Shown: positions 1-64,000 of the stretch, in pieces
Layout of the letters: each line of letters begins with the position of its first letter
Numbering within the stretch: the first letter of the stretch is position 1
Source: an uncultured Rivularia sp.
Lineage (GTDB): Bacteria > Cyanobacteriota > Cyanobacteriia > Cyanobacteriales > Nostocaceae
Assembly: GCA_963665115.1 (NCBI GenBank)
Contig: OY762007.1
Span: 6,272,001-6,336,000 of the forward strand
Length of the DNA stretch: 64,000 nucleotides
Direction of reading: 5' to 3'
Notes under the pieces: model-generated
What the model saw: only the letters and a program-made list of their open reading frames with translations
Databases searched by the model: none
Told to the model about the DNA's origin: nothing
Position numbers and translations under genes: made by a program

Positions 1-374
1 AATTTACTTTCATTGATGATATCAATAAGCGAAATGATGCCCATTAATTCTCCTTGAATCACGGGTGCCCTGAGTAAATGATGTTCGGCAAACAACCGCG
101 CCACATATTCTACATCTAAATCGGGATTGACTACTATACAGGGTTTGCTCATAACTTCGTAAACGCGCACTCTGGCTGGATCTTTACCAAGAGCAATTAC
201 TTTGTAAACTATATCTGAAAAGGTGATAATCCCGTAGGCATCTTGGTTGTGACGACGTTCTACAATTAATGCGTGCCAACAAGAGGTTTGCATTAATTTA
301 ACTGCTTCTGCCACAGTTGCGGAACTGCTAATAGTGGCAACATCTGTAGTCATAATGTCTGCTGCTTTTAACAT
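1..374 (-). CDS. CBS-domain pair protein (CBS-CP12-like), 3' end runs off the window
   Basis: Manual translation from ATG 374 (RBS GGAGGTG): MLKAADIMTTDVATISSSATVAEAVKLM...YGIITFSDIVYKV...VYEVMSKPCIVVNPDLDVEYVARLF...RAPVI, two CBS repeats. Not in the ORF track. Confidence 0.85.
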   Translation of the reverse strand, partial: MLKAADIMTTDVATISSSATVAEAVKLMQTSCWHALIVERRHNQDAYGIITFSDIVYKVIALGKDPARVRVYEVMSKPCIVVNPDLDVEYVARLFAEHHLLRAPVIQGELMGIISLIDIINESK

Positions 375-436
375 AATTCACCTCCGTGGCATATAAAATG
401 ATTTCTGAATTTATTTTTATTTATAGAAAATAAATT

Positions 437-485
437 TGAGAAACTTGTGAGGTGGTTTTATCTCGATATGCTCACAAGTTCCTCA
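437..485. promoter_or_regulatory. Divergent pair of CTCACA-box sites (437-451 minus, 471-485 plus) for the CBS gene and pflB
   Basis: CTCACAAGTTTCTCA and CTCACAAGTTCCTCA, each followed 11 nt later by TATAAA or TACAAC. Confidence 0.75.
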
Positions 486-532
486 TCTTTTTTATTTACA
501 ACGGAATTGTAGAAGAATGCAGGAGTAAGTAT

Positions 533-564
533 AATTCGTAATTCGTAATTCGTAATTCGTAATT
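533..564. repeat. STRR heptamer tandem repeat (AATTCGT)n
   Basis: About 4.5 tandem copies. Confidence 0.9.
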
Positions 565-568
565 AGGT

Positions 569-698
569 TAAGTAGGTGGGTGGGAAAATTTATAACTATG
601 TCATTGCGAGTGGAACGGAGTGAAACGAAGCAATCACAAGCACTTCAATAGTTTTACATTCTGTTACATAGTTTTGTTTATTCTAGCCTACCTACTTA
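569..698. mobile_element. MITE-like interspersed repeat in the pflB leader
   Basis: Terminal inverted repeats TAAGTAGGT...ACCTACTTA. The internal GTCATTGCGAGTGGAACG segment recurs, inverted, near 22975-23006. Confidence 0.65.
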
Positions 699-880
699 CA
701 AGCGTCCGATTGAGGACGAGTTATAAACAACTTTTTTAATTAACCGTCCTCTTTTTGAATGCAGGAAGCCGCACATTTTGCTTTTCCAGAAACCCTGGGT
801 ATCGTCGCAATGAGAAAATGTGCATCTGTATAAATTTGACTTATTACTCGGCAATTAAACACTTAGATACCAGAGTCAAA

Positions 881-3110
881 ATGATGGAACAATGGAATGG
901 GTTTCAAACTGGCAAGTGGATGAAGGAAATCAATGTACGTGACTTTATCCAAAAAAACTATAATCCTTACACGGGAGACGATTCTTTTTTAACAGGTGCA
1001 ACCAAAAAAACTCAAACTTTGTGGAATCAGGTAAAAACTCTGATGGAAACAGAGCGGGAAAAAGAAATTTTAGATGTTGATACAGAAGTTGTTTCGACAA
1101 TTACTTCCCATCAACCGGGCTATATTAACCGTGAATTAGAGCAAATTGTCGGTTTACAAACCGATAAACCTCTCAAACGCGCTATTATGGCTTTTGGCGG
1201 TATTCGAGTCGTGAAATCTTCTTTATCAGCTTATGGGTACAAACTAAATCTACAGACAGAAGAGATTTTCACTAAATATCGCAAAAGCCATAACGACGGG
1301 GTTTTTGATGCTTATACCAGCGAAATGCGGTTAGCACGACACTCCGGTATTATCACGGGTTTGCCCGATGCTTATGGTAGAGGTAGAATCATTGGCGATT
1401 ATCGTCGAGTCGCTTTGTACGGTGTTGATAGGCTAATTGACGATAAAAAAGAGCAGCTCGAATCTTTAGAAGTAGATGCAATAGAATCCACTGTAATTCA
1501 ACTCCGGGAAGAAATAAACGAGCAAATAAAAGCTTTGTTCGAGCTTAAGGAAATGGCTGTTAGCTACGGTTTTAATCTTAGTCTTCCTGCTAGCAATGCT
1601 CAAGAAGCAGTACAGTGGCTTTACTTTGGTTATTTAGCAGCAGTCAAAGAACAAAATGGTGCTGCAATGTCTTTAGGAAGAATTTCAACTTTCTTGGATA
1701 TCTATTTTGAACGAGATTTGCAGCAAGGTAAGGTAACAGAAACACAGTTGCAAGAATTCATCGACCATTTTGTAATGAAATTGCGGATGGTGCGTTTCTT
1801 GCGAAACCCCAGAATACAACCAATTATTCTCCGGAGATCCCACTTGGGTAACAGAATGTATCGGTGGTATGGGTGAAGACGGTAGAACTCTTGTGACCAA
1901 AAATAGCTTCCGTATCCTCAATACTCTGTATAATTTGGGAGCAGCACCAGAGCCGAATTTAACTGTACTATGGTCGGAAAGATTGCCAAAAGCTTTCAAG
2001 GAATTTTGTACAAATGTTTCTATCCATACCAGTTCAATTCAGTATGAAAACGATGACTTGATGCGTCCGTATTGGGGTGATGATTACGGAATTGCTTGCT
2101 GTGTATCTGCAATGCGAATTGGTAAGCAAATGCAATTCTTTGGCGCACGGGTTAACCTTGCCAAATGTTTGCTATATGCTATCAATGGCGGTAAAGATGA
2201 AAAATCCGGCGAGCAAATCGCACCAGCTTTTGCACCAATTACCTCAGAATATCTAGACTACGACGAGGTAATCCAAAGATTTGACTTGATGGTGGATTGG
2301 TTAGCAAAAACCTACATCAATATGCTTAACGTCATCCACTATATGCATGATAAATACTGCTACGAACGCATTGAAATGGCGTTACACGACCGCGATGTGT
2401 TCCGGACAATGGCTTGCGGTATGGCTGGTTTATCAGTAGTTGCGGATGCGTTAGCGGCTATTAAATACGCCAAAGTCAAAGTATTGCGCGACGAAACAGG
2501 ACTTGCTGTTGATTATAAAATAGAAGGCGATTTTCCTAAATATGGTAACAACGATGACCGCGCCGATGATATTGCTGCGGGCTTAATTACCGATTTTATG
2601 AACAAACTGCGCCAGCATAAAACCTATCGCAATGCTTTACCAACTCAGTCAATATTAACCATTACCTCAAACGTCGTTTACGGTAAGAAAACAGGTAGTA
2701 CCCCAGACGGGAGAAAAGCTGGAGAACCCTTTGCACCGGGAGCGAACCCCATGCACGGAAGAGATACGAAAGGGGCGATCGCCTCTCTTGCGTCGGTAGC
2801 CAAACTTCCTTACGAATACTCCCAAGACGGTATTTCCAATACTTTCTCTATTGTGCCTAGCGCACTGGGTAAAATTCCAGAAGACAGAATTAACAACTTA
2901 GTGGGAATGCTCGACGGATATTTCCACGATGGAGGACATCATATCAACGTCAATGTTCTAAATCGAGAAATGTTATTAGATGCAATGGAACATCCCGAAG
3001 AATATCCGCAGTTAACTATCAGGGTTTCTGGTTATGCAGTCAATTTCATTAAATTAACCCGAGAACAGCAGCTTGACGTTGTGAAACGGACATTCCACGA
3101 ACGGATGTAA
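881..3110 (+). CDS. pflB: Pyruvate formate-lyase, split by a +1 frameshift near 1803
   Basis: [17 protein letters not shown], active-site IACCVS and C-terminal glycyl-radical [10 protein letters not shown]. Removing one A at GCGAAACCCC restores RTPEY and joins the two ORFs. Confidence 0.95.
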
Positions 3111-3122
3111 ACGCACAAATTA

Positions 3123-3149
3123 TGTAGAGACGTAGCAGTGCTACGTCTC
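3123..3149. repeat. REP-like palindrome TGTAGAGACGTAGCAnTGCTACGTCT (also 5235-5260, 33281-33306, 35297-35323; variant 55621-55646)
   Basis: Near-identical palindromic copies in intergenic regions. Confidence 0.85.
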
Positions 3150-3192
3150 CCTAATCTAGGCATTCACCCAATTATTAATAATTAAAATTATC

Positions 3193-4155
3193 ATGAAAAT
3201 TAAACAACAACACCTCGAAGCTTACCTACAATTAGCTCAACAATTGCTAATTTGTCCTCACGGTGAAGAATGGACATTATTAGAACGCAACGAACAATTG
3301 GTTACTCCTGAGTTTGTAAAAATACTCGAACATCTTGCAGTGCAACTGGCAGGAGAAGGAAAAGCAGAAGCATCCAAATATTTACACCATTGGTCAAAAC
3401 AAATCAGTCACCTATTTGAACAAGCAGTTCATCACCAAAGTAGTGACGAAAAATCCCAAGCTTATCTGCAACTTGTTCAAGCATTGTTAGATTGTCCTAG
3501 CGGTTCGGAAGTAGATATTTTGGCAGCAAACGAAAACTTAATTGATGCGAGTTTAGTCAAAATGATGAAACAAGTCGCGGCTCAAATGGCTAAACGTGAT
3601 GAAGAAGAAGCCGCTCGTTTTTTGAGCAATTTAGCTGCTGAAATTGGTCGCAACTTAGTGCCAGTTGATAACTATAAAGCCAATTTACAGAAAGATGCTT
3701 CTCTGGCTGATTTAGATAAAAACAATAGCTTTGTCAACTTTGAAAAATTTAACCAGCCTTTGGCAATTCCCAAAGAAAAACCAGAAAATGGGATACCACA
3801 AGAAACTACTACACCAAAACCACAAGTAGATGATTCGACGAAGCAGTGGATTGATGAAAGTCTTGCAGAAATAGCAGAATCATTGAAAAATCTTGAAGAC
3901 ATTGTATTTTCAAGACTGCAACCCTCAAATCCACTTTGGTACATGGATATATTAGAACGCGCTCAAACTAATGGTTGGATACTTACTACCGAAGAAGTAG
4001 AAGATTTGATTGGAGTAAAACCTAGATGTGAAGCGGGTAAAAATTCTTATCAACGCGGCTGCTGGGTGTTTGTGAAAGCAGGTAAGATGGGTTCTCAAAC
4101 AGGTTGGAGGGTGATGAAGGAAGAAGTTGAGATGCCAGGGGAAGTATTGGGATAA
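3193..4155 (+). CDS. Hypothetical protein with a duplicated N-terminal helical repeat
   Basis: 320-aa ORF; the repeat AYLQL.Q.LL.CP.G.E..(I/L)L..NE.L occurs twice; directly downstream of pflB. Confidence 0.8.
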   Translation: MKIKQQHLEAYLQLAQQLLICPHGEEWTLLERNEQLVTPEFVKILEHLAVQLAGEGKAEASKYLHHWSKQISHLFEQAVHHQSSDEKSQAYLQLVQALLDCPSGSEVDILAANENLIDASLVKMMKQVAAQMAKRDEEEAARFLSNLAAEIGRNLVPVDNYKANLQKDASLADLDKNNSFVNFEKFNQPLAIPKEKPENGIPQETTTPKPQVDDSTKQWIDESLAEIAESLKNLEDIVFSRLQPSNPLWYMDILERAQTNGWILTTEEVEDLIGVKPRCEAGKNSYQRGCWVFVKAGKMGSQTGWRVMKEEVEMPGEVLG

Positions 4156-4343
4156 TCTACAACAGCCTTCTGTGGGTTCTGGTTCCCAGGCTGAGCCTGG
4201 GAACGCCGGTTCTAGAGGCTCTGCGTCGGGTTATAAGTGGTGGAATATATTAGATAAACGAGTATCAAAGTGCGACTGACTAAAAGCCAATCGCACCAAC
4301 AATTCATTCATAAGCAAACACCAAACTAAACAACTCATCCTGA

Positions 4344-4856
4344 CTAGAATCTATAACCAACTCCTCCTTGAAGGCTAACAGCATCAGCAGAGCTATTTTC
4401 ATAAGCATCGATACCCCATTTCGCATCACCATAAACGATAACGCGATCGCTAACTTCGGATTCTGCACCAAGAGTAATTACAGCAGCATTTCTGTTACCC
4501 AGAGGGGTGTTGTCACCTTCGTCTGTAATCCAGGAATAACCAGCACCGAAGTAAAGGTTAGTATTGTCGGCAATTGGTGTATCAATAGTTAGCATTGGCA
4601 TAATAGCCGCAGCATCACCACCAAATAGAACTGCACCCCTCGCAGACATAGATGCTTCTGGGATTGCATAACGTCCTTGAACGTTACCACCGAATACTTC
4701 ACCATCGTTTCCTTGTCCGCCGCTAGTAACACCTCCTGCAATACCAACACCGATATAACTACCATCCATACCCATCGGTTGAGCAGCAGCAATTCCGCCT
4801 GAAAGAATAACGGAAGTTGCAGCAAATAGGCTAATTGCTACATTAAAAAATCTCAT
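4344..4856 (-). CDS. Small outer-membrane beta-barrel-like protein
   Basis: Signal peptide, alternating beta-strand pattern, C-terminal GVGYRF; RBS GGGAGG. Confidence 0.75.
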   Translation of the reverse strand: MRFFNVAISLFAATSVILSGGIAAAQPMGMDGSYIGVGIAGGVTSGGQGNDGEVFGGNVQGRYAIPEASMSARGAVLFGGDAAAIMPMLTIDTPIADNTNLYFGAGYSWITDEGDNTPLGNRNAAVITLGAESEVSDRVIVYGDAKWGIDAYENSSADAVSLQGGVGYRF

Positions 4857-5008
4857 ACAACCCTCCCGATATAAACTAAGTTAATTCTTAGCTATATCAA
4901 TTCAAAGATTTATGTTGATGTAGGATTTATCTACATTTTCTAGATTCGATAGAAAGGATTATTTGACAACTTCTACTTTCTATCTACTTTTAAGATAACG
5001 AAAAAACT

Positions 5009-5118
5009 TGAAGAACTCGTGAGTATACAAATATTAATCATTAAAAATAACTTCTTATGATAAAGAAAATAAAAAATTGCTTTCTAATTCTTCTTTTTAA
5101 TTGCTCACAACTTCCTCA
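5009..5118. promoter_or_regulatory. Two CTCACA-box promoters (5009-5023 minus; 5104-5118 plus)
   Basis: Boxes followed 11 nt later by TATCTT and TATAAC. Confidence 0.7.
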
Positions 5119-5283
5119 CATTTTTTGCCTATAACTCAAAATGAAAAAGCTGTGTTTCCGACTTCCACATTAGAGAGGTTCAAAGTGGGATGAGTGTTTA
5201 AAAGTTTAGTACCATACTTACTAAAATAAATATATGTAGAGACGTAGCACTGCTACGTCTTTATAATTTAGTCATTGAAACCA

Positions 5284-5509
5284 CTAATCCTCAGCCCATT
5301 CTCCATTTCCCAAAAGGGTCTATAATCCAATCTCTAGGTAAATAATCATTTCTTTCTAACTCGCATTCAAAACAGATCCATTCACGAGGAGAGATAAATC
5401 TACATGCATGGCAGATTGGTTCATTGCAGCGAAGTTTTCCTCTATCAACCAGTTGTCTAATTTCATCTCTGATAGTTTCAATGTTATATGCTTCTATTGT
5501 TGGTAACAT
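5284..5509 (-). CDS. DUF4327-like small cyanobacterial protein, +1 frameshift near 5316
   Basis: IRDEIRQLVDRG...PI...REW...ECELERNDYL.RD.I.D; removing one C on the coding strand gives the typical ending LLGNGEWAED*. Confidence 0.7.
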
Positions 5510-5581
5510 AATTCACTTCCTCTGTATTTCAAAACCTTTATAGTAAACTGATTTCTTTAATTTCATCCTAAAAATTAAATG

Positions 5582-5699
5582 TGAAGAACTTGTGGAGTCT
5601 TAATTAAACTATGTTCAATAATTTGTAAGTGGTATTTTGCAGTAGGTATTGAATATAGCAAAATTAACTAAGGATAATTACTTCTTCACAACTTCCTCA
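5582..5699. promoter_or_regulatory. Two CTCACA-box promoters (5582-5596 minus; 5685-5699 plus)
   Basis: Boxes followed 11 nt later by TAGGAT and TATAAC. Confidence 0.7.
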
Positions 5700-5908
5700 A
5701 ACTTGTAATTTATAACTATAAGTATAAAGATGCTGAGTTAAATTTGATTCAGTACTCTGCTGTAAATAGCAGGTTGAACTTGAAATTATACTTAATAGCA
5801 AAGTCATAGATTCACAATAACATTTGTCAAATTCTCAGTCTATATTTGCTTACAGATACATCCACTATATAAAAATCTGTAGAAGTGATATTGAAAGGAA
5901 GGTGTATT

Positions 5909-7126
5909 ATGACACTCACAAAAAATAAAAATCCACATCTGAAATATAGAAAAACTATCTTTTTTCTGTTATTCGCAACATTTTTAGTTGCGGGTAGTTC
6001 GTTTGGATGGGTTAAATTTCAACAGGAACAAGAAAGAAAAATTATACTAGCTCAGAGTTTACTAATCAAAGAATGCAAAGAGCAAACTGAAGCTGATAAT
6101 TTTTCGGAGACTAGCAAAAATGTAAATCAAGCAGTCAAATTATTGAACGGAATTCCAAAATTACCTGGCTCGACATATCCAGAAGCTCAAAAAGAACTGA
6201 CGAAATTTTCTGGATGCGTCAAAGCTGTTAATGCTAAGAGTAGTTTCCTGAATGCTGGAGACTTGAGTAAGAAAGCTTTTTCTGTAAATAATCAAACCGT
6301 TCTTCCTTTGGAAGAATGGCAAAAAATTCGTTTGAATTTAGAAACAGCAATTGTTGAGATTCAAAACATTCCAACTGATGTTGATGTATCAAAACAGGCT
6401 CAATCCGAACTCACCAAATACCAAAATCAGTTAAAACTCATCAATCAAAAAACCCAAAACGAACAAATTGCTGTTAACGCTTTGAATCGTGCTAGAAAGT
6501 TAAAGTTACAGGCAGAAAATATTGTTCGCTTTAATAACTTAAAGTCTCTGTCGAAAGCAGAATTACAAGTCAAAAATGCCATTCAGCTTATTAACAATCT
6601 TCCAGAGAAAACAACCATATATGAAACCAAAAAAGATTATTTGGAAGGCTATCAAAATCTACTGAATAACATTCAATATAAGATGGCTGTCATTCGGTTA
6701 AATGATTTAGTAGATAGTTTCCGCAAGTTTGCTAAAAAGCTGCATCGTAATATGGGATATATCGAATATTCCGAACGTCTTGAGAATCTTAAGTTAAATT
6801 TCGAGAATACTTTCAAACAACCTTTTGTTATCGAAAATTCCACTACGAAATCTTTAGAGAAGGTACTATCATACTACGATGATGCGTTAATTATTAAACG
6901 CTATTGCTATGAGGGAAACTGTATTCACTCTACTTCGGCTCTATTAGTCAGATATAGATGGAGAGTGTTATGGCTACCTACTTCTTTTAAATTGAATGGT
7001 GTACCAATTACAGAAAAATACGTTTTACGCGCAACCCCTAACATTTTGAAGAGGAAATATGTCAAAGTGAATGACGCTTTGCAAAGGATTTTTCATCAAG
7101 CTGAAGAAGAAATTAAGCAAATATAA
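5909..7126 (+). CDS. Membrane-anchored helical hypothetical protein
   Basis: Long ORF, ATG 5909 after GGAAGGTG, single N-terminal hydrophobic segment. Confidence 0.75.
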   Translation: MTLTKNKNPHLKYRKTIFFLLFATFLVAGSSFGWVKFQQEQERKIILAQSLLIKECKEQTEADNFSETSKNVNQAVKLLNGIPKLPGSTYPEAQKELTKFSGCVKAVNAKSSFLNAGDLSKKAFSVNNQTVLPLEEWQKIRLNLETAIVEIQNIPTDVDVSKQAQSELTKYQNQLKLINQKTQNEQIAVNALNRARKLKLQAENIVRFNNLKSLSKAELQVKNAIQLINNLPEKTTIYETKKDYLEGYQNLLNNIQYKMAVIRLNDLVDSFRKFAKKLHRNMGYIEYSERLENLKLNFENTFKQPFVIENSTTKSLEKVLSYYDDALIIKRYCYEGNCIHSTSALLVRYRWRVLWLPTSFKLNGVPITEKYVLRATPNILKRKYVKVNDALQRIFHQAEEEIKQI

Positions 7127-7141
7127 TAACCCTTGTAAATG

Positions 7142-7181
7142 AAAAATTGCGGATAATTGAGATTAATTATCCGCAATTTTC
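7142..7181. terminator. Bidirectional hairpin terminator between convergent genes
   Basis: AAAATTGCGGATAATT-loop-AATTATCCGCAATTTT perfect stem. Confidence 0.7.
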
Positions 7182-7344
7182 AATCATATTAGTTTACAGC
7201 TAAAAAGCAACCGTTACTCTCTAGAAGAATACCGATTGCTTTTGGTAATTAATGGATTCATATGCCTGGATAATTGTTTAAATTTGATGTATCAGTCTGT
7301 ATTATCCAAGCATTTGCTAACATTCACAGTTAGACAGGATATTT

Positions 7345-7878
7345 CTAATGGTATAGCTTACTTAGAGCGTGCCAAGTCCGAGGACCCACAATTCCATCTT
7401 GAATTAAAGCCATGTCTAATTGGAATTTTCTCACTGCTACTTCTGTGACTGGACCGAAATCACCGTCTATATCAAAGCTATAGTAACCGTGCAATGATAA
7501 GGTTCTTTGAATCATTCTTACATACTTGCCAGTACTACCACGACTAAGAACCGGGATAGGTGGAACCGGAGGAGCGCCGCTATAAAGTGCTTTCCAAGTT
7601 AGCGAACCGACAATACCATCTTCTTCCAGGAAAACACGATGTTGATATGCTTTGACAGCCCATTCAACATATTCGCTGAAGATACCGTCTATAACATCGT
7701 AGTAAAGATCCCAATATCTCAGCAGTTTTTGCAGTTCTTCAACTGCTTCTCCTGTATCCCCTTTTCTCAAAATCGGCTTATTCAACTTCATTGTTGTTTC
7801 CGACATCGAAAAGGTAGGAAGGTTATTTACATCAATAAGATGGTTGTTTTCCAGTTCGTTTCTGTCTTGAAGTTGCAT
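7345..7878 (-). CDS. Peptidoglycan-binding protein with two PG_binding_1 domains
   Basis: Twice L..G..G..V..(L/I)Q..L...DG.F...AV...Q.....DGIVG..TW.AL; probable start 7878 after RBS GAGG. Confidence 0.85.
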   Translation of the reverse strand: MQLQDRNELENNHLIDVNNLPTFSMSETTMKLNKPILRKGDTGEAVEELQKLLRYWDLYYDVIDGIFSEYVEWAVKAYQHRVFLEEDGIVGSLTWKALYSGAPPVPPIPVLSRGSTGKYVRMIQRTLSLHGYYSFDIDGDFGPVTEVAVRKFQLDMALIQDGIVGPRTWHALSKLYH

Positions 7879-8041
7879 AATTTGTTTCCTCTTAATATAT
7901 TTACGAGGGTTTATACTGCGATACAGTTGAGTCATATATGAGTTAATCTAATATATTAAATATTTTAATTAACTCATTCTAGATAAAACATTTAAACCCT
8001 CTAACTAATGTTCTCTATACTTTTAATTTAAACGAAGATTG

Positions 8042-8056
8042 TGAGGAAGTTGTGAG
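8042..8056 (-). promoter_or_regulatory. CTCACA-box upstream of the peptidoglycan-binding gene
   Basis: CTCACAACTTCCTCA, 11 nt, TAAATT. Confidence 0.7.
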
Positions 8057-8511
8057 CAAGCTAATATCTTTCTAAATAGATTATTTTGTTTGTAATTATG
8101 TGTTCTCGCGCACAATTCATGTATATTAATTCTTGATTCATCGATTCTTACAAGCTTGGCAATACTTGTAGTCTGCTGTTTTTTGCTAAAGTATTGATTT
8201 AGTTAATCACTCTTAAGTTCACCAGATGACTTGTAATACAATACTTTTATTATTTTTATTTTATAATTTAATATTAACTTAATTTTTGCAGACAATAAAT
8301 ATTATATTTATACAGTCTGTTTTGAGAAAACGCAATTTTAATATTGTTTATTTGTAAAAAAATAATTATATAATATCTATATTCTTATCTTGAGATAATA
8401 GCAATAATCAAATTATTCATATAAACAATTCAAAAATTATTTGCCAATTTATCTTTAATCCCGAAGATTGTTAAAAAAAATAAACTAATCATTATTTTAG
8501 AACCAAAAAAA

Positions 8512-8543
8512 CTCACAAAATCCTCAATATTTTTGAGTATTTT
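8512..8543 (+). promoter_or_regulatory. CTCACA-box and -10 upstream of the P-type ATPase
   Basis: CTCACAAAATCCTCA, 11 nt, TATTTT. Confidence 0.65.
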
Positions 8544-8604
8544 TAAAATATATATACTTATCATTCTTAAATCCAGTTATTCATTGAGAATATAGTAATG
8601 GACT

Positions 8605-11367
8605 ATGTACAAAAGTAAAATGAATATCGGCAAAAAAAAGTTTATAAAAAAAAGTATTAATTCCAAACAAATTGTAACTAAAATTGAAAATCAAAAAATA
8701 GAAGATTGGCATACTATCGAAGCTGATTCTATTATCGAATCCTTGAATAGTTCTAAAACTCTGGGATTATCTAGCGAATCAGCTTCAGAAAAACTTCTGC
8801 GATACGGACAAAACCTTTTACCTGAGTCTGCAACCCGTTCGGAGTTAAGTATTTTTATCGAGCAATTTAAGTCACCACCAGTAGCTTTACTAACTGCTGC
8901 TGCGGTGGTTTCAACCGCAATGGGTGGCTGGGTTGATGCTTTGGTAATTATGGGGGTTGTAGGTATCAATGCAGTTATTGGCTATTTTACAGAAAGCCAA
9001 TCGGAAAAAATTATTCACTCTCTGAAAAAACATGACCGCCCATCTACTTTAGTTCTTAGAAATGGTAGTATAACTCAGGTAAACACTGAAAATATTGTTC
9101 CTGGAGATATTTTAGTTCTAAAGCCCGGTAGCTATATTGCAGCGGATGCCAGGTTAATTAAAACAGAAAATCTCAGCGTCGATGAATCGGCTTTAACTGG
9201 TGAAAGTATACCAGTGACTAAAGCAACTCAATCCCTTCACGGTGAAGATATTCCTCTTGCCGACCGGATAAATATGGTATACAAAGGCACCTTAGTGACT
9301 GGCGGACAAGGTATTGCTGTGGTGACTGCAACAGGTCAATTTACCGAACTAGGACAAATCCAACAATTGGTAGAAGAAGCTAGCGCTACAGATACTCCTC
9401 TAGCAAAACAACTCGATAAAGTTGGTAGTCAATTGGTTTTCCTTAGTAGCGGTATCTGCGTTGTTGTTTTTCTGATTGGACTACTGCGGGGCTACCCTTG
9501 GCTGACAATGCTGACGACATCTATATCCTTAGCTGTGGCAGCAGTTCCTGAAGGTTTATTGGCTGTAGCAACTACAACCCTGGCTTTAGGTATTCGAGAT
9601 ATGCGACGACATAACGTCCTTATCCGCAGCTTGAACGCAGTAGAAGCTTTGGGTTCGGTACAGAAGATTTGTTTGGATAAAACCGGCACAATTACGGAAA
9701 ACAGTATGTCAGTAGTTGAAATACATACTGATAGCCGAGTAATTCAAGTAAATAACGGTAAGTTTGTGAATGGTGAAAAAACAATTTATCTCAGTAATTG
9801 CGACGAATTTCTGCAATTGATTCGAGTATCGGTTCTTTGCAATGAAAGTAATGTGTTGCCACACTCAGATGGTGAATATATCGTTAATGGTTCTGCAACT
9901 GAAAATGCTTTAATTTATATGGCAATTGATGCCGGAATTGATGTTATTAGTCTCAGAGAAGATTATCCACTCACATATATTAATCAGCGCTCGGAAAATC
10001 GTAATATTATGAGTACGCTTCATGGTACTTCTGATGACCGTATATTAATTGCAGTCAAGGGAACACCAACAGAAATTTTACACCTGTGCAACCGGCAGAT
10101 CAAAGCAGGACAAGTAATTCCCCTTACAGAAGATGATAAATTAGCAATCGAAGTAGAAAATAAGCGAATGGCCGATAAAGCATTGCGCGTATTAGCAGCA
10201 GCTTATACCTATACCAACGAGTCGGAAAACAGCGAATATACTGAACAAAATCTTATCTGGTTGGGTTTAATTGCCATGACAGACCCTATTAGGAAAGGAG
10301 TCGAAGATTTAGTGAGTCAATTTCATCAAGCTGGAATTGATACCGTTATGATTACGGGGGATCAAACTGCTACCGCTTTCGCAATTGCTAAAGAATTGGA
10401 ACTAGCCAACCACAATCAACTGCAAATCCTCGATTCTACGGATATTAAAAACATTGAATCTGAAGAAAAAACAGCACTTTTTGACAAAGTAAATGTTTTT
10501 GCCAGAATTAGTCCTGCTAATAAGCTGCAAATTGTTCAAGCTTTGCAGTCAGCCGGACGAATTGTATCTATGACTGGCGATGGTATAAATGATGCCCCTG
10601 CTCTCAAAGCTGCGGATATAGGTGTGGCAATGGGAAATAGCGGTACTGATGCAGCCCGTGAAGTTGCCGATATCATTATTGCTGACGACAACTTGGAAAC
10701 TATGATTATTGCTGTGAGTCGGGGAAGAACTATTTACAACAACATTAGAAAATCGCTGCATTTTCTGCTTTCTACCAACCTCAGCGAAATTATGGTGATG
10801 CTAGCAGCGACGACTTTTGGTTTAGGACAACCTTTAAATGCGATACAGTTGCTATGGTTAAATTTAGTTACAGATATCTTTCCCGGTTTGGCACTTGCAT
10901 TAGAACCAAGCGAACCAGATGTTTTAAGTAAACCACCCCGCAATCCTGAAGAACCAATTATCAAAACATCAGACTTTGGTAATTTTATTGTTGAGTCTGG
11001 AAGCATAACTTTGAGTAGTTTAGCGGCTTATGGATACGGTATCAGCCAATATGGTATAGGTTTGCAAGCAAGTACCATTGCTTTTATGAGTCTGACACTT
11101 GGACAACTGCTTCATGCTTTGAGTTGTCGCTCCGATAAATACACCATATTTGATATTAGTAAACTACCGCAAAATCAATATTTGAATATTGCTCTTATTG
11201 GTTCCATTGGATTACAACTACTGTCAATTGGGGTTCCCCAACTGCGAACGCTATTAAGTCTGACGACCATTAGTATTGCGGATAGTATTGTAGTTAGTAG
11301 TAGTGCAATTTTACCATTGATATTTAATGAAATTAGAAAAAAAATAATTGTAGGTAAAAATGTTTGA
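8605..11367 (+). CDS. Cation-transporting P-type ATPase (type II, Ca2+-like)
   Basis: LTGES, PEGL, DKTGT, MITGD and TGDGINDAPALK motifs. Confidence 0.92.
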   Translation: MYKSKMNIGKKKFIKKSINSKQIVTKIENQKIEDWHTIEADSIIESLNSSKTLGLSSESASEKLLRYGQNLLPESATRSELSIFIEQFKSPPVALLTAAAVVSTAMGGWVDALVIMGVVGINAVIGYFTESQSEKIIHSLKKHDRPSTLVLRNGSITQVNTENIVPGDILVLKPGSYIAADARLIKTENLSVDESALTGESIPVTKATQSLHGEDIPLADRINMVYKGTLVTGGQGIAVVTATGQFTELGQIQQLVEEASATDTPLAKQLDKVGSQLVFLSSGICVVVFLIGLLRGYPWLTMLTTSISLAVAAVPEGLLAVATTTLALGIRDMRRHNVLIRSLNAVEALGSVQKICLDKTGTITENSMSVVEIHTDSRVIQVNNGKFVNGEKTIYLSNCDEFLQLIRVSVLCNESNVLPHSDGEYIVNGSATENALIYMAIDAGIDVISLREDYPLTYINQRSENRNIMSTLHGTSDDRILIAVKGTPTEILHLCNRQIKAGQVIPLTEDDKLAIEVENKRMADKALRVLAAAYTYTNESENSEYTEQNLIWLGLIAMTDPIRKGVEDLVSQFHQAGIDTVMITGDQTATAFAIAKELELANHNQLQILDSTDIKNIESEEKTALFDKVNVFARISPANKLQIVQALQSAGRIVSMTGDGINDAPALKAADIGVAMGNSGTDAAREVADIIIADDNLETMIIAVSRGRTIYNNIRKSLHFLLSTNLSEIMVMLAATTFGLGQPLNAIQLLWLNLVTDIFPGLALALEPSEPDVLSKPPRNPEEPIIKTSDFGNFIVESGSITLSSLAAYGYGISQYGIGLQASTIAFMSLTLGQLLHALSCRSDKYTIFDISKLPQNQYLNIALIGSIGLQLLSIGVPQLRTLLSLTTISIADSIVVSSSAILPLIFNEIRKKIIVGKNV

Positions 11368-11521
11368 AATTTTAAATAAGTATTACCAAAAAAACAGATT
11401 TAGATTTTTGGTTAATTATCTCAAAGAGCAAATTAATTAATAGATATTAGATTATTGTGATAAATGCAAAATAATTTACCAGCATTTTACAGACACAGCA
11501 GAAAAATATCAGATGTAACGA

Positions 11522-12343
11522 CTATACATCAATCATTTTCTTGTGAAAAAAGAAATATTTATTTTGTGTAATTATAACCACTGTCACCACAGCTAAAACA
11601 AGAGTAAATATACACTTACTTATCTGGTTAGCTTCAAATAGCTCCGATGAATAGTTTGCGAGTATGTGAAACAAAATAATTAGAGAAATACTTCGCCTAT
11701 TCTTGTAATACAAGTAATTCATGATAATAGCCAAGAGAATTATCCCCACAAAAAAGTTCACTGCGAATAGGGGATGATTTGCCCACAAAGAACTTTGGTA
11801 TGAATTTTTAATAAAAAAAGCTGGTAAATGCCAAACACTCCATAAAACACCAAAAATCATACTCGTTTTAAATAGGTTAAATTTACTGGCTAAACTATCA
11901 ACACCATAGCCTCTCCATCCCAGTTCCTCAAGTATTGGCACTAGAACTAATACAATCATACTTAAAATTACTTCGCCATCAAAGATTTTAAAATTTTCGG
12001 CAAATCGCAATTGTTCTAATGGCTGACCAAATACTATTGATATCAGGATTGAAAGCACCATAGCTATAGGTAAAACAAATAACGTAAATGGGATGTATTT
12101 TTTATTTATTAATCTTAGGTCGTAGATTCTTTTGATAAAATTAGCTCTAAAATGTTTATTACAAAAAACAAACATCATAACTAAAGCGGCAATGCATGGT
12201 CCCATATAAGTTAATAGTAAAAATATGATATTCTTATCTTCACCTTGATGACTTTGTACTGCCAGAATAAACCCATTTACCCACGTAATTGTAAATGCTA
12301 TTATAAAATAAAGTAGTGGTCTGTATTGATGTCTTTTCTTCAT
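11522..12343 (-). CDS. CPBP/Abi family intramembrane metalloprotease
   Basis: EELGWRG, WSVWH and H...N motifs; polytopic membrane protein. Confidence 0.88.
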   Translation of the reverse strand: MKKRHQYRPLLYFIIAFTITWVNGFILAVQSHQGEDKNIIFLLLTYMGPCIAALVMMFVFCNKHFRANFIKRIYDLRLINKKYIPFTLFVLPIAMVLSILISIVFGQPLEQLRFAENFKIFDGEVILSMIVLVLVPILEELGWRGYGVDSLASKFNLFKTSMIFGVLWSVWHLPAFFIKNSYQSSLWANHPLFAVNFFVGIILLAIIMNYLYYKNRRSISLIILFHILANYSSELFEANQISKCIFTLVLAVVTVVIITQNKYFFFHKKMIDV

Positions 12344-12684
12344 CTTCTACCTATCTTTTTTCTATTATTATTGAATAATATAATTAAACAAATAAGATGT
12401 TTGAGCAATTTTTATAATCCGCTTCGGAACCAAATCTAATCGCTAAAAAGCAGAATTATCTCCCTACCAGAAAATTAGCGAAAAAAAACTGCTTTCCGCA
12501 CCCTAAACTCTCACAAATTTTTACTGTATTTTTGTAGAATACTCCCGCTAGCTTAATACTTTGTATCCTTATCTTGATTGAGGATAAAAGTTTTTTTAGC
12601 TGAATTTATAGCTGAGAATCTATAAAAAATGAAGTAATTATGCTCTTTTCAGTGCGGAATGTGGGGCATAGAATTAATTAATTT

Positions 12685-13164
12685 TTATTTGACAACTAAC
12701 ACCGAACAACAAGCGTGGTGAATAACATAACTGCTGACACTACCTAGCAAAACTTCTGCTATCGCACTATGTCCTCTACTACCTAATACAATTAAATCAG
12801 CACCCCAAGATTGAGCAAACTCGCAGATTTTCTTCCCTGGCTCTCCAAGCTCATAGGTATATGATGCGGGAATTTTATGCATTCGTGCTTGCTGAGTGTA
12901 ATATTCCGACCATTCACTGACTTTTTGGATTTCTTGTTTTAATTCCTGTTGATAGTTTTTGTGTAAATTTCCATATATATTGATATCACCAATAGTACCA
13001 ATACCACCGATAGATGATACTTCTCGAACCATCATATTGCTATTTATACAATGCAATAATTTGATTTCGTTATCTTTTTCTTTTACTAAATCTAACGCTG
13101 TTTGAAAGACTTTTCCTGTTTGGTTAGATTTATCTAGAGCAACTAAAATCTTGCGATTAATCAT
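12685..13164 (-). CDS. Universal stress protein
   Basis: KILVALD; ADLIVLGSRG...LLGSVSSYVIHHA..SVLVV. Confidence 0.92.
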   Translation of the reverse strand: MINRKILVALDKSNQTGKVFQTALDLVKEKDNEIKLLHCINSNMMVREVSSIGGIGTIGDINIYGNLHKNYQQELKQEIQKVSEWSEYYTQQARMHKIPASYTYELGEPGKKICEFAQSWGADLIVLGSRGHSAIAEVLLGSVSSYVIHHACCSVLVVK

Positions 13165-13214
13165 GATTTCTCCTCACAGTAAATATTCAATACTTTTACT
13201 TTATAGATATAATT

Positions 13215-13280
13215 TGAAGAAAATGTGAGGATACAAATTCAAAGCTTCCTCACAAGTTCCTCAAATTATTCCCGTATAAA
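13215..13280. promoter_or_regulatory. Divergent CTCACA-box pair (13215-13229 minus, 13249-13263 plus) for usp and pflA-adhE
   Basis: Same 19-nt gap between boxes as the 437/471 pair; -10 elements TAAAGT and TATAAA 11 nt downstream. Confidence 0.75.
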
Positions 13281-13334
13281 TCAAAGTGAAGCGAATAAAA
13301 AGCTTCAATCTCTTGCGTGCTATGGGTAATAGCT

Positions 13335-14087
13335 ATGTTACATCCAGTATCTGAAGTTGCTACATTCGGTTACATCCACTCAGTTGAAACTTGTGGTACG
13401 GTGGATGGTCCTGGTATTCGTTTTATAATTTTTACTACAGGTTGTCCCCTACGTTGTTTGTATTGCAGTAATCCCGACTGTCGCTATCTGGAACATGGAA
13501 AACAGGTAACAGTTGATGAATTGATTGCTGAAATTAAAAAATATACTTCTTACATGAAAGCATCGGGTGGAGGTGTAACAATTAGCGGTGGTGAACCTTT
13601 ATTCCAACCAGAATTTGTTAGAGAAATTTTTCGACGCTGTAAAGAATTAGGAATACATACGGCTTTAGATACATCTGGATTTTGTAATTTAGAAACCGCA
13701 AAATCTGTATTAGAATTTGTAGATTTAGTATTGCTTGATATTAAATCATTTGAACCAGCTACTTACACCAAAGTCACGGGAGTTGATATCAAACCAACGC
13801 TAATTCTTGCTAAATACTTGAGTGATATTAATAAGCCAGCCTGGATTCGATTTGTATTGGTACCTGACTTAACAGATGATACGGACAATATAACCGGATT
13901 AGCCGATTTTATTTCTACCCTTAAAAATATTCAAAGAGTTGAAGTATTACCATTTCATAAAATGGGTGAATACAAATGGGAAGAACTAGGTTACGAATAC
14001 AAATTAAAAGAAACTCCAAGCCCCACCTCGGAACAGGTAGAAAAAGTATTAAATATCTTCCGCAGCAAAGGTATTTTCACTCTTTAA
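13335..14087 (+). CDS. pflA: Pyruvate formate-lyase activating enzyme (radical SAM)
   Basis: IHSVETCGTVDGPGIRF, CPLRCLYC (CxxxCxxC), SGGEP, LPFHKMGEYKW. Confidence 0.95.
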   Translation: MLHPVSEVATFGYIHSVETCGTVDGPGIRFIIFTTGCPLRCLYCSNPDCRYLEHGKQVTVDELIAEIKKYTSYMKASGGGVTISGGEPLFQPEFVREIFRRCKELGIHTALDTSGFCNLETAKSVLEFVDLVLLDIKSFEPATYTKVTGVDIKPTLILAKYLSDINKPAWIRFVLVPDLTDDTDNITGLADFISTLKNIQRVEVLPFHKMGEYKWEELGYEYKLKETPSPTSEQVEKVLNIFRSKGIFTL

Positions 14088-14131
14088 TTAAAACTTTGCC
14101 AAACTCTGCATTTCAATAAAGGAGTAAAATT

Positions 14132-16837
14132 ATGCAAGTTACCAATATTCAAGAATTAGAGTTACTAGTAGAAAACGTCAAAGCAGCACAAGAAAAATAC
14201 GCTACATATTCTCAAGAGAAAGTTGATTTTATTTTTAAACACGCAGCATTAGCAGCCAATAATCAAAGAATACCTTTAGCAAAATTGGCTGTTTCTGAAA
14301 CAGAAATGGGTATTATAGAAGATAAAGTAATTAAAAACCACTTTGCATCGGAATATATTTATAACAAATATAAGCATGAAAAAACCTGCGGTCTTATCGA
14401 AGAAGATAGAAGTTTTGGTATTCAAAAAATAGCCGAACCAGTAGGAATTATTGCTGGAATTGTTCCCGTAACTAACCCTACATCTACAACTATTTTTAAA
14501 GCATTGATAGCTCTCAAAACCCGCAATGGAATTATTCTTTCTCCCCATCCTAAAGCTAAAAAATGCACCATAGAAGCAGTAAAAATTATCTTAGAAGCAG
14601 CAGTTTCTGCTGGTGCGCCAGAAAATATTATCGGTTGGATTGACGAACCAACGGTAGAATTATCCCAAGCATTAATGCAGCATTCCGATATCAAACTAAT
14701 TTTAGCAACTGGCGGACCGGGAATGGTACATGCTGCTTATTCTTCGGGACATCCATCATTAGGTGTAGGAGCAGGAAATACTCCTGCGGTAATTGACAAA
14801 TCGGCTGATATTCAAACTGCTGTCAGTTCGATTTTGTTGAGTAAAACTTTTGATAATGGAATGATTTGTGCTTCGGAACAATCTGTAATTATTGTTGATG
14901 ATATTTACGAACAAGTTAAACAGGAATTTATGTGTCGGGGTGCATATTTTCTCAACGATACAGAAAAAAGCCAACTGGGTAATGTAATTTTAAAGGAAGG
15001 AAGATTAAATCCAGCAATTGTCGGACAGTCGGTAGAAAAGATAGCTCAATTAGCAGGATTTAAACTCAAAAGTGAAGTTTCTGGATGTGGAAAAGATACT
15101 TATTGTCCGCTACCAAGTAGCTATAAAACTTTAATTGCTGAAGTAGAAGACATTGGTAAATCAGAACCTTTTGCTTATGAAAAATTATCGCCAATTTTAG
15201 CAATGTATCGAGCAACAAACTTTCATGAAGCAGTTGCTAAAGCCGAAAGCTTGATTGAATTTGGCGGTCCCGGACATACTGCCGTATTGTATACCAATCC
15301 AGCTAATTACGATGATATTACTTATTTCGAGAATGCAATTAAAACGGGAAGAGTTTTGATAAATACACCATCTTCTCAAGGTGCAATCGGTGATTTATAT
15401 AATTTCAAATTAGACCCATCTCTAACTTTGGGTTGTGGAACTTGGGGTGGTAATACAATATCCGATAACGTCGCACCCCATCACCTACTAAATATTAAAA
15501 CAGTATCCCAGCGTCGGGAAAATATGCTGTGGTTCCGCGTTCCCCCAAAAATTTATTTTAAATCTGGTTGTTTACCTGTAGCTTTAGGAGATTTAACTGG
15601 TAAAAAACGAGCATTTATTGTTACGGATAAACCATTGTTTGATTTAGGAATTGTCGATAGTGTCACCAAGGTTTTAGAGGAAATCGGCATCAAATACGAT
15701 ATATTCCACGAGGTTGAACCAGACCCCAATTTATCTAATGTTAAACAGGGTTTAGCATTATTAAACAATTATCAACCAGATGTAATTATTGCTATTGGTG
15801 GTGGTTCACCGATGGATGCAGCTAAAGTTATGTGGTTGATGTACGAACATCCCGAGGTGGAATTTGCTGGTTTAGCAATGCGATTTATGGATATTCGTAA
15901 GCGAGTTTATGAACTACCATCCTTGGGACAAAAAGCAATGTTAGTCGCTATTCCTACGACTTCCGGTACTGGTTCGGAGGTAACGCCATTTGCAGTTGTC
16001 ACCGACGAAAAAGCAGGAGTTAAGTATCCTTTAGCAGATTATTCCCTAACACCAAATATGGCAATTGTAGACCCAGAATTGGTTTTAAATATGCCAACAA
16101 AGTTAACTGCATACGGTGGCATTGATGCTTTAACTCATGCACTAGAATCTTATGTTTCGGTAATGGCTACTGAGTTTACCGATGGATTAGCATTACAGGC
16201 AATAGATTTACTATTTAAATACTTGCCCAGAGCCTATAAAAATGGCAAAAATGACCCCGAAGCGCGGGAAAAAGTTCATTATGCAGCAACAATTGCAGGA
16301 ATGGCATTTGCTAATGCTTTCTTAGGAGTTTGTCATTCAATGGCTCATAAATTAGGAGCAACTTTTCACGTACCCCACGGCTTAGCAAATGCGCTGATGA
16401 TTTCCCATGTAATTCGTTACAATGCTACCGATATTCCTTTCAAACAAGCTATTTTTCCACAGTACAAATATCCCCACGCCAAACAGCGTTATGGTGAAAT
16501 TACAGATTTCTTGGGATTGGGTGGAAATACCCTTGATGAAAAAATTGAAAAATTAGTGGAAGCGGTAGAAAATCTCAAGCATGAAGTTGATATTCCTTTA
16601 ACGATTAAAGAAACATTGGGAGATGATGAACAAGCTTTTTATAGTAGTTTAGAAACAATGGCAGAACAAGCATTTGATGACCAATGTACCGGAGCAAATC
16701 CCCGCTATCCGTTAATTAACGATTTGAAAGAATTGTACGTTTTAGCTTATCGCGGTTGTCGTACTGATGCGGCTTTTTATCATGTAGATGAATCGGATAA
16801 TTTGCAGTTGGAAGAAGTGAGGATGGGTAATGGGTAA
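14132..16837 (+). CDS. adhE: Bifunctional acetaldehyde-CoA/alcohol dehydrogenase
   Basis: ALDH part (SKTFDNGMICASEQ, TLGCGTWGGN) plus Fe-ADH part (GGGSPMDAAK, HSMAHK, HGLANA). Confidence 0.96.
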   Translation: MQVTNIQELELLVENVKAAQEKYATYSQEKVDFIFKHAALAANNQRIPLAKLAVSETEMGIIEDKVIKNHFASEYIYNKYKHEKTCGLIEEDRSFGIQKIAEPVGIIAGIVPVTNPTSTTIFKALIALKTRNGIILSPHPKAKKCTIEAVKIILEAAVSAGAPENIIGWIDEPTVELSQALMQHSDIKLILATGGPGMVHAAYSSGHPSLGVGAGNTPAVIDKSADIQTAVSSILLSKTFDNGMICASEQSVIIVDDIYEQVKQEFMCRGAYFLNDTEKSQLGNVILKEGRLNPAIVGQSVEKIAQLAGFKLKSEVSGCGKDTYCPLPSSYKTLIAEVEDIGKSEPFAYEKLSPILAMYRATNFHEAVAKAESLIEFGGPGHTAVLYTNPANYDDITYFENAIKTGRVLINTPSSQGAIGDLYNFKLDPSLTLGCGTWGGNTISDNVAPHHLLNIKTVSQRRENMLWFRVPPKIYFKSGCLPVALGDLTGKKRAFIVTDKPLFDLGIVDSVTKVLEEIGIKYDIFHEVEPDPNLSNVKQGLALLNNYQPDVIIAIGGGSPMDAAKVMWLMYEHPEVEFAGLAMRFMDIRKRVYELPSLGQKAMLVAIPTTSGTGSEVTPFAVVTDEKAGVKYPLADYSLTPNMAIVDPELVLNMPTKLTAYGGIDALTHALESYVSVMATEFTDGLALQAIDLLFKYLPRAYKNGKNDPEAREKVHYAATIAGMAFANAFLGVCHSMAHKLGATFHVPHGLANALMISHVIRYNATDIPFKQAIFPQYKYPHAKQRYGEITDFLGLGGNTLDEKIEKLVEAVENLKHEVDIPLTIKETLGDDEQAFYSSLETMAEQAFDDQCTGANPRYPLINDLKELYVLAYRGCRTDAAFYHVDESDNLQLEEVRMGNG

Positions 16838-16977
16838 TTGGTAATTGGTAATTGGTAATTGGTAATTGGTAATTGGTAGTTGGTAATTGGTAATGGGTAA
16901 TAGGTGATTGGTAATTAGTGATTATCAACTCTTAACTCCTAACTCTTAACTCCTAACTCCTAACTCCTAACTCCTAA
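16824..16977. repeat. Adjacent STRR arrays (GGTAATT)n and (AACTCCT)n
   Basis: About 13 and 7 heptamer copies; the first overlaps the adhE stop. Confidence 0.9.
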
Positions 16978-17015
16978 TTACTCCCTACTTCCTATTTTCA
17001 AAACAGGAGTGATTT

Positions 17016-19766
17016 ATGCAACAAACAATTAAGATAGCCTCAGACCGTGCTTATGATATTCTTCGTTCCCAACATCACCCCTTAGATGCTATTTTTACAC
17101 CTAAAAACGTTGCGGTTATCGGTGCATCTGGGAAAGAAGGTAGCGTAGGACGTACTCTGTTGTGGAATCTCGTTAGCCATCCTTTTGGGGGAACGGTTTT
17201 TCCTGTTAATCCCAAACACAATAGCATTTTGGGTATCAAAGCCTACCCAAATATTGCCGCAGTTCCAGAAGTTATTGACTTAGCAATTATTGCTACTCCC
17301 GCTACAACTGTACCTAGTGTTATTGCTGAATGCGTAGATGCGGGAGTTAAAGGTGCAATTGTGGTTTCTGCTGGGTTTCGGGAAACGGGAACTACAGGAT
17401 TAGAACTAGAGCAGCAGGTGTTAGAACAAGTTCGTCGCTCTCAAATGCGGTTAATTGGTCCTAACTGTTTGGGAATTATTAATCCCCATATTGGCTTAAA
17501 TGCGAGCTTTGCTAGTGGTATGGCACTTCCTGGTAAAGTCGGATTTATCAGTCAGAGTGGGGCATTGTGTACGGCTATTTTAGATTGGAGTTTCCGCGAA
17601 AATGTCGGATTTAGTGCTTTTATTTCCATCGGTTCCATGCTCGATGTTGATTGGGGAGATTTAATTTATTACCTCGGCGACGACCCCCATACGGAAAGTA
17701 TTGTGATTTACATGGAATCTATCGGTAATGCTCGTTCTTTTCTTTCAGCTGCGCGGGAAGTTGCTTTAACCAAACCGATTATAGTCATCAAAGCCGGACG
17801 TACTGAAATTGCAGCCAAAGCCGCAACATCCCATACAGGTGCCTTAGCGGGAAGCGACGCGGTATTTGATGCAGCCTTAAGACGCTGTGGGGTATTGCGA
17901 GTTAATCGCATTTCTGAATTATTCGATATGTCAGAGGTGTTGTCAAAACAACCCCGTCCCAAAGGTAAACGAATGACAATTATTACTAATGCTGGGGGAC
18001 CTGGGGTTTTAGCTACAGATGCGTTAATTTCTGGAGGGGGAGAACTGGCTGAGTTAACCGTTGAAACTCGCGATGCTTTGGATAAATTATTACCTGCAAA
18101 TGCTAGCTGCAATAACCCAATTGATTTATTAGGAGATGCAGATTATAAGCGTTACGAAAATGCTTTAAAAATTGTCAGTCAAGATAAAAATACTGATGCA
18201 ATTTTGGTAATTTTAACACCGCAGGCAATGACAAACCCTACCAAAATAGCAGAAGTTTTAACAGCTTGTGCCAAAAGCAATAAACCAATTTTAGCAAGTT
18301 GGATGGGTAACTCAGAAATCCAAGCTGGGGCAGAAATTCTCAATCAAGCCGCAATTTCCACGTTTCCCTATCCCGATACTGCTGCCCGAATTTTTAATTA
18401 TATGTGGCGCTATAGTTATAATTTGCGTAGTTTATACGAAACTCCAGTATTAGCTAATCCAGAAGTAGATTTTTTCCATTGTAATTTAGTTGAGAAAATC
18501 ATTGAGAAGGCACGTCGCGAAACAAGATATTTATTAACAGAAATTGAATCAAAAAAAATACTTGCAGCTTATGGAATTCCAACTGTAGAAACATATCTCG
18601 CAACAACAGTAGAATCCGCTATTCAAATAGCAGATAAAATTGGTTATCCGGTAGTAATGAAAGTTTATTCATATACCATTACCCATAAATCGGATGTGAA
18701 TGGAGTGCATTTAAATTTATGTTGCGCCGATGCTGTTAGAGAAGCATATCAAGCTATTCAAACATCGGTGACACAGAAAGTTGGTAGCAGCCATTTTGCT
18801 GGGGTGACAATTCAGCCAATGGTGAATTTAAAAAACAGCTATGAATTGATATTGGGTAGTAGTATAGATGCTCAATTTGGACAAGTTTTACTATTCGGTA
18901 CGGGAGGACAACTAGTTGAGGTATTTCAAGATAGAGCATTGGGATTACCTCCACTTAATACTACCTTGGCTCGGCGAATGATGGAACAAACTCAAATTTA
19001 CAAAGCATTAAAAGGAGTTAGAGGAAGAACATCTATTTCATTAGATAAATTAGAGCAGCTTTTAGTTCGTTTTAGTCAGTTAGTTGTAGAACAACCTGGG
19101 ATTAAGGAAATTGATATTAATCCGCTTTTAGCAAAACCAGGTATTGATGATTCATTGATAGCATTAGATGGAAGAATTGTACTGCACAATTTAGATGCGA
19201 ACATCGAAAAATTACCAAAACCTGCAATTCGTCCCTATCCAATCCAATATATCTCAACTTGGAAAATGCAAAACGGGATGGAAATTACTATACGTCCGAT
19301 TCGTCCCGAAGATGAGCCGTTAATGATTCAATTTCACCATGAATTATCACAGCAAAGCGTTTATTTTCGCTACTTTCATCTGATTAAAATTAGCCGACGT
19401 ATTGCTCACGAACGTTTAACAAGATTGTGCTTTATAGATTATGACCGAGAAATGGCTTTAGTCGCCGATTATTATAATCCTCAAACTCAAAAAAATGAAA
19501 TTTTAGCTGTTGCGAGATTAAGTAAACTACACCAAACAAATCAGGCTGAGTTTGCTTTGATAGTAGCAGATAAATATCAGTGTCAAGGAATAGGAAGCGA
19601 ATTACTAAAACGATTGTTGCAAATTGGGAAAGATGAGAAATTGAGCGAAATCAATGCAGAAATTTTGTTAGAAAATCTGGGGATGCAGCGAGTTTGTGAA
19701 AAACTAGGGTTTATTATTCAGCCTACAGATGATTGTTCTGTGGTTAAAGCTGCTATTGCTTTGTAA
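17016..19766 (+). CDS. Bifunctional acetate-CoA ligase (ADP-forming) family / GNAT acetyltransferase (Pat-like)
   Basis: CoA-binding [28 protein letters not shown]-grasp HKSDV..V, and a C-terminal GNAT (IRPIRPED...QGIG). Confidence 0.9.
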
Positions 19767-19805
19767 AAAAGTATCGTGTCATTATGCTTATCAGAATAAA
19801 ACTTC

Positions 19806-19837
19806 CTCACAAGATTCTCAAACTTATTTTTTAGATT
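19806..19837 (+). promoter_or_regulatory. CTCACA-box and -10 upstream of a small ORF
   Basis: CTCACAAGATTCTCA, 11 nt, TAGATT. Confidence 0.7.
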
Positions 19838-19883
19838 AATAATATACATTCCATATAAAGCATTTACATTGGAGGTAGCAAAG

Positions 19884-20003
19884 ATGGAATACTTTACACT
19901 AATACCATTTACAACAGATATTACATATCTAATTGTCAAACTCGCAGTACTGCTTGCGGTTCTATTAGTTTGGATGATAGTTATGACACATCCCGCTTAT
20001 TAA
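19884..20003 (+). CDS. Unannotated 39-aa single-helix membrane peptide
   Basis: MEYFTLIPFTTDITYLIVKLAVLLAVLLVWMIVMTHPAY*, with RBS GGAGG 8 nt upstream and its own motif-bearing promoter. Confidence 0.65.
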   Translation: MEYFTLIPFTTDITYLIVKLAVLLAVLLVWMIVMTHPAY

Positions 20004-20192
20004 ATCTTCATGAATGTTGCAGCATTAATTTTGACGTGAGAAGCATCTCTAAATCATCTTTGAGAAACACAAATCAAACCAGATTGCTAGAAATAAAACG
20101 AAAAATTTGCTTGATTTATAAAGGGATAGGGAGAACTAATTCAATAATCCCTATTTTTATTTTCACTACATGTAGCTGTACCCTAAATTCTC

Positions 20193-20224
20193 CTCACAAG
20201 TTTCTCATCTTATTTCTATACAAC
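20193..20224 (+). promoter_or_regulatory. CTCACA-box and -10 upstream of the orphan DevA
   Basis: CTCACAAGTTTCTCA, 11 nt, TACAAC. Confidence 0.7.
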
Positions 20225-20273
20225 ATAAGTACGGGACTAATTAATTGTGTAACATTAATCCCGTCCACAGATT

Positions 20274-21048
20274 ATGGTTGTAACAAAAGATAAAAAACCG
20301 GAAAATTCTTTATTCGTACAGCCAGCAAATACCCCCAAACAAAGGGGTAGTAAAAAAGTTATTTGTTGTCACCGTTCGTCATCTCTACCACGCTTTTGGT
20401 AAAGGAGATTTATGCAAGCCTGTTTTAAGTGATGTCAATTTATACATTTACAAAGGTGAAATTGTTATTATGCGCGGACCATCGGGAAGCGGTAAAACCA
20501 CTTTATTAACGTTAATTGGTGCTTTGCGTTCAATACAGCAAGGAAGCATATGCGTATTTGGTCGAGAATTATACGGTGCGAGCAAGTTGCAGTTAGTCAA
20601 AATTCGCCAGCAAATCGGATTTATTTTTCAGTCTCATAATTTACTCGAATCACTCACAGCACAGCAAAATGTAGGAATGTCCTTACGCTTGCATGAAAAT
20701 TTGTCGATTGAGGAGCGTACCGCAAGGTCACAGGCAATATTAGCATCTGTTGGTTTAGGGGAACGCATCGATTATTACCCCGAAAAGCTTTCTGGTGGAC
20801 AAAAACAAAGAATTGCTATTGCTCGTGCATTGGTAGGTGAACCTTTACTCGTACTAGCAGATGAACCTACAGCAGCTTTAGACAGTAAATCTGGTCGAGA
20901 TGTGGTGAATATCATGCAAAAACTAGCCAAGCTACAAGGAAGCACTATTTTGCTAGTGACTCACGATAGCCGCATTTTAGATGTTGCAGATAGAATTTTA
21001 CGGATGGAAGATGGACGGGTAACTCAAGATACATTACTAAAAACTTGA
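20274..21048 (+). CDS. Orphan DevA-family ABC ATP-binding protein, probable +1 frameshift near 20352
   Basis: GPSGSGKT, LSGGQKQR, LADEPT. DevA-like sequence (HAFGKGDL..PVL) continues upstream of 20470 and joins ATG 20274 across an A-run. Confidence 0.8.
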
Positions 21049-21341
21049 AATTAAATCCTTCACTTTGATAGCTTTTAGAATCGCTGTTAAAAATAATAGT
21101 CAGATTCTTGCAGTCATGCAATAAGTTATAGATGACCGACGAACTATCAATGCTTTGAGTATTTCTTGAAATTTAGATTAGGAGATGCAATTAATTATCT
21201 ACCCTTTTAATTAAAACTGCGAAAGCGGTAGAAATAGAAATCAATAAAAATTTCTCAGCTGCTGGTATTTATTATCAGCAGTTATCGTTTTACGGCTCAC
21301 GCCGACGAAAGAGTGAAGTCCGTAAAATCAAGGATTAAAAA

Positions 21342-21704
21342 ATGAAAACTCCACAAGAAATAGCCAGCGAGCTAAACCAATTTTATGGTTCAGCTACTCT
21401 CTACAAACACTGGCTCGGCTTGAAATATACTGAGGGAATCCAATACTTAGCTCAAGAAGCAAATTGCTACTGGTTATTAGATGCCATCGCTTCACATCAA
21501 ACAAAGCAATTCTTGTCTAATCCACAACTACGAGAATTTCAAATTTGGCATTTACAAGTTCAAGAAAATTCCGGTGTTTTGATATACGAGTGGGACACCA
21601 ATCAAGAAGTTTTACGCCAAGAAATCGAATATACAGATTTTCCATTGAGCCATATCAAGCTTTATTTGGTTAAAAAAGTTCTCATGCTCAATCACGAATA
21701 CTAA
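21342..21704 (+). CDS. Hypothetical protein of plasmid/phage type (DUF6876-like)
   Basis: L.QF.GS...Y.H....YTEG..YLA....YWLLDAIASHQ...FQIW.L...Q.IEYTDFPL pattern. Confidence 0.7.
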   Translation: MKTPQEIASELNQFYGSATLYKHWLGLKYTEGIQYLAQEANCYWLLDAIASHQTKQFLSNPQLREFQIWHLQVQENSGVLIYEWDTNQEVLRQEIEYTDFPLSHIKLYLVKKVLMLNHEY

Positions 21705-21740
21705 CGCGCATCACATACTTTTAAGAATTAGGAGAAAATC

Positions 21741-21953
21741 ATGATTCAGGCAATTGGTTCAGAACAGGTATTCGTCACAAATCTAGAACAATTTATGACT
21801 AAAGCCGACAAATTTATCAAAATTTACTATTCAGGTGTCAGCGATGAAAATCATCTGAGAGAAATACTGCAAGAACTGAAAAATCTAGGATTAGATACAG
21901 ATTTACAACAGTTAGAAATTGATTATCAGCATAACTGTGAAATGAAAGTATGA
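21741..21953 (+). CDS. Hypothetical protein
   Basis: 70-aa ORF with RBS AGGAG. Confidence 0.6.
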   Translation: MIQAIGSEQVFVTNLEQFMTKADKFIKIYYSGVSDENHLREILQELKNLGLDTDLQQLEIDYQHNCEMKV

Positions 21954-22073
21954 ACAGCAGATTATCACGATTCCTCTTGGTGCTGATAACCGAAACTTAA
22001 CGTACTGAAACACTCCAACAGAAAGAGGGTTTACGCCCAATAGAGAAATGAAAATTTAGGAGATATCTGTCTT

Positions 22074-22451
22074 ATGGCTACACGTAAATCCTCTGCACCA
22101 AACTTTCAAGCAATCGATGATGGAGTTTTAGGTGAATATTCAGTTAGCGATTACTCAGAAAGACTTTATTCCAAAGTCTACTACTCAATTCGTTCTTTAT
22201 GCGGACTTCTTGCCAAAAACAGTTTCCAAGATTTCAATTGGGATGTATTTAAAGAGCGCTTCGCAACTGATTTTGGAACAGTAGAAGAAAAGCGCTATTC
22301 CCTTGAACAATTACTGGAATTCGCCAACCGTAAATTTGGCAAAACTAAGGAAGATTTAGTAGTACTCAACGAATTATCTTGGCAGCGGAGACGAGAATAT
22401 GCTGCACGAGTAAATGCAAGCGTCAATCCTCAAATGAAAGTCGAGAATTAA
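22074..22451 (+). CDS. Hypothetical protein
   Basis: 125-aa ORF with RBS AGGAG; ends at the IS66 fragment junction. Confidence 0.65.
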   Translation: MATRKSSAPNFQAIDDGVLGEYSVSDYSERLYSKVYYSIRSLCGLLAKNSFQDFNWDVFKERFATDFGTVEEKRYSLEQLLEFANRKFGKTKEDLVVLNELSWQRRREYAARVNASVNPQMKVEN

Positions 22452-22760
22452 TACTGGCATTACAAACGAAATTAAAGGGAGATAAGTATTTGAGTAAGCT
22501 CGGTTCTCAACATCGTTCCCGAATATATGAAGCCGCTGCAATTGCTTTTTATCATCAACAATCTAATATTCCCATAATCAAAACTCTACTGTGCGATGAT
22601 GCTCCACAATTTAAGTCAATCACCTCAGACTTAGCTCTTTGTTGGGTGCATGAAGGACGGCATTATAAAAAATTAAGTCCACTTGTGCCTTGTCACCAAA
22701 AACTTTTAGATGATTTTTTGGAACGATTCTGGAACTATTACCGAAAATTATTGGCTCTTC
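22441..22760 (+). pseudogene. IS66-family transposase internal fragment
   Basis: LLCDDAPQFK......ALCWVHEGRHYKKL.P motif; no start or termini. Confidence 0.75.
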
Positions 22761-23029
22761 TTCCAATCCTTTTGGTTGGTCATGGATGCCTCAATAATCC
22801 CTATCCCTAAATTTTGAGCGGATACGCTAAATTGTTCTTTCTGTTGACTGATTTCCACTGAATAAGTGGGTGTGCAAAATTATTTGTGTCATTACGAGCG
22901 ATAGCGTTAGCGAAGCGTGTCCGATAGGACATAGTAATCTCAAAGTGTTGCGATGATCCACACCTTCGGTGAATGCTTCGTTTCACTTCGTTCCACTCGC
23001 AATGACAAATACACAATTAATTTTGCCTA

Positions 23030-24354
23030 GTACAACACGGCGTAAATAAACCAAGCATTATTATGGGATACTAATTAAGTAGAGAAAAAGTAGTTTAGGA
23101 AACTTGCAAGGAATCAGGGTGTGGCACGACTAACTCCAAAAGAATTAAAATTAAACGATTGCGATCGCCTAAAACTTCAACAGTTGGTTAACCAACACAA
23201 TACGCCGCAACAAATAGTATTGCGAGCAAAAATAATTATTCTAGCTGACAAGGGACAAAACAATGGTGAAATCGCTAGGACACTGGATATTAGCCTAGAC
23301 ATGGCTCGTTTATGGCGAAAAAGATGGTTAGAAACTAACGATAAAGAATTGTCCATTTTTCAAAGGTTAAAAGATTTGGAGCGTACTGGTACACCAGTAA
23401 AATTTACGATGGAACAAGTCATCGAACTATTCGCTCTTGCTTGCTCACCACCTGAAGATTATGGACGACCAATCAGTCATTGGACAGCAAAGGAACTCGC
23501 TGATGAGATTATAAAACAGGAGATTATTAAAAGCATATCTGTCCGCCATGTTGGAAGACTGTTAGAAGAAGCAGAGCTTAAACCCCACCAGAGTCGCTAC
23601 TGGTTAACCCCCCCCTGTAGATGAAGAATTTGAAGCAAAAGTTGAAGACATTACTGGTTTATATTTAAATGCAATTGAACGTCATTCGATGGGGGAACGT
23701 ACAATATCGATTGATGTTCCGGACTGGTATTCAAGCTGTTGAGCGTTTAGAGAAAGATTTACCAATGCGACCAGGTAAAGTTGAAAGAAAGGAGTTTGAA
23801 TATGTCCGTCATGGTACACAGACCTTAATTGCTAATTTCGATGTTGCTACCGGTAAGGTTATTGAACCCAATTGTGGTGATTCTAGAACGTTTGGCAGAT
23901 TTTCTCATTAATATCCGTCAAGTTATTGAAGGCGATCGCCATACTAAAAAGTGGCATCTAATTATGGATTGCCTCAATACTCACCAGTCCGAGTCACTGG
24001 TTCGTTTTGTTGCACAAAAAGAAGGTTTGGATATTGACTTAGGTATTAAAGGGAAAAGTGGTATCCTCAAGTCCATGAAATCCCGTGCAGATTTTTTGAG
24101 TGACCCAACGCATCAAATTGTTTTCCACTATACACCCAAACATTCTTCCTGGCTAAACCAAATTGAAATTTGGCTCAGCATTTTGGTTCGTAAGTTATTG
24201 AAGCGAGCTAGCTTTAAAAGCCAGTATGACCTCAAAACCCGAATTCTTGAATTTATTGACTACTTTAACGCAACAATGGCTAAACCTTTTAAATGGACAT
24301 ATAAGGGCAAAGTCTTAGCTGCTTAATACTTGGTTTATTTACGCCGTACTGTAC
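23030..24354 (+). mobile_element. IS630-family insertion sequence with TA target duplication
   Basis: IRs GTACAACACGGCGTAAATAAACCAAG / CTTGGTTTATTTACGCCGTACTGTAC, flanked by TA at 23028-23029 and 24355-24356. Confidence 0.9.
23121..24326 (+). pseudogene. IS630 transposase, multiply frameshifted
   Basis: HTH ORF 23121-23624 ending at a C8 run, then DDE parts ([31 protein letters not shown]) in different frames. Confidence 0.85.
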
Positions 24355-24427
24355 TAGGTACTTATAGTGTTTATTTCTAATGCAATATTGAGTTTACACT
24401 GCATCTGACCTTGCAAAATTTATCATA

Positions 24428-27400
24428 CTAATCCAAATCCCCTGAAGCAGGACGAAGACGCTTTGTATTATCCTGCAAAAATGCGGATGGCAAAACATAA
24501 TTACCATCAACAGCAGCAAAGGTAGGAAGTTTATTTGTAACTATATCAATGCTTCCTTGTTGTTGGTTGATTTGATGTTTTTTAATGTAAATTTGATTTC
24601 CACGCTCATCATCAAGACTAATAGTAAATGGAAGATTTAATGCTGTTGATTTCTGTTGTCCTAAATCACTTGTATAAAGTTTTTGGGCTTGTATATTAAG
24701 TCGAATTTTATATTTTCCATCTGGTAATTTTTGATAAACTGCGTCGGTTAATCCTACTTGATAGGTAATAACTGAAGAGAATAATTCTTTAATTTCTTCT
24801 CGTTTATCAACTGGTACTTTACTTAATATTGCATCTCGTAAATCAAGTACTGTTGGATATGGTGGTTGTTTAAATCGATATTTTTGCAAAAATTCCCGAA
24901 TACCAGATACTACAGCTTCTTTCCCAATTAAATCTTCAATTAGTTCGAGTATCATACCTCCTTTATGACGAGCGATTGGTAATTCGTTGTAAATGTCTGT
25001 TAAAGGAGGTTCTTTGAAATCAATTTTTCCTAGCTGACGGAAGAAGTCGCGCATCAATTGTTTTCGAGCTAAAAGTTGCTCTTTTGGGGTGCGTCGGGAA
25101 CGTTGGTAAAGAGAACTTGCATAAGCGCTGAGAGCTTCGCGGATTGTCATTCCCCCCGCTACGTCTGCTGCAATAATTTGGTCTTCCCACCAAGCATGAG
25201 CTAAAAGATATGTTGTCCAGTCGATGATGCTTTCTTTTCCTAACCCTTTGGCTTGACTTTTCCAAATTAAGACTTCGGGAATGCCAATAGTTCCAGCTTC
25301 CGAAAATACCATCCCGTCGTAGTAAACAAATTCTACTACCCGTACTTGTTCAAAAGGATATTTACCAAAAGTTTTCTCGTAGAATTCTAAAGCTTTACCA
25401 ACTTGGGTAGCAATCAATTTTACGTTGTCTTCGTGGGGTGGATGATAGTAAATTTCGATGGGAACTCGATAATTATTGTCTCGATAAACTTTGTAGCGTC
25501 CAGAATAGATAGTAAATTTACCGCGATTTTGCTGATTCGACTGATAGCGGAAGTAGTTTCTATCTCCTTGCGTCCATTTTTTAACCAATTTTCCAGATGT
25601 AACTACAGTTTGGTTGTCAGATGTACCGATAGTAACGTCGGTGCTACCCCATCCCAAATGTGACACCATTAAAGCCTGTTCTAATCCTACCGGGTCATCG
25701 TGACTCCGCATCCTTTCGTCGAGGGGTGGTAAATCGAGCTTTTGTCGCAGCCAAGCTTTTTTATGTTCTACCATCTTGGTATAACCAACGAAGGGTAAAA
25801 TAAACGGACTGTATAAATTAGTTCCATTTCCTACCACGTCGTTAGGATAAATCATATAAACATCATCGCTGTCTGACTGGTTCTGAAATCCTTGAGGACG
25901 TTCGGTTTTAGTCACAAACTGCATGGTTTGTTTTTCCCCCGGCATCAGTGGTTTTTCTAAGTCATAAATATAATATCCCCATGTAGGATGAGCTTCGCGT
26001 AATTTTGCTCCTGGATATTTAACTTCACCAAGTTTTAGGTTAATAAAAGTTAATAGGTGGATTTCGCGGATAGGGGATTTAGTCCGATTTTCTAATGTAT
26101 ATTCACCCCTAGCTAAAAAATAGCGTTTATCTGGATAAAGTTCGATATTTAGCCGAGTATTTGTAACTACCGGCATGGGCAGATTTTCGTATTTTTTGAA
26201 ACGCTTTTCTATTTGTGCTGCGGTTTCTTCTTTACCCGGAGGTTGATATTCGTTAACTACGGTGGTGTTATAACCAATCCATCCACCGACACCCGCAAAC
26301 ATCAATATTAAAGCTACTAAAAACCGTTTTATTCCTTTACTAGTAAGTTTCCATGCTCGTTTCCAATCTTTAACAAGACTCTTATCAAAAGTACCCCTGG
26401 GATAGATAATATAGGCTAAAAGCATTAAAACAGCGCCAAAGATTGCCCAGTAAAGCGTATACCAAAGATGTCCGGTTAATAAATGCCCGTAACCATTCAT
26501 TAAAGAATATTCAATATCGTTAGTAGCAGCAAAGCGATAGAGATTATGATATAAACCCAGAGCATCAAGAGGAATTTTTGATAAAGAAATTAACACCACC
26601 AAAGCCATACCAGCATATTTATGACGGGTGACTACCTGAGTAAAGATGGCAAGAATAGCTGTTAAGTAAAAATACGGCCCATGCTCTACAAACAGCATCT
26701 TAAAATACAAATCAAACTGAAAATAGTAGTAGCCATTGATAGCCTGATAATTTACCATCACAGCCATTGCTAACAGTAAATTGATTGTGATTATGGCGAA
26801 AAGTGCAGTTAGCTTTGATAACAGCAAAGTAGCATTAGAAACAGGTGTAGCGTCTACCACAGCTTGTAAACGAAGTTGGCGATCGCGCCATACTAATTCA
26901 CCCGAATAAACTACGATAATTGCGAAAAGAATATATTCTAAATAAATATTGGCTGAGTGAATTAAAATATCCGTACTGGGATTAGAGTAATTAAACGAAC
27001 GAGTTCCCATCGCTGCCACAACCAAGCTAATTAATCCGAATCCGGTTAATAATATAAACGCTTTTCCTTTTAAAATAGAGTTGATTTCAAACCACGTCCG
27101 ATGTATCCATTGTTGAAATAATAATTGTGGTGTTTGTTGTCTTAAGGAATGTCCCGAATTTAAAAAATTACCCGTAGTGTCCGCTTCTTGCTCCCTAATT
27201 CTTTCTCTACCCCCTCTACTTCCTCCACGAGATTCCATCACCTTCATCGAATAGCTGCGGTAACTCCAAAACCAACCAGCTAAAGCAATAAAAACCCATA
27301 AAATACGATTCCAAATTAGGGTTCCTCCTAAAGATGGCATCAAGGTATTATGCTGAAATACCGTCCAAGTCAAAGTATTTTCTTCAAAAGCATAAAACCC

Positions 27401-28042
27401 AAATGGATCTAACATTGCCCAAATGCGGTATAGTTCAAAGTCGATAACATCAACTCCCACCAACAATAGGGAAACAAGGTAGAGCATGACTAGAACAATT
27501 GCACCCGCATAGGTAATAATAATACTGCGAGTTCTTGAAGCCAAACCAAAGGCGATCGCACTCACTAAAAACAAATTTGGCAATACAAATAATAGATAGC
27601 TAGCTGCATACGCTTCCGGACGAAATGCACCTAATGCAAAAGGGTTTAATCCCGGCATCAAAGTACCTAAAAGCATTCCCGGAATATAGCTAGAAAATGC
27701 TAATAAAGTTACCGCAAAAGCTGCTAAGAAACGAGTTGTTAAATAGTTATTTTTACGAACAGGGGTAGAAAGAATTAACGATTCCATGCGGTGATTCGTA
27801 TCTCGCACAAAAGTTTCAGCAACAAAAGCAGATGCTGCTAAAATTCCAAAAATAGTATACCAAATAGTAACTTGAAAAATTTGAGAAGGACTATTAACGA
27901 AAAAGAAAGCGTTACCTTCTCCCGCTTTAGATACGATATCGGTAAATCCAATAGCGAAAAATAAGATTGCAATCAACCAAAATGTCGGACGACGTAGATG
28001 ATAGAAAGTTTCAAAACGTAGGATTGGTGAAAATGATTTCAT
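24428..28042 (-). CDS. ABC-2 permease / M1 aminopeptidase-like fusion
   Basis: Two multi-TM permease halves followed by an M1-like domain (YPFEQVRVVEF...AHAWW...E); follows the ABC ATPase gene. Confidence 0.85.
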   Translation of the reverse strand: MKSFSPILRFETFYHLRRPTFWLIAILFFAIGFTDIVSKAGEGNAFFFVNSPSQIFQVTIWYTIFGILAASAFVAETFVRDTNHRMESLILSTPVRKNNYLTTRFLAAFAVTLLAFSSYIPGMLLGTLMPGLNPFALGAFRPEAYAASYLLFVLPNLFLVSAIAFGLASRTRSIIITYAGAIVLVMLYLVSLLLVGVDVIDFELYRIWAMLDPFGFYAFEENTLTWTVFQHNTLMPSLGGTLIWNRILWVFIALAGWFWSYRSYSMKVMESRGGSRGGRERIREQEADTTGNFLNSGHSLRQQTPQLLFQQWIHRTWFEINSILKGKAFILLTGFGLISLVVAAMGTRSFNYSNPSTDILIHSANIYLEYILFAIIVVYSGELVWRDRQLRLQAVVDATPVSNATLLLSKLTALFAIITINLLLAMAVMVNYQAINGYYYFQFDLYFKMLFVEHGPYFYLTAILAIFTQVVTRHKYAGMALVVLISLSKIPLDALGLYHNLYRFAATNDIEYSLMNGYGHLLTGHLWYTLYWAIFGAVLMLLAYIIYPRGTFDKSLVKDWKRAWKLTSKGIKRFLVALILMFAGVGGWIGYNTTVVNEYQPPGKEETAAQIEKRFKKYENLPMPVVTNTRLNIELYPDKRYFLARGEYTLENRTKSPIREIHLLTFINLKLGEVKYPGAKLREAHPTWGYYIYDLEKPLMPGEKQTMQFVTKTERPQGFQNQSDSDDVYMIYPNDVVGNGTNLYSPFILPFVGYTKMVEHKKAWLRQKLDLPPLDERMRSHDDPVGLEQALMVSHLGWGSTDVTIGTSDNQTVVTSGKLVKKWTQGDRNYFRYQSNQQNRGKFTIYSGRYKVYRDNNYRVPIEIYYHPPHEDNVKLIATQVGKALEFYEKTFGKYPFEQVRVVEFVYYDGMVFSEAGTIGIPEVLIWKSQAKGLGKESIIDWTTYLLAHAWWEDQIIAADVAGGMTIREALSAYASSLYQRSRRTPKEQLLARKQLMRDFFRQLGKIDFKEPPLTDIYNELPIARHKGGMILELIEDLIGKEAVVSGIREFLQKYRFKQPPYPTVLDLRDAILSKVPVDKREEIKELFSSVITYQVGLTDAVYQKLPDGKYKIRLNIQAQKLYTSDLGQQKSTALNLPFTISLDDERGNQIYIKKHQINQQQGSIDIVTNKLPTFAAVDGNYVLPSAFLQDNTKRLRPASGDLD

Positions 28043-28392
28043 AACAATTATCAATTATCAATTATCAATTAGTTATCAGTTATCAGTTATCAGTTAGCTA
28101 GATTGTTTAATACCTCTATCTCTCTTTAATTCTTTTCTCTGCGCTCTCTGCGTCTCTGCGGTTTTTTAATCCTTAATCTCTCAGGGAGAATTTTAAATCA
28201 TTTGTGAGATTTTAGAAACCCGGTTTTTAAAAAAAAACCGGGTTTTTGGCACCTACATTTCTCGTGATAATTGTTTTTAAATAAACCAACACTTGAATAA
28301 TTATTAAACCGCAGAGGGCGCTGAGGACACAGAGAAAGAGAAAAGAGAGAAAGTACAACAAAATATTTAGTCTTTATCTAACTAATCCCTTT

Positions 28393-29280
28393 TCAAACAG
28401 TAATAAATTGTTGAGGTTTTCCTAATAAAGCAGTGAAGTAAACATCATTCAAATCTGGTTCTACAGAATGAAAATCACTATCTGGTTGAGAATTACTCAA
28501 AACTCGAACCCATCTGTCTCCCCGTGACATCCGAGAAGTGATAACCGTCCATTTTTCAGAATCATTTTTATCTCGTTCCAATCGAATAATTTTAGTCCAA
28601 ACTCTCCCACTTAAAGCATTAACTAACGCTTGGGGGCTACCACTACGAATAATTTCACCACGATTCATAATTGCCATATTCGGACAAAGCTCGGCTACAT
28701 CTTCAACGATGTGAGTAGAAAGAAGTAAAACTCTATCTTGACTGATTTCTGAAAGCAAATTTTGAAACCGAATCCGCTCTGCTGGATCTAAACCTGCGGT
28801 AGGCTCATCCACAATTACCAGTTTCGGAGAACCTAACAAAGCTTGAGCAATACCGAAACGCTGTCTCATTCCACCAGAAAAGGTTCCTAATTTCTGTTTT
28901 CGTTTTTCGTATAAATTAACTAGCTGTAGCTGTCGTGCTACTATTTCTCGTCTTTCTTTACGATTAATAAATCCTTTGAATACTGCTAATTGGTCTAATA
29001 AATCTTCGCATGAAACCGTGGGATAAACACCGAAGTCTTGAGGTAAATAACCCAACTGACTGCGAGCAATTTGGGGATTTTTGAGAACATCTAAGCCCTG
29101 GAGCATTATCGAACCCGAATCCGCATCTTGCAATGTGGCTAAAGTACGCATTAAACTTGATTTACCCGCACCATTCGGGCCAAGCAAACCAAAAATTCCG
29201 CAATCTATTTCTAAAGATATATCTCGAAGCGCTTGAATACCGTTTGCATAAGTCTTGCTCAATTTTTGAATTGCGAGCAT
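28393..29280 (-). CDS. ABC transporter ATP-binding protein
   Basis: GPNGAGKS, FSGGMRQR, VDEPTAGLD. Confidence 0.93.
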   Translation of the reverse strand: MLAIQKLSKTYANGIQALRDISLEIDCGIFGLLGPNGAGKSSLMRTLATLQDADSGSIMLQGLDVLKNPQIARSQLGYLPQDFGVYPTVSCEDLLDQLAVFKGFINRKERREIVARQLQLVNLYEKRKQKLGTFSGGMRQRFGIAQALLGSPKLVIVDEPTAGLDPAERIRFQNLLSEISQDRVLLLSTHIVEDVAELCPNMAIMNRGEIIRSGSPQALVNALSGRVWTKIIRLERDKNDSEKWTVITSRMSRGDRWVRVLSNSQPDSDFHSVEPDLNDVYFTALLGKPQQFITV

Positions 29281-29366
29281 TAATTCTAGCCTCCCGAATC
29301 TTGTTAATTAATGGAAACTTGTTATTGATAGAGAAACTTACGGTTACAAAATCATGCTGCAATATT

Positions 29367-29385
29367 ATTGCAAATATTTCTTAAT
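29367..29385. promoter_or_regulatory. Putative Fur box
   Basis: ATTGCAAATATTTCTTAAT resembles the 19-bp ATTGAGAATnATTCTCAAT inverted repeat; lies between divergent genes. Confidence 0.45.
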
Positions 29386-29775
29386 AAGTCGATATAAAAA
29401 TCAAAAAAATCAAACTTGGGCGCATCGCTATGATTATTTCATCCAGGATACAGTATCTCTGACAAATACAACGTATAATTTAATTCAACGTAATAATTGA
29501 AATGTTTCTAAATTGTATTTCAGGGAAATATTCCTCAAAAAACCGAATATGCAGCCCTTTTGGTTAAGAAATACGTGGTAATATCAAATCCGTTTGTATA
29601 TGAATTATTCTCTTTCCTCTTCCTCTGCGTCCTCTGCGTCTCTGCGGTTTTTTATCATTTGGATACTACCGGATTTAATATAATGGCTAAAATTAATATT
29701 AGGCAGAATCTTTGCCTGTCGATTATCTGGGAAAAACATCTTTCTATTATTCAGAATCATTACAAGCTTAAAAAT

Positions 29776-30858
29776 ATGCTAAAAAATCCTATTAATGATT
29801 GCCGTTATTGTAGCGTTGTTTCCAAAGCTAATGGAGAAGATCCACTTGGTTCGGCAGATTGTTATGACCATTGGTTTGTGTTTGAAGTACCTCGTCCTTG
29901 GGGTGATTCACTTTGGCATTATCCTCCATTAGAGCATTTGATGAAGCTATCTACCAAGCTGATTTTACAAAAAGGCATAATAATCAAAGTTGTGATGGTT
30001 GCTCCCGATAAAGAATATTCGGCACCAGAACAGAATCGCGTTATTCATTATTATCGCCCCAAAGGTATGTTTGCGGAGTTTGAAAAACAGGAATATCTCT
30101 TACCTAACCTCGAACAAGTAATTAATCTACTAGATACCATCTTGTTTTCACCCAAACAGTTACAAAAATTTAATAACTATTACCAAGAAACAAAACATAT
30201 TCGAGATATTATCGTTTGTACCCATACAAAAGTTGATTTAGCTTGCGGTCGTTTTGGTACTCCCATTTATCAGAAACTTCGTAAAGAATATGCAAGCAAG
30301 GCTGATAATATAAGAGTATGGCAATCTTCTCATTTTGGCGGTCATCAATTTGCTCCCACCTTAATTGATTTACCTACAGGTCGTCTTTGGGGACATTTAG
30401 AGGATCAAACCCTCAACCCCTTGATTTACAGGAAAGGAAATTTGCAAGAATTACGTCCTTATTATCGGGGTTGGACTGGTTGGGAGAAATGGTTACAAAT
30501 TGCTGAAGGTGAAATTTGGTTACGGGAAAATTGGCAATGGTTGAATTATCATAAGCAAGGTTGGATTTTTGATGTAGGTGGAATTGGAATTAAGAAATTT
30601 CTCTTCGCAATATTGAAACTAATTCCAGCTAAAAGAGCGCGAATTGTGTGCGATCGCCTTTGTAAAAAAGCAAGTTGGGTAAAAGTTCGCATCAAATTCG
30701 CAGCACCTGATGGTAGCTTGTCGGGAGAATATACAGCCAAAGTTGAAGAAAGCGGTGAGGTTATCAGCGCCAAGGATTCAGCACCATCGAACCATGACGA
30801 GTTACATTTAAAGCCAGTTAAGCAATATAAAGTAACTGGTTTGAAGAGAAAAAATTGA
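29776..30858 (+). CDS. Sucrase/ferredoxin-like (thioredoxin-fold 2Fe-2S) protein
   Basis: VCTH..VD.ACGRFG and SHFGGHQFAPT motifs; probable start 29776. Confidence 0.85.
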   Translation: MLKNPINDCRYCSVVSKANGEDPLGSADCYDHWFVFEVPRPWGDSLWHYPPLEHLMKLSTKLILQKGIIIKVVMVAPDKEYSAPEQNRVIHYYRPKGMFAEFEKQEYLLPNLEQVINLLDTILFSPKQLQKFNNYYQETKHIRDIIVCTHTKVDLACGRFGTPIYQKLRKEYASKADNIRVWQSSHFGGHQFAPTLIDLPTGRLWGHLEDQTLNPLIYRKGNLQELRPYYRGWTGWEKWLQIAEGEIWLRENWQWLNYHKQGWIFDVGGIGIKKFLFAILKLIPAKRARIVCDRLCKKASWVKVRIKFAAPDGSLSGEYTAKVEESGEVISAKDSAPSNHDELHLKPVKQYKVTGLKRKN

Positions 30859-31176
30859 TAAAAAAAGGGGTGTTGCTGTTAGCGTGCCCCTTAAATCCCC
30901 CTGCGGAAGCGGGGACTTTTAGTTATCTTGTTCCCCCAAAATTGGGGGTTGGGGGGCTATTCATATTTTGAATCCAGGTATGCCAAAGATTCTATTTAAA
31001 TTTCTCACTTACTTTTTGCAACAGAACCATCCGGTAATATAAACAGCGAAATTAACAGTTATCAATTATCAATTAAGTAAGGTGTTGGGTTTTACTCCGT
31101 TCAACCCAACCTACGTCATAGGAAATCATAAAGCCGGGAAGGAATTATCAATTATCTGTTCCCTGTTCCCTGTTCC

Positions 31177-31889
31177 CTATTCCCTGCTCACTGTTAACTG
31201 CTCACTGCTCACTGTTCCCTTTAACCTACCATCTTCCATATGAACAATGCGGTCGGCGATATCTAAAATTCGGTTATCGTGGGTGACAAGCAACACCGAA
31301 CAACCTTCCTCTTTAGCAAGTTTTTGAATAATATCAACTACATCTCTACCCGTTTTACTATCTAAGGAAGCCGTTGGTTCGTCTGCTAATACAAGTTTCG
31401 GTTGAGCAACTAAAGCACGGGCGATCGCCACTCGTTGCTGTTGTCCCCTCCCGATAATTTTTCTGGGTAGGAATCGATAAACTCAGTTAATCCCACTGCT
31501 GATAAAATTGCTTCAGCCCGTTCACGATATTCCGATGTAGGAATTTCTGAGTGCAATTTCAAAGACATTCGGACATTACCATAAGCACTCAGACACTTGA
31601 GTAAATTATGATGTTGAAATATAAAACCTATATTATTTCTAATTTTGGTTAACTTTCTCTTAGAAATACCCTGCAATTCTTGGTCTAAAATTTTTAAACT
31701 ACCATCCTGTAGCGAACGCAATCCACCAATCAAAGATAATAAAGTTGTTTTACCGCTACCAGAAGGACCAGTTAAAATACAAATTTCACCCGGATTGATA
31801 TTTAAATGAATATCAATAAGTACATCTTTACGTAAATTACCTTTACCAAAAGCGTGATTTAAATTTGATATCGCGACGGTGGGATTCAT
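31177..31889 (-). CDS. devA: DevA-family ABC ATP-binding protein, +1 frameshift near 31445
   Basis: GPSGSGKT; LSGG/QQQRVAIARAL split across frames; LADEPT. Confidence 0.85.
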
Positions 31890-31998
31890 ATCAATTATCA
31901 ATTATCAGTTATCAGTTATCACTGGTCAGGTGTGGTTCATCAATTATCGGTTGTTTGTTATTCTTACTATCCATTGTTAATTGTTCATTGATAATTGA

Positions 31999-33222
31999 TT
32001 AAAAAACGTCCGCAGGGTCGGCGGAACGAAGTTTGGTAGTAGCAATTGCACCGGAAACAGCGCACATAACTACAGTTAAAATAAAAACTTGTATAGCTAC
32101 ACTAGCTTTCATGGCGAGAGGAATTTTTGTTAAGGTAACTAATAGTTGATAAAGTCCGGTGGAAATGAAGTAGCCGGGAATAAAACCCATAATAGCTAAG
32201 ATAACGGCTTCTTGAATCACTACAAACAATAAATAATTGTCGCTGTAACCCATTGCTTTCAAAGTCGCGTATTCTGAAAGATGGTCGTTGATGTCGGAAT
32301 AAAGCACTTGATAAACAATAATTACACCAACAACAAAACCAACAGCAGTACCGAATCTTAAAACAATTCCATTCGGCTCTGATGACTCAAACTTTTGCTC
32401 TCTAGCAATTAATTCTTCACGGGTATGTATTTCTATATCCGGGGGAAGAATGGCTCTTATTTGGGCTTTAACTTGATTAATATTAGCGCCTTTTTCTAAA
32501 AAAACTAAACCTAAGCTGACATTATTTAAAACTCCACTTCCGCGACGTTGGGAGTAATTCCAGTCGCTCATTATTACATTACCATTAGTAAATAAAGTAC
32601 TACCCATATCAAAAAGTCCAACAATATGAGTTCGATGATTATCTACTAAAGTTGTTAATTGTCCCCGTTGTTTATATAATTCTGGAACTTCTCCCAAAGA
32701 ACTTTGAGATAAACTATCATATAATATCGATGATGGCATTCTCAATTTATCTATTTGTTGTTGTACATCTGGTAAATTCAAAGAATTAGATTTCGCTGGA
32801 TTAAAAGCAATAATTCTGACTTGTTTACCAAAGCGTTCCATTGTTTTAAGCGAGGAATCATCCTTGTTATTTGCTAATAAAAATTCAGGATTTAACCATT
32901 CACCCGTATCAAGATAAACCGAAGTTGTATCAGCAACACCATCTACAGCAGAAGCTTGATAAATATAAGCGCGGGGAAAAGAAGTATTCCATCTTAATGT
33001 AGGGCTGAATGAAGAAACCAAGAATAAATCACCCCCCAAACTTTCATGCAGTTTAGTTGTTCCCTCAGTGAGCATTTTTAATAATCCTACCTGAGTAAAC
33101 ATCAAAATATTCGCAAAGCAAACCCCCGTAGTCGCAACAATTAAACGTACCTTTTGGTGCGACAATTGCGACCAAGCAAGCGGGATTTCAAAGTTAAATT
33201 TTTTAAAAAAAGGAAGTTTCAT
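31999..33222 (-). CDS. devC: DevC-family ABC permease
   Basis: IPLAWSQL, EYATLKAMGY, C-terminal KLRSADPADVF. Confidence 0.9.
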   Translation of the reverse strand: MKLPFFKKFNFEIPLAWSQLSHQKVRLIVATTGVCFANILMFTQVGLLKMLTEGTTKLHESLGGDLFLVSSFSPTLRWNTSFPRAYIYQASAVDGVADTTSVYLDTGEWLNPEFLLANNKDDSSLKTMERFGKQVRIIAFNPAKSNSLNLPDVQQQIDKLRMPSSILYDSLSQSSLGEVPELYKQRGQLTTLVDNHRTHIVGLFDMGSTLFTNGNVIMSDWNYSQRRGSGVLNNVSLGLVFLEKGANINQVKAQIRAILPPDIEIHTREELIAREQKFESSEPNGIVLRFGTAVGFVVGVIIVYQVLYSDINDHLSEYATLKAMGYSDNYLLFVVIQEAVILAIMGFIPGYFISTGLYQLLVTLTKIPLAMKASVAIQVFILTVVMCAVSGAIATTKLRSADPADVF

Positions 33223-33406
33223 ATAAGAGTTAGGAGTTAGGAATTAGGAATTAGGAATTAGGAATTATGAGGATCGAAAGTGTAGAGACGTAGCAGTGCT
33301 ACGTCTGTTATTGAGTTAGGAGTTAGGAGTTAGGAGTGAGTAGTAAGTAGTAAGTAGCGAGTAGCGAGTTAGGAACTAATTTCTCCCTATCTCCCCATCT
33401 CCCCCT

Positions 33407-34685
33407 CTACCCTCTCTTCCCCCTCTCCCCCCTCTTCCCCCTCTTCCCCCTCTCTCCTAGTCCCCTTCTCCCTTCTTCCCCACTAGTCTCGATTTCCACA
33501 CGAACTTGCATCCCCGTCAAATTAGCAACTTTCGGGCTATCTTCTGGAGCTATACGAATTTTTACTTCTACAACACGAGCGTTAACGTCAGTTGTAGGAT
33601 TATTCTGACCTTGGCTAAGTCGAGTTTTGCCGATTTGTAAACCAATTTCTTCGACTTCTCCGGTAATTTCTTGTTGAAAACCACCGTATTCGCTGTTAAT
33701 AGTGGCTTTTTGTGCTGCTTTCACCTTTAATATATCGCTTTCATAGACTTCTGCAATTACGTACATTTGCTTTGTCTGTCCGAGTTTCTGCAATTCCCTC
33801 TTGTGTATTTACTTGTTCCCCGACACGAGTATTGATTCTCAGAATTTGTCCTGCTATGGGTACTTTTACTTGGGTATCAGCTAGTTCTGCTTTGCGCTGT
33901 TGTACCTGTATTAATGCTTGCTCTAACTCGGCTCTAGCTATGTCTATATCTACCGGAAGAACTTCCTGTAATTTCTGTAAATTGGCTTTTTCTTTTGCTA
34001 ATTGTGCTTGCAGCACGGATTTCGCATTTTCAAAACTTGCTTGAGTTTGTGCAAATATTGCACGGGTTCGTTCAAGTTCTTCTCGTGCATTATCTAGTTC
34101 GGAACTGCTAATTGCTCCTTCCTTTGCTAAAGAATTATTACGTTTGTATTTTTGTTGAGCATTAGTGAGCGTTGCTTGTGCTTCAGTAATTGCAGCTGCT
34201 TTTTCTTTGATCTCACTCTGCAATCTTGCTTCGAGTTCTGAAATTACTGCTTTTTGAGCTAATACTTCCCCTTGTTTAAAATCTCCCTGTTGAACTTTTT
34301 GTAATTGGGAGCGTTTGATTGCTACATTTGCCATTGCATCTCGCAGTTGTTGTTCTGCTCTGTCTCTTCCCTGTAAAATAGCAATTACTTGGTTAGCTCT
34401 AACTAAATCACCTTCTTTTACCAGAATTTGATTGACGCGACTGTCGCGAGCATTGACTACGGATATTTTGATAACCTCACCTTGGGGAACTAATCTCCCT
34501 AAAGCTACTACTTGGCTATTAGAGACAAGCTTGATTTCTTTGGCAGGTGTTTCTTGTTTATCTTGCGCTTTTCCTAAATTGCAAGCAGTACACAAACCTA
34601 AAAGAGCGAGAATTGTTGCTAATTTTACGTACTTTCCAGCAAGAATAGATACCATTAAAGAAGTTCTATGTTGTGGCTGAAGCAT
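33407..34685 (-). CDS. devB: DevB/HlyD-family membrane fusion protein, +1 frameshift near 33785
   Basis: VVALGRLVPQGEV, coiled coil, MYVIAEVYESDI, ARVVEVKI. Confidence 0.85.
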
Positions 34686-34989
34686 AATTTTAGGTCAATA
34701 AATAGCTGTAAATTCTCGTCAGACTGTTGAACTTTTTGTGATTTGTATTACAATTTTATCAAAAAGTAATCAAAAAAAATATATGTTGTAAGATTGATTA
34801 TAGGTATAGTTATTCATTCCAAACAAACTTATAATGTTTCTTATTAAATTAGTATTGATTGCTAAATAAATTGACAGCATTTATACTCATTAAATATGGT
34901 TAACAATTCGTTTGAATCAGTGCAAATCATTACTAGCTATTGTTGTTAAATATACCTTTTGATGTTAATTTAAGAAAAGAGAAAGGGAA

Positions 34990-35132
34990 TAGACATCTCC
35001 GGAAAACATTTACTTCGTTGCATACCTAACCCCCCTACCCCCCTTCCCTACCAGGGAAGTGGGGTTTTAAAGCCTCTCTCCCTGTGGGGGAGAGGTTTGG
35101 AGAGGGGTTTTTTTCTTTTCCGGAGATGTCTA
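34990..35132. mobile_element. MITE-like element with 17-bp terminal IRs
   Basis: TAGACATCTCCGGAAAA...TTTTCCGGAGATGTCTA enclosing a GC-rich REP-like core. Confidence 0.7.
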
Positions 35133-35534
35133 ATATTTTAGAAGTTATCCCTTATCTCGTTAAATAGGTTTGTTGAGAAAAATACACATTAAACTCAATA
35201 TTGGCTATTATTGCATAGGTAATGCCGGTAAAACACCTTATCTAGATTACCAACTGAGAAAAATATTGGTTTTTCGACATTGCATATTTTCATTGATGTA
35301 GAGACGTAGCATTGCTACGTCTCCCCAACGCTGTCATCTACAACCAATCAATCAAAACCAACCCAACCATCGGACACCAAAATTTAACTGCGATTACAAA
35401 TAGATTGGTAATTGGTAATTGGTAATTGGGCATTGGGCATTGGGCATTGGTAAAAATTTTTTCTCCCCCTCTCCCCCTCTCCCCCTCTGCCCTTCGGCCT
35501 TCTCTGCCCCCTCTGCCCCCTCCGCTCCCTCTGC

Positions 35535-36272
35535 TTACCCTTTAATAGATTGAGTGCATTCCGAATATAAAAGTTGAAGAAGTTGGGAACGTGCGGAATT
35601 TATGAAAAAGTGGTTTCCCGGTAGCATATGTAGATTAAAATTATTATTCGTTTGAGAATCCCAAGCAGCTAAGTCTTCGCGGCTGGCTTCGGTATCTTCT
35701 AATCCACCAAAGGCTGTAATCGGACAGCTTAAAGGTGGTTCATTATAGTAATTATAAGTTTCAATCACCGCAAAATCTGCCCGTAAAGTTGGCATTAAAA
35801 GCGCCATAAGTTCGTCATTCGCAAGTATTTCTTCTGGGGTACCGTTCAAGTTACGTAATTCTTCAACAAACTCAGCATCCGGTAAGTCATGAATCGGTGG
35901 CTTGGTTTTAGGAAGTTGAGGGGCACGGTTAGCACAAACAAATAAATGCTGGGGATACAATTGATAATCTCGCCGCAAATGACGAGTTAGTTCAAATGCA
36001 ATTAAACTACCCATGCTGTAACCGAAGAAAGCAAAAGGTTGGTTGAGATGAGGGATTATAGCGGGTTTAAGTTGTTCAATTAAAGTTTCAATGCGGGTGA
36101 AAGCAGGTTCGCTCAATCTTCTTTCCCTTCCGGGTAGTTGAATTAGATAAACTTCAACTATAGGAGATAATTCCTGTGCCCAGTTACGAAAACTCAGGGT
36201 TCCACCTCCTGCGTGATGGAAGCAAAATAGCTTTAGCTGTGGGTTGGGATTGGTTTTGGGGCAGATAATCAT
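35535..36272 (-). CDS. Type II thioesterase
   Basis: LFCFHHAGG, GYSMG nucleophile, PTLRADF, GNHFF. Confidence 0.93.
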   Translation of the reverse strand: MIICPKTNPNPQLKLFCFHHAGGGTLSFRNWAQELSPIVEVYLIQLPGRERRLSEPAFTRIETLIEQLKPAIIPHLNQPFAFFGYSMGSLIAFELTRHLRRDYQLYPQHLFVCANRAPQLPKTKPPIHDLPDAEFVEELRNLNGTPEEILANDELMALLMPTLRADFAVIETYNYYNEPPLSCPITAFGGLEDTEASREDLAAWDSQTNNNFNLHMLPGNHFFINSARSQLLQLLYSECTQSIKG

Positions 36273-36472
36273 GGGAATGGGGAGGGGGAATTGGGAGTAG
36301 CAAGTAATAAGTAATAAGTAATAAGTAATAAGTAATGAGTAAAAGTTTCGAGAACATCCTATAAAGATATTAGATATATAGTAAGTAATTAGCCGGAATA
36401 AGTATAATATTTAATTCGCTAACATCCATCTTAATAATAAGAGAGAAGTAATTCCGAACTGCTCTATACTCC

Positions 36473-37693
36473 CTACTCTTTACTTACTACTTTATACCTG
36501 TAACCAAGCTTTCTAAAATCCAACACCGAGGCTGGTGTAACGACTTCTTTCACTTTTATCAATAAAGATTTAATATTATTTAGTCCATAATCTCCAGGCT
36601 CAGATAATCCTCCATCCCAGGGCCACATTGGATCGTGAAGTTTATGTCCAAAAGGTACGTTTTTGGAGGGATAGAATTTTTCTCCGGTATGTCCTTTGTC
36701 TTGCCACTCTGCCCACAAACGGTCTACGTTGGAGTGAATTAACCAGAAAATTGGGTCGTAGGGGGAACTAGGAATGCTATCCATTGTACCCAAGATGCTG
36801 GTTTGTCTCATGGGGTTATCTTTATCGATGATGCTACCGCCGATAATTGAGTGAGCGCAAGCGTGTAATGTCCAACCTGGAATATATTCACCTTGGTTAA
36901 GTGTTAATGCTCCTTCTATTAATGCATTAAATATTTCGTAATTGTGGAATTTGAAAAGTTGTTCTATCGATGCTTTGGGTATGGGAGAATTACAAGGAGG
37001 CATCCCTACAAATCTAACTAATTTTGTTCCTAAAGATTTCATTCTAATCGGGTCAAAATGAATATTTTCGTTGAGTTTCCAGTCAGCGAAATTACCACTA
37101 GAAACAGCACCTCCTGTAAATTTACCAATACCAGGAATATCGATTGTGCTTCCTTTTCCGTTAGGACCTAAAAAGTCTTCTTGTAATATTACATCTAATG
37201 CTTTGGCATCAGTCCAATCCCAGTAAGGAACAGTTACAGTAGAATCAATCTTCTGTAATTCTTGCTCGAATTGATATAAAAATTGACGGTGCCAAGGTAA
37301 AAATGCTGGCTGTGCGTGAGCGGGATTTCCTTCGGCTTTCCCCGTCGCTCCCAATTTCTTACGAAACCCCATTGTTAAGACGTGTTGCAGCACAAATTGG
37401 TCGTAGAGGCTGATTTTGCTGTCTTTCGGAAATGTATTTTTTAATTTTTTGACTGCTTTTACAAAAGCTTGTTTTTCTGCTGGTGTGAGTTGAGTGACGC
37501 TTTTACGTATCTGGAGGTTATTGTTGGAAACAGTTTGGGGATAGATTAATTGTGGTACTTCTGCTGTTGGTGATGGGGGATGATAATAGCCGGAGTTGGA
37601 AAATATTCGATAAATTATAAAAATTATTATGGTTGTGATTATGGCTATTAGCGCAAATTTAATTAATGGTTTTTTTTTAATAAGATGAATCAT
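36473..37693 (-). CDS. Tyrosinase with N-terminal membrane anchor
   Basis: CuA H...AH..PAFLPWHR; CuB HACAH...DPIFWLIHSNVDRLW. Confidence 0.9.
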   Translation of the reverse strand: MIHLIKKKPLIKFALIAIITTIIIFIIYRIFSNSGYYHPPSPTAEVPQLIYPQTVSNNNLQIRKSVTQLTPAEKQAFVKAVKKLKNTFPKDSKISLYDQFVLQHVLTMGFRKKLGATGKAEGNPAHAQPAFLPWHRQFLYQFEQELQKIDSTVTVPYWDWTDAKALDVILQEDFLGPNGKGSTIDIPGIGKFTGGAVSSGNFADWKLNENIHFDPIRMKSLGTKLVRFVGMPPCNSPIPKASIEQLFKFHNYEIFNALIEGALTLNQGEYIPGWTLHACAHSIIGGSIIDKDNPMRQTSILGTMDSIPSSPYDPIFWLIHSNVDRLWAEWQDKGHTGEKFYPSKNVPFGHKLHDPMWPWDGGLSEPGDYGLNNIKSLLIKVKEVVTPASVLDFRKLGYRYKVVSKE

Positions 37694-37832
37694 AAATCAA
37701 TTATCAATTATGGGATTATTAAGGTTAGTAGTAGGGGCTTTAGCCCTTCGATATGAGGACTAAAGTCCTTACTACAAACCCTGTATTTTTCAACAATCTA
37801 TGGATAACTTTTATATCTTTTATCTGTATTTT

Positions 37833-39011
37833 TCATTGTTCACTGTTAAAAGTTAATATCAACAATATAATTGCTGCAACTGCAAATCCACTACTAACCA
37901 TAAATGTTGTCTGAGAACCAACTTTTTCCCATAATGTCCCTGCTAGAAGACTTGCGGGTAATAGTGCAATCCCCGTAACGAGGTTAATCGCACCGAATGC
38001 TGTACCTCGTAAGTTTTCGGGAACTCTGTCTGCAACTAATGCTAATAATAAGCCTTGAGTTTTACCTAAATATAAACCGCAAAGTGCAAAGAGTATCCAA
38101 ATTTGCCAAGCTGTTTGGGCAATTGCAAAACCAAAATAAACTAGGGCAAATAAGGTAAATCCGCTGACTAATAATCCTTTACGACCTATTCTATCTGAAA
38201 GTACGCCGATGGGATAAGCACTTAATCCATAGGTGATATTCATGACTACAAAACTTAAGGGAATAAGATTTGTAGAAATTCCTATTTCTTTTGCTCGTAA
38301 TAATAGAAATGCGTCGCTAAAGTTTCCTAAGTTAAATAATAACGCTACTGCTAATAACATCCAGTAACTTTTCCCCAAACTTTGAATAGCACTCCACTGT
38401 AAGGGATTGCGTCTTTGATGAGAGGTTCTGGGAGCTTCTTTTACGCCAAGAGTGAGAAGTGCGATCGCCATTAATCCCGGTATCGCAGCACACCAAAAGA
38501 CTAAGCGAAAATTCTGATTTGAATAGAATAATAATCCAGCAGCAATAAGTGGTCCGCTAAAAGCACCAATGGTATCCAGAGATTGACGCAAACCATAAGC
38601 AGCACCACGTTGAGGAGGTGGTGTTACATCGGCAACTAATGCATTGCGGGGAGCAACCCGAATTCCTTTACCTACCCTATCTGCAAAACGAGCTAATAAA
38701 ACCCAAGCGGGAGTTGTCGCAATTGCAAATAATGGAGTTACCAACGCTGATAATCCATATCCGGTTACAGCTAATTCTTTGCGTCTTCCCCAGTAATCGC
38801 TCAAAGCACCGGAAAAGATTTTTAAAACAGAAGCGGTAGATTCTGCAACACCTTCAATTACACCTACCGTGACTAAATTCGTCCCTAAAACAGAAACCAA
38901 AAACAAAGGTAAGATAGACTGAACCATCTTAGAATTAACGTCGGTTAGTAAGCTGACGAAGCCTAAAAACCAAACATTACGAGGAAGCTTTTGAGCGAGT
39001 AGTGCTTTCAC
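37833..39011 (-). CDS. MFS transporter
   Basis: Multi-TM pattern, G.LSD..GRR motif, DRVGKGIRVAPR. Confidence 0.92.
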   Translation of the reverse strand: MKALLAQKLPRNVWFLGFVSLLTDVNSKMVQSILPLFLVSVLGTNLVTVGVIEGVAESTASVLKIFSGALSDYWGRRKELAVTGYGLSALVTPLFAIATTPAWVLLARFADRVGKGIRVAPRNALVADVTPPPQRGAAYGLRQSLDTIGAFSGPLIAAGLLFYSNQNFRLVFWCAAIPGLMAIALLTLGVKEAPRTSHQRRNPLQWSAIQSLGKSYWMLLAVALLFNLGNFSDAFLLLRAKEIGISTNLIPLSFVVMNITYGLSAYPIGVLSDRIGRKGLLVSGFTLFALVYFGFAIAQTAWQIWILFALCGLYLGKTQGLLLALVADRVPENLRGTAFGAINLVTGIALLPASLLAGTLWEKVGSQTTFMVSSGFAVAAIILLILTFNSEQ

Positions 39012-39584
39012 GAGTTTTTATGACGATGGTGAAAAGGACAGCGATTAATAGATTTATTGTTAGGATCTATATGCTTGGTGCGAATTTGTCCGAACTTATT
39101 TAGAGTATCAACTGCCGAGCCTTTTTCAAACCGTAGACTACCTGCTTCATCTCCGCCAAATTTTTGACATACGGCTTTATGGTCTGTTACTAATTCAAAA
39201 TATGCTTCTACAAATTTTTGGTGTACGGATTCTAGTCCCCGGCGGTATATTCTTAAATGTAGGACTAAGACGCTTCCACAACTGCATCAAAGTAGCGTGT
39301 TCCCACGACATTAATCCACTAAAGTTGTCAGATTGAACGTAGGGGGGAGACATTTTTGGACGAATATGAGAATCGTATTCCTGTTTGCTGAAACTACCAG
39401 CAAGCTGCATTGATGCACCACTCGCTAACATTAAGTCAGTTGCAGTTTCTAATTCGGTTCGTGCTGTTGTTATATCACCCAGCAGCAAACTAGATTCAAA
39501 ACGACGCAGACAAATAATTAAGGCTTGAACATTAACAAAAAATGACCAGTGAAATCCTTTCCAAATTTCTTGTGTATTTAACAT
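39008..39584 (-). CDS. Putative heme-dependent aromatic hydroxylase (LmbB2/SfmD-like), +1 frameshift near 39238
   Basis: Y...IRP.M....FSG...EH...H..V..K...SL. The repaired ORF ends CPFHHRHKNS* and overlaps the MFS start (GTGA). Confidence 0.55.
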
Positions 39585-39678
39585 TATTACTAATAAATAT
39601 TCATAGGTTTGTAGTTGCGCTTTAGCGCTTCTTAGCCGGAAGCGCTGAAGCGCAACTACGAGCCTTTTTTTATGGGAT

Positions 39679-40146
39679 TTATTCGATAATTTCTAAGTGA
39701 TAAACCCTTGACAATAGAAGAATATAGCTGATGTATCCCTGTTTCTGTCGTTCAATTGCGAGTGAATCGAAATCATTATTCGGCTCGTTTAACAAAATAA
39801 ACATTCGATAAACCGCTAACATTAAACTTTTAACAATACACAAAGCGGGTTGTTGGCTTTCTACATGGTTTACATCAAAATGACCGTCAAAATCTTCAAT
39901 CTGCCAGCTTTTTAGTGCTGTTTTTGAAGAAGATATTTTTGCAGGAAATACATCTGGGGAAGCTAATTTGTATAATTCATCTTTAATAATCACAAGCGCA
40001 TCAGAAGCATCTACTTGTTTTAGCGCTTTCAATATCTGGCTAAGTGCTTGAGACAATTTAACTGTATCAGCTTCACTTAATTTTTCATCAAAAGGTAAAT
40101 CCCAAGGAACAAGCAAATCAAGCTGAAATTCATCATAATTGGCCAT
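39679..40146 (-). CDS. Hypothetical protein in the cluster
   Basis: 155-aa ORF with RBS GAGG, co-oriented within the operon. Confidence 0.75.
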   Translation of the reverse strand: MANYDEFQLDLLVPWDLPFDEKLSEADTVKLSQALSQILKALKQVDASDALVIIKDELYKLASPDVFPAKISSSKTALKSWQIEDFDGHFDVNHVESQQPALCIVKSLMLAVYRMFILLNEPNNDFDSLAIERQKQGYISYILLLSRVYHLEIIE

Positions 40147-40178
40147 GTCCTCTAAGCACTAATATTTTTAGGTTTTAT

Positions 40179-40385
40179 TTAAGTATTAGAGGTAGATGCA
40201 TCCATTTTTTTTCGTAAACTAAGAGGTCGCATATCTGTCCATACTTCTTTAATATAATCTAGACACTCTTGTTTTGTACCTGTTTTCCCAGCCGAACGCC
40301 AACCATAAGGAATCTCACGATATTCAAACCAAATTGAATATTCTTCTTCTTCACTAATTACCACAGTATATATAGTATCTTCCAT
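40179..40385 (-). CDS. mbtH: MbtH-like NRPS accessory protein
   Basis: E..YSIW.....P.GW.....[16 protein letters not shown]. Confidence 0.95.
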
Positions 40386-40440
40386 AATCAGTTATCAGTT
40401 ATCAGTTATCAGTTATCAGTGAACAGTGAGCAGTTATCAA

Positions 40441-40770
40441 TTACCCATTACCAATTACTTCCAAATGTCCTTTACCAGTGAGTGTTTCTAATTCTATATC
40501 AGCAATACATTTTACTGGTACATAATTGAGTGTTAAATTACCAACTATATGAGCAATACCTATTTTTTGCTCGAAGTTAGCTGAACTTAAATCGGAAGCA
40601 TCTTTATCAAATTTTACTCCTAATTCTGTTCCTCCTTTTGTGTTGGTGAATTTGATATGAATATAACCGCGCTCGATACTTTCTTTGAATGCGGTGACGG
40701 TTTTTTCGGGTTTAATGCTAGCTTCTACGGGATGGGAGCCTTGGGATAGTTTTTGTACTAGTTCGTTCAT
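40441..40770 (-). CDS. MbtH-associated hypothetical protein
   Basis: GYIHIKFTNTKGGTELGV...GNLTLNYVPVKCIADI; adjacent to mbtH. Confidence 0.75.
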   Translation of the reverse strand: MNELVQKLSQGSHPVEASIKPEKTVTAFKESIERGYIHIKFTNTKGGTELGVKFDKDASDLSSANFEQKIGIAHIVGNLTLNYVPVKCIADIELETLTGKGHLEVIGNG

Positions 40771-40843
40771 TTCTTATTTTCTTTTTTAACGCAAAGGGGC
40801 GCGGAGGTTAACGCGGAGGAACACTGAGGTTTCATGAAAGCTG

Positions 40844-40996
40844 GTAGGTTGGGTTAGACGCACTAAAACATTTGATTATTAACTAATAAATGTGATTTGC
40901 GTCGTAACCCAACATTTGAATGTAAGATGTTGGGTTTCGGCGCATTTATATCTTGCGATAATTATCAATATAGTTCGTGCGCTTAACCCAACCTAC
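40844..40996. repeat. Inverted-repeat interspersed element
   Basis: GTAGGTTGGGTTA...TAACCCAACCTAC ends with an internal palindrome. Confidence 0.7.
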
Positions 40997-41000
40997 TTCA

Positions 41001-41258
41001 CTAACTACTAACAACTTCATAATTAGGTATTTCAAATTCTAAAAGTTGGTGACAAAATTCTTTCCATTCGTCTGTTACATTATCAAAAATTATATTTTCA
41101 TCTTTATAAATTCCGTCGGTGACAACATAATTTTCTTGTAAATAAAGAACCGAATCTTCTGTAATTTGTTTATTTTCCTGTTGATTTTCTTTCCATTGAT
41201 TAAACTGACGAAACTGTTTTAATAAATATGCTTTACAGTATTTACCCATTGTTGCCAT
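41001..41258 (-). CDS. Small hypothetical protein in the NRPS cluster
   Basis: MATMGKYCKAY...LYLQENYVVTDGI..DENIIFD.V..EWKEFC; RBS AGGAG. Confidence 0.75.
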   Translation of the reverse strand: MATMGKYCKAYLLKQFRQFNQWKENQQENKQITEDSVLYLQENYVVTDGIYKDENIIFDNVTDEWKEFCHQLLEFEIPNYEVVSS

Positions 41259-41301
41259 TGTTTTCTCCTATAGTTATAATTTATCCCCCCAACCCCCCTT
41301 A

Positions 41302-42796
41302 TTAAAGGGGGGCTATAAATCCTGCTTGTTGTAATTCTTTTGCACTGTCTTTGAATGCTTGAATAATATTGTTAATATCTTCTTCGGTATGGGCTGTGGA
41401 AAGAAATCCGCCTTTGTCACCTTGTCGCAAATGAATTCCTTTCATGAGTAAATGAAATGACATTAAATTTGTCGCTATTGGGGAAATATTACTCTGGGAA
41501 TTATCTGCTGCAAAGAAGGAACCAAAGTGAGTATAAGTAAGAGGAATTCCTTCTTTTGTAAAGTAATTATTTAATTCTTTTACTAATTCAGATGTTCGCT
41601 TATTTAGCTTTTCCTGTAGCCCTACTCCTTCTGCTTTCAAATGCTCAAGTACGGCTTTTGATGCTGCTAAGGCTAATGGGTGTTTACAAAAAGTACCTGC
41701 AAAAAAGGTTGTTTTAGTTTGGGGAGCAGAATCATCACCGTAATTCCAAGTACCACCGTCGATGCTATCCATGTAAACAGCTTTACCCGCAATTACGGAC
41801 ATCGGTAAACCACCACCCACGATCTTGCTGTAGGTAACGATATCGGCATCAATATCAAACCAAGCTTGGGAACCACCCTGATGAATTCTAAATCCTGTCA
41901 CCATTTCATCAAAGATTAAGGCAATTCCAGCTTTTGAAGTTACACTTCGTAATTGCTGTAAAAATTCTCTGGGTTGTAATTGGGGACAGCGACTTTGTAC
42001 GGGTTTCCACTAATACCGCTGCTAACTGGTTTTTATTTGCTTCAATTACTTTTAATGACTGGGGATTTCCATAATCAAGCACCAACACGTTTTTTGCTAT
42101 ATCCTTGGGAATACCCGGTGCAGCAGGAACTCCTTTCGGACTAACGCTGTTTTTCAAACTTGATTGTATCGGACGCAATAAACCAGATATTAAACTACCA
42201 CTGGCGATTTTTCCTTCTAGTTTACGACTTGCAGCTTGTTTGGCATACTGGGCAATTGTCGCTCTAATTAAGGTACTATCCGAGTGTCCGTGATAAGAAT
42301 TTGTAAAAATAGCGATTTTATTGCGATTTGTTACGGTTCTAGCCATGCGAATCGCTGTCATGATGGCTTCTGTACCCGTATTGCTGAAAGTTGCTCTTTC
42401 TAATCCCGTTAATTCGCAGATGAGTTGAGCCACTTCACCAGCTAACTCGGCTTGGTATCCCATTGAGAAACCTTTATCCAATTGTGTGGCGATCGCCTTT
42501 TTGACAAATTCTGGATTGTGACCGAGTAAATTGATTCCCAAACCCATTAAAATATCGGTATACTCGTTGCCGTCAATATCCCAAAGTTTAGCACCAGCAG
42601 CCTTTTCCACAACAACTGGATAACATACCTCTTTTAATTCTGGAGAAAATCCCAATCCTAAAGAACTTTTATCTGCTAAAACCGGACGATAGGTTTGAGC
42701 ATAATTTTTCGATGCTTGGGTTCGCTTTGTATAGGATGCGATTAATTTTTCTAAATGTTGTGTTTGTAAATCGGTTTTATCTTTGGTTATCGTCAT
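41302..42796 (-). CDS. Class III PLP aminotransferase (GSA-aminomutase-like), +1 frameshift near 42004
   Basis: WDIDGNEY, NTGTEA, YHGH, repaired VEPVQSR, LIFDEMVTGFR, SKIVGGG, GTF. Confidence 0.88.
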
Positions 42797-42854
42797 ATAT
42801 TATTGATAATTAATATTTTTTTAACGCGGAGGAATGAGAGGTTTTTTTGAGCGT

Positions 42855-43709
42855 CTAATTTTTACGACAAATGAAATAAGCCGAATGATTGTCATCTAAT
42901 TGTGTTTTTCCATCGATAGTTTTAATTTGAATTTGGGTAAATCCAATTTCTTCTAATGCTGCTTTGACTTCCTCTGGATAATATCCCCTAACTTCATAGG
43001 TAATGTCTGAACGCTGCCAATTCTCCCACTGTTGAAAGTTAGATAATACTTTAAGACGAAATCGAGTTAATAATTTCAAACTTAATAATTTATACAATAA
43101 CTGCTTCAAACTTCCTTTTCTTCTGACCTTAGTTAGAGTTTGAAAAAGTGTGACTTTAAAATCCCCCATTCTATTTGTAGAGTCATAATTTGGGGTAATA
43201 TACCAAGCAAGTTCATCTTCTATTTCACCTTCTGCAACTTGAGAATTCCACCATTTTTGCATTTGTTCTGCATGGTTTAAATCAAACATAAATAAACCAT
43301 TCGGCTTTAATGCATTGTAAACGCTACTAAAAACAGCCTTTAATTCGTCAATGCTCAAAATATGATTTAGTGAAGCACTACTAGAAACAACTCCATCAAA
43401 ACGTTCTGTAAGTTTAAAAGTGCGAGCATCTCCTAAAATAAATTCTCCCTGTGGTGCATTTTGATGAGCATAATCGAGCATCGCTTCCGAACCGTCTAAA
43501 CCCGTTACTTTGTATCCTCGCTGTAACAATGGCTGCATTAAATGTCCAGTTCCACAGCACAAATCTAGTAAATCTGCGTCTTTAGGTAGATGTGGTAGTA
43601 ACATGATTTCTACAGGCTTAAGTTGCTCCAAGCCATACTGCGGTCCCATTGTATGGTTGTACAGCCAAGCCCAGGTATCGTATTCAGAATAGCGATTGGT
43701 TTTCACCAT
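42855..43709 (-). CDS. Class I SAM-dependent methyltransferase
   Basis: LLDLCCGTG, GLDGS..ML, LKPNG.F. Confidence 0.92.
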   Translation of the reverse strand: MVKTNRYSEYDTWAWLYNHTMGPQYGLEQLKPVEIMLLPHLPKDADLLDLCCGTGHLMQPLLQRGYKVTGLDGSEAMLDYAHQNAPQGEFILGDARTFKLTERFDGVVSSSASLNHILSIDELKAVFSSVYNALKPNGLFMFDLNHAEQMQKWWNSQVAEGEIEDELAWYITPNYDSTNRMGDFKVTLFQTLTKVRRKGSLKQLLYKLLSLKLLTRFRLKVLSNFQQWENWQRSDITYEVRGYYPEEVKAALEEIGFTQIQIKTIDGKTQLDDNHSAYFICRKN

Positions 43710-43746
43710 AGTATTTATAATGCTTTGTCGGGAGTCAGTTTTACTT

Positions 43747-43765
43747 ATTAAAATAAATTCTCAAT
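43747..43765. promoter_or_regulatory. Putative Fur box upstream of the tailoring operon
   Basis: ATTAAAATAAATTCTCAAT, with a perfect ATTCTCAAT half-site, about 40 nt above the methyltransferase start. Confidence 0.6.
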
Positions 43766-44111
43766 ACAATGACTAAATTTTCCTGATGTTCGTTATTATT
43801 GCACAGTAAGTTGTCATAATACAGGTAAATTATATTACGATATTGTGATATTTAATCGGATTGGTTATGTTGAGAACCAGTAAAGATGCCGATTTTACAG
43901 GAGTGCTTTGTTTTGAACTGTAAAAATTTTGCACGAATTAGCGGATAATAACAACATCTGATTACTTTCTCCGCCGATACTTCAAGAATAGCTCTTATCT
44001 GTTGGCTGTTACCTCCAATACATATTTCCAAAATATCCAGAGCTTCACAAAATCTTCATAAAAAACGATTTCGTCAATTGAAATTTTTAGTAATATTTAC
44101 GTAAATCCAAC

Positions 44112-44130
44112 TTTAAGAATTATTTGCAAC
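44112..44130. promoter_or_regulatory. Weaker putative Fur box upstream of the large secreted protein
   Basis: TTTAAGAATTATTTGCAAC. Confidence 0.35.
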
Positions 44131-44256
44131 TATTGCAAATATACGGCAATCTCAACTTATGATGATTGTGTTCGGTGAGCATTCAATCGGTTTTTTTTGT
44201 CAAGATAATAACTTATTTTCGCTTGCGTATTAAATCAAATGCGCTGGCTCGGTTTT

Positions 44257-44426
44257 GGGCGTTGCTGGATTGAAAGGCGGGATTTATTTTTCTCATATTT
44301 AGTAGCCTCCTAAATCCCCTGCCCCCGTGACCCCCCAATTCTGGGGGTACTGGGGGACTTTAAATTATTTTTTTCCCCCAGAATTGGGGGTTGGGGGGCA
44401 AATCATATTTTTAATTAGCAACGCCC
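44257..44426. repeat. GC-rich interspersed element (related copy at about 30867-30985)
   Basis: GGGCGTTGCT...AGCAACGCCC ends; shared TAAATCCCC, GGGGACTTT and CCCCCA.AATTGGGGG cores. Confidence 0.65.
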
Positions 44427-44471
44427 GGTTTTGCATGGAAAAGATGATATTCACATAACGGAAAATTAACA

Positions 44472-47400
44472 ATGGTACAAGTCAGGCTTACTACCGAGAC
44501 TAACTATGACGGCGAACTTAACGCGCTGCTTGAAGACCAACAAAGTGCGTTAACTGTTAGCTTCTCGTTGGATGAACCAGCTCCCTCTGGAGGTTTGAAG
44601 GTTTATGTAGATAGCGATGTCGAGCAAATTGTCAACCGTTTGAATTTACCGGGATTTGGGGCTAATCCAATCGTGGAAAATATCAACCCGTCGTTGCTTG
44701 GGACTAATTTTGACAATTCTGGCTTTTTCCTCACTATTGATGAAGGGGCTACGAATGCAAGCTTTACGATTGATGTGTTTGATAATTCTGAACCCGATAC
44801 GTTTTTACCAGAAACTTTTGATGGTTTGGTAGAAGCGGTGTTTGAGCTAAAAACTCAAGAACAGGTGGATGCTCAAGATTTGGGGGATGTAGGCAATCTC
44901 AGCGATTATACAATTAACAGTAATGCAGCAACAAGTAGTGTATTATTTGCTGATGAGGAAAGCCAGCTTACCGAGCAGTCAGAGCCGCCGACAACGCTCC
45001 CGTCACCCGAACCCGGTACGTTGCAGCTGAGCCTTTTTGGAGGACCTAGTTACCTGGTTGAAGCTGAGGGAACGGTATCGGCTCATGCTTTTCTGGCTAC
45101 CAATGGGGTGCTTCCCGAAGGTGGGCTAAAAGTTTCGGTAAATGCGCCCAGTTTAAGCGAGTTTGACTTGGCAGGGGTTTCGGTTGAAGGTGGCGAGATT
45201 GCAGCGGTGCGCGACGGTGGTTTTGACCTGCTGATGACGGAGTACACGACGCTGGTGAATTTGCCGATTGCGGATGATGGGGAAACTGAAGCTGGGGAAA
45301 CAGCTAGTTTTAGTTTGGCTGCGGGTGATGGGTATGAAATCAATGAGAACTACAGTAGCAATACGTTTAATCTGGTGGATACGGAGGCGGATATTCCCCA
45401 AGGTGCAATCAGCGAACCTAACGATATTATTACTGAAGCAGTAGATACTCAAATTAGCCTTGAGAATCCTTCGTTTTCTGGCAGTGCGGATATCTACTTT
45501 GATCCCGGCAACCGCTACCGCAATCCAGACGGCACTTATACTTACATCGATTACAGTGAAGACGTTGACCTTTATAAAGTATCGTTAAGTGCAGGCGATA
45601 CTATTGCCATTGAAACCTTTGAAGGTGAAGGAAACCCGAATGGATGGGAGCGTGGTGTCGAACTTGCATCGCAAATATTTGATGCCCAAGGAAATGCGGT
45701 TCAAGATTATTCTGTCTCTGGATTTCGTCTCGATCCTGCTGCACCAGATAAGCTGTTTGGTGGTTTAGATTATCTCGATGAAAATAATACCGATACTTAC
45801 CAAGAATTTACTGCACCCGAAGACGGTGATTACTACGTCGCTTTCGGTTCGTTTTACAACGTAGCAAGATTTTACGCTGAAGCGAATGATTTAAGCCCTT
45901 ATGACCCTTTTGCACCAGGTTCGGGGGATGGTAATCGGGCAATGTTCGGCAACTACGGCATCGAAATCGATTTGCTGACGGAAAACAATCCGCGTCAAAC
46001 AGGTACTCCAACACCACCTGTAAGCAATCCTAATGTTACCAATCCGCCTACGCTGACCTTGACGGCTAACCCCTTTAATATAGATAGCGAAGGTAATCTC
46101 ACTAATGCGGTAGTAGAACGCGCTGAAGTTGATAGCATTTCTGGTGTTAACTTTACGATTGAAGCCGAAGGTGAAATACCTGAAGGTGGGATTGAATTGG
46201 TTCTCAATAGCGATGCTAATCTGTTTGATTACGTTTCACTCTATTCGCAGAATGACCTTCCTGTTACCTTTGGAGGACAGTCATTAGGTGCGTTTTACAA
46301 CGAAGAAGGTATTCCGACGGGAATTCGGCTACTTATTGAAGAACCTACGATGACCGTTAGCCTCGAAACTGCTGATAACCGCTTTTGGTTTCCAGAACTC
46401 TTTGGCAATATTATCGATGTATACGAGCCTTTAGAGACAGATGGCGCAGAAAACGTTAGCTTTTTCCTGCAACCAGGAGAAGAGGGCTATGAGATTGCTT
46501 CTGATAATGAAGCAGAAGTAACATACTACGATTCTTTAGAAGATGTCCCCGCGTCTACTGGTGGTAGCAGTGACATTGTTCCTGAAGTTGGCGTGACGGC
46601 TAGCGAGACACAACTGACTGAAACAGAAGAAACCGAAACTACGATTACCTTTACATTATCAGAAGCCCCACCCCCTGAAGGCATAGTAGTGTATATAGAT
46701 AGCGAAGACGACACGCTAGTTGGTAGCCCCCTCAGTCAGTTTGCTGTTTTAGAAGCTGAGATTAGTGGTGGCAATTTCCCGGTTCCAAATGCAGATTCCT
46801 CTGGCTTTTACTTCACCATTACCGAACAGACGGCTACCATAACATTTTCTGCTTTTGATGAGCTATCACTCGGTTTAAATCTTCCTCCAGAAACTTTCCA
46901 AGAAGGGATTGTAAATCTAAGCTTTTCTCTTCAACCACAAGCAGGCTACACTATTGACGGTAATGCTAGCGAAATAAACTTCACTATTGCCGATAATCCA
47001 GACTCGCAGATTCAGGTCGGTCTTGCTGGTGGTATTCAAACGAATGAAGAAGAGGTAGATGAATCAAGCACCACTTTAATCGAGTCAGAAAATACGGTTA
47101 GCGTTCACACCTTTAACCTCAGTGCGCCACCATCAGAAGAAGGCTTAACTGTTAGCGTTGGTGCAGATTCACTTGATGATTTTGACTTAGATGCTGTTGA
47201 AGTAACGGGAGGCAAGATTGCTGCTGTACGGGATGATGGTTTTGATTTGAACATTACCGAACAGGAAGCAACTATCGCCTTACCTGTCCTTGGTGACGGC
47301 ACTAATGAGGGCATCGAAACTGCAACCTTTACTTTAGAACCAGGTGACACCTACGAAATCAACCAGGCAGCAACTCAAGCTACTTTTACACTTGTTGAAA

Positions 47401-48453
47401 CCTTAGACCAAGTTAGTGTGGCAGAAGAAGTTGAACTTAACGACACGCTAGCTGAAGCGAATGCGTTAGGTTTGAGCTTGGATAACCCTTCTGTTTCTCT
47501 TAATGGCTCTATCAATAGAAACGGAAACACTGTTGATTATCCCGAAGATGTCGATTTATACTCATTCAATCTTGATGCTGGACAAACCGTCAGTTTGAAC
47601 ATTGACACAGAAGAAGTGCTTCCTGAAACGCTTGAATTTAGACCAATAGTATTTCCAGCGTTGGAAGAAACACTTCAAAAGCCAGATACAGAACTGCGCT
47701 TGTTTGATGCAGAAGGTAACGAACTCGCTGCGAATACTGATGGTGCAGCTCCCGATGAAGACTTCTCCCGCGACCCCCTATCTTGAGTTTACTGCCGAAA
47801 CAGCAGGGACTTACTACGTAGGCGTAAGCCAACTAGGCAACCGTAACTACGACCCCAACGTCATCAGAAGCGGTAGCGGTTGGACGTTCCCAGAGGTGGG
47901 CGTTTACTTTGGTCCTTACGATTTAACTGTCTCTTTAGAAGATGGTACTAACAACCCAGCGGAACCTACCGAACCCGTATTCGGCTCCTTAGAAGCAGAT
48001 ATTATCGAAGTCACCGGAACCAGTCAACTAATTTTCGGTGGTGATTCCGACGATTTAATCGACGCTTCTATTGGTAGCACGGGGAGCAACCGTATTTACG
48101 CTGGTAGCGGTGACGATACTGCAATCCTGGGAATGTCCGATAGAATTGTCGGTGGTGAAGGCGCTGATAAATTCTTCGCAACTTCTGGCGGTGATAATAT
48201 TCTTACCGGGGGTGCGGGTGCAGATCAATTCTGGATTGCCACAGCCGAAACTCCCGATGCAGCGAATATCATAACCGACTTTACCAGTGGCGAAGATGTC
48301 CTTGGTATTGCTGGCTTAGGAATCGGCTTTGATGATTTGAGTATTACCCAGCAGGATGATAACACTTTGATTGCTACGAATAATTCTGATTTAGCTATTT
48401 TGCAGGGTATTGCTGCCGATAGCTTGATTGTAGATAACTTTGCGTTTGGTTAA
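44472..48453 (+). CDS. Large acidic secreted/surface protein with PPC-like domains and an RTX-like tail, +1 frameshift near 47776
   Basis: Two EDVDLY...L.AG..(I/V) PPC-type units, duplicated beta-sandwich segments, GG.G.D repeats and ITDF..GED tail; no Sec signal. Confidence 0.8.
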
Positions 48454-48841
48454 GGAATAGTGAGGAGTGAGGAATTGGGAGTGAGGAATTAAAATTTCTA
48501 CCCCCTCTTCCCACTCTTCCCCTTCTACCCCCTCTCCCATCATTACCCAATCCCATCCAACCAAGTTTGTAAATCAATAGCTCAAACAATAAAGCCGGGT
48601 ATTGTTGAAAAAGTTAAGCCACTGCGTTGGCGAGGTTCCCTCGCTTAAAGCAAGTGGCGTTTAAAAGATTGAATCTCGACGCATGGAAATCAGTTATCAG
48701 TTATCAATTATCAATTAGGAGTTATGAGTGAGGAGTTAGAAGTTATTTATTCTTCCCCTTGTCTCCTTGTCTCCTTGTCTCCCTATCTTCCCATGCCCAA
48801 TTCCCAATTACCTATTACCAATTACCCATTACCATCCCCAA

Positions 48842-51800
48842 TCATTTCATCAAATAAGAAATATAAGTAGATAACAATTTTGCATCTATCGCCGGACAGA
48901 TAATCGATGTATCGGCAAGTCCACTGAAAGTATTATGAGCATCAAACTGTAAAGGCTTTGACTCGGTTGTACTATTGCTGGAATTGGCAGAAAATAAAGA
49001 AGCAATAGCATACAAAGGATGATTGGGAGAGTTTTTAATAATTTTCAGTAATTTTTCTCGCCATTGTTGGTAAGGAAGTCTTTCGACGGGATAACCCATT
49101 GAATCAAGTTGTTTGAATAATACTTCTACCGAAACTGGTTGGGGATGTACTAAATGGAAAACTTTTCCCCAAGATTCTGACTGTTTTGATAAATGAATTA
49201 TTGCCTGACTTACATAGTCTACTGGCATGATATCCAACATCATATTGCCAATTGGGGCGCTTCCTAGCTGCACGCAACCCTGAATCATTTTGTAGAGAAA
49301 ATCGTTTCTGTTAAAAACTCCGGTTTGGCTGTCTCCGCTGACTGCTCCGACACGATATATTGAAACTGGAAGATTTCTTTGACGGGCGATCGCCATTAAT
49401 TTTTCTGCTACCCATTTACTTTGAGCGTAACCACCAGCAGGGGTACGGTTTACGTCAAGGGGTTCGTTTTCGTGAATAATTTGGTTTGTACCAGCAAATA
49501 CGCTGATGGTTGAAATAAAGTGTACGGGTTTGACTTTGTTTTTACAAGCTAATCGCAAAACTTCTTGAGTTCCCAATACGTTAGTCGCTTTTAGTAATGA
49601 GTAGGGGGAGGTATGATGAACCCATGCACCGTTATGGTAAATAGTGTCAATTTCAGTAGAAAGTTGTTGAAACTGGCTTTGAGAAAGTCCTAATAATGGT
49701 TGAGATAAATCTCCGACAATAGGAATAATCCGGTTGCTAAATGATTCTTGCCATTGTTGGTAAAGATTATAGGATTTTGATACCTTTTTAATTTTATCTC
49801 TTGCCAATTCAGTATTTTTAGCTCGGATAAGACAGTGAATTTTAGCTTTAGTTGCTTGTAAAAGTTCGTGGAGAAGAAAAGCACCAACGAAACCCGTTGC
49901 TCCTGTAAGAAGAATGTTATCTAGAATAACTTGAGAAGGTATTGCATTTTCAGGTTGAATTGTTTCATCTAAAACAGCTTCCGCTTCTAAATCGAGTTTG
50001 CTATGATTAGCTCTCTCGTGCAAATATTGCACAATTTCTGGTTTACGCTGTTTTATCTCAGTTTTAATTTCGGCAGTTAAGCCACCTTTGGGAGCATTAC
50101 ACTTAAGTTTTGGTTCTCCTAAAGTATCTTGATTGTCTTCTACCCAGAGTTTGATATCTTTATTAGAAAGCTCTTTAAGAAACTCGTTAATTGACTTAGT
50201 TTCTTTCTGTACCGATACACTTGAATTTACTTGATTATTATAACTCCTCGTTCGCTTTATTTCTTTGCGTCCTTTGTGTCCTCTGCGGTTAGTTTCTCCT
50301 AAAATAATTTCCTTACAACCATACAAGCGCTCGCTGTAAATACCATCTTGCTTGCATTGCTCAACTAACTTATTAGACTCAAGAATCGGACGAGAATCAT
50401 CTGTATAATTAATTGATGTAATATAAGTCAACCAAGGCTCTTGTCCCATCGCATAAACATAAACCTGTTGCGGATGAAATTGATTGACTAAATTAAAGGC
50501 TTTTTGAGCATCAGAACCATCTAATCTTCGCGTCTGCGCCATTTTTCTAGGAACAGATTGCGTCAACAAAGAACCATAAGCCCATGTATAAGGAGCGCCA
50601 TCGCATTCCATACCAATAAACATGACATCTAAATCGCCCAAAAGACTATGTAAATTGCTATATAAAGCAGGTTCTATATTATTAGAATCAGCCGCACATA
50701 ATATTTTTCTACCTTTAATATTGAACCAATAAGCAGCTTTTGTAGCAATATTTAAGTCGCCATGTTCGCCAAGTACGGGCAATGCTATGATAAATCCGTC
50801 TTTTATTTCTATAGTCTCTAAATCATCAATTTCTTTGACATTATTAAAGCCAATTGCTGATAAAATTAACTTCAAAGAAGGGTCAATCAAAGCACCTTTA
50901 TTACCCTTCGGTACTACAACATTACGGATTTTATGCCGTAACTGTAGCAAAGTTTCCAACATTACATGGTCTTGGTGATTATGAGTAATTACAGCATAGT
51001 CAATTACTTCCGGTAAATCCGCATAGGTATAGCGAGGAATTCCAGCACGATGTTGATAACTAATTAGCGGGTCGCATAGTATAGTAGTATCTTGAGTTTC
51101 TATCAAAACACAAGCATGACCGAAGTAACGAACCCTAACATCATCACCTTGATAATTATTTGATTCAGGAGGTTTTTCGGTTGTAAATAAAGAAGAAAAT
51201 ACAGCTTCTTGATGATTTTTTATATCGAAAATTTCTTTGATTTCATGATAAGAATCTCCTTGATAACGCATCCGAAACAATCTATCCCAAGCAGGATGAT
51301 TAAATTTAAAATTGAGATGCAGCGTATGATTATCTGGTAAACGAGGGGTACTTAAAACAAAAGAGCGAGAATCTTCATCGGTCAGAGATAAAGCAATAGA
51401 TTGACAAGCAGTTTGATAATTTGAATTACGATATAAAAGACCTTCAATCAAACGAATTGCGGGATGATTGTTAGCATCATAAACAAGTTCTATATAACCC
51501 TTCAATTCTTCAGGAACTTGTTCGTATAAAGGCTCTAAAGAATATCCAGTTGCTTGCTCGCGTAAAATATTTTCTAAATCGTGAATTGCCGTACTTAACT
51601 TGATTAAATTAGCTTGTTCTGCCTTAGTTTTTGCCAATAAATCCTTAATTTCACCAACTTTATCAACATCATAATTAATAAAAGGTCCTCCCATCATCGC
51701 CGGATTTTGCAAAGCTGATTTATGCACTTGCGGAGCTTCGATAAAAGACTCCATAATTTTGATATGGGAATGTGTGATGTACATTGCCGCAGTTGCAGGT

Positions 51801-51886
51801 GGTACAAGGTATGACCAAGCATACCACTGGTTAATTAAAGGTTCGGCGATCGCGTTTGGTTTTAGATAAACTATATTATTGGGCAT
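48842..51886 (-). CDS. CmlA-like MBL-fold diiron beta-hydroxylase fused to a TubC-type docking domain and a thioester reductase
   Basis: EPLINQWYAWSYL.PP, YFGHACV, THNHQDH, GEHGDL; then L....IKLWVE...LKC.AP; then LLTGATGFVG, GYAQSKWVAE. Confidence 0.85.
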   Translation of the reverse strand: MPNNIVYLKPNAIAEPLINQWYAWSYLVPPATAAMYITHSHIKIMESFIEAPQVHKSALQNPAMMGGPFINYDVDKVGEIKDLLAKTKAEQANLIKLSTAIHDLENILREQATGYSLEPLYEQVPEELKGYIELVYDANNHPAIRLIEGLLYRNSNYQTACQSIALSLTDEDSRSFVLSTPRLPDNHTLHLNFKFNHPAWDRLFRMRYQGDSYHEIKEIFDIKNHQEAVFSSLFTTEKPPESNNYQGDDVRVRYFGHACVLIETQDTTILCDPLISYQHRAGIPRYTYADLPEVIDYAVITHNHQDHVMLETLLQLRHKIRNVVVPKGNKGALIDPSLKLILSAIGFNNVKEIDDLETIEIKDGFIIALPVLGEHGDLNIATKAAYWFNIKGRKILCAADSNNIEPALYSNLHSLLGDLDVMFIGMECDGAPYTWAYGSLLTQSVPRKMAQTRRLDGSDAQKAFNLVNQFHPQQVYVYAMGQEPWLTYITSINYTDDSRPILESNKLVEQCKQDGIYSERLYGCKEIILGETNRRGHKGRKEIKRTRSYNNQVNSSVSVQKETKSINEFLKELSNKDIKLWVEDNQDTLGEPKLKCNAPKGGLTAEIKTEIKQRKPEIVQYLHERANHSKLDLEAEAVLDETIQPENAIPSQVILDNILLTGATGFVGAFLLHELLQATKAKIHCLIRAKNTELARDKIKKVSKSYNLYQQWQESFSNRIIPIVGDLSQPLLGLSQSQFQQLSTEIDTIYHNGAWVHHTSPYSLLKATNVLGTQEVLRLACKNKVKPVHFISTISVFAGTNQIIHENEPLDVNRTPAGGYAQSKWVAEKLMAIARQRNLPVSIYRVGAVSGDSQTGVFNRNDFLYKMIQGCVQLGSAPIGNMMLDIMPVDYVSQAIIHLSKQSESWGKVFHLVHPQPVSVEVLFKQLDSMGYPVERLPYQQWREKLLKIIKNSPNHPLYAIASLFSANSSNSTTESKPLQFDAHNTFSGLADTSIICPAIDAKLLSTYISYLMK

Positions 51887-51984
51887 GGGGCATGGGGCAT
51901 TGGGCATTGTTAACTGATTTTAAATTCCATCTCCTTTCTTTCCTCTCCGCGTTCCTCCGCGAAAACCTCCGCGCTCCTTTGCGT

Positions 51985-54900
51985 TTAAAACTCCATCTCC
52001 TCTCTCTCCCCCTCAACATCACTCACAGAAACTTGAGTCAGCAAATTGATATCTATCCGCTCTGCTAATTCAGCAACAGTAGGAGCTTCAAACAAATCAA
52101 TTACAGTGATTTCAACATCAAATATCTTCAGCAACTGACCAATTAACTTGGTTGCTAATAAAGAATGTCCTCCTAATTCAAAGAAGTCATCTTCTACCCC
52201 TACTGTTTCTAGCTCAAGCACGCTGGTAAATATGTTAACTAACTTTTCTTCAGTCGGTGTCCGGGGTGCTACAAATGTTGATTCAGCGTTACCAAACCAA
52301 TCGGGAACAGGAAGGGATTTTGTATTAACTTTACCGTTGGGTGTGAGTGGTAAAGCATCTAGCATCACAAACGTAGCAGGAATCATGTAGTCTGCTAATT
52401 TTTCTTTTAACACACGACGTAATTCTGAAGATGTAGGAATTGTGGTTTTGCTTTCGGGAACGATATAAGCGACTAAGCGTTTGTCACCGGGGTTATCTTC
52501 TCGAACTATGATAAGGCTGGCTTGGATACCGGGATATTGATTTAGTAAAGCTTCGATTTCCCCGATTTCAATCCGAAAACCGCGAATTTTTACTTGATTA
52601 TCGATTCGACCAAATAATTTAATGCTACCGTCTGGGAGATAACAGGCTAAGTCTCCGGTTTTGTATAACCTCACCCCCATCCCCTCTCCTTGTAAAGGAG
52701 AAGGGTGTCCGAATTTCCCCTCTCCTTGATAAGGAGAGGGGTGTCCGCAAGGACGGGGTGAGGTTTTATCATTAAACGGATTAGGTATAAATTTTTCGGC
52801 TGTCAAATCTGGTCGATTCAAGTAACCTCGCGCTAAACCGACACCTGCGATGTGGAGTTCGCCAAGTACCCCGACTGGTAAGGGTTGTAGATTATTATCT
52901 AATATATAAAGTTGTTTGTTGGTACTCGAACGCAATACGGGTAAAATCGGATTTCCGTTGCCACACTCTACCATGCTGGCGTTGACGGTAACTTCTGTCG
53001 GGCCGTAAGCGTTAATAAATTTTCGTTTTTGCGACCATTTTGTTATTAACTCGGGGGATGGTGCTTCACCTCCAACTAATACCATTTTCAGGGCTGGTAA
53101 TTCTTCAACGGGTAAAGCTGATAATGCTGAAGGTGTAATGGTGATGTGAGTAACTTGTTTTTCTCGCAACAGTTTTAGTAAGGGAAGTCCGGGAATTACA
53201 TCTTCTAAGGATGCAAGACAAAGTTTAGCACCACTAGCTAATGCCATAATGATTTCTGGAATTGAAGCATCGAAACTAAATGAGAAGAATTGCAGTATAC
53301 AGCTATCGGAATCAACATCACAAACGCGGATTTTATCTTCTGTTAAATTAGTTAATCCCCGATGAGGAATAAGTACACCTTTGGGTTTTCCTGTCGAACC
53401 GGAGGTATAGATTAGATATGCGAGATTGTCGGTTGTGACTCCGCTTTGAGGATTTTGATAATCTGAACTACTATTATTATCTTCCCAAAAACTATCAAGA
53501 TTAATTAATATTTTCTGCATTTCTATCGGAATTATTCCGAATTCCTCTTCTTCCCTCTTCCTCAGCGTCCTCTGCGACTCTGCGGTTTTTTTATCTTTCC
53601 CAAGTTTGCTAGAGGGGGAATTAGTTGTAATCTGTTCGGCTACATCAGTAGTTTTCCCATGAGTCAATAATAAAGATATTTGAGCATCTTCGACCATAAA
53701 TGCTAATCTTTCTATAGGATATGCCGGATCGAGAGGAACATATGCACCACCGGCTTTGTGTATTGCAAGCATGGCAATAATAATTGCTGGAGAGCGTTGA
53801 ATGCAAATCCCGACTCGTACTTCTGGTGATACTCCTAAAGTTTGTAAATAATGAGCGAGTTGATTGCTGCGGTGATTTAATTCTTGATAGGTAAGTTGTT
53901 CGTTGTTATAGATTATTGCGATCGCATCACTGTTTTTTTCTACCTGGGCTTCAAATAGTTGATGGAAACATAAATCTTGAGAAAATTCTTTTTGCGTCTG
54001 ATTCCATTCCACCAAGATTTGCTGCTCTTCGCTGGGAGTTAGTAACGGTAAATCTCCTATACGCTGCGTTGGTTGATTCGCAATACCTTCTAACAACGTG
54101 CAGAAATGTCCAACCATCCGCTTAATAGTTGATTCTGCAAATAAATCAAGGTTATATTCAAATCCTCCCACTAATCCATCGGGAGTTTCGTACATATCCA
54201 AGCTTAAATCTAATTTGGCGCTAGCATTTACCTGTCCCAAAGAACTTAAAGTTAAACCCGGTATTTCTATTTTCTCTGCTGGTGGATTTTCTAATCTAAA
54301 TTTGATTTGAAACAAGGGGTTGTAGCTCAAATCTCGTTCTGGATGCAATTCTTCTACTAACTTCTCAAATGGTAAGTCTTGATGGTCGTAAGCACCCCAA
54401 GTTACTTGACGCACCCGCTGTAATACCTCTTGAAATGTCGGATTTCCATTTAAGTCAGTCCGTAACACCAAAGTATTAACAAAAAAGCCAATTAACCCTT
54501 CTAATTCAGCCCGATTCCGATTAGCGATGGGAGAAACCAACGATAATATCTGCTTGTCCGGTGTAGCGATAGAGCAGAACTTTGAATGCAGCCAGCAGAG
54601 TCATAAATAAGGTTGCTCCCTCAGAAGAAGCAATGCTTTTTAATTTATTGCTGAGTTCCGATGAAAGCTTAAACGAAACCGTATCACCTCGAAAACTTTG
54701 GACTCTAGAACGAGGAAAATCTGTAGGTAATTGAATTACTGGTAAAGTACCTCCTAGCTGTTGCTTCCAGTAGCCAAGCTGCGTTGCTAATACTTCCCCC
54801 TGCAACCATTGACGCTGCCAAACTGCAAAATCAGCATATTGAATTGATAATGGTTCTAAAGGAGACGAAATGCCCTGAGATAAAGCTGCATATAAAGTTG

Positions 54901-55570
54901 CAATTTCCTTTACTAAAACTTCCATTGACCAGCCATCAGAAATGATATGATGCATGGTTAGAAGTATAACTTTTTCAGTTGCTCCGAGTTCTAATAAAGT
55001 GACTCGTAAAAGCAAATCTTGTTCTAAATCAAAGGGTTTTTGAGCTTCCGCGATCGCAATTTGCTTAACTTTGATTTCTTGTTCTGCTTTTGGTATAAGT
55101 TGAAGATTAATTGGGTGTATAACTAATTCTTTATTCGGAGCAATAACTTGAATTAATTCTTCGTCAATAGTTTTAAAATTAGTGCGGAGAATTTCATGAC
55201 GTTGAATAATTGTATTAAGAACTTGTTGTAAAACTTCAACGTTTAATTCACCAGTAAGACGAACTGCTGTAGGAATATGATATACAGAACTACCTGGTTG
55301 CAGTTGTTCGAGAAACCATAGTCTTTGTTGAGCAAAAGATAAAGGTAATTTATTATTTCGTGAGGTAGTTGGGATGGAAGTAACTTTTTGATTAACTAAA
55401 TTTGCTTGTTTTAGAAAAGCGATAATTTCGGGTTTACGGGTTTGTAATTGAGCGGTAACTTCTGGTGTAAGAATGTCATCGGGAGCGCTACAACGTAATT
55501 TTGTGTCATCTTCGAGCCATAATTTCACGTCGAAGGTGTGGAGATGGGTGAGAAATTGTTCTATATTCAT
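51985..55570 (-). CDS. NRPS terminal module: docking-C-A-PCP (aromatic-type A domain), +1 frameshift near 54534
   Basis: [41 protein letters not shown]; hand-read code DAPTLGAVNK. Confidence 0.9.
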
Positions 55571-55686
55571 GAGATTTTTTTATAAACCGCAGAGGGCGCA
55601 GAGGGCGCAGAGGAAGAGTTTGTAGAGACGTTATATATAACGTCTCCCAAATTTTACTGAAAAAACAAACCAGTCAACACGAATTA

Positions 55687-56388
55687 TTATTCAATTTTCC
55701 AAGCTTTTTCTATCGCAATATATCCTTGAATATCGTACTCTTTTAATTGTTTTCTATTAAAAGGATAAAAATCATTTTCACCAAAGTAAGCTTCTGATAG
55801 TTCTGCAAAATACTCGGATTTATTTGTTAAAGCATAAGCATCTTTCGGTTTCTTACCGTGATTTTTAGGTACTTTTTTATATAAACCGGAATTTAGGGCA
55901 TGATTATAAGCATCAATAATTGGTTGAAAATCTTTACCAATAATTCTATCGTGATAAGCATGAGCTAGTTCGTGTAAGACGTGCCAAGGTTGGGTTTTTG
56001 TTCTGGAAATAAAATTGCGGATATTGCTAATTTCGACAGCTTTAGCTTTCTCTGGATTATAACCATGATTTCTCAACCATTTTGCAGAAGGATGGTAAAC
56101 CATTCCTGAAAAACCCTGAATATCTTTTTCCACCCAGATAGTCACGTTTTTGAGAAATTCATGGTGTTTTCGAGAAACAACACGCTCAACATTTTTTAAT
56201 TTTATATCGAGTAAAGCAATTGCGTCTTTGGTAATTTGTTTTTCTTCTTTCCAAAGTTTACGATTAATTTTAACTTTCCAGCCTTGAATATTTTTAGTTT
56301 CATATTCTGAGTTGCTAAATCCGCAACTGAATAGAAAAATTAAAATTAAAAAGCTGATTGAAGAAAATGCCAGCCAAAAAATCTTCAT
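55687..56388 (-). CDS. Exported zinc metallopeptidase-like protein
   Basis: N-terminal hydrophobic signal; HELAH plus downstream EYFAE. Confidence 0.75.
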   Translation of the reverse strand: MKIFWLAFSSISFLILIFLFSCGFSNSEYETKNIQGWKVKINRKLWKEEKQITKDAIALLDIKLKNVERVVSRKHHEFLKNVTIWVEKDIQGFSGMVYHPSAKWLRNHGYNPEKAKAVEISNIRNFISRTKTQPWHVLHELAHAYHDRIIGKDFQPIIDAYNHALNSGLYKKVPKNHGKKPKDAYALTNKSEYFAELSEAYFGENDFYPFNRKQLKEYDIQGYIAIEKAWKIE

Positions 56389-56392
56389 TTTC

Positions 56393-57304
56393 TTATCGTC
56401 TCAACCAACCATTCAGCGTAAAACGACTAGCTTTAAATTCATTTGAAGAACACGAAATCGGTAAAACTTCATGTTTACAGCGGCTGTTGAAGAAAATAAT
56501 ACTATTATTACGAGGTTCTATGACTTGACTATTTTCTTTTTGAATCACCTTTTTACCCTGCACTTCTGTATCATATATTTTTAATTCACCACCCGTAAAT
56601 TGTTTCGGCTCTTGATAAAAATAATAGACATAAGTTAATTCCCTCGTTTTAGTTTTTTCGCTTCCTGCATCGGTATGAGCTTTATAAAAAGCACCATCAT
56701 TATGAGCCGTCATCTGCATTTCTACATGAGAAACCGAAAACTCTGGATGTTTTAACTGATTTATAAGAGATGGAAATGTTTCTAAAAGTTTACTTTTTAT
56801 TAAATAATAAACTTCTGAAAACTCCTTTCCTGGTAAAATCAATGATTGACGATAATTTTCGGTATTAGTAACGGTTCTAGAATCTTGGAATTTTGATTCT
56901 TTTTTAAAGGCTGTATCTATAACTTTTTGATATTCTTCTTCAGGTAAAAAGTTGTCTATTTGTAAATAAGTAGCTGGGAAAAGTTTATATTCTATCTGAG
57001 ATGTATTTCCATTATTTATGGGAAATCTGGCAATTTTTGCTGGTTCGGAATTTTTTACCGTAAGTGGTAATTTATTATTTTTGGTTTCGGTTACTTTTAC
57101 TTGCTCGCTTTTATCTGAATAATTAGCAATTTGTAAAATTTTTAAAGCAATTTCTGCTCTTTCTGACGGAGAAATTTTTGTATCGTCAAGAATTTTTTCT
57201 AAGGTTTGTTGAGATTTGATAGCCAGAGAATTAATTATATTAGATATTTCTGCGTTCTTAAATTCGGTTTCTGCTTGGTTATGACTCTGTTTGTTGTTTA
57301 ACAT
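56393..57304 (-). CDS. 2OG-Fe(II) oxygenase (prolyl-hydroxylase-like)
   Basis: HTD...GGEL...HEV...R.TLNGW. Confidence 0.88.
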   Translation of the reverse strand: MLNNKQSHNQAETEFKNAEISNIINSLAIKSQQTLEKILDDTKISPSERAEIALKILQIANYSDKSEQVKVTETKNNKLPLTVKNSEPAKIARFPINNGNTSQIEYKLFPATYLQIDNFLPEEEYQKVIDTAFKKESKFQDSRTVTNTENYRQSLILPGKEFSEVYYLIKSKLLETFPSLINQLKHPEFSVSHVEMQMTAHNDGAFYKAHTDAGSEKTKTRELTYVYYFYQEPKQFTGGELKIYDTEVQGKKVIQKENSQVIEPRNNSIIFFNSRCKHEVLPISCSSNEFKASRFTLNGWLRR

Positions 57305-57338
57305 TATTAATAATAATTCTTGATTATTTTACATAATA

Positions 57339-60300
57339 TTACAATTCAATTTCTTTACGCCCTGTGGTTGGGGTGTTGGGGTTTTTCATTGATTGTATGG
57401 TGATTTGTAAGGCTTGGATATGTTCGGCGATCGCCACAATTGTCGGTTTCTCAAAAATGCTTCTCAACGGTAAATCTAGCTCAAAGGTTTGCCGTAAACG
57501 GGAGTTTATCCGAGTCGCTAAAAGCGAGTTACCACCTAAATCAAAGAAGTTATCGTAAATTCCAACTTGCTCTAGTTTTAAAACTTCCTTCCAGATGGTA
57601 GCAATGGCTTCTTCGCTAGAGTTACGCGGTGGCACCCTGTGGAGTAATTTTACACCTATTTCATCCACTGCGAGCAAAGAACGTCTATCGATTTTACCGT
57701 TGGATGTCAGTGGTATGGATTCCAAAATTACAAATGCAGAAGGTACCATATAACTAGGTAACTTTGCTTCTAAGAAAGAGCGCAAAAAAGTTTTTAGTTC
57801 ATCCGTTGCATCCGTTGCTGTTTCTGCTTGAATAGGAACAACATAAGCAACAAGACGTGAATTATTGTTTTGATTTTGGCTTTGATATTCTTTCGCAATA
57901 ACTACAGCAGTTTTAACTTCCGGGTGTTGCAACAATACAGCTTCAATTTCCCCTAGCTCAATCCGGAAACCGCGAATCTTCACCTGATAGTCAATCCTTC
58001 CTAGAAATTCTATGTTCCCATCGGGTAAATAACGTGCTTTATCTCCGGTTTTATAAAGAGCGGAGGGGGCAGAGGGGGTAGAGGGGGTAGAGGGGGTAGA
58101 AAATGGATTTGGTATAAATCTTTCTGCGGTTAAATCGGGACGCTTAAGATACCCGCGTGCTAAACCATCACCCCCGATGTATAATTCTCCCGCGACTCCA
58201 ATGGGAACCTGACGCAGGTGAGAATCGAGAATGTAAATTTGGGTATTGTGGATGGGAGTACCAATGGGGAGAGTGTGAGAGGGGGAAGAGGGGGAAGAGG
58301 GGGAAGAGGGGGAAGAGGGGGAAGAGGGGGAAGAGGGGGAAGAGGGGGAAGAGGGGGAAGAGGGGGAAGAGGGGGAAGAGGGGGAAGTAATTTCTTTTTC
58401 AACCTTCAATTCTCCTTGTCCCTTTGTCTCCTTGTCCCCTTGTCGTCTTCCAATTCCCCATGCCGTCACATCAATTGCGGCTTCTGTGGGGCCGTAAAGG
58501 TTATGTAGTTGAGCATCAAGACGATTAAAGAAACGGTTTTGTAATTCAATTGTCAATGCTTCACCGCTACAAATAACCTGCTTAAGAGATTTACACGATT
58601 CTAATTGTGGCTCTTCCAGAAAAGCTCCGAGCATAGAAGGAACAAAATGCACTGTGGTAATTTGTTGCTCTTTAATTAAATTTACTAAATATCCACTGTC
58701 TTTGTGTCCTCCCGGTTTGGCTATTATTAAAGTTGAACCAAATAATAATGTCCAGAAAAATTCCCAAACCGAAACGTCAAAACTAAAAGGTGTTTTTTGC
58801 AAAACTCGGTCATCGGCTGTGAGTTGATAGGTTTGCTGCATCCACCACAGCCGATTTACTAAGCCGCGATGGGTGTTGATTACTCCTTTTGGTTTTCCCG
58901 TTGAACCTGATGTATAAATTACGTAAATGCTGTTTGCTAAACTTGTGGTATTTACTGAATTAATTTCAGGTAATTGAGCAGCATATGATAGAATTTCTGT
59001 AATTTTTTCTTGAGTTAAAACCGTTTTTACTTGAGTTTCTTCCTTTATAAAATCTAATCGTTGTTGGGGATATTCTGGATCGAGGGGGACATAAGCACCA
59101 CCCGCTTTCAAGATAGCAAGGATACCAATTACCATTTCTAAAGAGCGCTCTAAACTGATACCAACTAAAACTTCTGGTTTTACTCCGATGCTTCGTAGAT
59201 AATGCGCTAATTGATTGGCTTTAGTATTAAGCTCTTGATAGGTAAGCTTTTCATCCTCAAAAATTACCGCAGTTGCATTCTTATTACGCTCAACTTGTGC
59301 TGCAAATAATTCGTGGATGCATTGCTGCGGATATTCAGCTTCAGTTGAATTCCACTCTGCTAATAACTGCTGTTGTGCATCTGTGAATACGGGCAATTCT
59401 ATCAAAGATTGTTGGGGATTATTCGCAATATTTTCTAAAAGAGTATAGAAACTCACGAATAAATTAGTAATTGTTAAATCATCGAAGCGTTGTGAATCAT
59501 ATTTAATTTTAAAATTAAGTTCATTCGCTGCTGAAACCAGCATTGTCAAAGGAAAACTTGTCCATTCTAAGGAATTTACTTTTTCAATTTTTAGTTCATT
59601 TTGAGACTTTAATAATGAAGCATCAACTGGATAATTTTCAAATACTAAAATATGCTCAAACAGCGTTGAACCTCGGGGAATTTCGCTCCAGCTTTGAATT
59701 TCTAATAAGGGACTATATTCGTACTGTAATGCTTCTATTTGTTGAGTTTGCAGTTGTTGTAACCAGGTAATTAATGATGCTTGGGGGTCAATTTGTACTC
59801 GTACTGGTAGAGTATTGATAAATAATCCTACCATTGCTTCAGACCCAGAAAGTGTAGCCGGACGACCGGAACTTGTAGCACCAAAAACGATATCATCTTG
59901 ATTGCAATACCGACTCAAAAGAATAGCAAAAGCCCCTTGAATCAAAGTGTTGAGAGTAAATTGATGGTTTTTGGCTAAATTTTTGAGAGTAGTAGTGATG
60001 CTTGCTGGTAAAGAGATTTCCTTTTCAGTCCAATTAGTTTTTGTCGAATTTGACGACGATTGTTTAACTTGCACCATATTTGGTGTAGTAAATCCCTGAA
60101 GTTGAGTTTTCCAAAATGTCTTTGCTGCTGATAAATCTTGCTGTCCCAACCAAGCAATATATTCAGCATAAGGACGACTATTATAAATTGGTAAATCTGC
60201 ACCGTTGTGAAATACTTGATATAGCCCAAAAACTTCTTTGAGAACTAATCCTGCTGACCAACCATCGATAATTAAATGGTGTTGCGTCCAAACAAATTGA

Positions 60301-60710
60301 TAGCGAGTTTCTGTTAGTTGAATTAAATTTATACGGAATAAAGGCGGAATTTTGAGGTCAAATCTCTGCTTTCTATCCTCTTCCAGAAAATCCTCTAACT
60401 TTTGCTGTTGTTCTGATATTGAAAATTCTCGCCAATCCTGCTGTTGCCAAGGTAATTCTAAAACTTTATATACTACCTGAAAAGCTTCGTCTCTTTTTTC
60501 CCAACGAAAAGCCGTGCGTAATATAGAATGTCGTCTAAATACTTCTGACCAAGCTTTTTGAAAAGCAATTACATCTGTTAACCCATCAACAGTAATACAA
60601 ACCTGCGGTACATAAGCACCAGCTTCCGGCGCAAGCAAGCTGTGAAATAGTATACCTTGCTGCATCGGTGAAAGGGGATATATATTTTCAATATTTTTTT
60701 GTTTATTCAT
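57339..60710 (-). CDS. NRPS module C(DCL-type)-A(Ser)-PCP
   Basis: IYPLSPMQQG, HHLIIDGWS; hand-read code DVWHISLIDK (Ser); FFDLGGNSL. Confidence 0.93.
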   Translation of the reverse strand: MNKQKNIENIYPLSPMQQGILFHSLLAPEAGAYVPQVCITVDGLTDVIAFQKAWSEVFRRHSILRTAFRWEKRDEAFQVVYKVLELPWQQQDWREFSISEQQQKLEDFLEEDRKQRFDLKIPPLFRINLIQLTETRYQFVWTQHHLIIDGWSAGLVLKEVFGLYQVFHNGADLPIYNSRPYAEYIAWLGQQDLSAAKTFWKTQLQGFTTPNMVQVKQSSSNSTKTNWTEKEISLPASITTTLKNLAKNHQFTLNTLIQGAFAILLSRYCNQDDIVFGATSSGRPATLSGSEAMVGLFINTLPVRVQIDPQASLITWLQQLQTQQIEALQYEYSPLLEIQSWSEIPRGSTLFEHILVFENYPVDASLLKSQNELKIEKVNSLEWTSFPLTMLVSAANELNFKIKYDSQRFDDLTITNLFVSFYTLLENIANNPQQSLIELPVFTDAQQQLLAEWNSTEAEYPQQCIHELFAAQVERNKNATAVIFEDEKLTYQELNTKANQLAHYLRSIGVKPEVLVGISLERSLEMVIGILAILKAGGAYVPLDPEYPQQRLDFIKEETQVKTVLTQEKITEILSYAAQLPEINSVNTTSLANSIYVIYTSGSTGKPKGVINTHRGLVNRLWWMQQTYQLTADDRVLQKTPFSFDVSVWEFFWTLLFGSTLIIAKPGGHKDSGYLVNLIKEQQITTVHFVPSMLGAFLEEPQLESCKSLKQVICSGEALTIELQNRFFNRLDAQLHNLYGPTEAAIDVTAWGIGRRQGDKETKGQGELKVEKEITSPSSPSSPSSPSSPSSPSSPSSPSSPSSPSSPSSPSHTLPIGTPIHNTQIYILDSHLRQVPIGVAGELYIGGDGLARGYLKRPDLTAERFIPNPFSTPSTPSTPSAPSALYKTGDKARYLPDGNIEFLGRIDYQVKIRGFRIELGEIEAVLLQHPEVKTAVVIAKEYQSQNQNNNSRLVAYVVPIQAETATDATDELKTFLRSFLEAKLPSYMVPSAFVILESIPLTSNGKIDRRSLLAVDEIGVKLLHRVPPRNSSEEAIATIWKEVLKLEQVGIYDNFFDLGGNSLLATRINSRLRQTFELDLPLRSIFEKPTIVAIAEHIQALQITIQSMKNPNTPTTGRKEIEL
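58278..58386. repeat. In-frame 9-bp tandem repeat (GAGGGGGAA)x12 inside the NRPS A domain
   Basis: Encodes (SPS)n. Confidence 0.9.
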
Positions 60711-60856
60711 TTTAAATAAGGGAATAGGGAATAGGGAATAGGGAATAATAATAAATAAAGCTTAAAGGTCAAAGGTAAAGAGTTAGGAGTTAGGAGTTAG
60801 GAGTTAGGAATTATCTTCCCCTTGTCTTCTTATCTTCCCATGCCCCATTCCCTCTT

Positions 60857-63800
60857 CTACAAATCCTCCAAAATATCATCCAATTCATCTTGACTCAACT
60901 GCATTTGCGAAAAGTCGGAAGGTGTATATCCCCCAATTTCATTACTACAAATTTGAATCAGATTTCGCAAAGCCATCATATACTCTTCCGTAACATTAAT
61001 AATCGAGCTTCGACGATGAACTGCTGTGGAATAAATCCAGTCAATCCGTAATTGACCTGCGCTAATTATCCCATTAATTTCTAGTAAAATATCTCGATTC
61101 CCGCGTTTGCTACGAGCTGCACCTGTAGATTCTTTTGCAGGTTTTACAAAAGTTGATTCTGCGAAAACTCCATCAACTTGACCTAAATAATTAAATCGGA
61201 TTTGTGGAGAAATTGCGCTCAGTTGCGTTTGTATTTCTTGATTACCCAAATATCGCAAAATACCGTAATCAATTCCTCGGTTGGGAATTTGGCGTAGTTG
61301 TTCTTTAATATTTTTAAGATTAGAGATTGCATCTTTTGTTTCACGCAAATCCAGCCAAACTGGAAACATTGTAGTAAACCAACCTACGGTACGAGATATA
61401 TCGACTTCGTTAAATAAATCTTCTCTTCCGTGTGCTTCTAAATCAATTAATAAACGTTTTTCACCCGTCCACTTTTCAAAGGTTTGTATTAGTGCTGTTA
61501 ACAATACATCATTAATTTGGGTTTGGTATGCTGCGGGTACTTGCTGTAATAAAGCTTGTGTTTCTTCTACGCTAAAAGTAATTGAAACTGTATCTGTAGT
61601 CTCAACAGTATTATTTCCTTGGGGATAATCTATTGGTAAGGAAATTTCTGGAATTGGACAGATACTTTGCCAGTATTCTATTATTTGTTCCGGTATTTGT
61701 AGAGCATAATTATGTAGAGATTGAGCATAGTCTTTAAAAGATGTAGTTTTCGGTGGTAGTTGGATTTGTTGATTTGAATTTAAACCAGAACTTAATTGTT
61801 CAAAAGCTGTTTGTAAATCAGATAAAAGAATTCGCCAAGATATTCCATCGATAACTAAATGGTGAATTACAAACAGCAAGCGATTGGAATTATTCTTATC
61901 TAATTTAAAAAATGCTACACGAACTAATTCAGTTGCAAGATTAAGGCTGGTTTGTAATTGGGTTGCTGTTTTAGTTATTGTTGATTGTTGCTGTTCTTCA
62001 TTTAAAGCTGATAAATCAAATTGCAATAACGGAGTTTGTTTATTTATATAATTATCTACATCGGCATTAATTTCTTTTAACCCAGATTCTGTATTCTGAA
62101 ACTGCAAACGCAATGCGTCATGATGTGTTAAAAGTTTCTGTATACTTTGCTCAATCCATGCAAACGGAATTGATTTATCCACTTCAAGCATTATTGATTG
62201 ATTCCAGTGATAGGAATCCGCAAGATTTTGAGCAAAAAACCAATTTTGAATCGGTGTTAACGGTACAATTCCCGTAACCTTTCCTTGCTCTGCATTTACA
62301 GAAACAGTATCGGCAACTGCTGCTAACTCCGCAATAGTTTGATGTTGAAACAATTGCTTGGGTAAGAAACGCAAACCAGCTTGACTAGCTTTAGCAATTA
62401 CTTGTATTGCTAAAATTGAATCACCACCCAACTCAAAGAAATTATCGTGAATTCCTACCGATTCAATACCAAGTAACTGACTCCAAATTTTTACTAGTAG
62501 TTGTTCTTGTCTCGTTCTTGGTTTTGCATTATTCTTATTATCTTGATGCTGATTTTTTAATTTATTTTGATAATTATCTGGTTCCGGAAGAGCGCGACGA
62601 TTAATTTTACCATTGGGAGTTAATGGCATTTCTGGCAACATCATAAAGATAGCCGGAATCATGTAATCGGGAAGTTTGTTTTGGATAAATTGTCGTAATT
62701 GAGTTGAAAAATTATCTTGATTGACTGAATTTTTTAAAACAAAATAAGCAACTAAACGTTTATTTCCCGATTTATCTTCCCAAACTTTAGTAACAGCTTG
62801 ATGAATTTCCGGATGTTGACTCAAAGCGCTTTCAACTTCTCCTAATTCAATCCGGAAACCGCGAAGTTTAACTTGATTATCAAAGCGTCCAAGGTATTCA
62901 ATCTTGCCATCAGGTAAGTAACGTGCTTTATCGCCGGTTTTGTATAGTTTGGTAATGGGTAATGGGTAATTGGTAATGGGTAATTGGGCTTTCTTCTCTC
63001 TTCCTTCTTCCTCAGCGCTCTCTGCGTCTCTGCGGTTTTTTAATCCATCACCTTTCGCAGAAACATAATTAAACGGATTAGGAATTAATTTTTCTGCGGT
63101 TAATTCTGATTTATTGAGATATCCGCGCATTAAACCATCACCCCCAAGGTACAATTCACCGGGAATACCTACAGGAACTAGTTGTAAATAACTATCAAGA
63201 ATGTAGGTTTGGGTATTGGCGATCGCACTTCCGATGGGAGGAGATTGGTAATTGGTAATTGATAATTGGTAATTGATAATTGATTCTTGTCCCCCAACTA
63301 AAGCATATGTCGAATACGTCGTATCTTCACTCGGCCCGTAAAGGTTATAAATATTTTGAATCTGAGGATGTTGTTCAAGCTGCTCTACTAAACTTTGTTG
63401 TAAAGCTTCTCCGGCTAAATTAATTGTATTAACTGAATTGGGAATGGCTTTTAGTTGGGATAATTGCGCGATCGCACTTGGCACTGTATTAATTAAAGTA
63501 ACCGAATCTGCTGTATTCAGGTAGGGAAGTTGTAAAGCATTTTCTGCGATAATTACTTTTCCACCCCAAGATAAAGGTACAAATAATTCAAACACAGATA
63601 AATCAAAACAAATGGAAGTTGATGCGAGTACTCCTGAAAGTTGTGTATTGTTGAAGACATCCCGCGACCAGTGAATCAAGGTTGTAGCGCTACGATGGGT
63701 AATTGCGACACCTTTGGGTTTTCCAGTGGAGCCTGATGTGTAGATGATATAAGCAAGGTTTTGGGGGGTCTACTTTTACATTAATATTGGCTGTGCTTTC

Positions 63801-64000
63801 TTGATTTATTTGATTCCAATCTGTTTTGAAATTAATAATATTAAAGAATTCACGATTATAAATTGCAAATTCCGAATTCTGAATTAAAACAGAAACCCCA
63901 GCATCTGCGAGCATATACGTTAATCGCTCTTGGGGATATGCTGGATCTAAAGGAACATATGCTGCTCCAGCTTTAAGAATACCTAATAATCCAATCACCA
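60857..64000 (-). CDS. NRPS, 5' end outside window: A(Ala)-PCP-E plus COM donor, +1 frameshift near 63765
   Basis: Code [34 protein letters not shown] and FNYLGQ epimerase motifs; C-terminal TPSDF...ELDDIL. Confidence 0.92.

Follow-up and report, generated by a model that had tools for sequence, protein, structure and literature searches.

The 64-kb stretch of DNA analysed here (the window) carries twelve copies of a short box, which are listed below together with the genes that they face; mismatches are counted against the 15-mer CTCACAASTTYCTCA.

Start at 374, continuing beyond the window: CBS-domain gene, behind the box at 437
437..451, minus strand: exact box, facing the CBS-domain gene, with the -10-like hexamer TATAAA
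471..485, plus strand: exact box, facing pflB, with the -10-like hexamer TACAAC
755..3110, plus strand: pflB (pyruvate formate-lyase), as two ORFs (755-1876 and 1869-3110)
4344..4856, minus strand: outer-membrane beta-barrel protein, target of the box at 5009
5009..5023, minus strand: box with two mismatches, facing the beta-barrel gene
5104..5118, plus strand: exact box with TATAAC, no ORF ahead
5291..5509, minus strand: DUF4327 small protein, target of the box at 5582
5582..5596, minus strand: box with three mismatches, facing the DUF4327 gene
5685..5699, plus strand: box with one mismatch, facing the gene for a 413-aa protein
5885-7126: 413-aa protein with no Pfam match, target of the box at 5685
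7345..7935, minus strand: peptidoglycan-binding protein, target of the box at 8042
8042..8056, minus strand: exact box, facing the peptidoglycan-binding protein gene
8512..8526, plus strand: box with two mismatches, facing a P-type cation ATPase gene (8605-11367)
12685..13164, minus strand: universal stress protein (USP), target of the box at 13215
13215..13229, minus strand: box with three mismatches, back to back with the box at 13249
13249..13263, plus strand: exact box, facing pflA-adhE-acd
13317..19766, plus strand: pflA-adhE-acd (pflA, 13317-14087; adhE, 14132-16837; acetate-CoA ligase/GNAT fusion, 17016-19766)
19806..19820, plus strand: box with one mismatch, facing a 39-codon hydrophobic ORF
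19884-20003: the 39-codon hydrophobic ORF, with a GGAGG ribosome-binding site
20193..20207, plus strand: exact box, the right-most of the island, facing an ABC ATPase ORF (20470-21048)

The first-pass annotation had reported twelve copies of this box, and we found all of them at the coordinates and on the strands claimed, although only 6 of the 12 are exact copies of CTCACAASTTYCTCA (437, 471, 5104, 8042, 13249, and 20193). The boxes at 5685 and 19806 depart from it at one position, those at 5009 and 8512 at two, and those at 5582 and 13215 at three. Eight matches with at most one mismatch occur in the window against 0.01 expected, and none of 100 shuffles reached eight. The hexamers previously listed 11 nt downstream of the twelve boxes proved correct to the letter. 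TA stands at gap 11 in all 12, while any other gap from 0 to 21 has it in at most 4, and the full TAnnnT hexamer is present at half of them (6/12). Exact copies outside the window served as an unbiased hold-out, and 11 of these 12 have TA at the same gap; seven other three-mismatch matches in the window lack it and were taken as chance. It had also been claimed that eleven boxes point at a gene start, and indeed 11 of the 12 face an ORF. The exception, at 5104, is a candidate for driving a small or antisense RNA that would run into the DUF4327 gene, which is box-fronted in relatives as well.

The pflB gene is split by one extra base near position 1804. The DNA run X8 is concordant with the assembly there, and the frameshifted gene is therefore likely a real pseudogene in this strain. 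Metatranscriptome contigs X1-X3, all from one sample, come from a relative that is about 96% alike and has the same genes; because these contigs give no start, strand, or level, they were used solely for the pflB comparison. We counted the frameshift in this strain against the explanation of the box that we favor below.

Genome-wide, we collected 36 sites in G000, the source genome of the window. This set (about 32 in a single island) was chosen by eye with the context known, and the presence of TA in 35 of the 36 was therefore not used as an unbiased test. The promoter element can be written as TC-CTCACAA-GTT-CCTCA-AATT; 11 nt past the 15-mer comes a hexamer resembling TAnnnT, and after this the 36-site set has a conserved AAA. 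TCA is (nearly) invariant at positions 2-4 and 13-15 across the 36 sites, bearing out the 11-bp half-site period described earlier. Both this direct repeat and its fixed place, about 10 bp above the -10 with no -35, are characteristic of OmpR/PhoB-type activator boxes. The initial proposal that the box is such an activator site, co-regulating the island, is thus well supported by geometry, conservation, and the linkage to a winged-helix (wHTH) gene described below, while its binding by a regulator is something we infer from sequence. Counted from the box start, coverage-based starts in Acaryochloris lie at 51, 56, and 93 nt, versus about 39 predicted, and no box promoter was found among the listed entries of a Fischerella start-site table covering a subset of genes.

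Sixteen of the 18 exact copies in the genome lie in one 83-kb island (6,210,358-6,292,193). Its genes include ppsA, pfkA, pyruvate kinase, pfl/adhE, N-ATPase, USPs, Hsp20, and CBS proteins, together with an Acg-family nitroreductase (NF047509), a P-type ATPase, and an AAA_33 kinase. A genome scan had been expected to return pfl, adhE, usp, and hox; the first three were recovered, but hox was matched only in relatives, and a search of G000 for hox genes found none. Genes fronted by the box in relatives include hox, hoxW, nifJ, and ptox. Among comparison genomes (sets of 152 and 401), the box with TA was present in 44 of the 401 from the phylum and in 36 of the 46 from the family, with zero for reversed-pattern controls. 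Its distribution is patchy, and one family with small genomes lacks it in all 33. We found no published description of the box or regulator in the openly accessible text searched, and spellings of the box sequence returned only unrelated human-cell papers.

The first-pass annotation held that the regulator is not encoded here. This is true of the window, but the probable regulator gene is found 57 kb before it within the island: an RcaC-like gene (G000:C1:6210890-6214843) stands at the island's left edge next to a gene for a CheY-like protein. Its domain order is REC-wHTH-Hpt-REC-REC-PAS-GAF-PAS-HisKA-HATPase, and its Pfam content (three Response_reg, Trans_reg_C, and Hpt) is that of an RcaC-type complex response regulator. 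There are 19 PF00486 matches in the genome, and this regulator is the only one inside the island. Boxes occur within 5 kb of 2 of 18 wHTH loci, both with the helix EEAVRTHIKGLR. Compared with the PDB, the last PAS domain of the regulator scores best against FixL and DosP (E 1e-14 to 1e-12, about 30% identity), and the haem-ligand His of these proteins is aligned in it. A haem-like PAS was found in 64 of 68 orthologues, with the His in 62 of the 64; at the FixL distal-Arg position, the alignment has Ser in G000 and Arg in most orthologues.

We then searched for orthologues using the 96-aa wHTH as the query, in genomes that include kin and are therefore not independent. The box was found at 65 of 80 orthologue loci, and TA stood at the fixed gap in 112 of their 115 boxes, though the matrix omits TA; among the 74 loci with enough flank, 50 have a box at most 1 kb upstream. 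A wHTH of at least 75% identity occurs in 33 of 152 genomes, all 33 of which have boxes (at least two in 31). The 119 genomes without a close orthologue include 32 with at least one box and five with at least three. Two of these five, G097 and G271 (16 boxes each), encode diverged regulators with the identical helix; no such helix was found in the draft genomes G099, G191, G351, and G361 (two to three boxes each); G002 (four boxes) was left out of the helix examination. Helix and box also covary. Of the 76 orthologue helices that were parsed, 75 have EE, and 111 of 114 sites have C at box position 5, whereas four plasmid loci with an ED or EG helix have T there in 15 of 16 sites. Two more T-box islands were located by the box first and then shown to hold ED and EG regulators; against this pattern, one T-type box (L188) adjoins a regulator with an EEAVST helix. 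The same island is present on the Acaryochloris plasmid pREB4, which encodes an orthologue with 75% identity in the wHTH; there, boxes precede psbU, hsp20, ppsA, atpD, the hoxU operon, hoxW, USPs, ftsH, and nifJ, and 32 of the 82 island ORFs have a pREB4 match.

Our best reading of these sequences is that an RcaC-like phosphorelay would act through the box as an activator site of the pho-box type. The predicted haem PAS (FixL-like) would sense low oxygen and control the fused kinase, and phosphate would pass via receiver and Hpt domains to the N-terminal receiver, perhaps with the adjacent CheY-like protein also in the relay. As with PhoB, a pair of wHTH domains would then occupy the 11-bp repeat in head-to-tail order and, substituting for a -35 element, bring in sigma-70 polymerase. 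This would turn on a DosR-like fermentation/dormancy programme comprising pfkA, pyk, ppsA, pfl/adhE/acd, N-ATPase, USPs, Hsp20, and CBS proteins, and in relatives also hox, hoxW, nifJ, and ptox. That the RcaC-like regulator acts at the box, by activation, appears highly probable. Oxygen as its signal seems an evenly balanced matter, and we lean slightly toward the full account, in which the box would be the activator site of the island-edge regulator, switched on by haem-PAS low-oxygen sensing. More tentatively, and with somewhat under an even chance, many Nostocales may possess an undescribed one-protein gas-sensing phosphorelay running a DosR-like regulon (hox, PFOR, PFL, N-ATPase), with regulator, box, and targets co-mobile as an island or plasmid, sensory inputs swapped between lineages, and a recognition code of one residue to one base (EE-C / ED or EG-T).

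The trigger first suggested, anoxia or darkness, is plausible from the haem-PAS-like domain, but two expression data sets contain no low-oxygen induction. In Acaryochloris, box-fronted genes were lower after 7 days of N2 in the light and mostly also under pure O2; under N2, decreases were seen in 10 of 12 listed directly box-fronted genes versus 8 of 48 other listed rows, which speaks for co-regulation in this organism. The Acaryochloris regulator lacks the haem PAS, and oxygen is therefore not a universal input. In Nostoc PCC 7120, illuminated cultures under 3% CO2 show high levels of ppsA, hox, ptox, and nifJ, which drop 107-, 74-, 65-, and 42-fold, respectively, 1 h after washing into air. 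Low oxygen offers no simple explanation for this collapse on CO2 step-down. It is possible, though we think it unlikely, that the same box and regulator respond instead to carbon or energy status (high CO2, acidification, dense or spent culture, AMP), fed by the island's CBS-PAS hybrid kinase or another kinase. The Nostoc response fits such a signal, and orthologues of the four genes are known to be box-fronted from named relatives. In Acaryochloris, both evacuated flasks also gave lower levels of box genes than the cotton-stoppered control, and the G000 island and pREB4 each encode a CBS-PAS kinase (42% across the CBS part); CBS-CP12 binds AMP (PMC6142219). However, the step-down experiment changed medium and handling too, and at E<=1e-45 no more than 7 of 46 family genomes showed the CBS part, as against nearly all orthologues for the haem-like PAS. 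As the CBS part does not track the box, the island kinase was set aside as a general sensor. The targets also include PFL, PFOR, and Hox, which are oxygen-sensitive enzymes.

Other explanations dispense with the RcaC-like regulator. We consider it improbable that the box is read by a core OmpR regulator (RpaA, RpaB, SphR, ManR, or CopR/Rre34), with the RcaC-like gene merely co-travelling. Such proteins likewise bind direct repeats, RpaA drives night-time catabolic genes, 10 family genomes have one to three boxes without a close orthologue, and rppAB is present on one T-variant plasmid locus. Against this, none of the other 16 wHTH loci in G000 has a box within 5 kb, the metal-resistance clusters at the two CopR/RppA-type loci bear a TTTCAT-type repeat of their own and no box, and the covariation of helix and box points to the RcaC-like gene; the box is also patchy, while RpaA/RpaB are near universal in cyanobacteria. 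The comparison with known regulator sites recommended at the outset was made for HLR1 (the RpaB site) and CopR-type sites, and the RppA motif was compared too; the box is unlike all three. All 36 sites differ from HLR1 (KTTACAWW-N2-KTTACAWW) by at least 5 positions and from the RppA motif AAMAWCTCYYWCCCC by at least 4, with both motifs taken from PMC13421787. The fixed -10 spacing and conserved AAA would suit an alternative sigma factor that recognizes the element upstream without an activator, and sigma-70 genes lie both on pREB4 and 4 kb away from the outlier site at 701144. Such a sigma site is very unlikely, as an element of about 20 bp with an 11-bp direct repeat is typical of wHTH dimers, linkage and covariation indicate the wHTH gene, and no sigma gene was found among the island proteins scanned. 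Short intergenic repeats are abundant in this genome, which has many repeat joints, but it is hardly credible that the copies lack a regulatory role and are dispersed repeats or left over from the assembly of the island: their flanks are unrelated, they are oriented toward genes, their TA spacing does not vary, and they front the same targets in Nostocales and in Acaryochloris.

The activator reading touches on two open questions, namely how hydrogenase and fermentation are switched on in oxygen producers and when the N-type ATP synthase is used. In the portions of the literature available, hox control is ascribed to LexA and cyAbrB, and the plasmid ATPase is called possibly cryptic. Both become directly testable with a defined box, a regulator candidate that can be named, a putative sensor domain, and a list of targets, and for the first the predicted haem gas sensor would supply an answer open to testing. 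The box may also be useful as a tight promoter part; in Nostoc PCC 7120, one hour brings 40- to 100-fold changes in orthologues of its targets.

Several known systems resemble this one in part. The pho box is an 11-bp direct repeat in place of the -35, and the box shares this layout with the sites of E. coli PhoB and SphR, its 18-bp unit ending 10 bp before the -10. The half-site and recognition helix are different, PhoB is a two-domain protein, and there are no phosphate-starvation targets. The L-box of RcaC has a 7+4 bp layout. The RcaE-RcaF-RcaC system of type III chromatic acclimation (PMC8256508, PMC4390838) likewise joins a multi-domain regulator with receivers and a winged helix to a CheY-like neighbour and a direct-repeat box. 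Here, however, the box sequence is different, the kinase is fused and has a haem-like PAS, and the targets are fermentation and stress genes rather than phycobiliproteins; neither a bilin photoreceptor kinase nor phycobiliprotein targets were found among the island proteins scanned. RfpB, of the far-red photoacclimation system RfpA-RfpB-RfpC, is 66% identical in the wHTH and is also embedded in a cluster under its control, but its recognition helix is EDTVTAHIK and it falls in a separate clade. There is no box in 24 kb of the FaRLiP cluster of Fischerella NIES-4106 save one weak non-TA match, and no box scoring 16 or more lies within 5 kb of the RfpB-like gene of G000. LexA, cyAbrB, ChlR, and Hik31/Rre34 have overlapping targets or conditions (hox and low-oxygen genes), but the sites of LexA (RGTACNNNDGTWCB) and ChlR (TTMCC-N4/3-GGWAA) are unlike this box, and the candidate regulator is not named in the accessible parts of these reports (PMC7699953, PMC2670836, PMC5295598). 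FixL and DosP, to which the regulator's last PAS is most similar among PDB entries, share the aligned His ligand with it; they differ from it in the low identity and in the Ser at the distal-Arg position in G000, its haem binding is only predicted, and the PAS is absent in the Acaryochloris orthologue. The mycobacterial DosR dormancy regulon comprises USPs, Hsp20, Acg nitroreductase, CBS proteins, phosphofructokinase, P-type ATPase, and an AAA_33 kinase; DosS/DosT-DosR is similar in coupling a haem gas sensor, here a predicted one, to a regulon of the kind found in the island. DosR is a NarL-type regulator acting on a palindrome and DosS binds haem in a GAF domain, and we regard the resemblance as an analogy of content rather than membership.

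Our analysis showed that the promoter box CTCACAA(G/C)TT(C/T)CTCA marks a real, conserved regulon of a known regulatory type, which is apparently unpublished. The first-pass annotation had placed twelve copies in the window, correctly in coordinate and strand for every one, although only six are exact, with two copies each at one, two and three mismatches. The claimed TA 11 nt after the 15-mer is present at 12/12 window sites, and any other gap tested gave at most 4/12. Matches with at most one mismatch number eight in the window against 0.01 expected, a count reached by none of 100 shuffles. The whole source genome holds 18 exact copies, 16 of them between 6,210,358 and 6,292,193, and TA stands at the fixed gap in 11 of the 12 exact copies outside the window. 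A matrix scan of this genome, from which 36 sites were chosen by eye, gave four outliers and 32 sites in an 83-kb island of fermentation, stress and N-ATPase genes that overlaps the left part of the window, which spans C1:6272001-6336000 of the genome; almost all sites are intergenic and point at a gene start. The profile of these 36 sites is TC-CTCACAA-GTT-CCTCA-AATT, with TA at 27-28, T at 32 in 24/36 and AAA at 34-36. In the stretch 5104-5290 of the window, a perfect box followed by TATAAC has no ORF ahead of it and aims antisense into a DUF4327 gene, making a regulated small RNA a candidate product. A hydrophobic ORF of 39 codons at 19884-20003, which also follows a box and has a strong ribosome-binding site, is a candidate small membrane protein, and the ABC ATPase at 20274-21048, behind box 20193, seems to have a lost or frameshifted N-terminus. 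The non-ribosomal peptide synthetase cluster that follows the island (41300-64000) is without a box.

The exact box with TA occurs in 44 of 401 genomes of the phylum and 36 of 46 of the family, while a reversed-pattern control across the same genomes gave no matches. Genes recurrently found behind boxes in relatives, named by BLAST to the source genome or by reading of translations, are USP, ppsA, a small Cys-rich protein, hsp20, hoxW, hox subunits, nifJ, ptox, pflA, pflB, pfkA and DUF4327. An island matching this one is found on pREB4, a plasmid of Acaryochloris marina, where boxes at 106 to 213 kb precede psbU, hsp20, ppsA, atpD, the hoxU operon, hoxW, USPs, ftsH and nifJ; 32 of the 82 ORFs in the source genome's island have a match on the plasmid. 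N-ATPase and hox have been reported as invariably together in Acaryochloris (PMC9324425), and hox or pyruvate kinase as neighbours of CBS-CP12 (PMC6142219); the available parts of these papers name no shared regulator.

The island of the source genome (G000) encodes pflB, pflA, adhE and an acetate-CoA ligase together with ppsA, pfkA, pyruvate kinase and a GH65 enzyme; a full N-ATPase operon, a P-type ATPase and MgtC; three USPs, Hsp20, CBS and CBS-CP12 proteins and an Acg-family nitroreductase; and an AAA_33 protein, an MBL hydrolase with rhodanese, and psbU. The following loci, inside and outside the island, bear on this gene content:

L002:9259-19849, complete N-ATPase operon whose Na+/H+ antiporter gene is internal, an arrangement shared with pREB4; atpG and atpA stand apart, with inserted genes filling the roughly 2.4 kb between them
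L007:4719-6639, split second regulator copy, receiver and wHTH in separate ORFs, adjoining two boxes
L006:3839-6626, another partial duplicate, with box-bearing hsp20, ppsA fragments and a USP
G000:C1:4216726-4226830, only NiFe hydrogenase large-subunit match in the genome, in two pieces 9 kb apart

Two of the outlier boxes mark partial duplicates of the island edge, and the L007 locus, where the split copy neighbours a USP, a small Cys-rich protein and a CBS-PAS kinase, is a decayed one. The search of G000 turned up no hox genes, with no hoxH or hoxU match, and the split of the NiFe match is what an interrupted hupL would show. Near window 1804, pflB is frameshifted by one extra base that is present in both the assembly and the DNA run X8 and absent from a relative in mat RNA contigs; the sole pflB found in G000 looks broken, with pflA and adhE intact. 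X8 and the assembly also disagree in the P-type ATPase gene at window 10512, where X8 shows a 2-base insertion plus one other gap; this suggests a local assembly error.

The first-pass annotation had held that the regulator is not encoded here, which is true of the window, but a candidate lies at the left edge of the same island:

G000:C1:6210890-6214843, regulator gene, 1303 aa, REC-wHTH-Hpt-REC-REC-PAS-GAF-PAS-HisKA-HATPase, followed by a CheY-like gene

It is the only one of 19 PF00486 matches in G000 that lies inside the island. Boxes were found within 5 kb of only 2 of 18 wHTH loci, namely the regulator and a split paralogue at 7.444 Mb, which have the recognition helix EEAVRTHIKGLR in common. 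The nearest relatives of the regulator are in Rivularia, Calothrix, Richelia and other Nostocales, and 65 of 80 loci around its orthologues carry a box, with TA at the fixed gap in 112/115 boxes by a matrix that does not score TA. At 50 of the 74 loci with sufficient flank, a box lies in the 1 kb upstream of the orthologue, mostly facing a divergent USP. No box faces the regulator's own promoter in G000, and autoregulation is therefore not indicated there. A wHTH of at least 75% identity is present in 33 of 152 genomes, all 33 with boxes; among the other 119, 32 have at least one box and five at least three. Among the exceptions checked for the helix, the two large ones, with many boxes, have diverged regulators with an identical helix, and in four draft genomes, with 2-3 boxes, no such helix was found; a further exception has four boxes.

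Comparison of sequences showed that helix and box covary, among kin that are not independent. The EE variant of the helix goes with C at box position 5 at 111/114 sites (15/17 on pREB4), and ED or EG with T at 15/16 sites from four plasmid loci. Two T-box islands were located by pattern first, and their regulators then turned out to be ED and EG. One locus (L188) breaks the pattern, and one T-type locus also has rppAB.

PhoB-type activators bind in place of the -35 element. Beyond the sites, spacing, clustering, domains and linkage, which were directly observed, we infer by analogy that a wHTH dimer would sit on the repeat where -35 would be, following a putative His-Asp-His-Asp relay from the fused kinase. 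The last PAS of the regulator has its best matches among solved structures in FixL and DosP, with the His ligand aligned. Of 68 orthologue ORFs, 64 keep this domain and the other four are short; His is present in 62/64. Where FixL has its distal Arg, most orthologues also have Arg, and G000 has Ser. The Acaryochloris orthologue is without this PAS.

The main rival to a gas signal is carbon or energy status as the input, and the expression data cut both ways. Table S3 of PMC5295598 has 60 AM1_D01xx/D02xx rows, all of them used here. Under N2, 10 of the 12 genes directly fronted by a box fall, one stays flat and one goes up, while 8 of the other 48 rows fall; most box-fronted genes are also down under pure O2. 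As far as the available parts of that paper go, these data speak for co-regulation but do not support low oxygen as the inducer. The word "replicate" is absent from its main text, and text and tables conflict on atpD and psbU. The text has a slight microoxic rise of the pREB4 ATPase genes (L118-L119) versus a log2 of -2.15 for atpD in Table S3, and Tables 2 and S3 disagree on psbU. Nostoc PCC 7120 cultures, dense and at 3% CO2 before a wash, showed ppsA 107-fold, hox 74-fold, ptox 65-fold and nifJ 42-fold down 1 h after washing into air, according to the accessible parts of PMC7699953. Orthologues of these genes are box-fronted in named relatives. The CBS-PAS kinase of the island is present on pREB4 too, and at E<=1e-45 in only 7/46 family genomes. 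Anoxia, proposed earlier as the trigger, fares poorly as a plain switch against these two partly available datasets, while the FixL/DosP-like PAS speaks for it; in Nostocales the input would most likely be gas on the predicted PAS haem, oxygen first.

No published description of the box was found in a search whose coverage left out subscription papers, figures and several supplements, nor was the box present in the passages or supplements available from PMC2670836, PMC4183373, PMC5580265, PMC3610870 and PMC8064755. The proposed comparison with the RpaB site (HLR1) gave no match, as every site differs from it at five or more positions, and from the RppA motif at four or more (motifs from the available part of PMC13421787). 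Three loci of G000 bear on the known systems:

G000:C1:4272000-4277000, CopR/RppA-type regulator in a metal-resistance cluster
G000:C1:4311000-4315000, CopR/RppA-type regulator in a metal-resistance cluster
G000:C1:1232000-1262400, far-red photoacclimation-like cluster with apc, psbA and an RfpB-like regulator

The CopR/RppA-type loci have a different repeat, a TTTCAT-type 11-bp box with seven and four pattern matches. The far-red-like cluster has, at 1258484, a weak box of the T type with TATTCT, ahead of a divergent psbA. In build, the closest systems in the available parts of PMC8256508 and PMC4390838 are RcaC/L-box and RfpB, whose wHTH is 66% identical to that of the regulator. RfpB has a different recognition helix, and its cluster contains no box. 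In content, we take the DosR regulon to be the known system closest to the island.

What the first reader, a model, noticed from the sequence alone, without database searches (positions are those of the whole stretch)
35535..64000. Anachelin-like catechol siderophore cluster with a variant peptide (...D-Ala-L-Ser-aromatic)
Seen: the last three modules are A-PCP-E (Ala code), C-A-PCP (Ser code) and C-A-PCP (aromatic-like code), with no terminal TE. A reductase, aminotransferase, methyltransferase, tyrosinase and Fur-like boxes accompany them. Known: anachelin ends Thr-D-Ser-L-Ser-Dmaq, and Dmaq is proposed to form from Tyr/DOPA by reductive release, amination, N-dimethylation and oxidative cyclization. 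Inference: the same chromophore logic with D-Ala replacing D-Ser, so probably a new congener. The upstream part lies outside the window.
Basis: partly seen in the sequence, partly recalled or inferred. Interest (0 to 1): 0.75.

Follow-up and report, generated by a model that had tools for sequence, protein, structure and literature searches.

The report
Fabrubactin-type siderophore with extra hydroxylase
These genes are the last third of a large cyanobacterial assembly line whose layout matches the Agrobacterium iron-chelator fabrubactin rather than anachelin, and which likely makes the same still-unidentified iron-scavenging molecule as a long-known Anabaena PCC 7120 cluster, predicted to carry an extra hydroxyl on its catechol ring system.

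Summary
In detail: Ala-T-E, Ser-T and aromatic-T modules, reductase, aminotransferase, methyltransferase, tyrosinase and Fur-like boxes are all there. The anachelin reading does not. The line continues about 110 kb beyond the window and has no salicylate genes. It has a fatty-acyl starter, four PKS modules, an FbnE-like monooxygenase and Asn(E)-Gly-Val(E)-Gly-PKS-Ala-thiazole-Gly-Ala(E)-Ser-DOPA modules. Ala-thiazole-Gly-Ala and the terminal code match fabrubactin, so the real change there is Ser for Gly. The Ala(E)-Ser-DOPA tail is the common form (14 of 14 relatives readable that far). A Trichormus record close to PCC 7120 has the same ten module codes; that strain's product was still called uncharacterised in 2026. 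That domain is absent from the anachelin-type and Agrobacterium clusters examined, and a model places it on the terminal carrier. Best reading: a fabrubactin-type lipopeptide siderophore ending in a beta-hydroxylated Dmaq; no chemistry was tested. The frameshifts look like assembly noise. This scan noted the hydroxylase-reductase fusion twice before on other genomes. The primary fabrubactin paper could not be read and may already cover it.

The parts
31410..34685 (-). DevBCA-type ABC exporter (DevB split by a frameshift)
   Evidence: DevB and DevC also flank the cluster in G059, G573, G661
35535..36272 (-). stand-alone type II thioesterase (editing enzyme, inferred)
   Evidence: PF00975 E 1.7e-54
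36473..37693 (-). tyrosinase with a hydrophobic N-terminal anchor; optional in the family, fixed in this genus
   Evidence: PF00264 E 1e-39; 5 of 35 loci; on the same contig as the FbnM-like gene in 6 of 6 other genus members that have that gene
37833..39011 (-). MFS transporter
39008..39584 (-). FbnM-like heme tyrosine hydroxylase subunit (SfmD C-terminal part), frameshifted near 39243
   Evidence: SfmD 6vdp E 1.8e-4; intact 191-aa orthologue E 2.7e-9 with the H-x-x-V-C-x-x-F motif aligned; 50% to the Agrobacterium gene
39679..40146 (-). FbnL-like partner subunit
   Evidence: 26% identity, E 8e-10, to the syntenic Agrobacterium 'siderophore biosynthesis protein'
40179..40385 (-). MbtH-like protein
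   Evidence: PF03621
40441..41258 (-). two small accessory ORFs (109 and 85 aa), kept in part of the family; function not known
41302..42796 (-). class III aminotransferase, split by a frameshift near 41990; one ORF in relatives
42855..43709 (-). SAM-dependent methyltransferase (N,N-dimethylation, inferred)
   Evidence: 44% to the Agrobacterium gene, 38% to the anachelin-layout gene
43747..43765 (.). Fur-like box just before the methyltransferase start
   Evidence: 4 mismatches; core invariant in 3 relatives
44112..44140 (.). weaker overlapping Fur-like palindromes in the divergent promoter
   Evidence: 5 mismatches
44472..48453 (+). large acidic secreted protein (PPC and RTX-like end), inserted between reductase and methyltransferase; not there in the three close relatives aligned; split near 47700
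48842..51907 (-). CmlA-type diiron beta-hydroxylase - TubC_N docking domain - thioester reductase fusion
   Evidence: PF18456 E 9.5e-96, PF18563, TIGR01746; CmlA 4jo0 E 9e-114, metal-ligand motifs kept; 55% to P0121
51985..55570 (-). terminal module TubC_N-C-A(DAPTLGAVNK, the FbnH DOPA code)-T with C-terminal REEMEF docking tail; frameshift near 54536
55687..57304 (-). two inserted accessory genes: HExxH peptidase-like protein and 2OG-Fe(II) oxygenase
   Evidence: found in only 2 of 77 related loci
57306..57324 (.). Fur-like box before the 2OG-Fe(II) oxygenase
   Evidence: 4 mismatches
57339..60710 (-). C-A(Ser)-T module with C-terminal RKEIEL docking tail
60857..64000 (-). A(Ala)-T-E end of a C-A(Gly)-T-C-A(Ala)-T-E gene that starts beyond the window; frameshift at 63763. 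The rest of the line (thiazole module, four PKS modules, Asn/Gly/Val/Gly modules, FAAL, monooxygenase, TonB receptor) lies at G000:C1:6336001-6445572 and is mapped in the full report

Best explanation
The window holds the last modules and the end-processing cassette of a split, roughly 140-kb FAAL/PKS/NRPS cluster with fabrubactin-type genes, which likely makes an iron-regulated lipopeptide siderophore predicted to end in a beta-hydroxylated version of the Dmaq catechol. Predicted chain: fatty acyl starter, two reducing and C-methylating PKS steps, a PKS step rearranged by the FbnE-like monooxygenase to a first alpha-hydroxycarboxylate, D-Asn, Gly, D-Val, Gly, a second such PKS step, Ala, thiazole, Gly, D-Ala, L-Ser, then DOPA made by the FbnL/M-like pair. 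The last carrier would dock by its REEMEF tail on the fusion protein; the CmlA-type domain would hydroxylate the beta carbon of the tethered DOPA, the reductase release an aldehyde, and aminotransferase, methyltransferase and oxidation (the tyrosinase may help here) close the quinolinium ring. Two alpha-hydroxycarboxylates plus the catechol would give six iron ligands. Shown: genes, domains, codes, order, conservation. Inferred: residues from codes, the order across the two arms, every chemical step, iron regulation. Whether the hydroxyl stays (4-hydroxy-Dmaq) or is lost as water is open.
For: Domain map and codes. Fabrubactin's listed residues Ala-OxCys-Gly-Ala-Gly-DOPA and the FbnH code DAPTLGAVNK. 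The Agrobacterium 15955 cluster carries the FbnP, FbnO-Cys and FbnH codes and the same FAAL, two KR* PKS, monooxygenase and cassette. The same ten codes occur in one uninterrupted nine-gene run in G661, G059 and G573, which fixes the order across the two arms. G661's fusion protein clusters at 90% with accession BAB74340.1, which I recall as PCC 7120 All2641; that cluster is described as seven NRPS and two PKS genes with four FurA boxes and as responsible for most siderophore production. Metal-ligand motifs are kept in 73 to 76 of 76 readable CmlA domains. G206 and G651 have the fusion but no Asn or Val code in the stretches fetched; the only codes they both share with this cluster are Ala and the terminal aromatic one. 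Complex model of hydroxylase plus docking domain with the terminal carrier: score 0.63, best of 3 controls 0.00; the mark was reached by 116 of 157 solved complexes and 2 of 215 mismatched pairs; runs agree in at least 88% of contacts, partner pLDDT at least 82; the tail lies on the docking domain and the region with the carrier serine on the hydroxylase. Fur-like boxes 11 against 0.375 expected, and a TonB-dependent siderophore receptor inside the cluster.
Against: No compound, expression or enzyme data. The best solved relative of the hydroxylase domain is 8a90 (470 bits, above CmlA's 385), which I recall as FrsH, a leucine beta-hydroxylase acting in trans, so the substrate need not be aromatic. 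The complex model may pass by likeness to solved docking-domain complexes, and no other carrier of the line was modelled, so it does not show specificity. The PCC 7120 link rests on one protein, a recalled accession and a proxy genome. The first two PKS modules lack the AT active-site serine here and would need loading in trans. One run (X1) carries the three frameshift bases that the other runs lack. C58's own cluster and the primary paper were not seen.
Confidence: 0.66

Rival explanations
1. Same fabrubactin-type lipopeptide, but it ends in plain Dmaq: the CmlA-type domain either hydroxylates another tethered residue (Val, Asn) in trans or has no effect on the final product.
For: The family includes FrsH, which hydroxylates carrier-bound Leu; the top structural hit is not CmlA itself. 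Anachelin-layout and Agrobacterium clusters have the same terminal code and cassette with no such domain.
Against: Fusion to the docking domain and reductase that serve the last carrier; conserved ligands; clusters without Val or Asn codes keep it; the model places the terminal carrier on it.
Confidence: 0.18
2. The product chelates metal but its main role is not iron uptake (for example copper binding or protection from oxidative stress).
For: The title of the PCC 7120 study links the cluster to the oxidative stress response as well (seen only as a reference); thiazole and catechol groups bind other metals (own knowledge).
Against: Fur-like boxes, a siderophore-type TonB receptor, and the report that the PCC 7120 cluster accounts for most siderophore production.
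Confidence: 0.08
3. The cluster is decaying in this strain and makes nothing.
For: 12 frame changes in 11 of 35 cluster-region genes compared, plus the aminotransferase split that this count missed; run X1 agrees with the assembly at the three sites tested; degenerate AT sites.
Against: Frame changes are as frequent outside the cluster: 21 of 148 orthologues, 1.45 per 10 kb against 1.16 inside, including three in a gene I recognise as magnesium chelatase H, which a phototroph needs. Runs X2 and X3 lack the extra base at all three sites and X4 at the two it covers. An AT degeneration is also seen in the open-frame C. parasitica cluster.
Confidence: 0.05
4. One reading: an anachelin congener, salicylate-Atha-Thr-D-Ala-L-Ser-Dmaq.
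For: Shared L-Ser module, terminal code, reductase, methyltransferase, aminotransferase and hydroxylase pair with the anachelin-layout cluster G560.
Against: No salicylate synthase over cut-off in a 99.9% complete genome; no salicylate ligase, KSIII-ACP, Thr module or Atha-type PKS pair in the cluster; FAAL, thiazole module and FbnE-like gene instead.
Confidence: 0.02

Closest known systems
Anabaena/Nostoc sp. PCC 7120 all2641-all2649 siderophore cluster (Jeanjean 2008; orthologue in Nodularia), product uncharacterised
   Same: By proxy (Trichormus record G661, whose fusion protein clusters at 90% with BAB74340.1): the same nine genes, the same ten A-domain codes, the same hydroxylase-docking-reductase fusion (55% identity to P0121), monooxygenase, DevBC exporter and large acidic proteins; Fur boxes in both.
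   Different: Here the nine genes are split into two divergent arms by about 40 kb of acidic secreted proteins and the receptor; a tyrosinase, MbtH with two small ORFs, an MFS and a 2OG oxygenase are added to the cassette; the first two AT domains are degenerate. PCC 7120's own DNA was not read.
Fabrubactins A and B, Agrobacterium fabrum C58 (proxy: A. tumefaciens 15955 and A. ampelinum S4 plasmid clusters)
   Same: FAAL starter, two KS-AT-KR*-ACP modules, FbnE-like monooxygenase (61%), Ala-OxCys-Gly-Ala(E) core, DAPTLGAVNK terminal module, reductase, methyltransferase, aminotransferase, MbtH, FbnL/M-like pair.
   Different: L-Ser module in place of the A-less C-T protein at the position listed as Gly; reductase split off and fused to a CmlA-type hydroxylase; added acyl-CoA dehydrogenase, two methylating PKS modules and Asn(E)-Gly-Val(E).
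Anachelin, Anabaena cylindrica (proxy: unnamed G560, which has the elements of the published layout)
   Same: L-Ser before the terminal module, the same terminal code, and the Dmaq cassette.
   Different: No salicylate starter, Atha PKS pair, Thr or D-Ser; anachelin-layout clusters have R fused to the terminal module and no CmlA-type domain.
CmlA (chloramphenicol) and FrsH (FR900359) diiron beta-hydroxylases
   Same: Full-length match with metal-ligand motifs kept.
   Different: Those are free-standing; this one is fused to a docking domain and a thioester reductase.

Membership tests
anachelin | salicylate starter genes (synthase, ligase, KSIII-ACP) | tested here: not met
   TIGR03494 best 118 bits against cut-off 325 in G000, outside the cluster; present in G560
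anachelin | Cy module plus two reducing PKS modules (Atha) before the peptide | tested here: not met
anachelin | L-Thr-D-Ser-L-Ser tripeptide modules | tested here: not met
   Gly, Ala(E), Ser here; Thr, Ser(E), Ser in G560
anachelin | Dmaq cassette (terminal module, reductase, MT, AmT, tyrosine hydroxylase) | tested here: met
fabrubactin family | FAAL fatty-acyl starter | tested here: met
fabrubactin family | FbnE-type flavin monooxygenase | tested here: met
   TIGR04020 MupA/Atu3671, 521 bits against 244; that Atu3671 is FbnE is recalled
fabrubactin family | two KS-AT-KR*-ACP modules as sites of the alpha-hydroxycarboxylates | tested here: met
   two modules with a GDL-type motif in place of GGLGG, as in the Agrobacterium PKS read (GEL/GDL); their chemical role is inferred
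fabrubactin family | Ala-OxCys-Gly-Ala core | tested here: met
fabrubactin family | FbnL/FbnM pair and FbnH DOPA code | tested here: met
fabrubactin A/B proper | Gly before Dmaq; C-A-T-R in one protein; short N-terminal part | tested here: not met
   Ser module, separate hydroxylase-reductase, five extra extension steps
fabrubactin family | product with Dmaq and two alpha-hydroxycarboxylates | not testable with these tools
   needs isolation
PCC 7120 all2641-2649 type | nine-gene set (seven NRPS, PKS, reductase gene) with the same modules | tested here: met
   through proxy G661 and one direct protein comparison; accession-to-locus mapping recalled
PCC 7120 all2641-2649 type | one contiguous operon | tested here: not met
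   split into two arms
PCC 7120 all2641-2649 type | repression by Fur and iron | not testable with these tools
   boxes enriched in silico only
CmlA/FrsH diiron beta-hydroxylases | H-x-H-x-D-H, Glu, Asp, Glu iron ligands | tested here: met
   ligand identities recalled from CmlA
CmlA/FrsH diiron beta-hydroxylases | beta-hydroxylation of a carrier-bound amino acid | not testable with these tools
   only a structural model

The most novel reading that the evidence does not exclude
Most cyanobacterial Dmaq clusters, including the unsolved second siderophore of Anabaena PCC 7120, make a long methyl-branched lipopeptide of the fabrubactin type whose catechol end is beta-hydroxylated on the carrier by a hydroxylase-docking-reductase fusion, giving an undescribed chelating group: 4-hydroxy-Dmaq or, after loss of water, a conjugated dihydroquinolinium that converges on the pyoverdine chromophore, matured in this genus by an anchored tyrosinase.
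Probability: 0.5. Interest if true: 0.68.

Novelty: new variant of a known kind. Interest (0 to 1): 0.45.

Why it matters
Few cyanobacterial siderophores are structurally known: a September 2026 preprint counts 24 structures and still calls the second Anabaena PCC 7120 siderophore uncharacterised. This locus and its intact relatives give a residue-by-residue prediction for that compound class and a diagnostic fragment to look for, in a model strain where a deletion has been described. The hydroxylase-bearing form is the majority among the cyanobacterial FbnM-positive genomes tested (28 of 38), while the two solved Dmaq compounds correspond to cluster layouts without it. The locus itself is not unique, and the kind of pathway is known.

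Tried and rejected
Anachelin congener: rejected on upstream genes. Tyrosinase as the defining Dmaq enzyme: rejected as general, since it was found in only 5 of the 35 loci that hold at least 4 kb after the FbnM-like gene, and not in the G560, G306, G029 or Agrobacterium stretches. Loose Fur pattern on the whole window: borderline, not used. My first code extraction by pairwise alignment misread some positions and was replaced by multiple alignment. D-Asn prodrug idea (ClbP-like maturation): the beta-lactamase-family hydrolase kept in G000, C. parasitica, G059 and G573 is far closer to alkaline D-peptidase (E 2.9e-58) than to ClbP (E 1e-11; G059's copy searched), and was not found in the Crocosphaera or Methyloversatilis stretches; left as a lead. 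Trees of 16 reductase and 16 methyltransferase sequences: the methyltransferase tree puts the three salicylate-started clusters with G206 and G651 (100/100), apart from G000; those two do carry the hydroxylase, so the domain does not follow one clade and no order of gain or loss is claimed. No RNA holder listed. Read support was obtained only for window-continued 60001-80000; the breaks at lower coordinates rest on comparison with relatives. No NRPS-independent siderophore synthetase was found in the genome with PF04183. The primary fabrubactin paper is not held. Searches for a described beta-hydroxy-Dmaq or a structure for the PCC 7120 compound found none in the library listings: anachelin + biosynthetic gene cluster, fabrubactin, Dmaq + siderophore, locus tags, PCC 7120/Jeanjean, CmlA/diiron/reductase/siderophore, tetrahydroquinolinium/anachelin; most subscription papers are not in it.

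Full report
Observation. The window's ORFs from 35535 to 64000 lie almost all on the minus strand. Pfam and NCBIfam give, from the window end downwards: A-T-E, C-A-T, a 2OG oxygenase and a peptidase-like ORF, TubC_N-C plus C-A-T (one gene split by a frameshift), a 1021-aa protein with CmlA_N, metallo-beta-lactamase, TubC_N and thioester-reductase domains, an inserted plus-strand secreted protein, methyltransferase, aminotransferase in two pieces, two small ORFs, MbtH, two unassigned ORFs, MFS, tyrosinase and type II TE. Codes read from a multiple alignment anchored on the Ser module are DLFNNALTYK, DVWHISLIDK and DAPTLGAVNK.

The rest of the line. The window is G000:C1:6272001-6336000 of a single 8.69-Mb contig, 99.93% complete. 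Continuing the window numbering (add 6,272,000 for the contig), the minus arm is C-A(Gly)-T at 86376-89672, KS-AT-KR*-ACP at 76921-81604, C-A(Ala)-T-Cy-A(Cys)-Ox-T at 69218-76752 (Cys code read in two pieces across a break) and C-A(Gly)-T-C-A(Ala)-T-E at 60857-68993, which runs into the window. Beyond about 40 kb of acidic secreted proteins, an MFS and an AMIN-domain TonB receptor (126426-129119), a plus arm encodes FAAL-ACAD-ACP (129927-133883), two KS-AT-DH-MT-ER-KR-ACP modules (133865-149362), a KS-AT-KR*-ACP (149331-154335), a MupA/Atu3671-family monooxygenase (154352-155500), C-A(DATKIGEVGK)-T-E (156757-161657), C-A(Gly)-T-C-A(DAFWLGGTFK)-T-E (161699-169822) and two ABC proteins (170057-173572). 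DATKIGEVGK is listed for D-Asn/Asp in tistrellabactin; the Val, Ala, Gly and Ser assignments rest on my own knowledge of the codes, with close printed variants. The two arms are one pathway: in G661, G059 and G573 the same genes form an unbroken nine-gene run with the same ten codes (Val as DAFWIGGTFK). C. parasitica NIES-267 has the split layout with open frames, and Methyloversatilis thermotolerans has the same module set, with some code variants, in another order.

Not anachelin. G000 has no salicylate synthase over the cut-off (118 against 325 bits; 8 of the 29 genomes searched had one) and the cluster has no Thr module.

Fabrubactin type. A supplement table gives fabrubactin's residues as Ala-OxCys-Gly-Ala-Gly-(epsilon-OH-Tyr) and the FbnH code as DAPTLGAVNK (PMC12283262, supplement file 1, part 3 and searched rows). 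FAAL loading of C10 is listed in a review (PMC11837247, passages). Dmaq synthesis starts with the two-protein heme peroxidase FbnL/M, and FbnE is proposed to make two alpha-hydroxycarboxylates (PMC12971057 and its 2022 preprint, passages). I did not obtain C58's cluster. The cluster on A. tumefaciens 15955 pAt15955 has the FbnP, FbnO-Cys and FbnH codes and serves as proxy. G000 matches it in FAAL, two KS-AT-KR*-ACP modules with an altered nucleotide-binding motif, the monooxygenase (61%), the Ala/Cys-Ox gene, the Gly/Ala-E gene and the cassette. D-Ala is thus the fabrubactin residue, and the difference at the tail is Ser for Gly. The two unassigned ORFs are the FbnL/M-like pair: one matches SfmD (E 1.8e-4; intact orthologue 2.7e-9), the other the syntenic Agrobacterium gene (E 8e-10).

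How common. A scan with the fusion protein confirmed 187 of 194 stretches; the best 80 gave 77 loci. All 77 have the CmlA part and 63 also the reductase. Of 41 with at least 7 kb after the CmlA part, 39 have MT, AmT and the FbnM-like gene. The module before the fusion reads DAPTLGAVNK in 46 of 49 and DGPTLGAVNK in 3; the next code read upstream is Ser in 24 of 26 (2 read Ala); all 14 loci readable over three modules have Ala with an E domain. These loci were found with the fusion, so they do not measure how often it is absent. For that I took 38 of the 46 genomes with an FbnM-like match, leaving out the eight weakest matches (E above 1e-30): 28 have a CmlA_N domain, 25 the monooxygenase family, 24 both. 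The five genomes whose salicylate synthase lies 24-36 kb from the FbnM-like gene (G560, G306, G533, G550, G029) all lack the domain, as do the two Agrobacterium-group stretches. Kin are not independent, and two CmlA-bearing clusters group with the salicylate-started ones in the methyltransferase tree, so no history is claimed.

Link to PCC 7120. The fusion protein of the named Trichormus record L032 (genome G661) clusters at 90% with P0121, accession BAB74340.1; I recall this accession as All2641 of PCC 7120. The window's protein is 55% identical to it over 1015 residues. The all2641-2649 cluster is described as nine ORFs, seven NRPS and two PKS, with four FurA boxes (PMC4005646, passages), as orthologous to the C58 and Nodularia clusters (PMC5955973, passages), as responsible for most siderophore production with unknown structure (PMC6562677, passages), and as still uncharacterised in September 2026 (bioRxiv 10.64898/2026.07.24.740629, passages). 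Jeanjean 2008, Rondon 2004 and Vinnik 2021 were not seen; what I say of their content beyond these citations is recalled. Their supplements, which I could not see, may describe these clusters.

The extra hydroxylase. The N-terminal 546 residues match 8a90 (E 1.3e-139) and CmlA (E 9e-114), with HNHQDH at 309, GEHGD at 380, AADS at 405 and GMEC at 432; the four motifs are kept in 76, 76, 73 and 75 of 76 readable relatives. Such enzymes beta-hydroxylate carrier-bound amino acids, and FrsH does so on Leu (PMC7794379, passages). Three points favour the terminal residue as target. The domain is fused to the docking domain and reductase that must meet the last carrier, whose C-terminal REE motif is invariant in 29 of 29 aligned sequences. 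G206 and G651 keep the fusion with different upstream modules and no Asn or Val code in the stretches fetched. A complex model scored 0.63 against a best control of 0.00 (mark reached by 116 of 157 solved and 2 of 215 mismatched pairs; at least 88% contact agreement; partner pLDDT at least 82), with tail residues 93-100 on the docking domain (600-622) and carrier residues 36-63, including the attachment serine 42, on the hydroxylase (50-76, 451-455). Docking-domain complexes of this kind have, as I recall, been solved, so part of the pass may be likeness, and no other carrier was tried. Two earlier notes of this scan reached the same reading on other genomes; I saw them after forming mine, and they are not independent support.

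Regulation and transport. Fur-like palindromes are enriched in the cluster's intergenic DNA (11 against 0.375; genome-wide rate 0.43 per 10 kb of intergenic DNA), though a looser pattern over the whole window was borderline. The receptor passes TIGR01783 (354 bits against 223.5). AMIN-domain receptors are described for cyanochelin uptake (bioRxiv 10.64898/2026.07.30.741596, passages).

Frameshifts. Against C. parasitica, 21 of 148 orthologues outside the cluster show a frame change (1.45 per 10 kb) and 11 of 35 inside (1.16 per 10 kb); both are lower bounds, as the aminotransferase split was missed. At the three break sites tested (63763, 70007, 71151), contigs of runs X2 and X3 lack one base, X4 does so at the two it covers, and X1 agrees with the assembly; all four runs are of one study and X1 may be the source. 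I read the breaks as assembly error, with a small chance that they are real in this strain.

Verdict. A real, probably intact cluster of a known family. It works like fabrubactin and belongs with the PCC 7120-type clusters; it is neither anachelin nor fabrubactin A/B. Its value is the concrete structure prediction, above all a modified Dmaq, for a widespread and unsolved cyanobacterial siderophore. Other papers seen only in passages: PMC11092185 (an Aquincola cluster called 14% similar to fabrubactin), PMC11392904, PMC10391617.

Noticed in passing
window 44472-48453 (+) and window-continued 84517-123625 (G000:C1:6356517-6395625): About ten large, very acidic proteins (15-30% Asp+Glu, 1-5% Lys+Arg) with PPC, Ig-like or RTX-like parts and a shared C-terminal ...DNFAFG-type end fill the middle of the cluster; several have Fur-like boxes upstream. 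C. parasitica has a similar array, and G059, G573 and G661 have 1000-4400-aa counterparts next to the monooxygenase and DevBC exporter. They may be iron-regulated type I-secreted surface proteins tied to this siderophore; function unexplained.
   Followed up: partly
window-continued 89742-93071 (L002:9742-13071, minus): Secreted-type protein with two beta-lactamase-family serine hydrolase domains; single-domain versions lie in the C. parasitica, G059 and G573 clusters. The closest solved relative of G059's copy is alkaline D-peptidase. With D-Asn, D-Val and D-Ala in the predicted product it could trim or recycle it.
   Followed up: partly
window-continued 133865-146814 (+): The first two PKS modules lack the AT active-site GHS motif here, and a like change is seen in C. 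parasitica, while G059 and Methyloversatilis keep it; they would need malonyl loading in trans.
   Followed up: partly
window 55687-56388 (-): 233-aa HExxH zinc-peptidase-like protein with a hydrophobic N-terminus and a below-cut-off hit to PF07737 (26.1 against 27.4 bits); with the neighbouring 2OG oxygenase it occurs in only 2 of 77 related loci.
   Followed up: no
window 40441-41258 (-): Two small ORFs beside MbtH: 109 aa with a Pfam hit to core-binding-factor beta (annotated 'MbtH domain protein' in Gloeocapsa) and 85 aa without a family; kept in many but not all related cassettes.
   Followed up: no
G206:C1:320513-384946; G651:C74:25159-73000; G029:C1:627540-664766; G306:C1:957416-994106; G533:C3:883360-918900: Other Dmaq-cassette clusters with new peptide parts: lines ending Ser-Thr-DOPA (G206) or Ala-Thr(E)-DOPA (G651) with the hydroxylase and a tyrosinase, and salicylate-started lines with Gly-Gly-Ser-DOPA (G306), an unassigned residue plus Ser-PKS-Ser-DOPA (G029), or the DOPA module alone (G533). 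The last three are the true anachelin-like variants.
   Followed up: partly
G410:C6:154578-155659; G650:C51:32142-33246: FbnL/M-like gene pairs with no NRPS found in the stretches fetched, so this marker does not always mean a Dmaq cluster.
   Followed up: no
window 29367-30858: Fur-like box between an ABC ATPase and a sucrase/ferredoxin-like gene; this gene family also flanks several related clusters, including G560.
   Followed up: no
whole G000 assembly: About 1.5 frame changes per 10 kb of coding DNA relative to a close relative; split genes elsewhere in this genome should be suspected of being assembly errors.
   Followed up: yes
several NRPS/PKS genes, e.g. within window 57339-60710 and L001: In-frame insertions of short repeats (Pro/Ser-rich runs and dispersed repeats) inside A, AT and KR domains.
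   Followed up: no

What the first reader, a model, noticed from the sequence alone, without database searches (positions are those of the whole stretch)
48842..51886. Three-part release enzyme: CmlA-type beta-hydroxylase, internal docking domain, thioester reductase
The N-terminal ~535 aa resemble the chloramphenicol diiron beta-hydroxylase CmlA, which acts on PCP-bound aromatic residues. A TubC-like docking domain sits mid-protein, matching the type at the start of the previous NRPS, whose C-terminus EREEMEF resembles the RKEIEL tail of the Ser module. An SDR reductase without a PCP follows. Inference: one trans-acting protein hydroxylates the last residue and releases it as an aldehyde, possibly giving a hydroxylated chromophore.
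Basis: partly seen in the sequence, partly recalled or inferred. Interest (0 to 1): 0.7.

Follow-up and report, generated by a model that had tools for sequence, protein, structure and literature searches.

The report
Hydroxylase-dock-reductase end of cyanobacterial siderophore
This gene joins an iron-type hydroxylase, a docking domain and a reductase in one protein that likely clips onto the last carrier of an iron-chelator assembly line, likely adds an oxygen to its DOPA residue and likely releases the chain, so many cyanobacteria would make a hydroxylated, still undescribed version of the anachelin chelating group.

Summary
ORF 48842-51907 (-) has a diiron beta-hydroxylase domain (closer to FrsH than CmlA; seven aligned iron-ligand residues kept in 117 of 118 homologues), an internal TubC-type dock and a thioester reductase, with no carrier domain.

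It sits in the cassette that builds the Dmaq catechol of anachelin/fabrubactin-type siderophores: DOPA-type module, this gene, methyltransferase, aminotransferase, split heme peroxygenase. The anachelin-type line instead has one dock-C-A-T-R protein and no such hydroxylase in its genome.

The three-part form is common: 16 of 20 Dmaq-type genomes in a 401-genome survey. Relatives carry split versions, each half with its own dock. Dock charge mirrors the tails: basic dock with acidic EREEMEF, acidic dock with RKEIEL.

A 55% identical homologue is BAB74340.1, recalled as All2641 of the Anabaena PCC 7120 siderophore cluster, whose product had no structure in a 2019 review.

Likely mechanism: hydroxylation of carrier-bound DOPA, later release as aldehyde. 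The scan noted this architecture three times before on other DNA. Verdict: new variant of a known kind.

The parts
48842..51886 (-). Three-part gene: diiron hydroxylase, dock, thioester reductase (1014 aa; frame open to 51907)
50300..51886 (-). CmlA/FrsH-type diiron beta-hydroxylase domain; H309, H311, D313, H314, E381, D407, E434
50015..50191 (-). Internal TubC_N beta-hairpin docking domain with the basic P-K signature
48842..49918 (-). Thioester reductase (TGATGFVG; T800, Y827, K831), no carrier domain
51985..55570 (-). Last NRPS module dock-C-A-T, code DAPTLGAVNK (likely L-DOPA); split in this assembly by one extra base at 54534
51988..52008 (-). C-terminal tail EREEMEF, predicted partner of the internal dock
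55406..55570 (-). N-terminal dock of the last module with the acidic P-D-D signature
57339..60710 (-). Ser-type module (DVWHISLIDK; assignment of the code recalled) ending GRKEIEL
42855..43709 (-). SAM-dependent methyltransferase of the cassette
41302..42796 (-). Class III aminotransferase; split in this assembly by one extra base at 42004
40179..40385 (-). MbtH-like protein (label from a recalled motif and from MbtH genes annotated at the same place in L081 and L082; not scanned against a family)
39679..40146 (-). FbnL-like half of a split heme peroxygenase (label inferred)
39195..39584 (-). FbnM-like half; matches SfmD 6VDP residues 187-278; cut short in this assembly by one extra base near 39237
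36473..37693 (-). Tyrosinase, an accessory gene seen in 4 of 34 loci with room

Best explanation
The protein is a carrier-less hydroxylase-dock-reductase in a Dmaq-type siderophore cassette that likely binds the EREEMEF tail of the last NRPS module, likely beta-hydroxylates the residue on that carrier (likely L-DOPA) and likely releases the finished chain as an aldehyde. The split heme peroxygenase would supply L-DOPA. By analogy with FrsH, hydroxylation would come before condensation and reduction after it, one dock serving both steps. The aminotransferase and methyltransferase would turn the aldehyde into a dimethylamine, and oxidative ring closure would give a Dmaq ring with an extra OH at C4 (+16 Da). 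Shown: domains, conserved residues, gene order, tail and dock patterns, split variants. Inferred: every chemical step, the binding, the product and the electron donor (none identified).
For: Seven aligned ligand residues kept in 117 of 118 homologues covering them; E381 aligns with the residue changed in the CmlA E377D structure. Hydroxylase more conserved than reductase in 111 of 112 homologues, medians 63% and 51%. MT and AmT follow in 34 of 34, FbnM-like in 33 of 34 fused loci with 6 kb downstream; DOPA-type A motif upstream in 40 of 45. Same A code as the fused module of G406, P0215 and Agrobacterium L082. Residue after the beta-2 proline: D/E in 45 of 48 N-terminal docks, K/R in 66 of 67 internal docks, K in 3 of 3 stand-alone dock-R proteins; tail position -5 is E in 51 of 52 DOPA tails and K/Q/R in 23 of 23 Ser tails kept. 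Split forms: hydroxylase-dock plus separate reductase in L013, L014, L016, L027, L028; dock-R with no CmlA_N in the genome in L089/G281; hydroxylase-dock right after the DOPA-type module in L073. FrsH and CmlA act on carrier-bound amino acids, hydroxylation before acylation (PMC7794379 passages).
Against: No product, assay or expression data for any cluster of this form. The nearest solved relative acts on leucine, so the family does not fix the substrate. The nearest solved reductase is MxaA, recalled as a four-electron enzyme giving an alcohol; the aldehyde rests on the neighbouring aminotransferase. T800 is Ala in 14 of 120 homologues. DOPA specificity rests on code identity and a secondary account of fabrubactin; L083 has a different code by my script. 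In the five split loci the DOPA module is not inside the DNA held, and they may be close kin. SLiM-dock pairs are known to be promiscuous. A benzylic OH on a catechol may not survive into the final product.
Confidence: 0.62

Rival explanations
1. The beta-OH is made but is cryptic: it is lost as water after ring closure, giving an unsaturated, more conjugated quinolinium chromophore (-2 Da against Dmaq).
For: General chemistry of benzylic alcohols on catechols (own knowledge); all genomic evidence for targeting fits equally.
Against: No extra dehydratase-like gene was seen in the conserved cassette; nothing specific points to it.
Confidence: 0.14
2. The hydroxylase acts on another residue of the line and is fused to the reductase only as a convenient anchor.
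For: Stand-alone relatives lie beside other modules, for example one with code DASTIAAVCK (L091); FrsH serves several modules.
Against: When split from the reductase it keeps its own P-K dock; the matching tail occurs once in the genome; it follows the DOPA-type module even where the line goes on (L073).
Confidence: 0.1
3. The diiron domain does another oxidation needed for the ring: catechol to quinone, ring hydroxylation of Tyr, or desaturation.
For: The oxidant for ring closure is not evident in the cassette; tyrosinase is present in only 4 of 34 loci.
Against: Four genomes with the fused anachelin-type module and 3 of 20 Dmaq-type genomes have no CmlA_N match; FbnL/FbnM-like genes stay in place; the characterised family members I read about are beta-hydroxylases.
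Confidence: 0.09
4. The hydroxylase domain is an inactive passenger and the product is plain Dmaq.
For: It is dispensable in anachelin-type lines, and architectures switch repeatedly on the reductase tree.
Against: Ligands kept in 117 of 118; more conserved than the reductase in 111 of 112.
Confidence: 0.05

Closest known systems
Terminal Dmaq module of anachelin (P0215, AFZ60772.1, Anabaena cylindrica; cluster of Calteau 2014, PMC4247773)
   Same: Dock-C-A-T with code DAPTLGAVNK, reductase 57% identical, then MT, AmT and the FbnL/FbnM-like pair.
   Different: One 1519-aa dock-C-A-T-R chain; no tail after the carrier, no second dock, no CmlA_N match in G406, the genome that encodes P0215 letter for letter.
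Fabrubactin-type clusters (Agrobacterium L082, Allorhizobium L083; fabrubactin known to me from PMC12971057 passages only)
   Same: Same cassette order; luciferase-like monooxygenase 62% identical to the one in this genome's cluster.
   Different: Fused module of about 1520 aa; no hydroxylase hit in the 41 kb held. The A. fabrum C58 cluster itself was not examined.
FrsH (PDB 8A90) and CmlA (PDB 4JO0, 5KIK)
   Same: Whole two-domain fold (TM 0.94 and 0.91 by target length, 40% and 37% identity) and the metal-ligand motif.
   Different: They are stand-alone, without dock or reductase; substrates are leucine and, by recall, p-aminophenylalanine.
SLiM / beta-hairpin docking pairs (TubC, Kj12, AerJ; review PMC9113145)
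   Same: Fold and short C-terminal tail; best PDB match of the dock is AerJ 8AQQ (E 0.002); docks on reductases and one tail recruiting two partners are already described.
   Different: Described at N-termini; here the dock is internal, between two enzymes, or C-terminal on the hydroxylase. The passages read list no beta-hydroxylase.
P0208 (BAB74340.1; recalled as All2641 of the Anabaena PCC 7120 cluster all2641-all2649)
   Same: Same three-part protein, 55% identical over 1015 columns; last of a nine-ORF NRPS/PKS run in G745 with much the same module codes.
   Different: Named only thioester reductase or polyketide synthase by its sources; the cluster's product had no structure in the 2019 review.

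Membership tests
CmlA/FrsH diiron beta-hydroxylases | CmlA_N plus metallo-beta-lactamase fold | tested here: met
   Pfam E 9.5e-96; fold search TM 0.91-0.95
CmlA/FrsH diiron beta-hydroxylases | Seven iron ligands HxHxDH, E, D, E (the full list is recalled; E377 is named in PDB 5KIL) | tested here: met
   Identical in alignment to both structures; 117 of 118 homologues
CmlA/FrsH diiron beta-hydroxylases | O2-dependent beta-hydroxylation of a carrier-bound amino acid | not testable with these tools
   Needs an assay
NRPS thioester reductases | Rossmann GxxGxxG and T/S-Y-K triad, whole-domain match | tested here: met
   TIGR01746 above cut-off; G, Y, K in 120 of 120
NRPS thioester reductases | Stops at the aldehyde | not testable with these tools
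   Inferred from the aminotransferase in 34 of 34 loci
SLiM / beta-hairpin docking pair | alpha-beta-beta-alpha-alpha domain | tested here: met
SLiM / beta-hairpin docking pair | Conserved short charged tail after the carrier of the partner | tested here: met
SLiM / beta-hairpin docking pair | Physical binding of this dock to this tail | not tested
Dmaq siderophore cassette (anachelin/fabrubactin type) | Reductase, MT, AmT and two-protein heme peroxygenase beside an NRPS | tested here: met
   described. The antiSMASH FbnL/FbnM profiles were not available
Dmaq siderophore cassette (anachelin/fabrubactin type) | Terminal A domain with the code of the anachelin module | tested here: met
   DAPTLGAVNK by my motif script
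Anachelin-type terminal module | Reductase in cis after the carrier, no hydroxylase | tested here: not met
Dmaq siderophore cassette (anachelin/fabrubactin type) | Iron-binding product, made under iron limitation | not testable with these tools
   A TonB-dependent receptor lies in the cluster; no product or RNA data

The most novel reading that the evidence does not exclude
The commonest cyanobacterial Dmaq siderophores are not anachelin-like but carry a hydroxylated or dehydrated chromophore that has not been described, made by a plug-in unit (tail, hydroxylase, dock) that splits the last carrier from its reductase and has been gained or lost several times; one internal dock serves two enzymes, with specificity set by a charge swap. 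The unsolved PCC 7120 siderophore and those predicted for Crocosphaera watsonii and Nodularia spumigena would be of this kind.
Probability: 0.5. Interest if true: 0.68.

Novelty: new variant of a known kind. Interest (0 to 1): 0.5.

Why it matters
It gives a concrete chemical prediction (+16 Da, or -2 Da after water loss, on the Dmaq end) for siderophore clusters of widespread nitrogen-fixing cyanobacteria, among them one in a genetically tractable model strain whose product was still unsolved in 2019. For enzyme engineering it shows a docking domain used internally for two catalytic domains, with natural fused and split versions and an apparent charge code for tail choice. All parts and the pathway are known kinds, which limits the surprise.

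Tried and rejected
Complex prediction of dock with tail: not available; no verdict.

Vinnik 2021 (fabrubactin), Makris 2010, Kaniusaite 2019 and one recalled PMC id were not held; nothing of them or their supplements was seen.

Paper searches that found no description of this fusion: CmlA + reductase domain + NRPS + diiron (one listed, seen as listings only), Fbn gene names or Dmaq (30 of 98 listed, unrelated but for the Reitz papers), hairpin docking + SLiM + thioester reductase + lactamase (1 review), FrsH + CmlA, CmlA + E377 (0), all2641 (1), hydroxylase + tetrahydroquinolin + siderophore (0), FrsH recruitment (0). The library lacks most subscription papers.

No RNA holder was listed; no statement on expression.

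My first reading, a plain orthologue of the anachelin/fabrubactin release gene, was rejected: those lines have no hydroxylase.

The idea that the cluster is decayed was rejected for the four breaks checked. Breaks outside 37500-57400 were not checked.

A single clade of three-part reductases was rejected; gain against loss was not resolved. The first tree run did not finish; one comparison failed on frame and was not repeated. Fatuamide A (PMC11877528 passages) was irrelevant.

Full report
Observation. The frame at 48842-51907 (-) is open for 1021 aa; the database copy starts at 51886 and has 1014 aa. Pfam and NCBIfam give CmlA_N at 14-244, an MBL fold at 258-431, TubC_N at 573-631 and a thioester reductase at 664-1021, with no carrier domain. 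The best solved relatives are 8A90 (468 bits) and CmlA (383 bits) for the N-terminal part and MxaA (339 bits) for the reductase. The model from a 30-sequence alignment shows three folded units with a disordered linker before the dock; its fold search names 8A90 as FrsH and 5KIL as the CmlA E377D mutant, and that residue aligns with E381 here. The seven aligned ligand positions (full list recalled) are kept in 117 of the 118 proteins that cover them; 2 of 120 do not cover them.

Context. Downstream lie a methyltransferase, a class III aminotransferase, an MbtH-like gene, two small genes of which one matches the heme peroxygenase SfmD (E 1.8e-4) and the other an Agrobacterium 'siderophore biosynthesis protein' (26%), then a tyrosinase and a thioesterase. 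Beyond the window the genome holds further NRPS and PKS genes, an acyl-AMP ligase-type starter, a luciferase-like monooxygenase and a TonB-dependent receptor. This matches the genes assigned to the Dmaq end of anachelin (PMC4247773, passages; PMC6562677, passages) and the FbnL/FbnM route to L-DOPA in fabrubactin (PMC12971057, passages). Single extra bases at 39237, 42004, 47774 and 54534 are absent from runs X2 and X3 at full depth and present in X1, and three relatives lack the one at 54534; I read them as assembly errors.

Spread. Of the best 120 of 1240 protein hits, 118 carry all three Pfam domains; the list is ranked by score and so favours this form. Of 77 loci, 52 have hydroxylase and reductase motifs in one frame; the other 25 are split, cut by contig ends, frameshifted or stand-alone. 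Among the 34 fused loci with 6 kb downstream, 34 have MT and AmT and 33 the FbnM-like gene; 40 of 45 with 3 kb upstream show the DOPA-type A motif. In 401 genomes of the order, 40 match the FbnM-like gene. Twenty fall in the top tier (E at most 2e-44, short frames); the other 20 (weaker, frames of 340-407 aa) were set aside. Of the 20, 16 have CmlA_N in a frame of 1002-1062 aa (fusion inferred from length), 1 only in a 613-aa frame and 3 not at all. Kin are not independent. Named carriers include Nodularia spumigena, Crocosphaera watsonii, Gloeocapsa PCC 7428, Methyloversatilis and Aquincola.

Comparison with the known lines. P0215 (Anabaena cylindrica) is one dock-C-A-T-R chain. G406 encodes it letter for letter, shows Thr, Ser-E, Ser and DAPTLGAVNK modules followed by MT, AmT and the FbnL/FbnM-like pair, and has no CmlA_N match; nor do G411, G407 and G749. 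Agrobacterium, Allorhizobium and Acaryochloris plasmid clusters are of the same fused kind. The A code is the same in both kinds by my motif script (L083 differs; amino-acid assignments of codes are recalled). The hydroxylase is therefore an addition to a known cassette, not a requirement for it.

Docking. Tails of DOPA-type modules have E at -5 in 51 of 52; Ser-module tails have K, Q or R there in 23 of 23, after a filter that kept only tails ending in the E-x-x-hydrophobic pattern. The residue after the beta-2 proline is D/E in 45 of 48 N-terminal docks, K/R in 66 of 67 internal docks and K in 3 of 3 stand-alone dock-R proteins. In the solved rhabdopeptide complex the last five tail residues pair with beta-2 (PMC9113145, passages); that this residue touches position -5 is my inference. 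Natural permutations exist: hydroxylase-dock plus separate reductase (L013, L014, L016, L027, L028; a dock detected on the reductase in four of the five), dock-R without hydroxylase (L089) and hydroxylase-dock after a DOPA-type module with other modules following (L073). The hydroxylase keeps a P-K dock when alone, which points it at the DOPA carrier. Binding itself was not tested.

History. On reductase trees the fused and three-part forms are intermixed (139 rows, at least 5 changes forced by starred branches; about half of the three-part rows were left out). Monophyly of the three-part form is rejected on 33 rows picked after seeing that tree (p-AU 2.5e-37). The architecture has switched several times; direction is not resolved.

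Mechanism. Likely order: L-DOPA is loaded; the three-part protein docks; the diiron site hydroxylates C-beta, before condensation if it behaves like FrsH (PMC7794379, passages); the chain is condensed; the reductase releases an aldehyde; amination, N,N-dimethylation and oxidative ring closure give a 4-hydroxy-Dmaq end. All of this chemistry is inferred. Against it: the nearest solved relative acts on leucine, no electron donor is identified, the aldehyde rests on gene neighbourhood, and the OH may be lost as water.

A testable case. P0208 (BAB74340.1) has the same three parts at 55% identity. G745 encodes it letter for letter as the last of nine NRPS/PKS-type ORFs, with module codes much like this genome's cluster. 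By recall this accession is All2641. [quoted passage not shown]

Novelty. My paper searches found no description of the fusion, but the fabrubactin paper, the docking survey and their supplements could not be read and may mention it. Verdict: new variant of a known kind, interest 0.5.

Noticed in passing
window 44472-48453 (+), and about 84-123 kb in window coordinates beyond the window: More than ten large, acidic, mutually similar proteins ending in an ...NFAFG/A motif are interleaved with the siderophore genes; the window copy has weak PPC and calcium-binding repeat hits. Proteins with similar ends flank the cluster in L013, L016, L027, L028.
   Followed up: no
window 56393-57304 and 55687-56388 (-): A 2OG-Fe(II) oxygenase and a small HELAH zinc-peptidase-like gene sit between the Ser and DOPA modules; found in only 2 of 77 loci (L005, L007).
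   Followed up: partly
window 39237, 42004, 44331, 47774, 52749, 54534: Single extra bases against runs X2 and X3; many other ORFs of the region look frameshifted, so this assembly likely has indel errors.
   Followed up: partly
window 40441-40770 and 41001-41258 (-): Two small conserved ORFs before the MbtH-like gene; the first has a Pfam CBF_beta hit (E 8.7e-09) and is annotated 'MbtH domain protein' at the like place in L081.
   Followed up: no
P0096: A 1342-aa homologue also carries methyltransferase domains, a four-part fusion.
   Followed up: no
L073:6465-21861: In a Verrucomicrobiales contig the DOPA-type module and hydroxylase-dock are followed by further NRPS genes; no reductase lies in the DNA held.
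   Followed up: partly
window 57339-60710, 51985-54540 and upstream NRPS genes: Short low-complexity repeats (such as SPSSP runs) are inserted in frame within A domains.
   Followed up: no
G238 C9 and C125: One genome holds two Dmaq-type cassettes, one with the fused and one with the split hydroxylase.
   Followed up: partly
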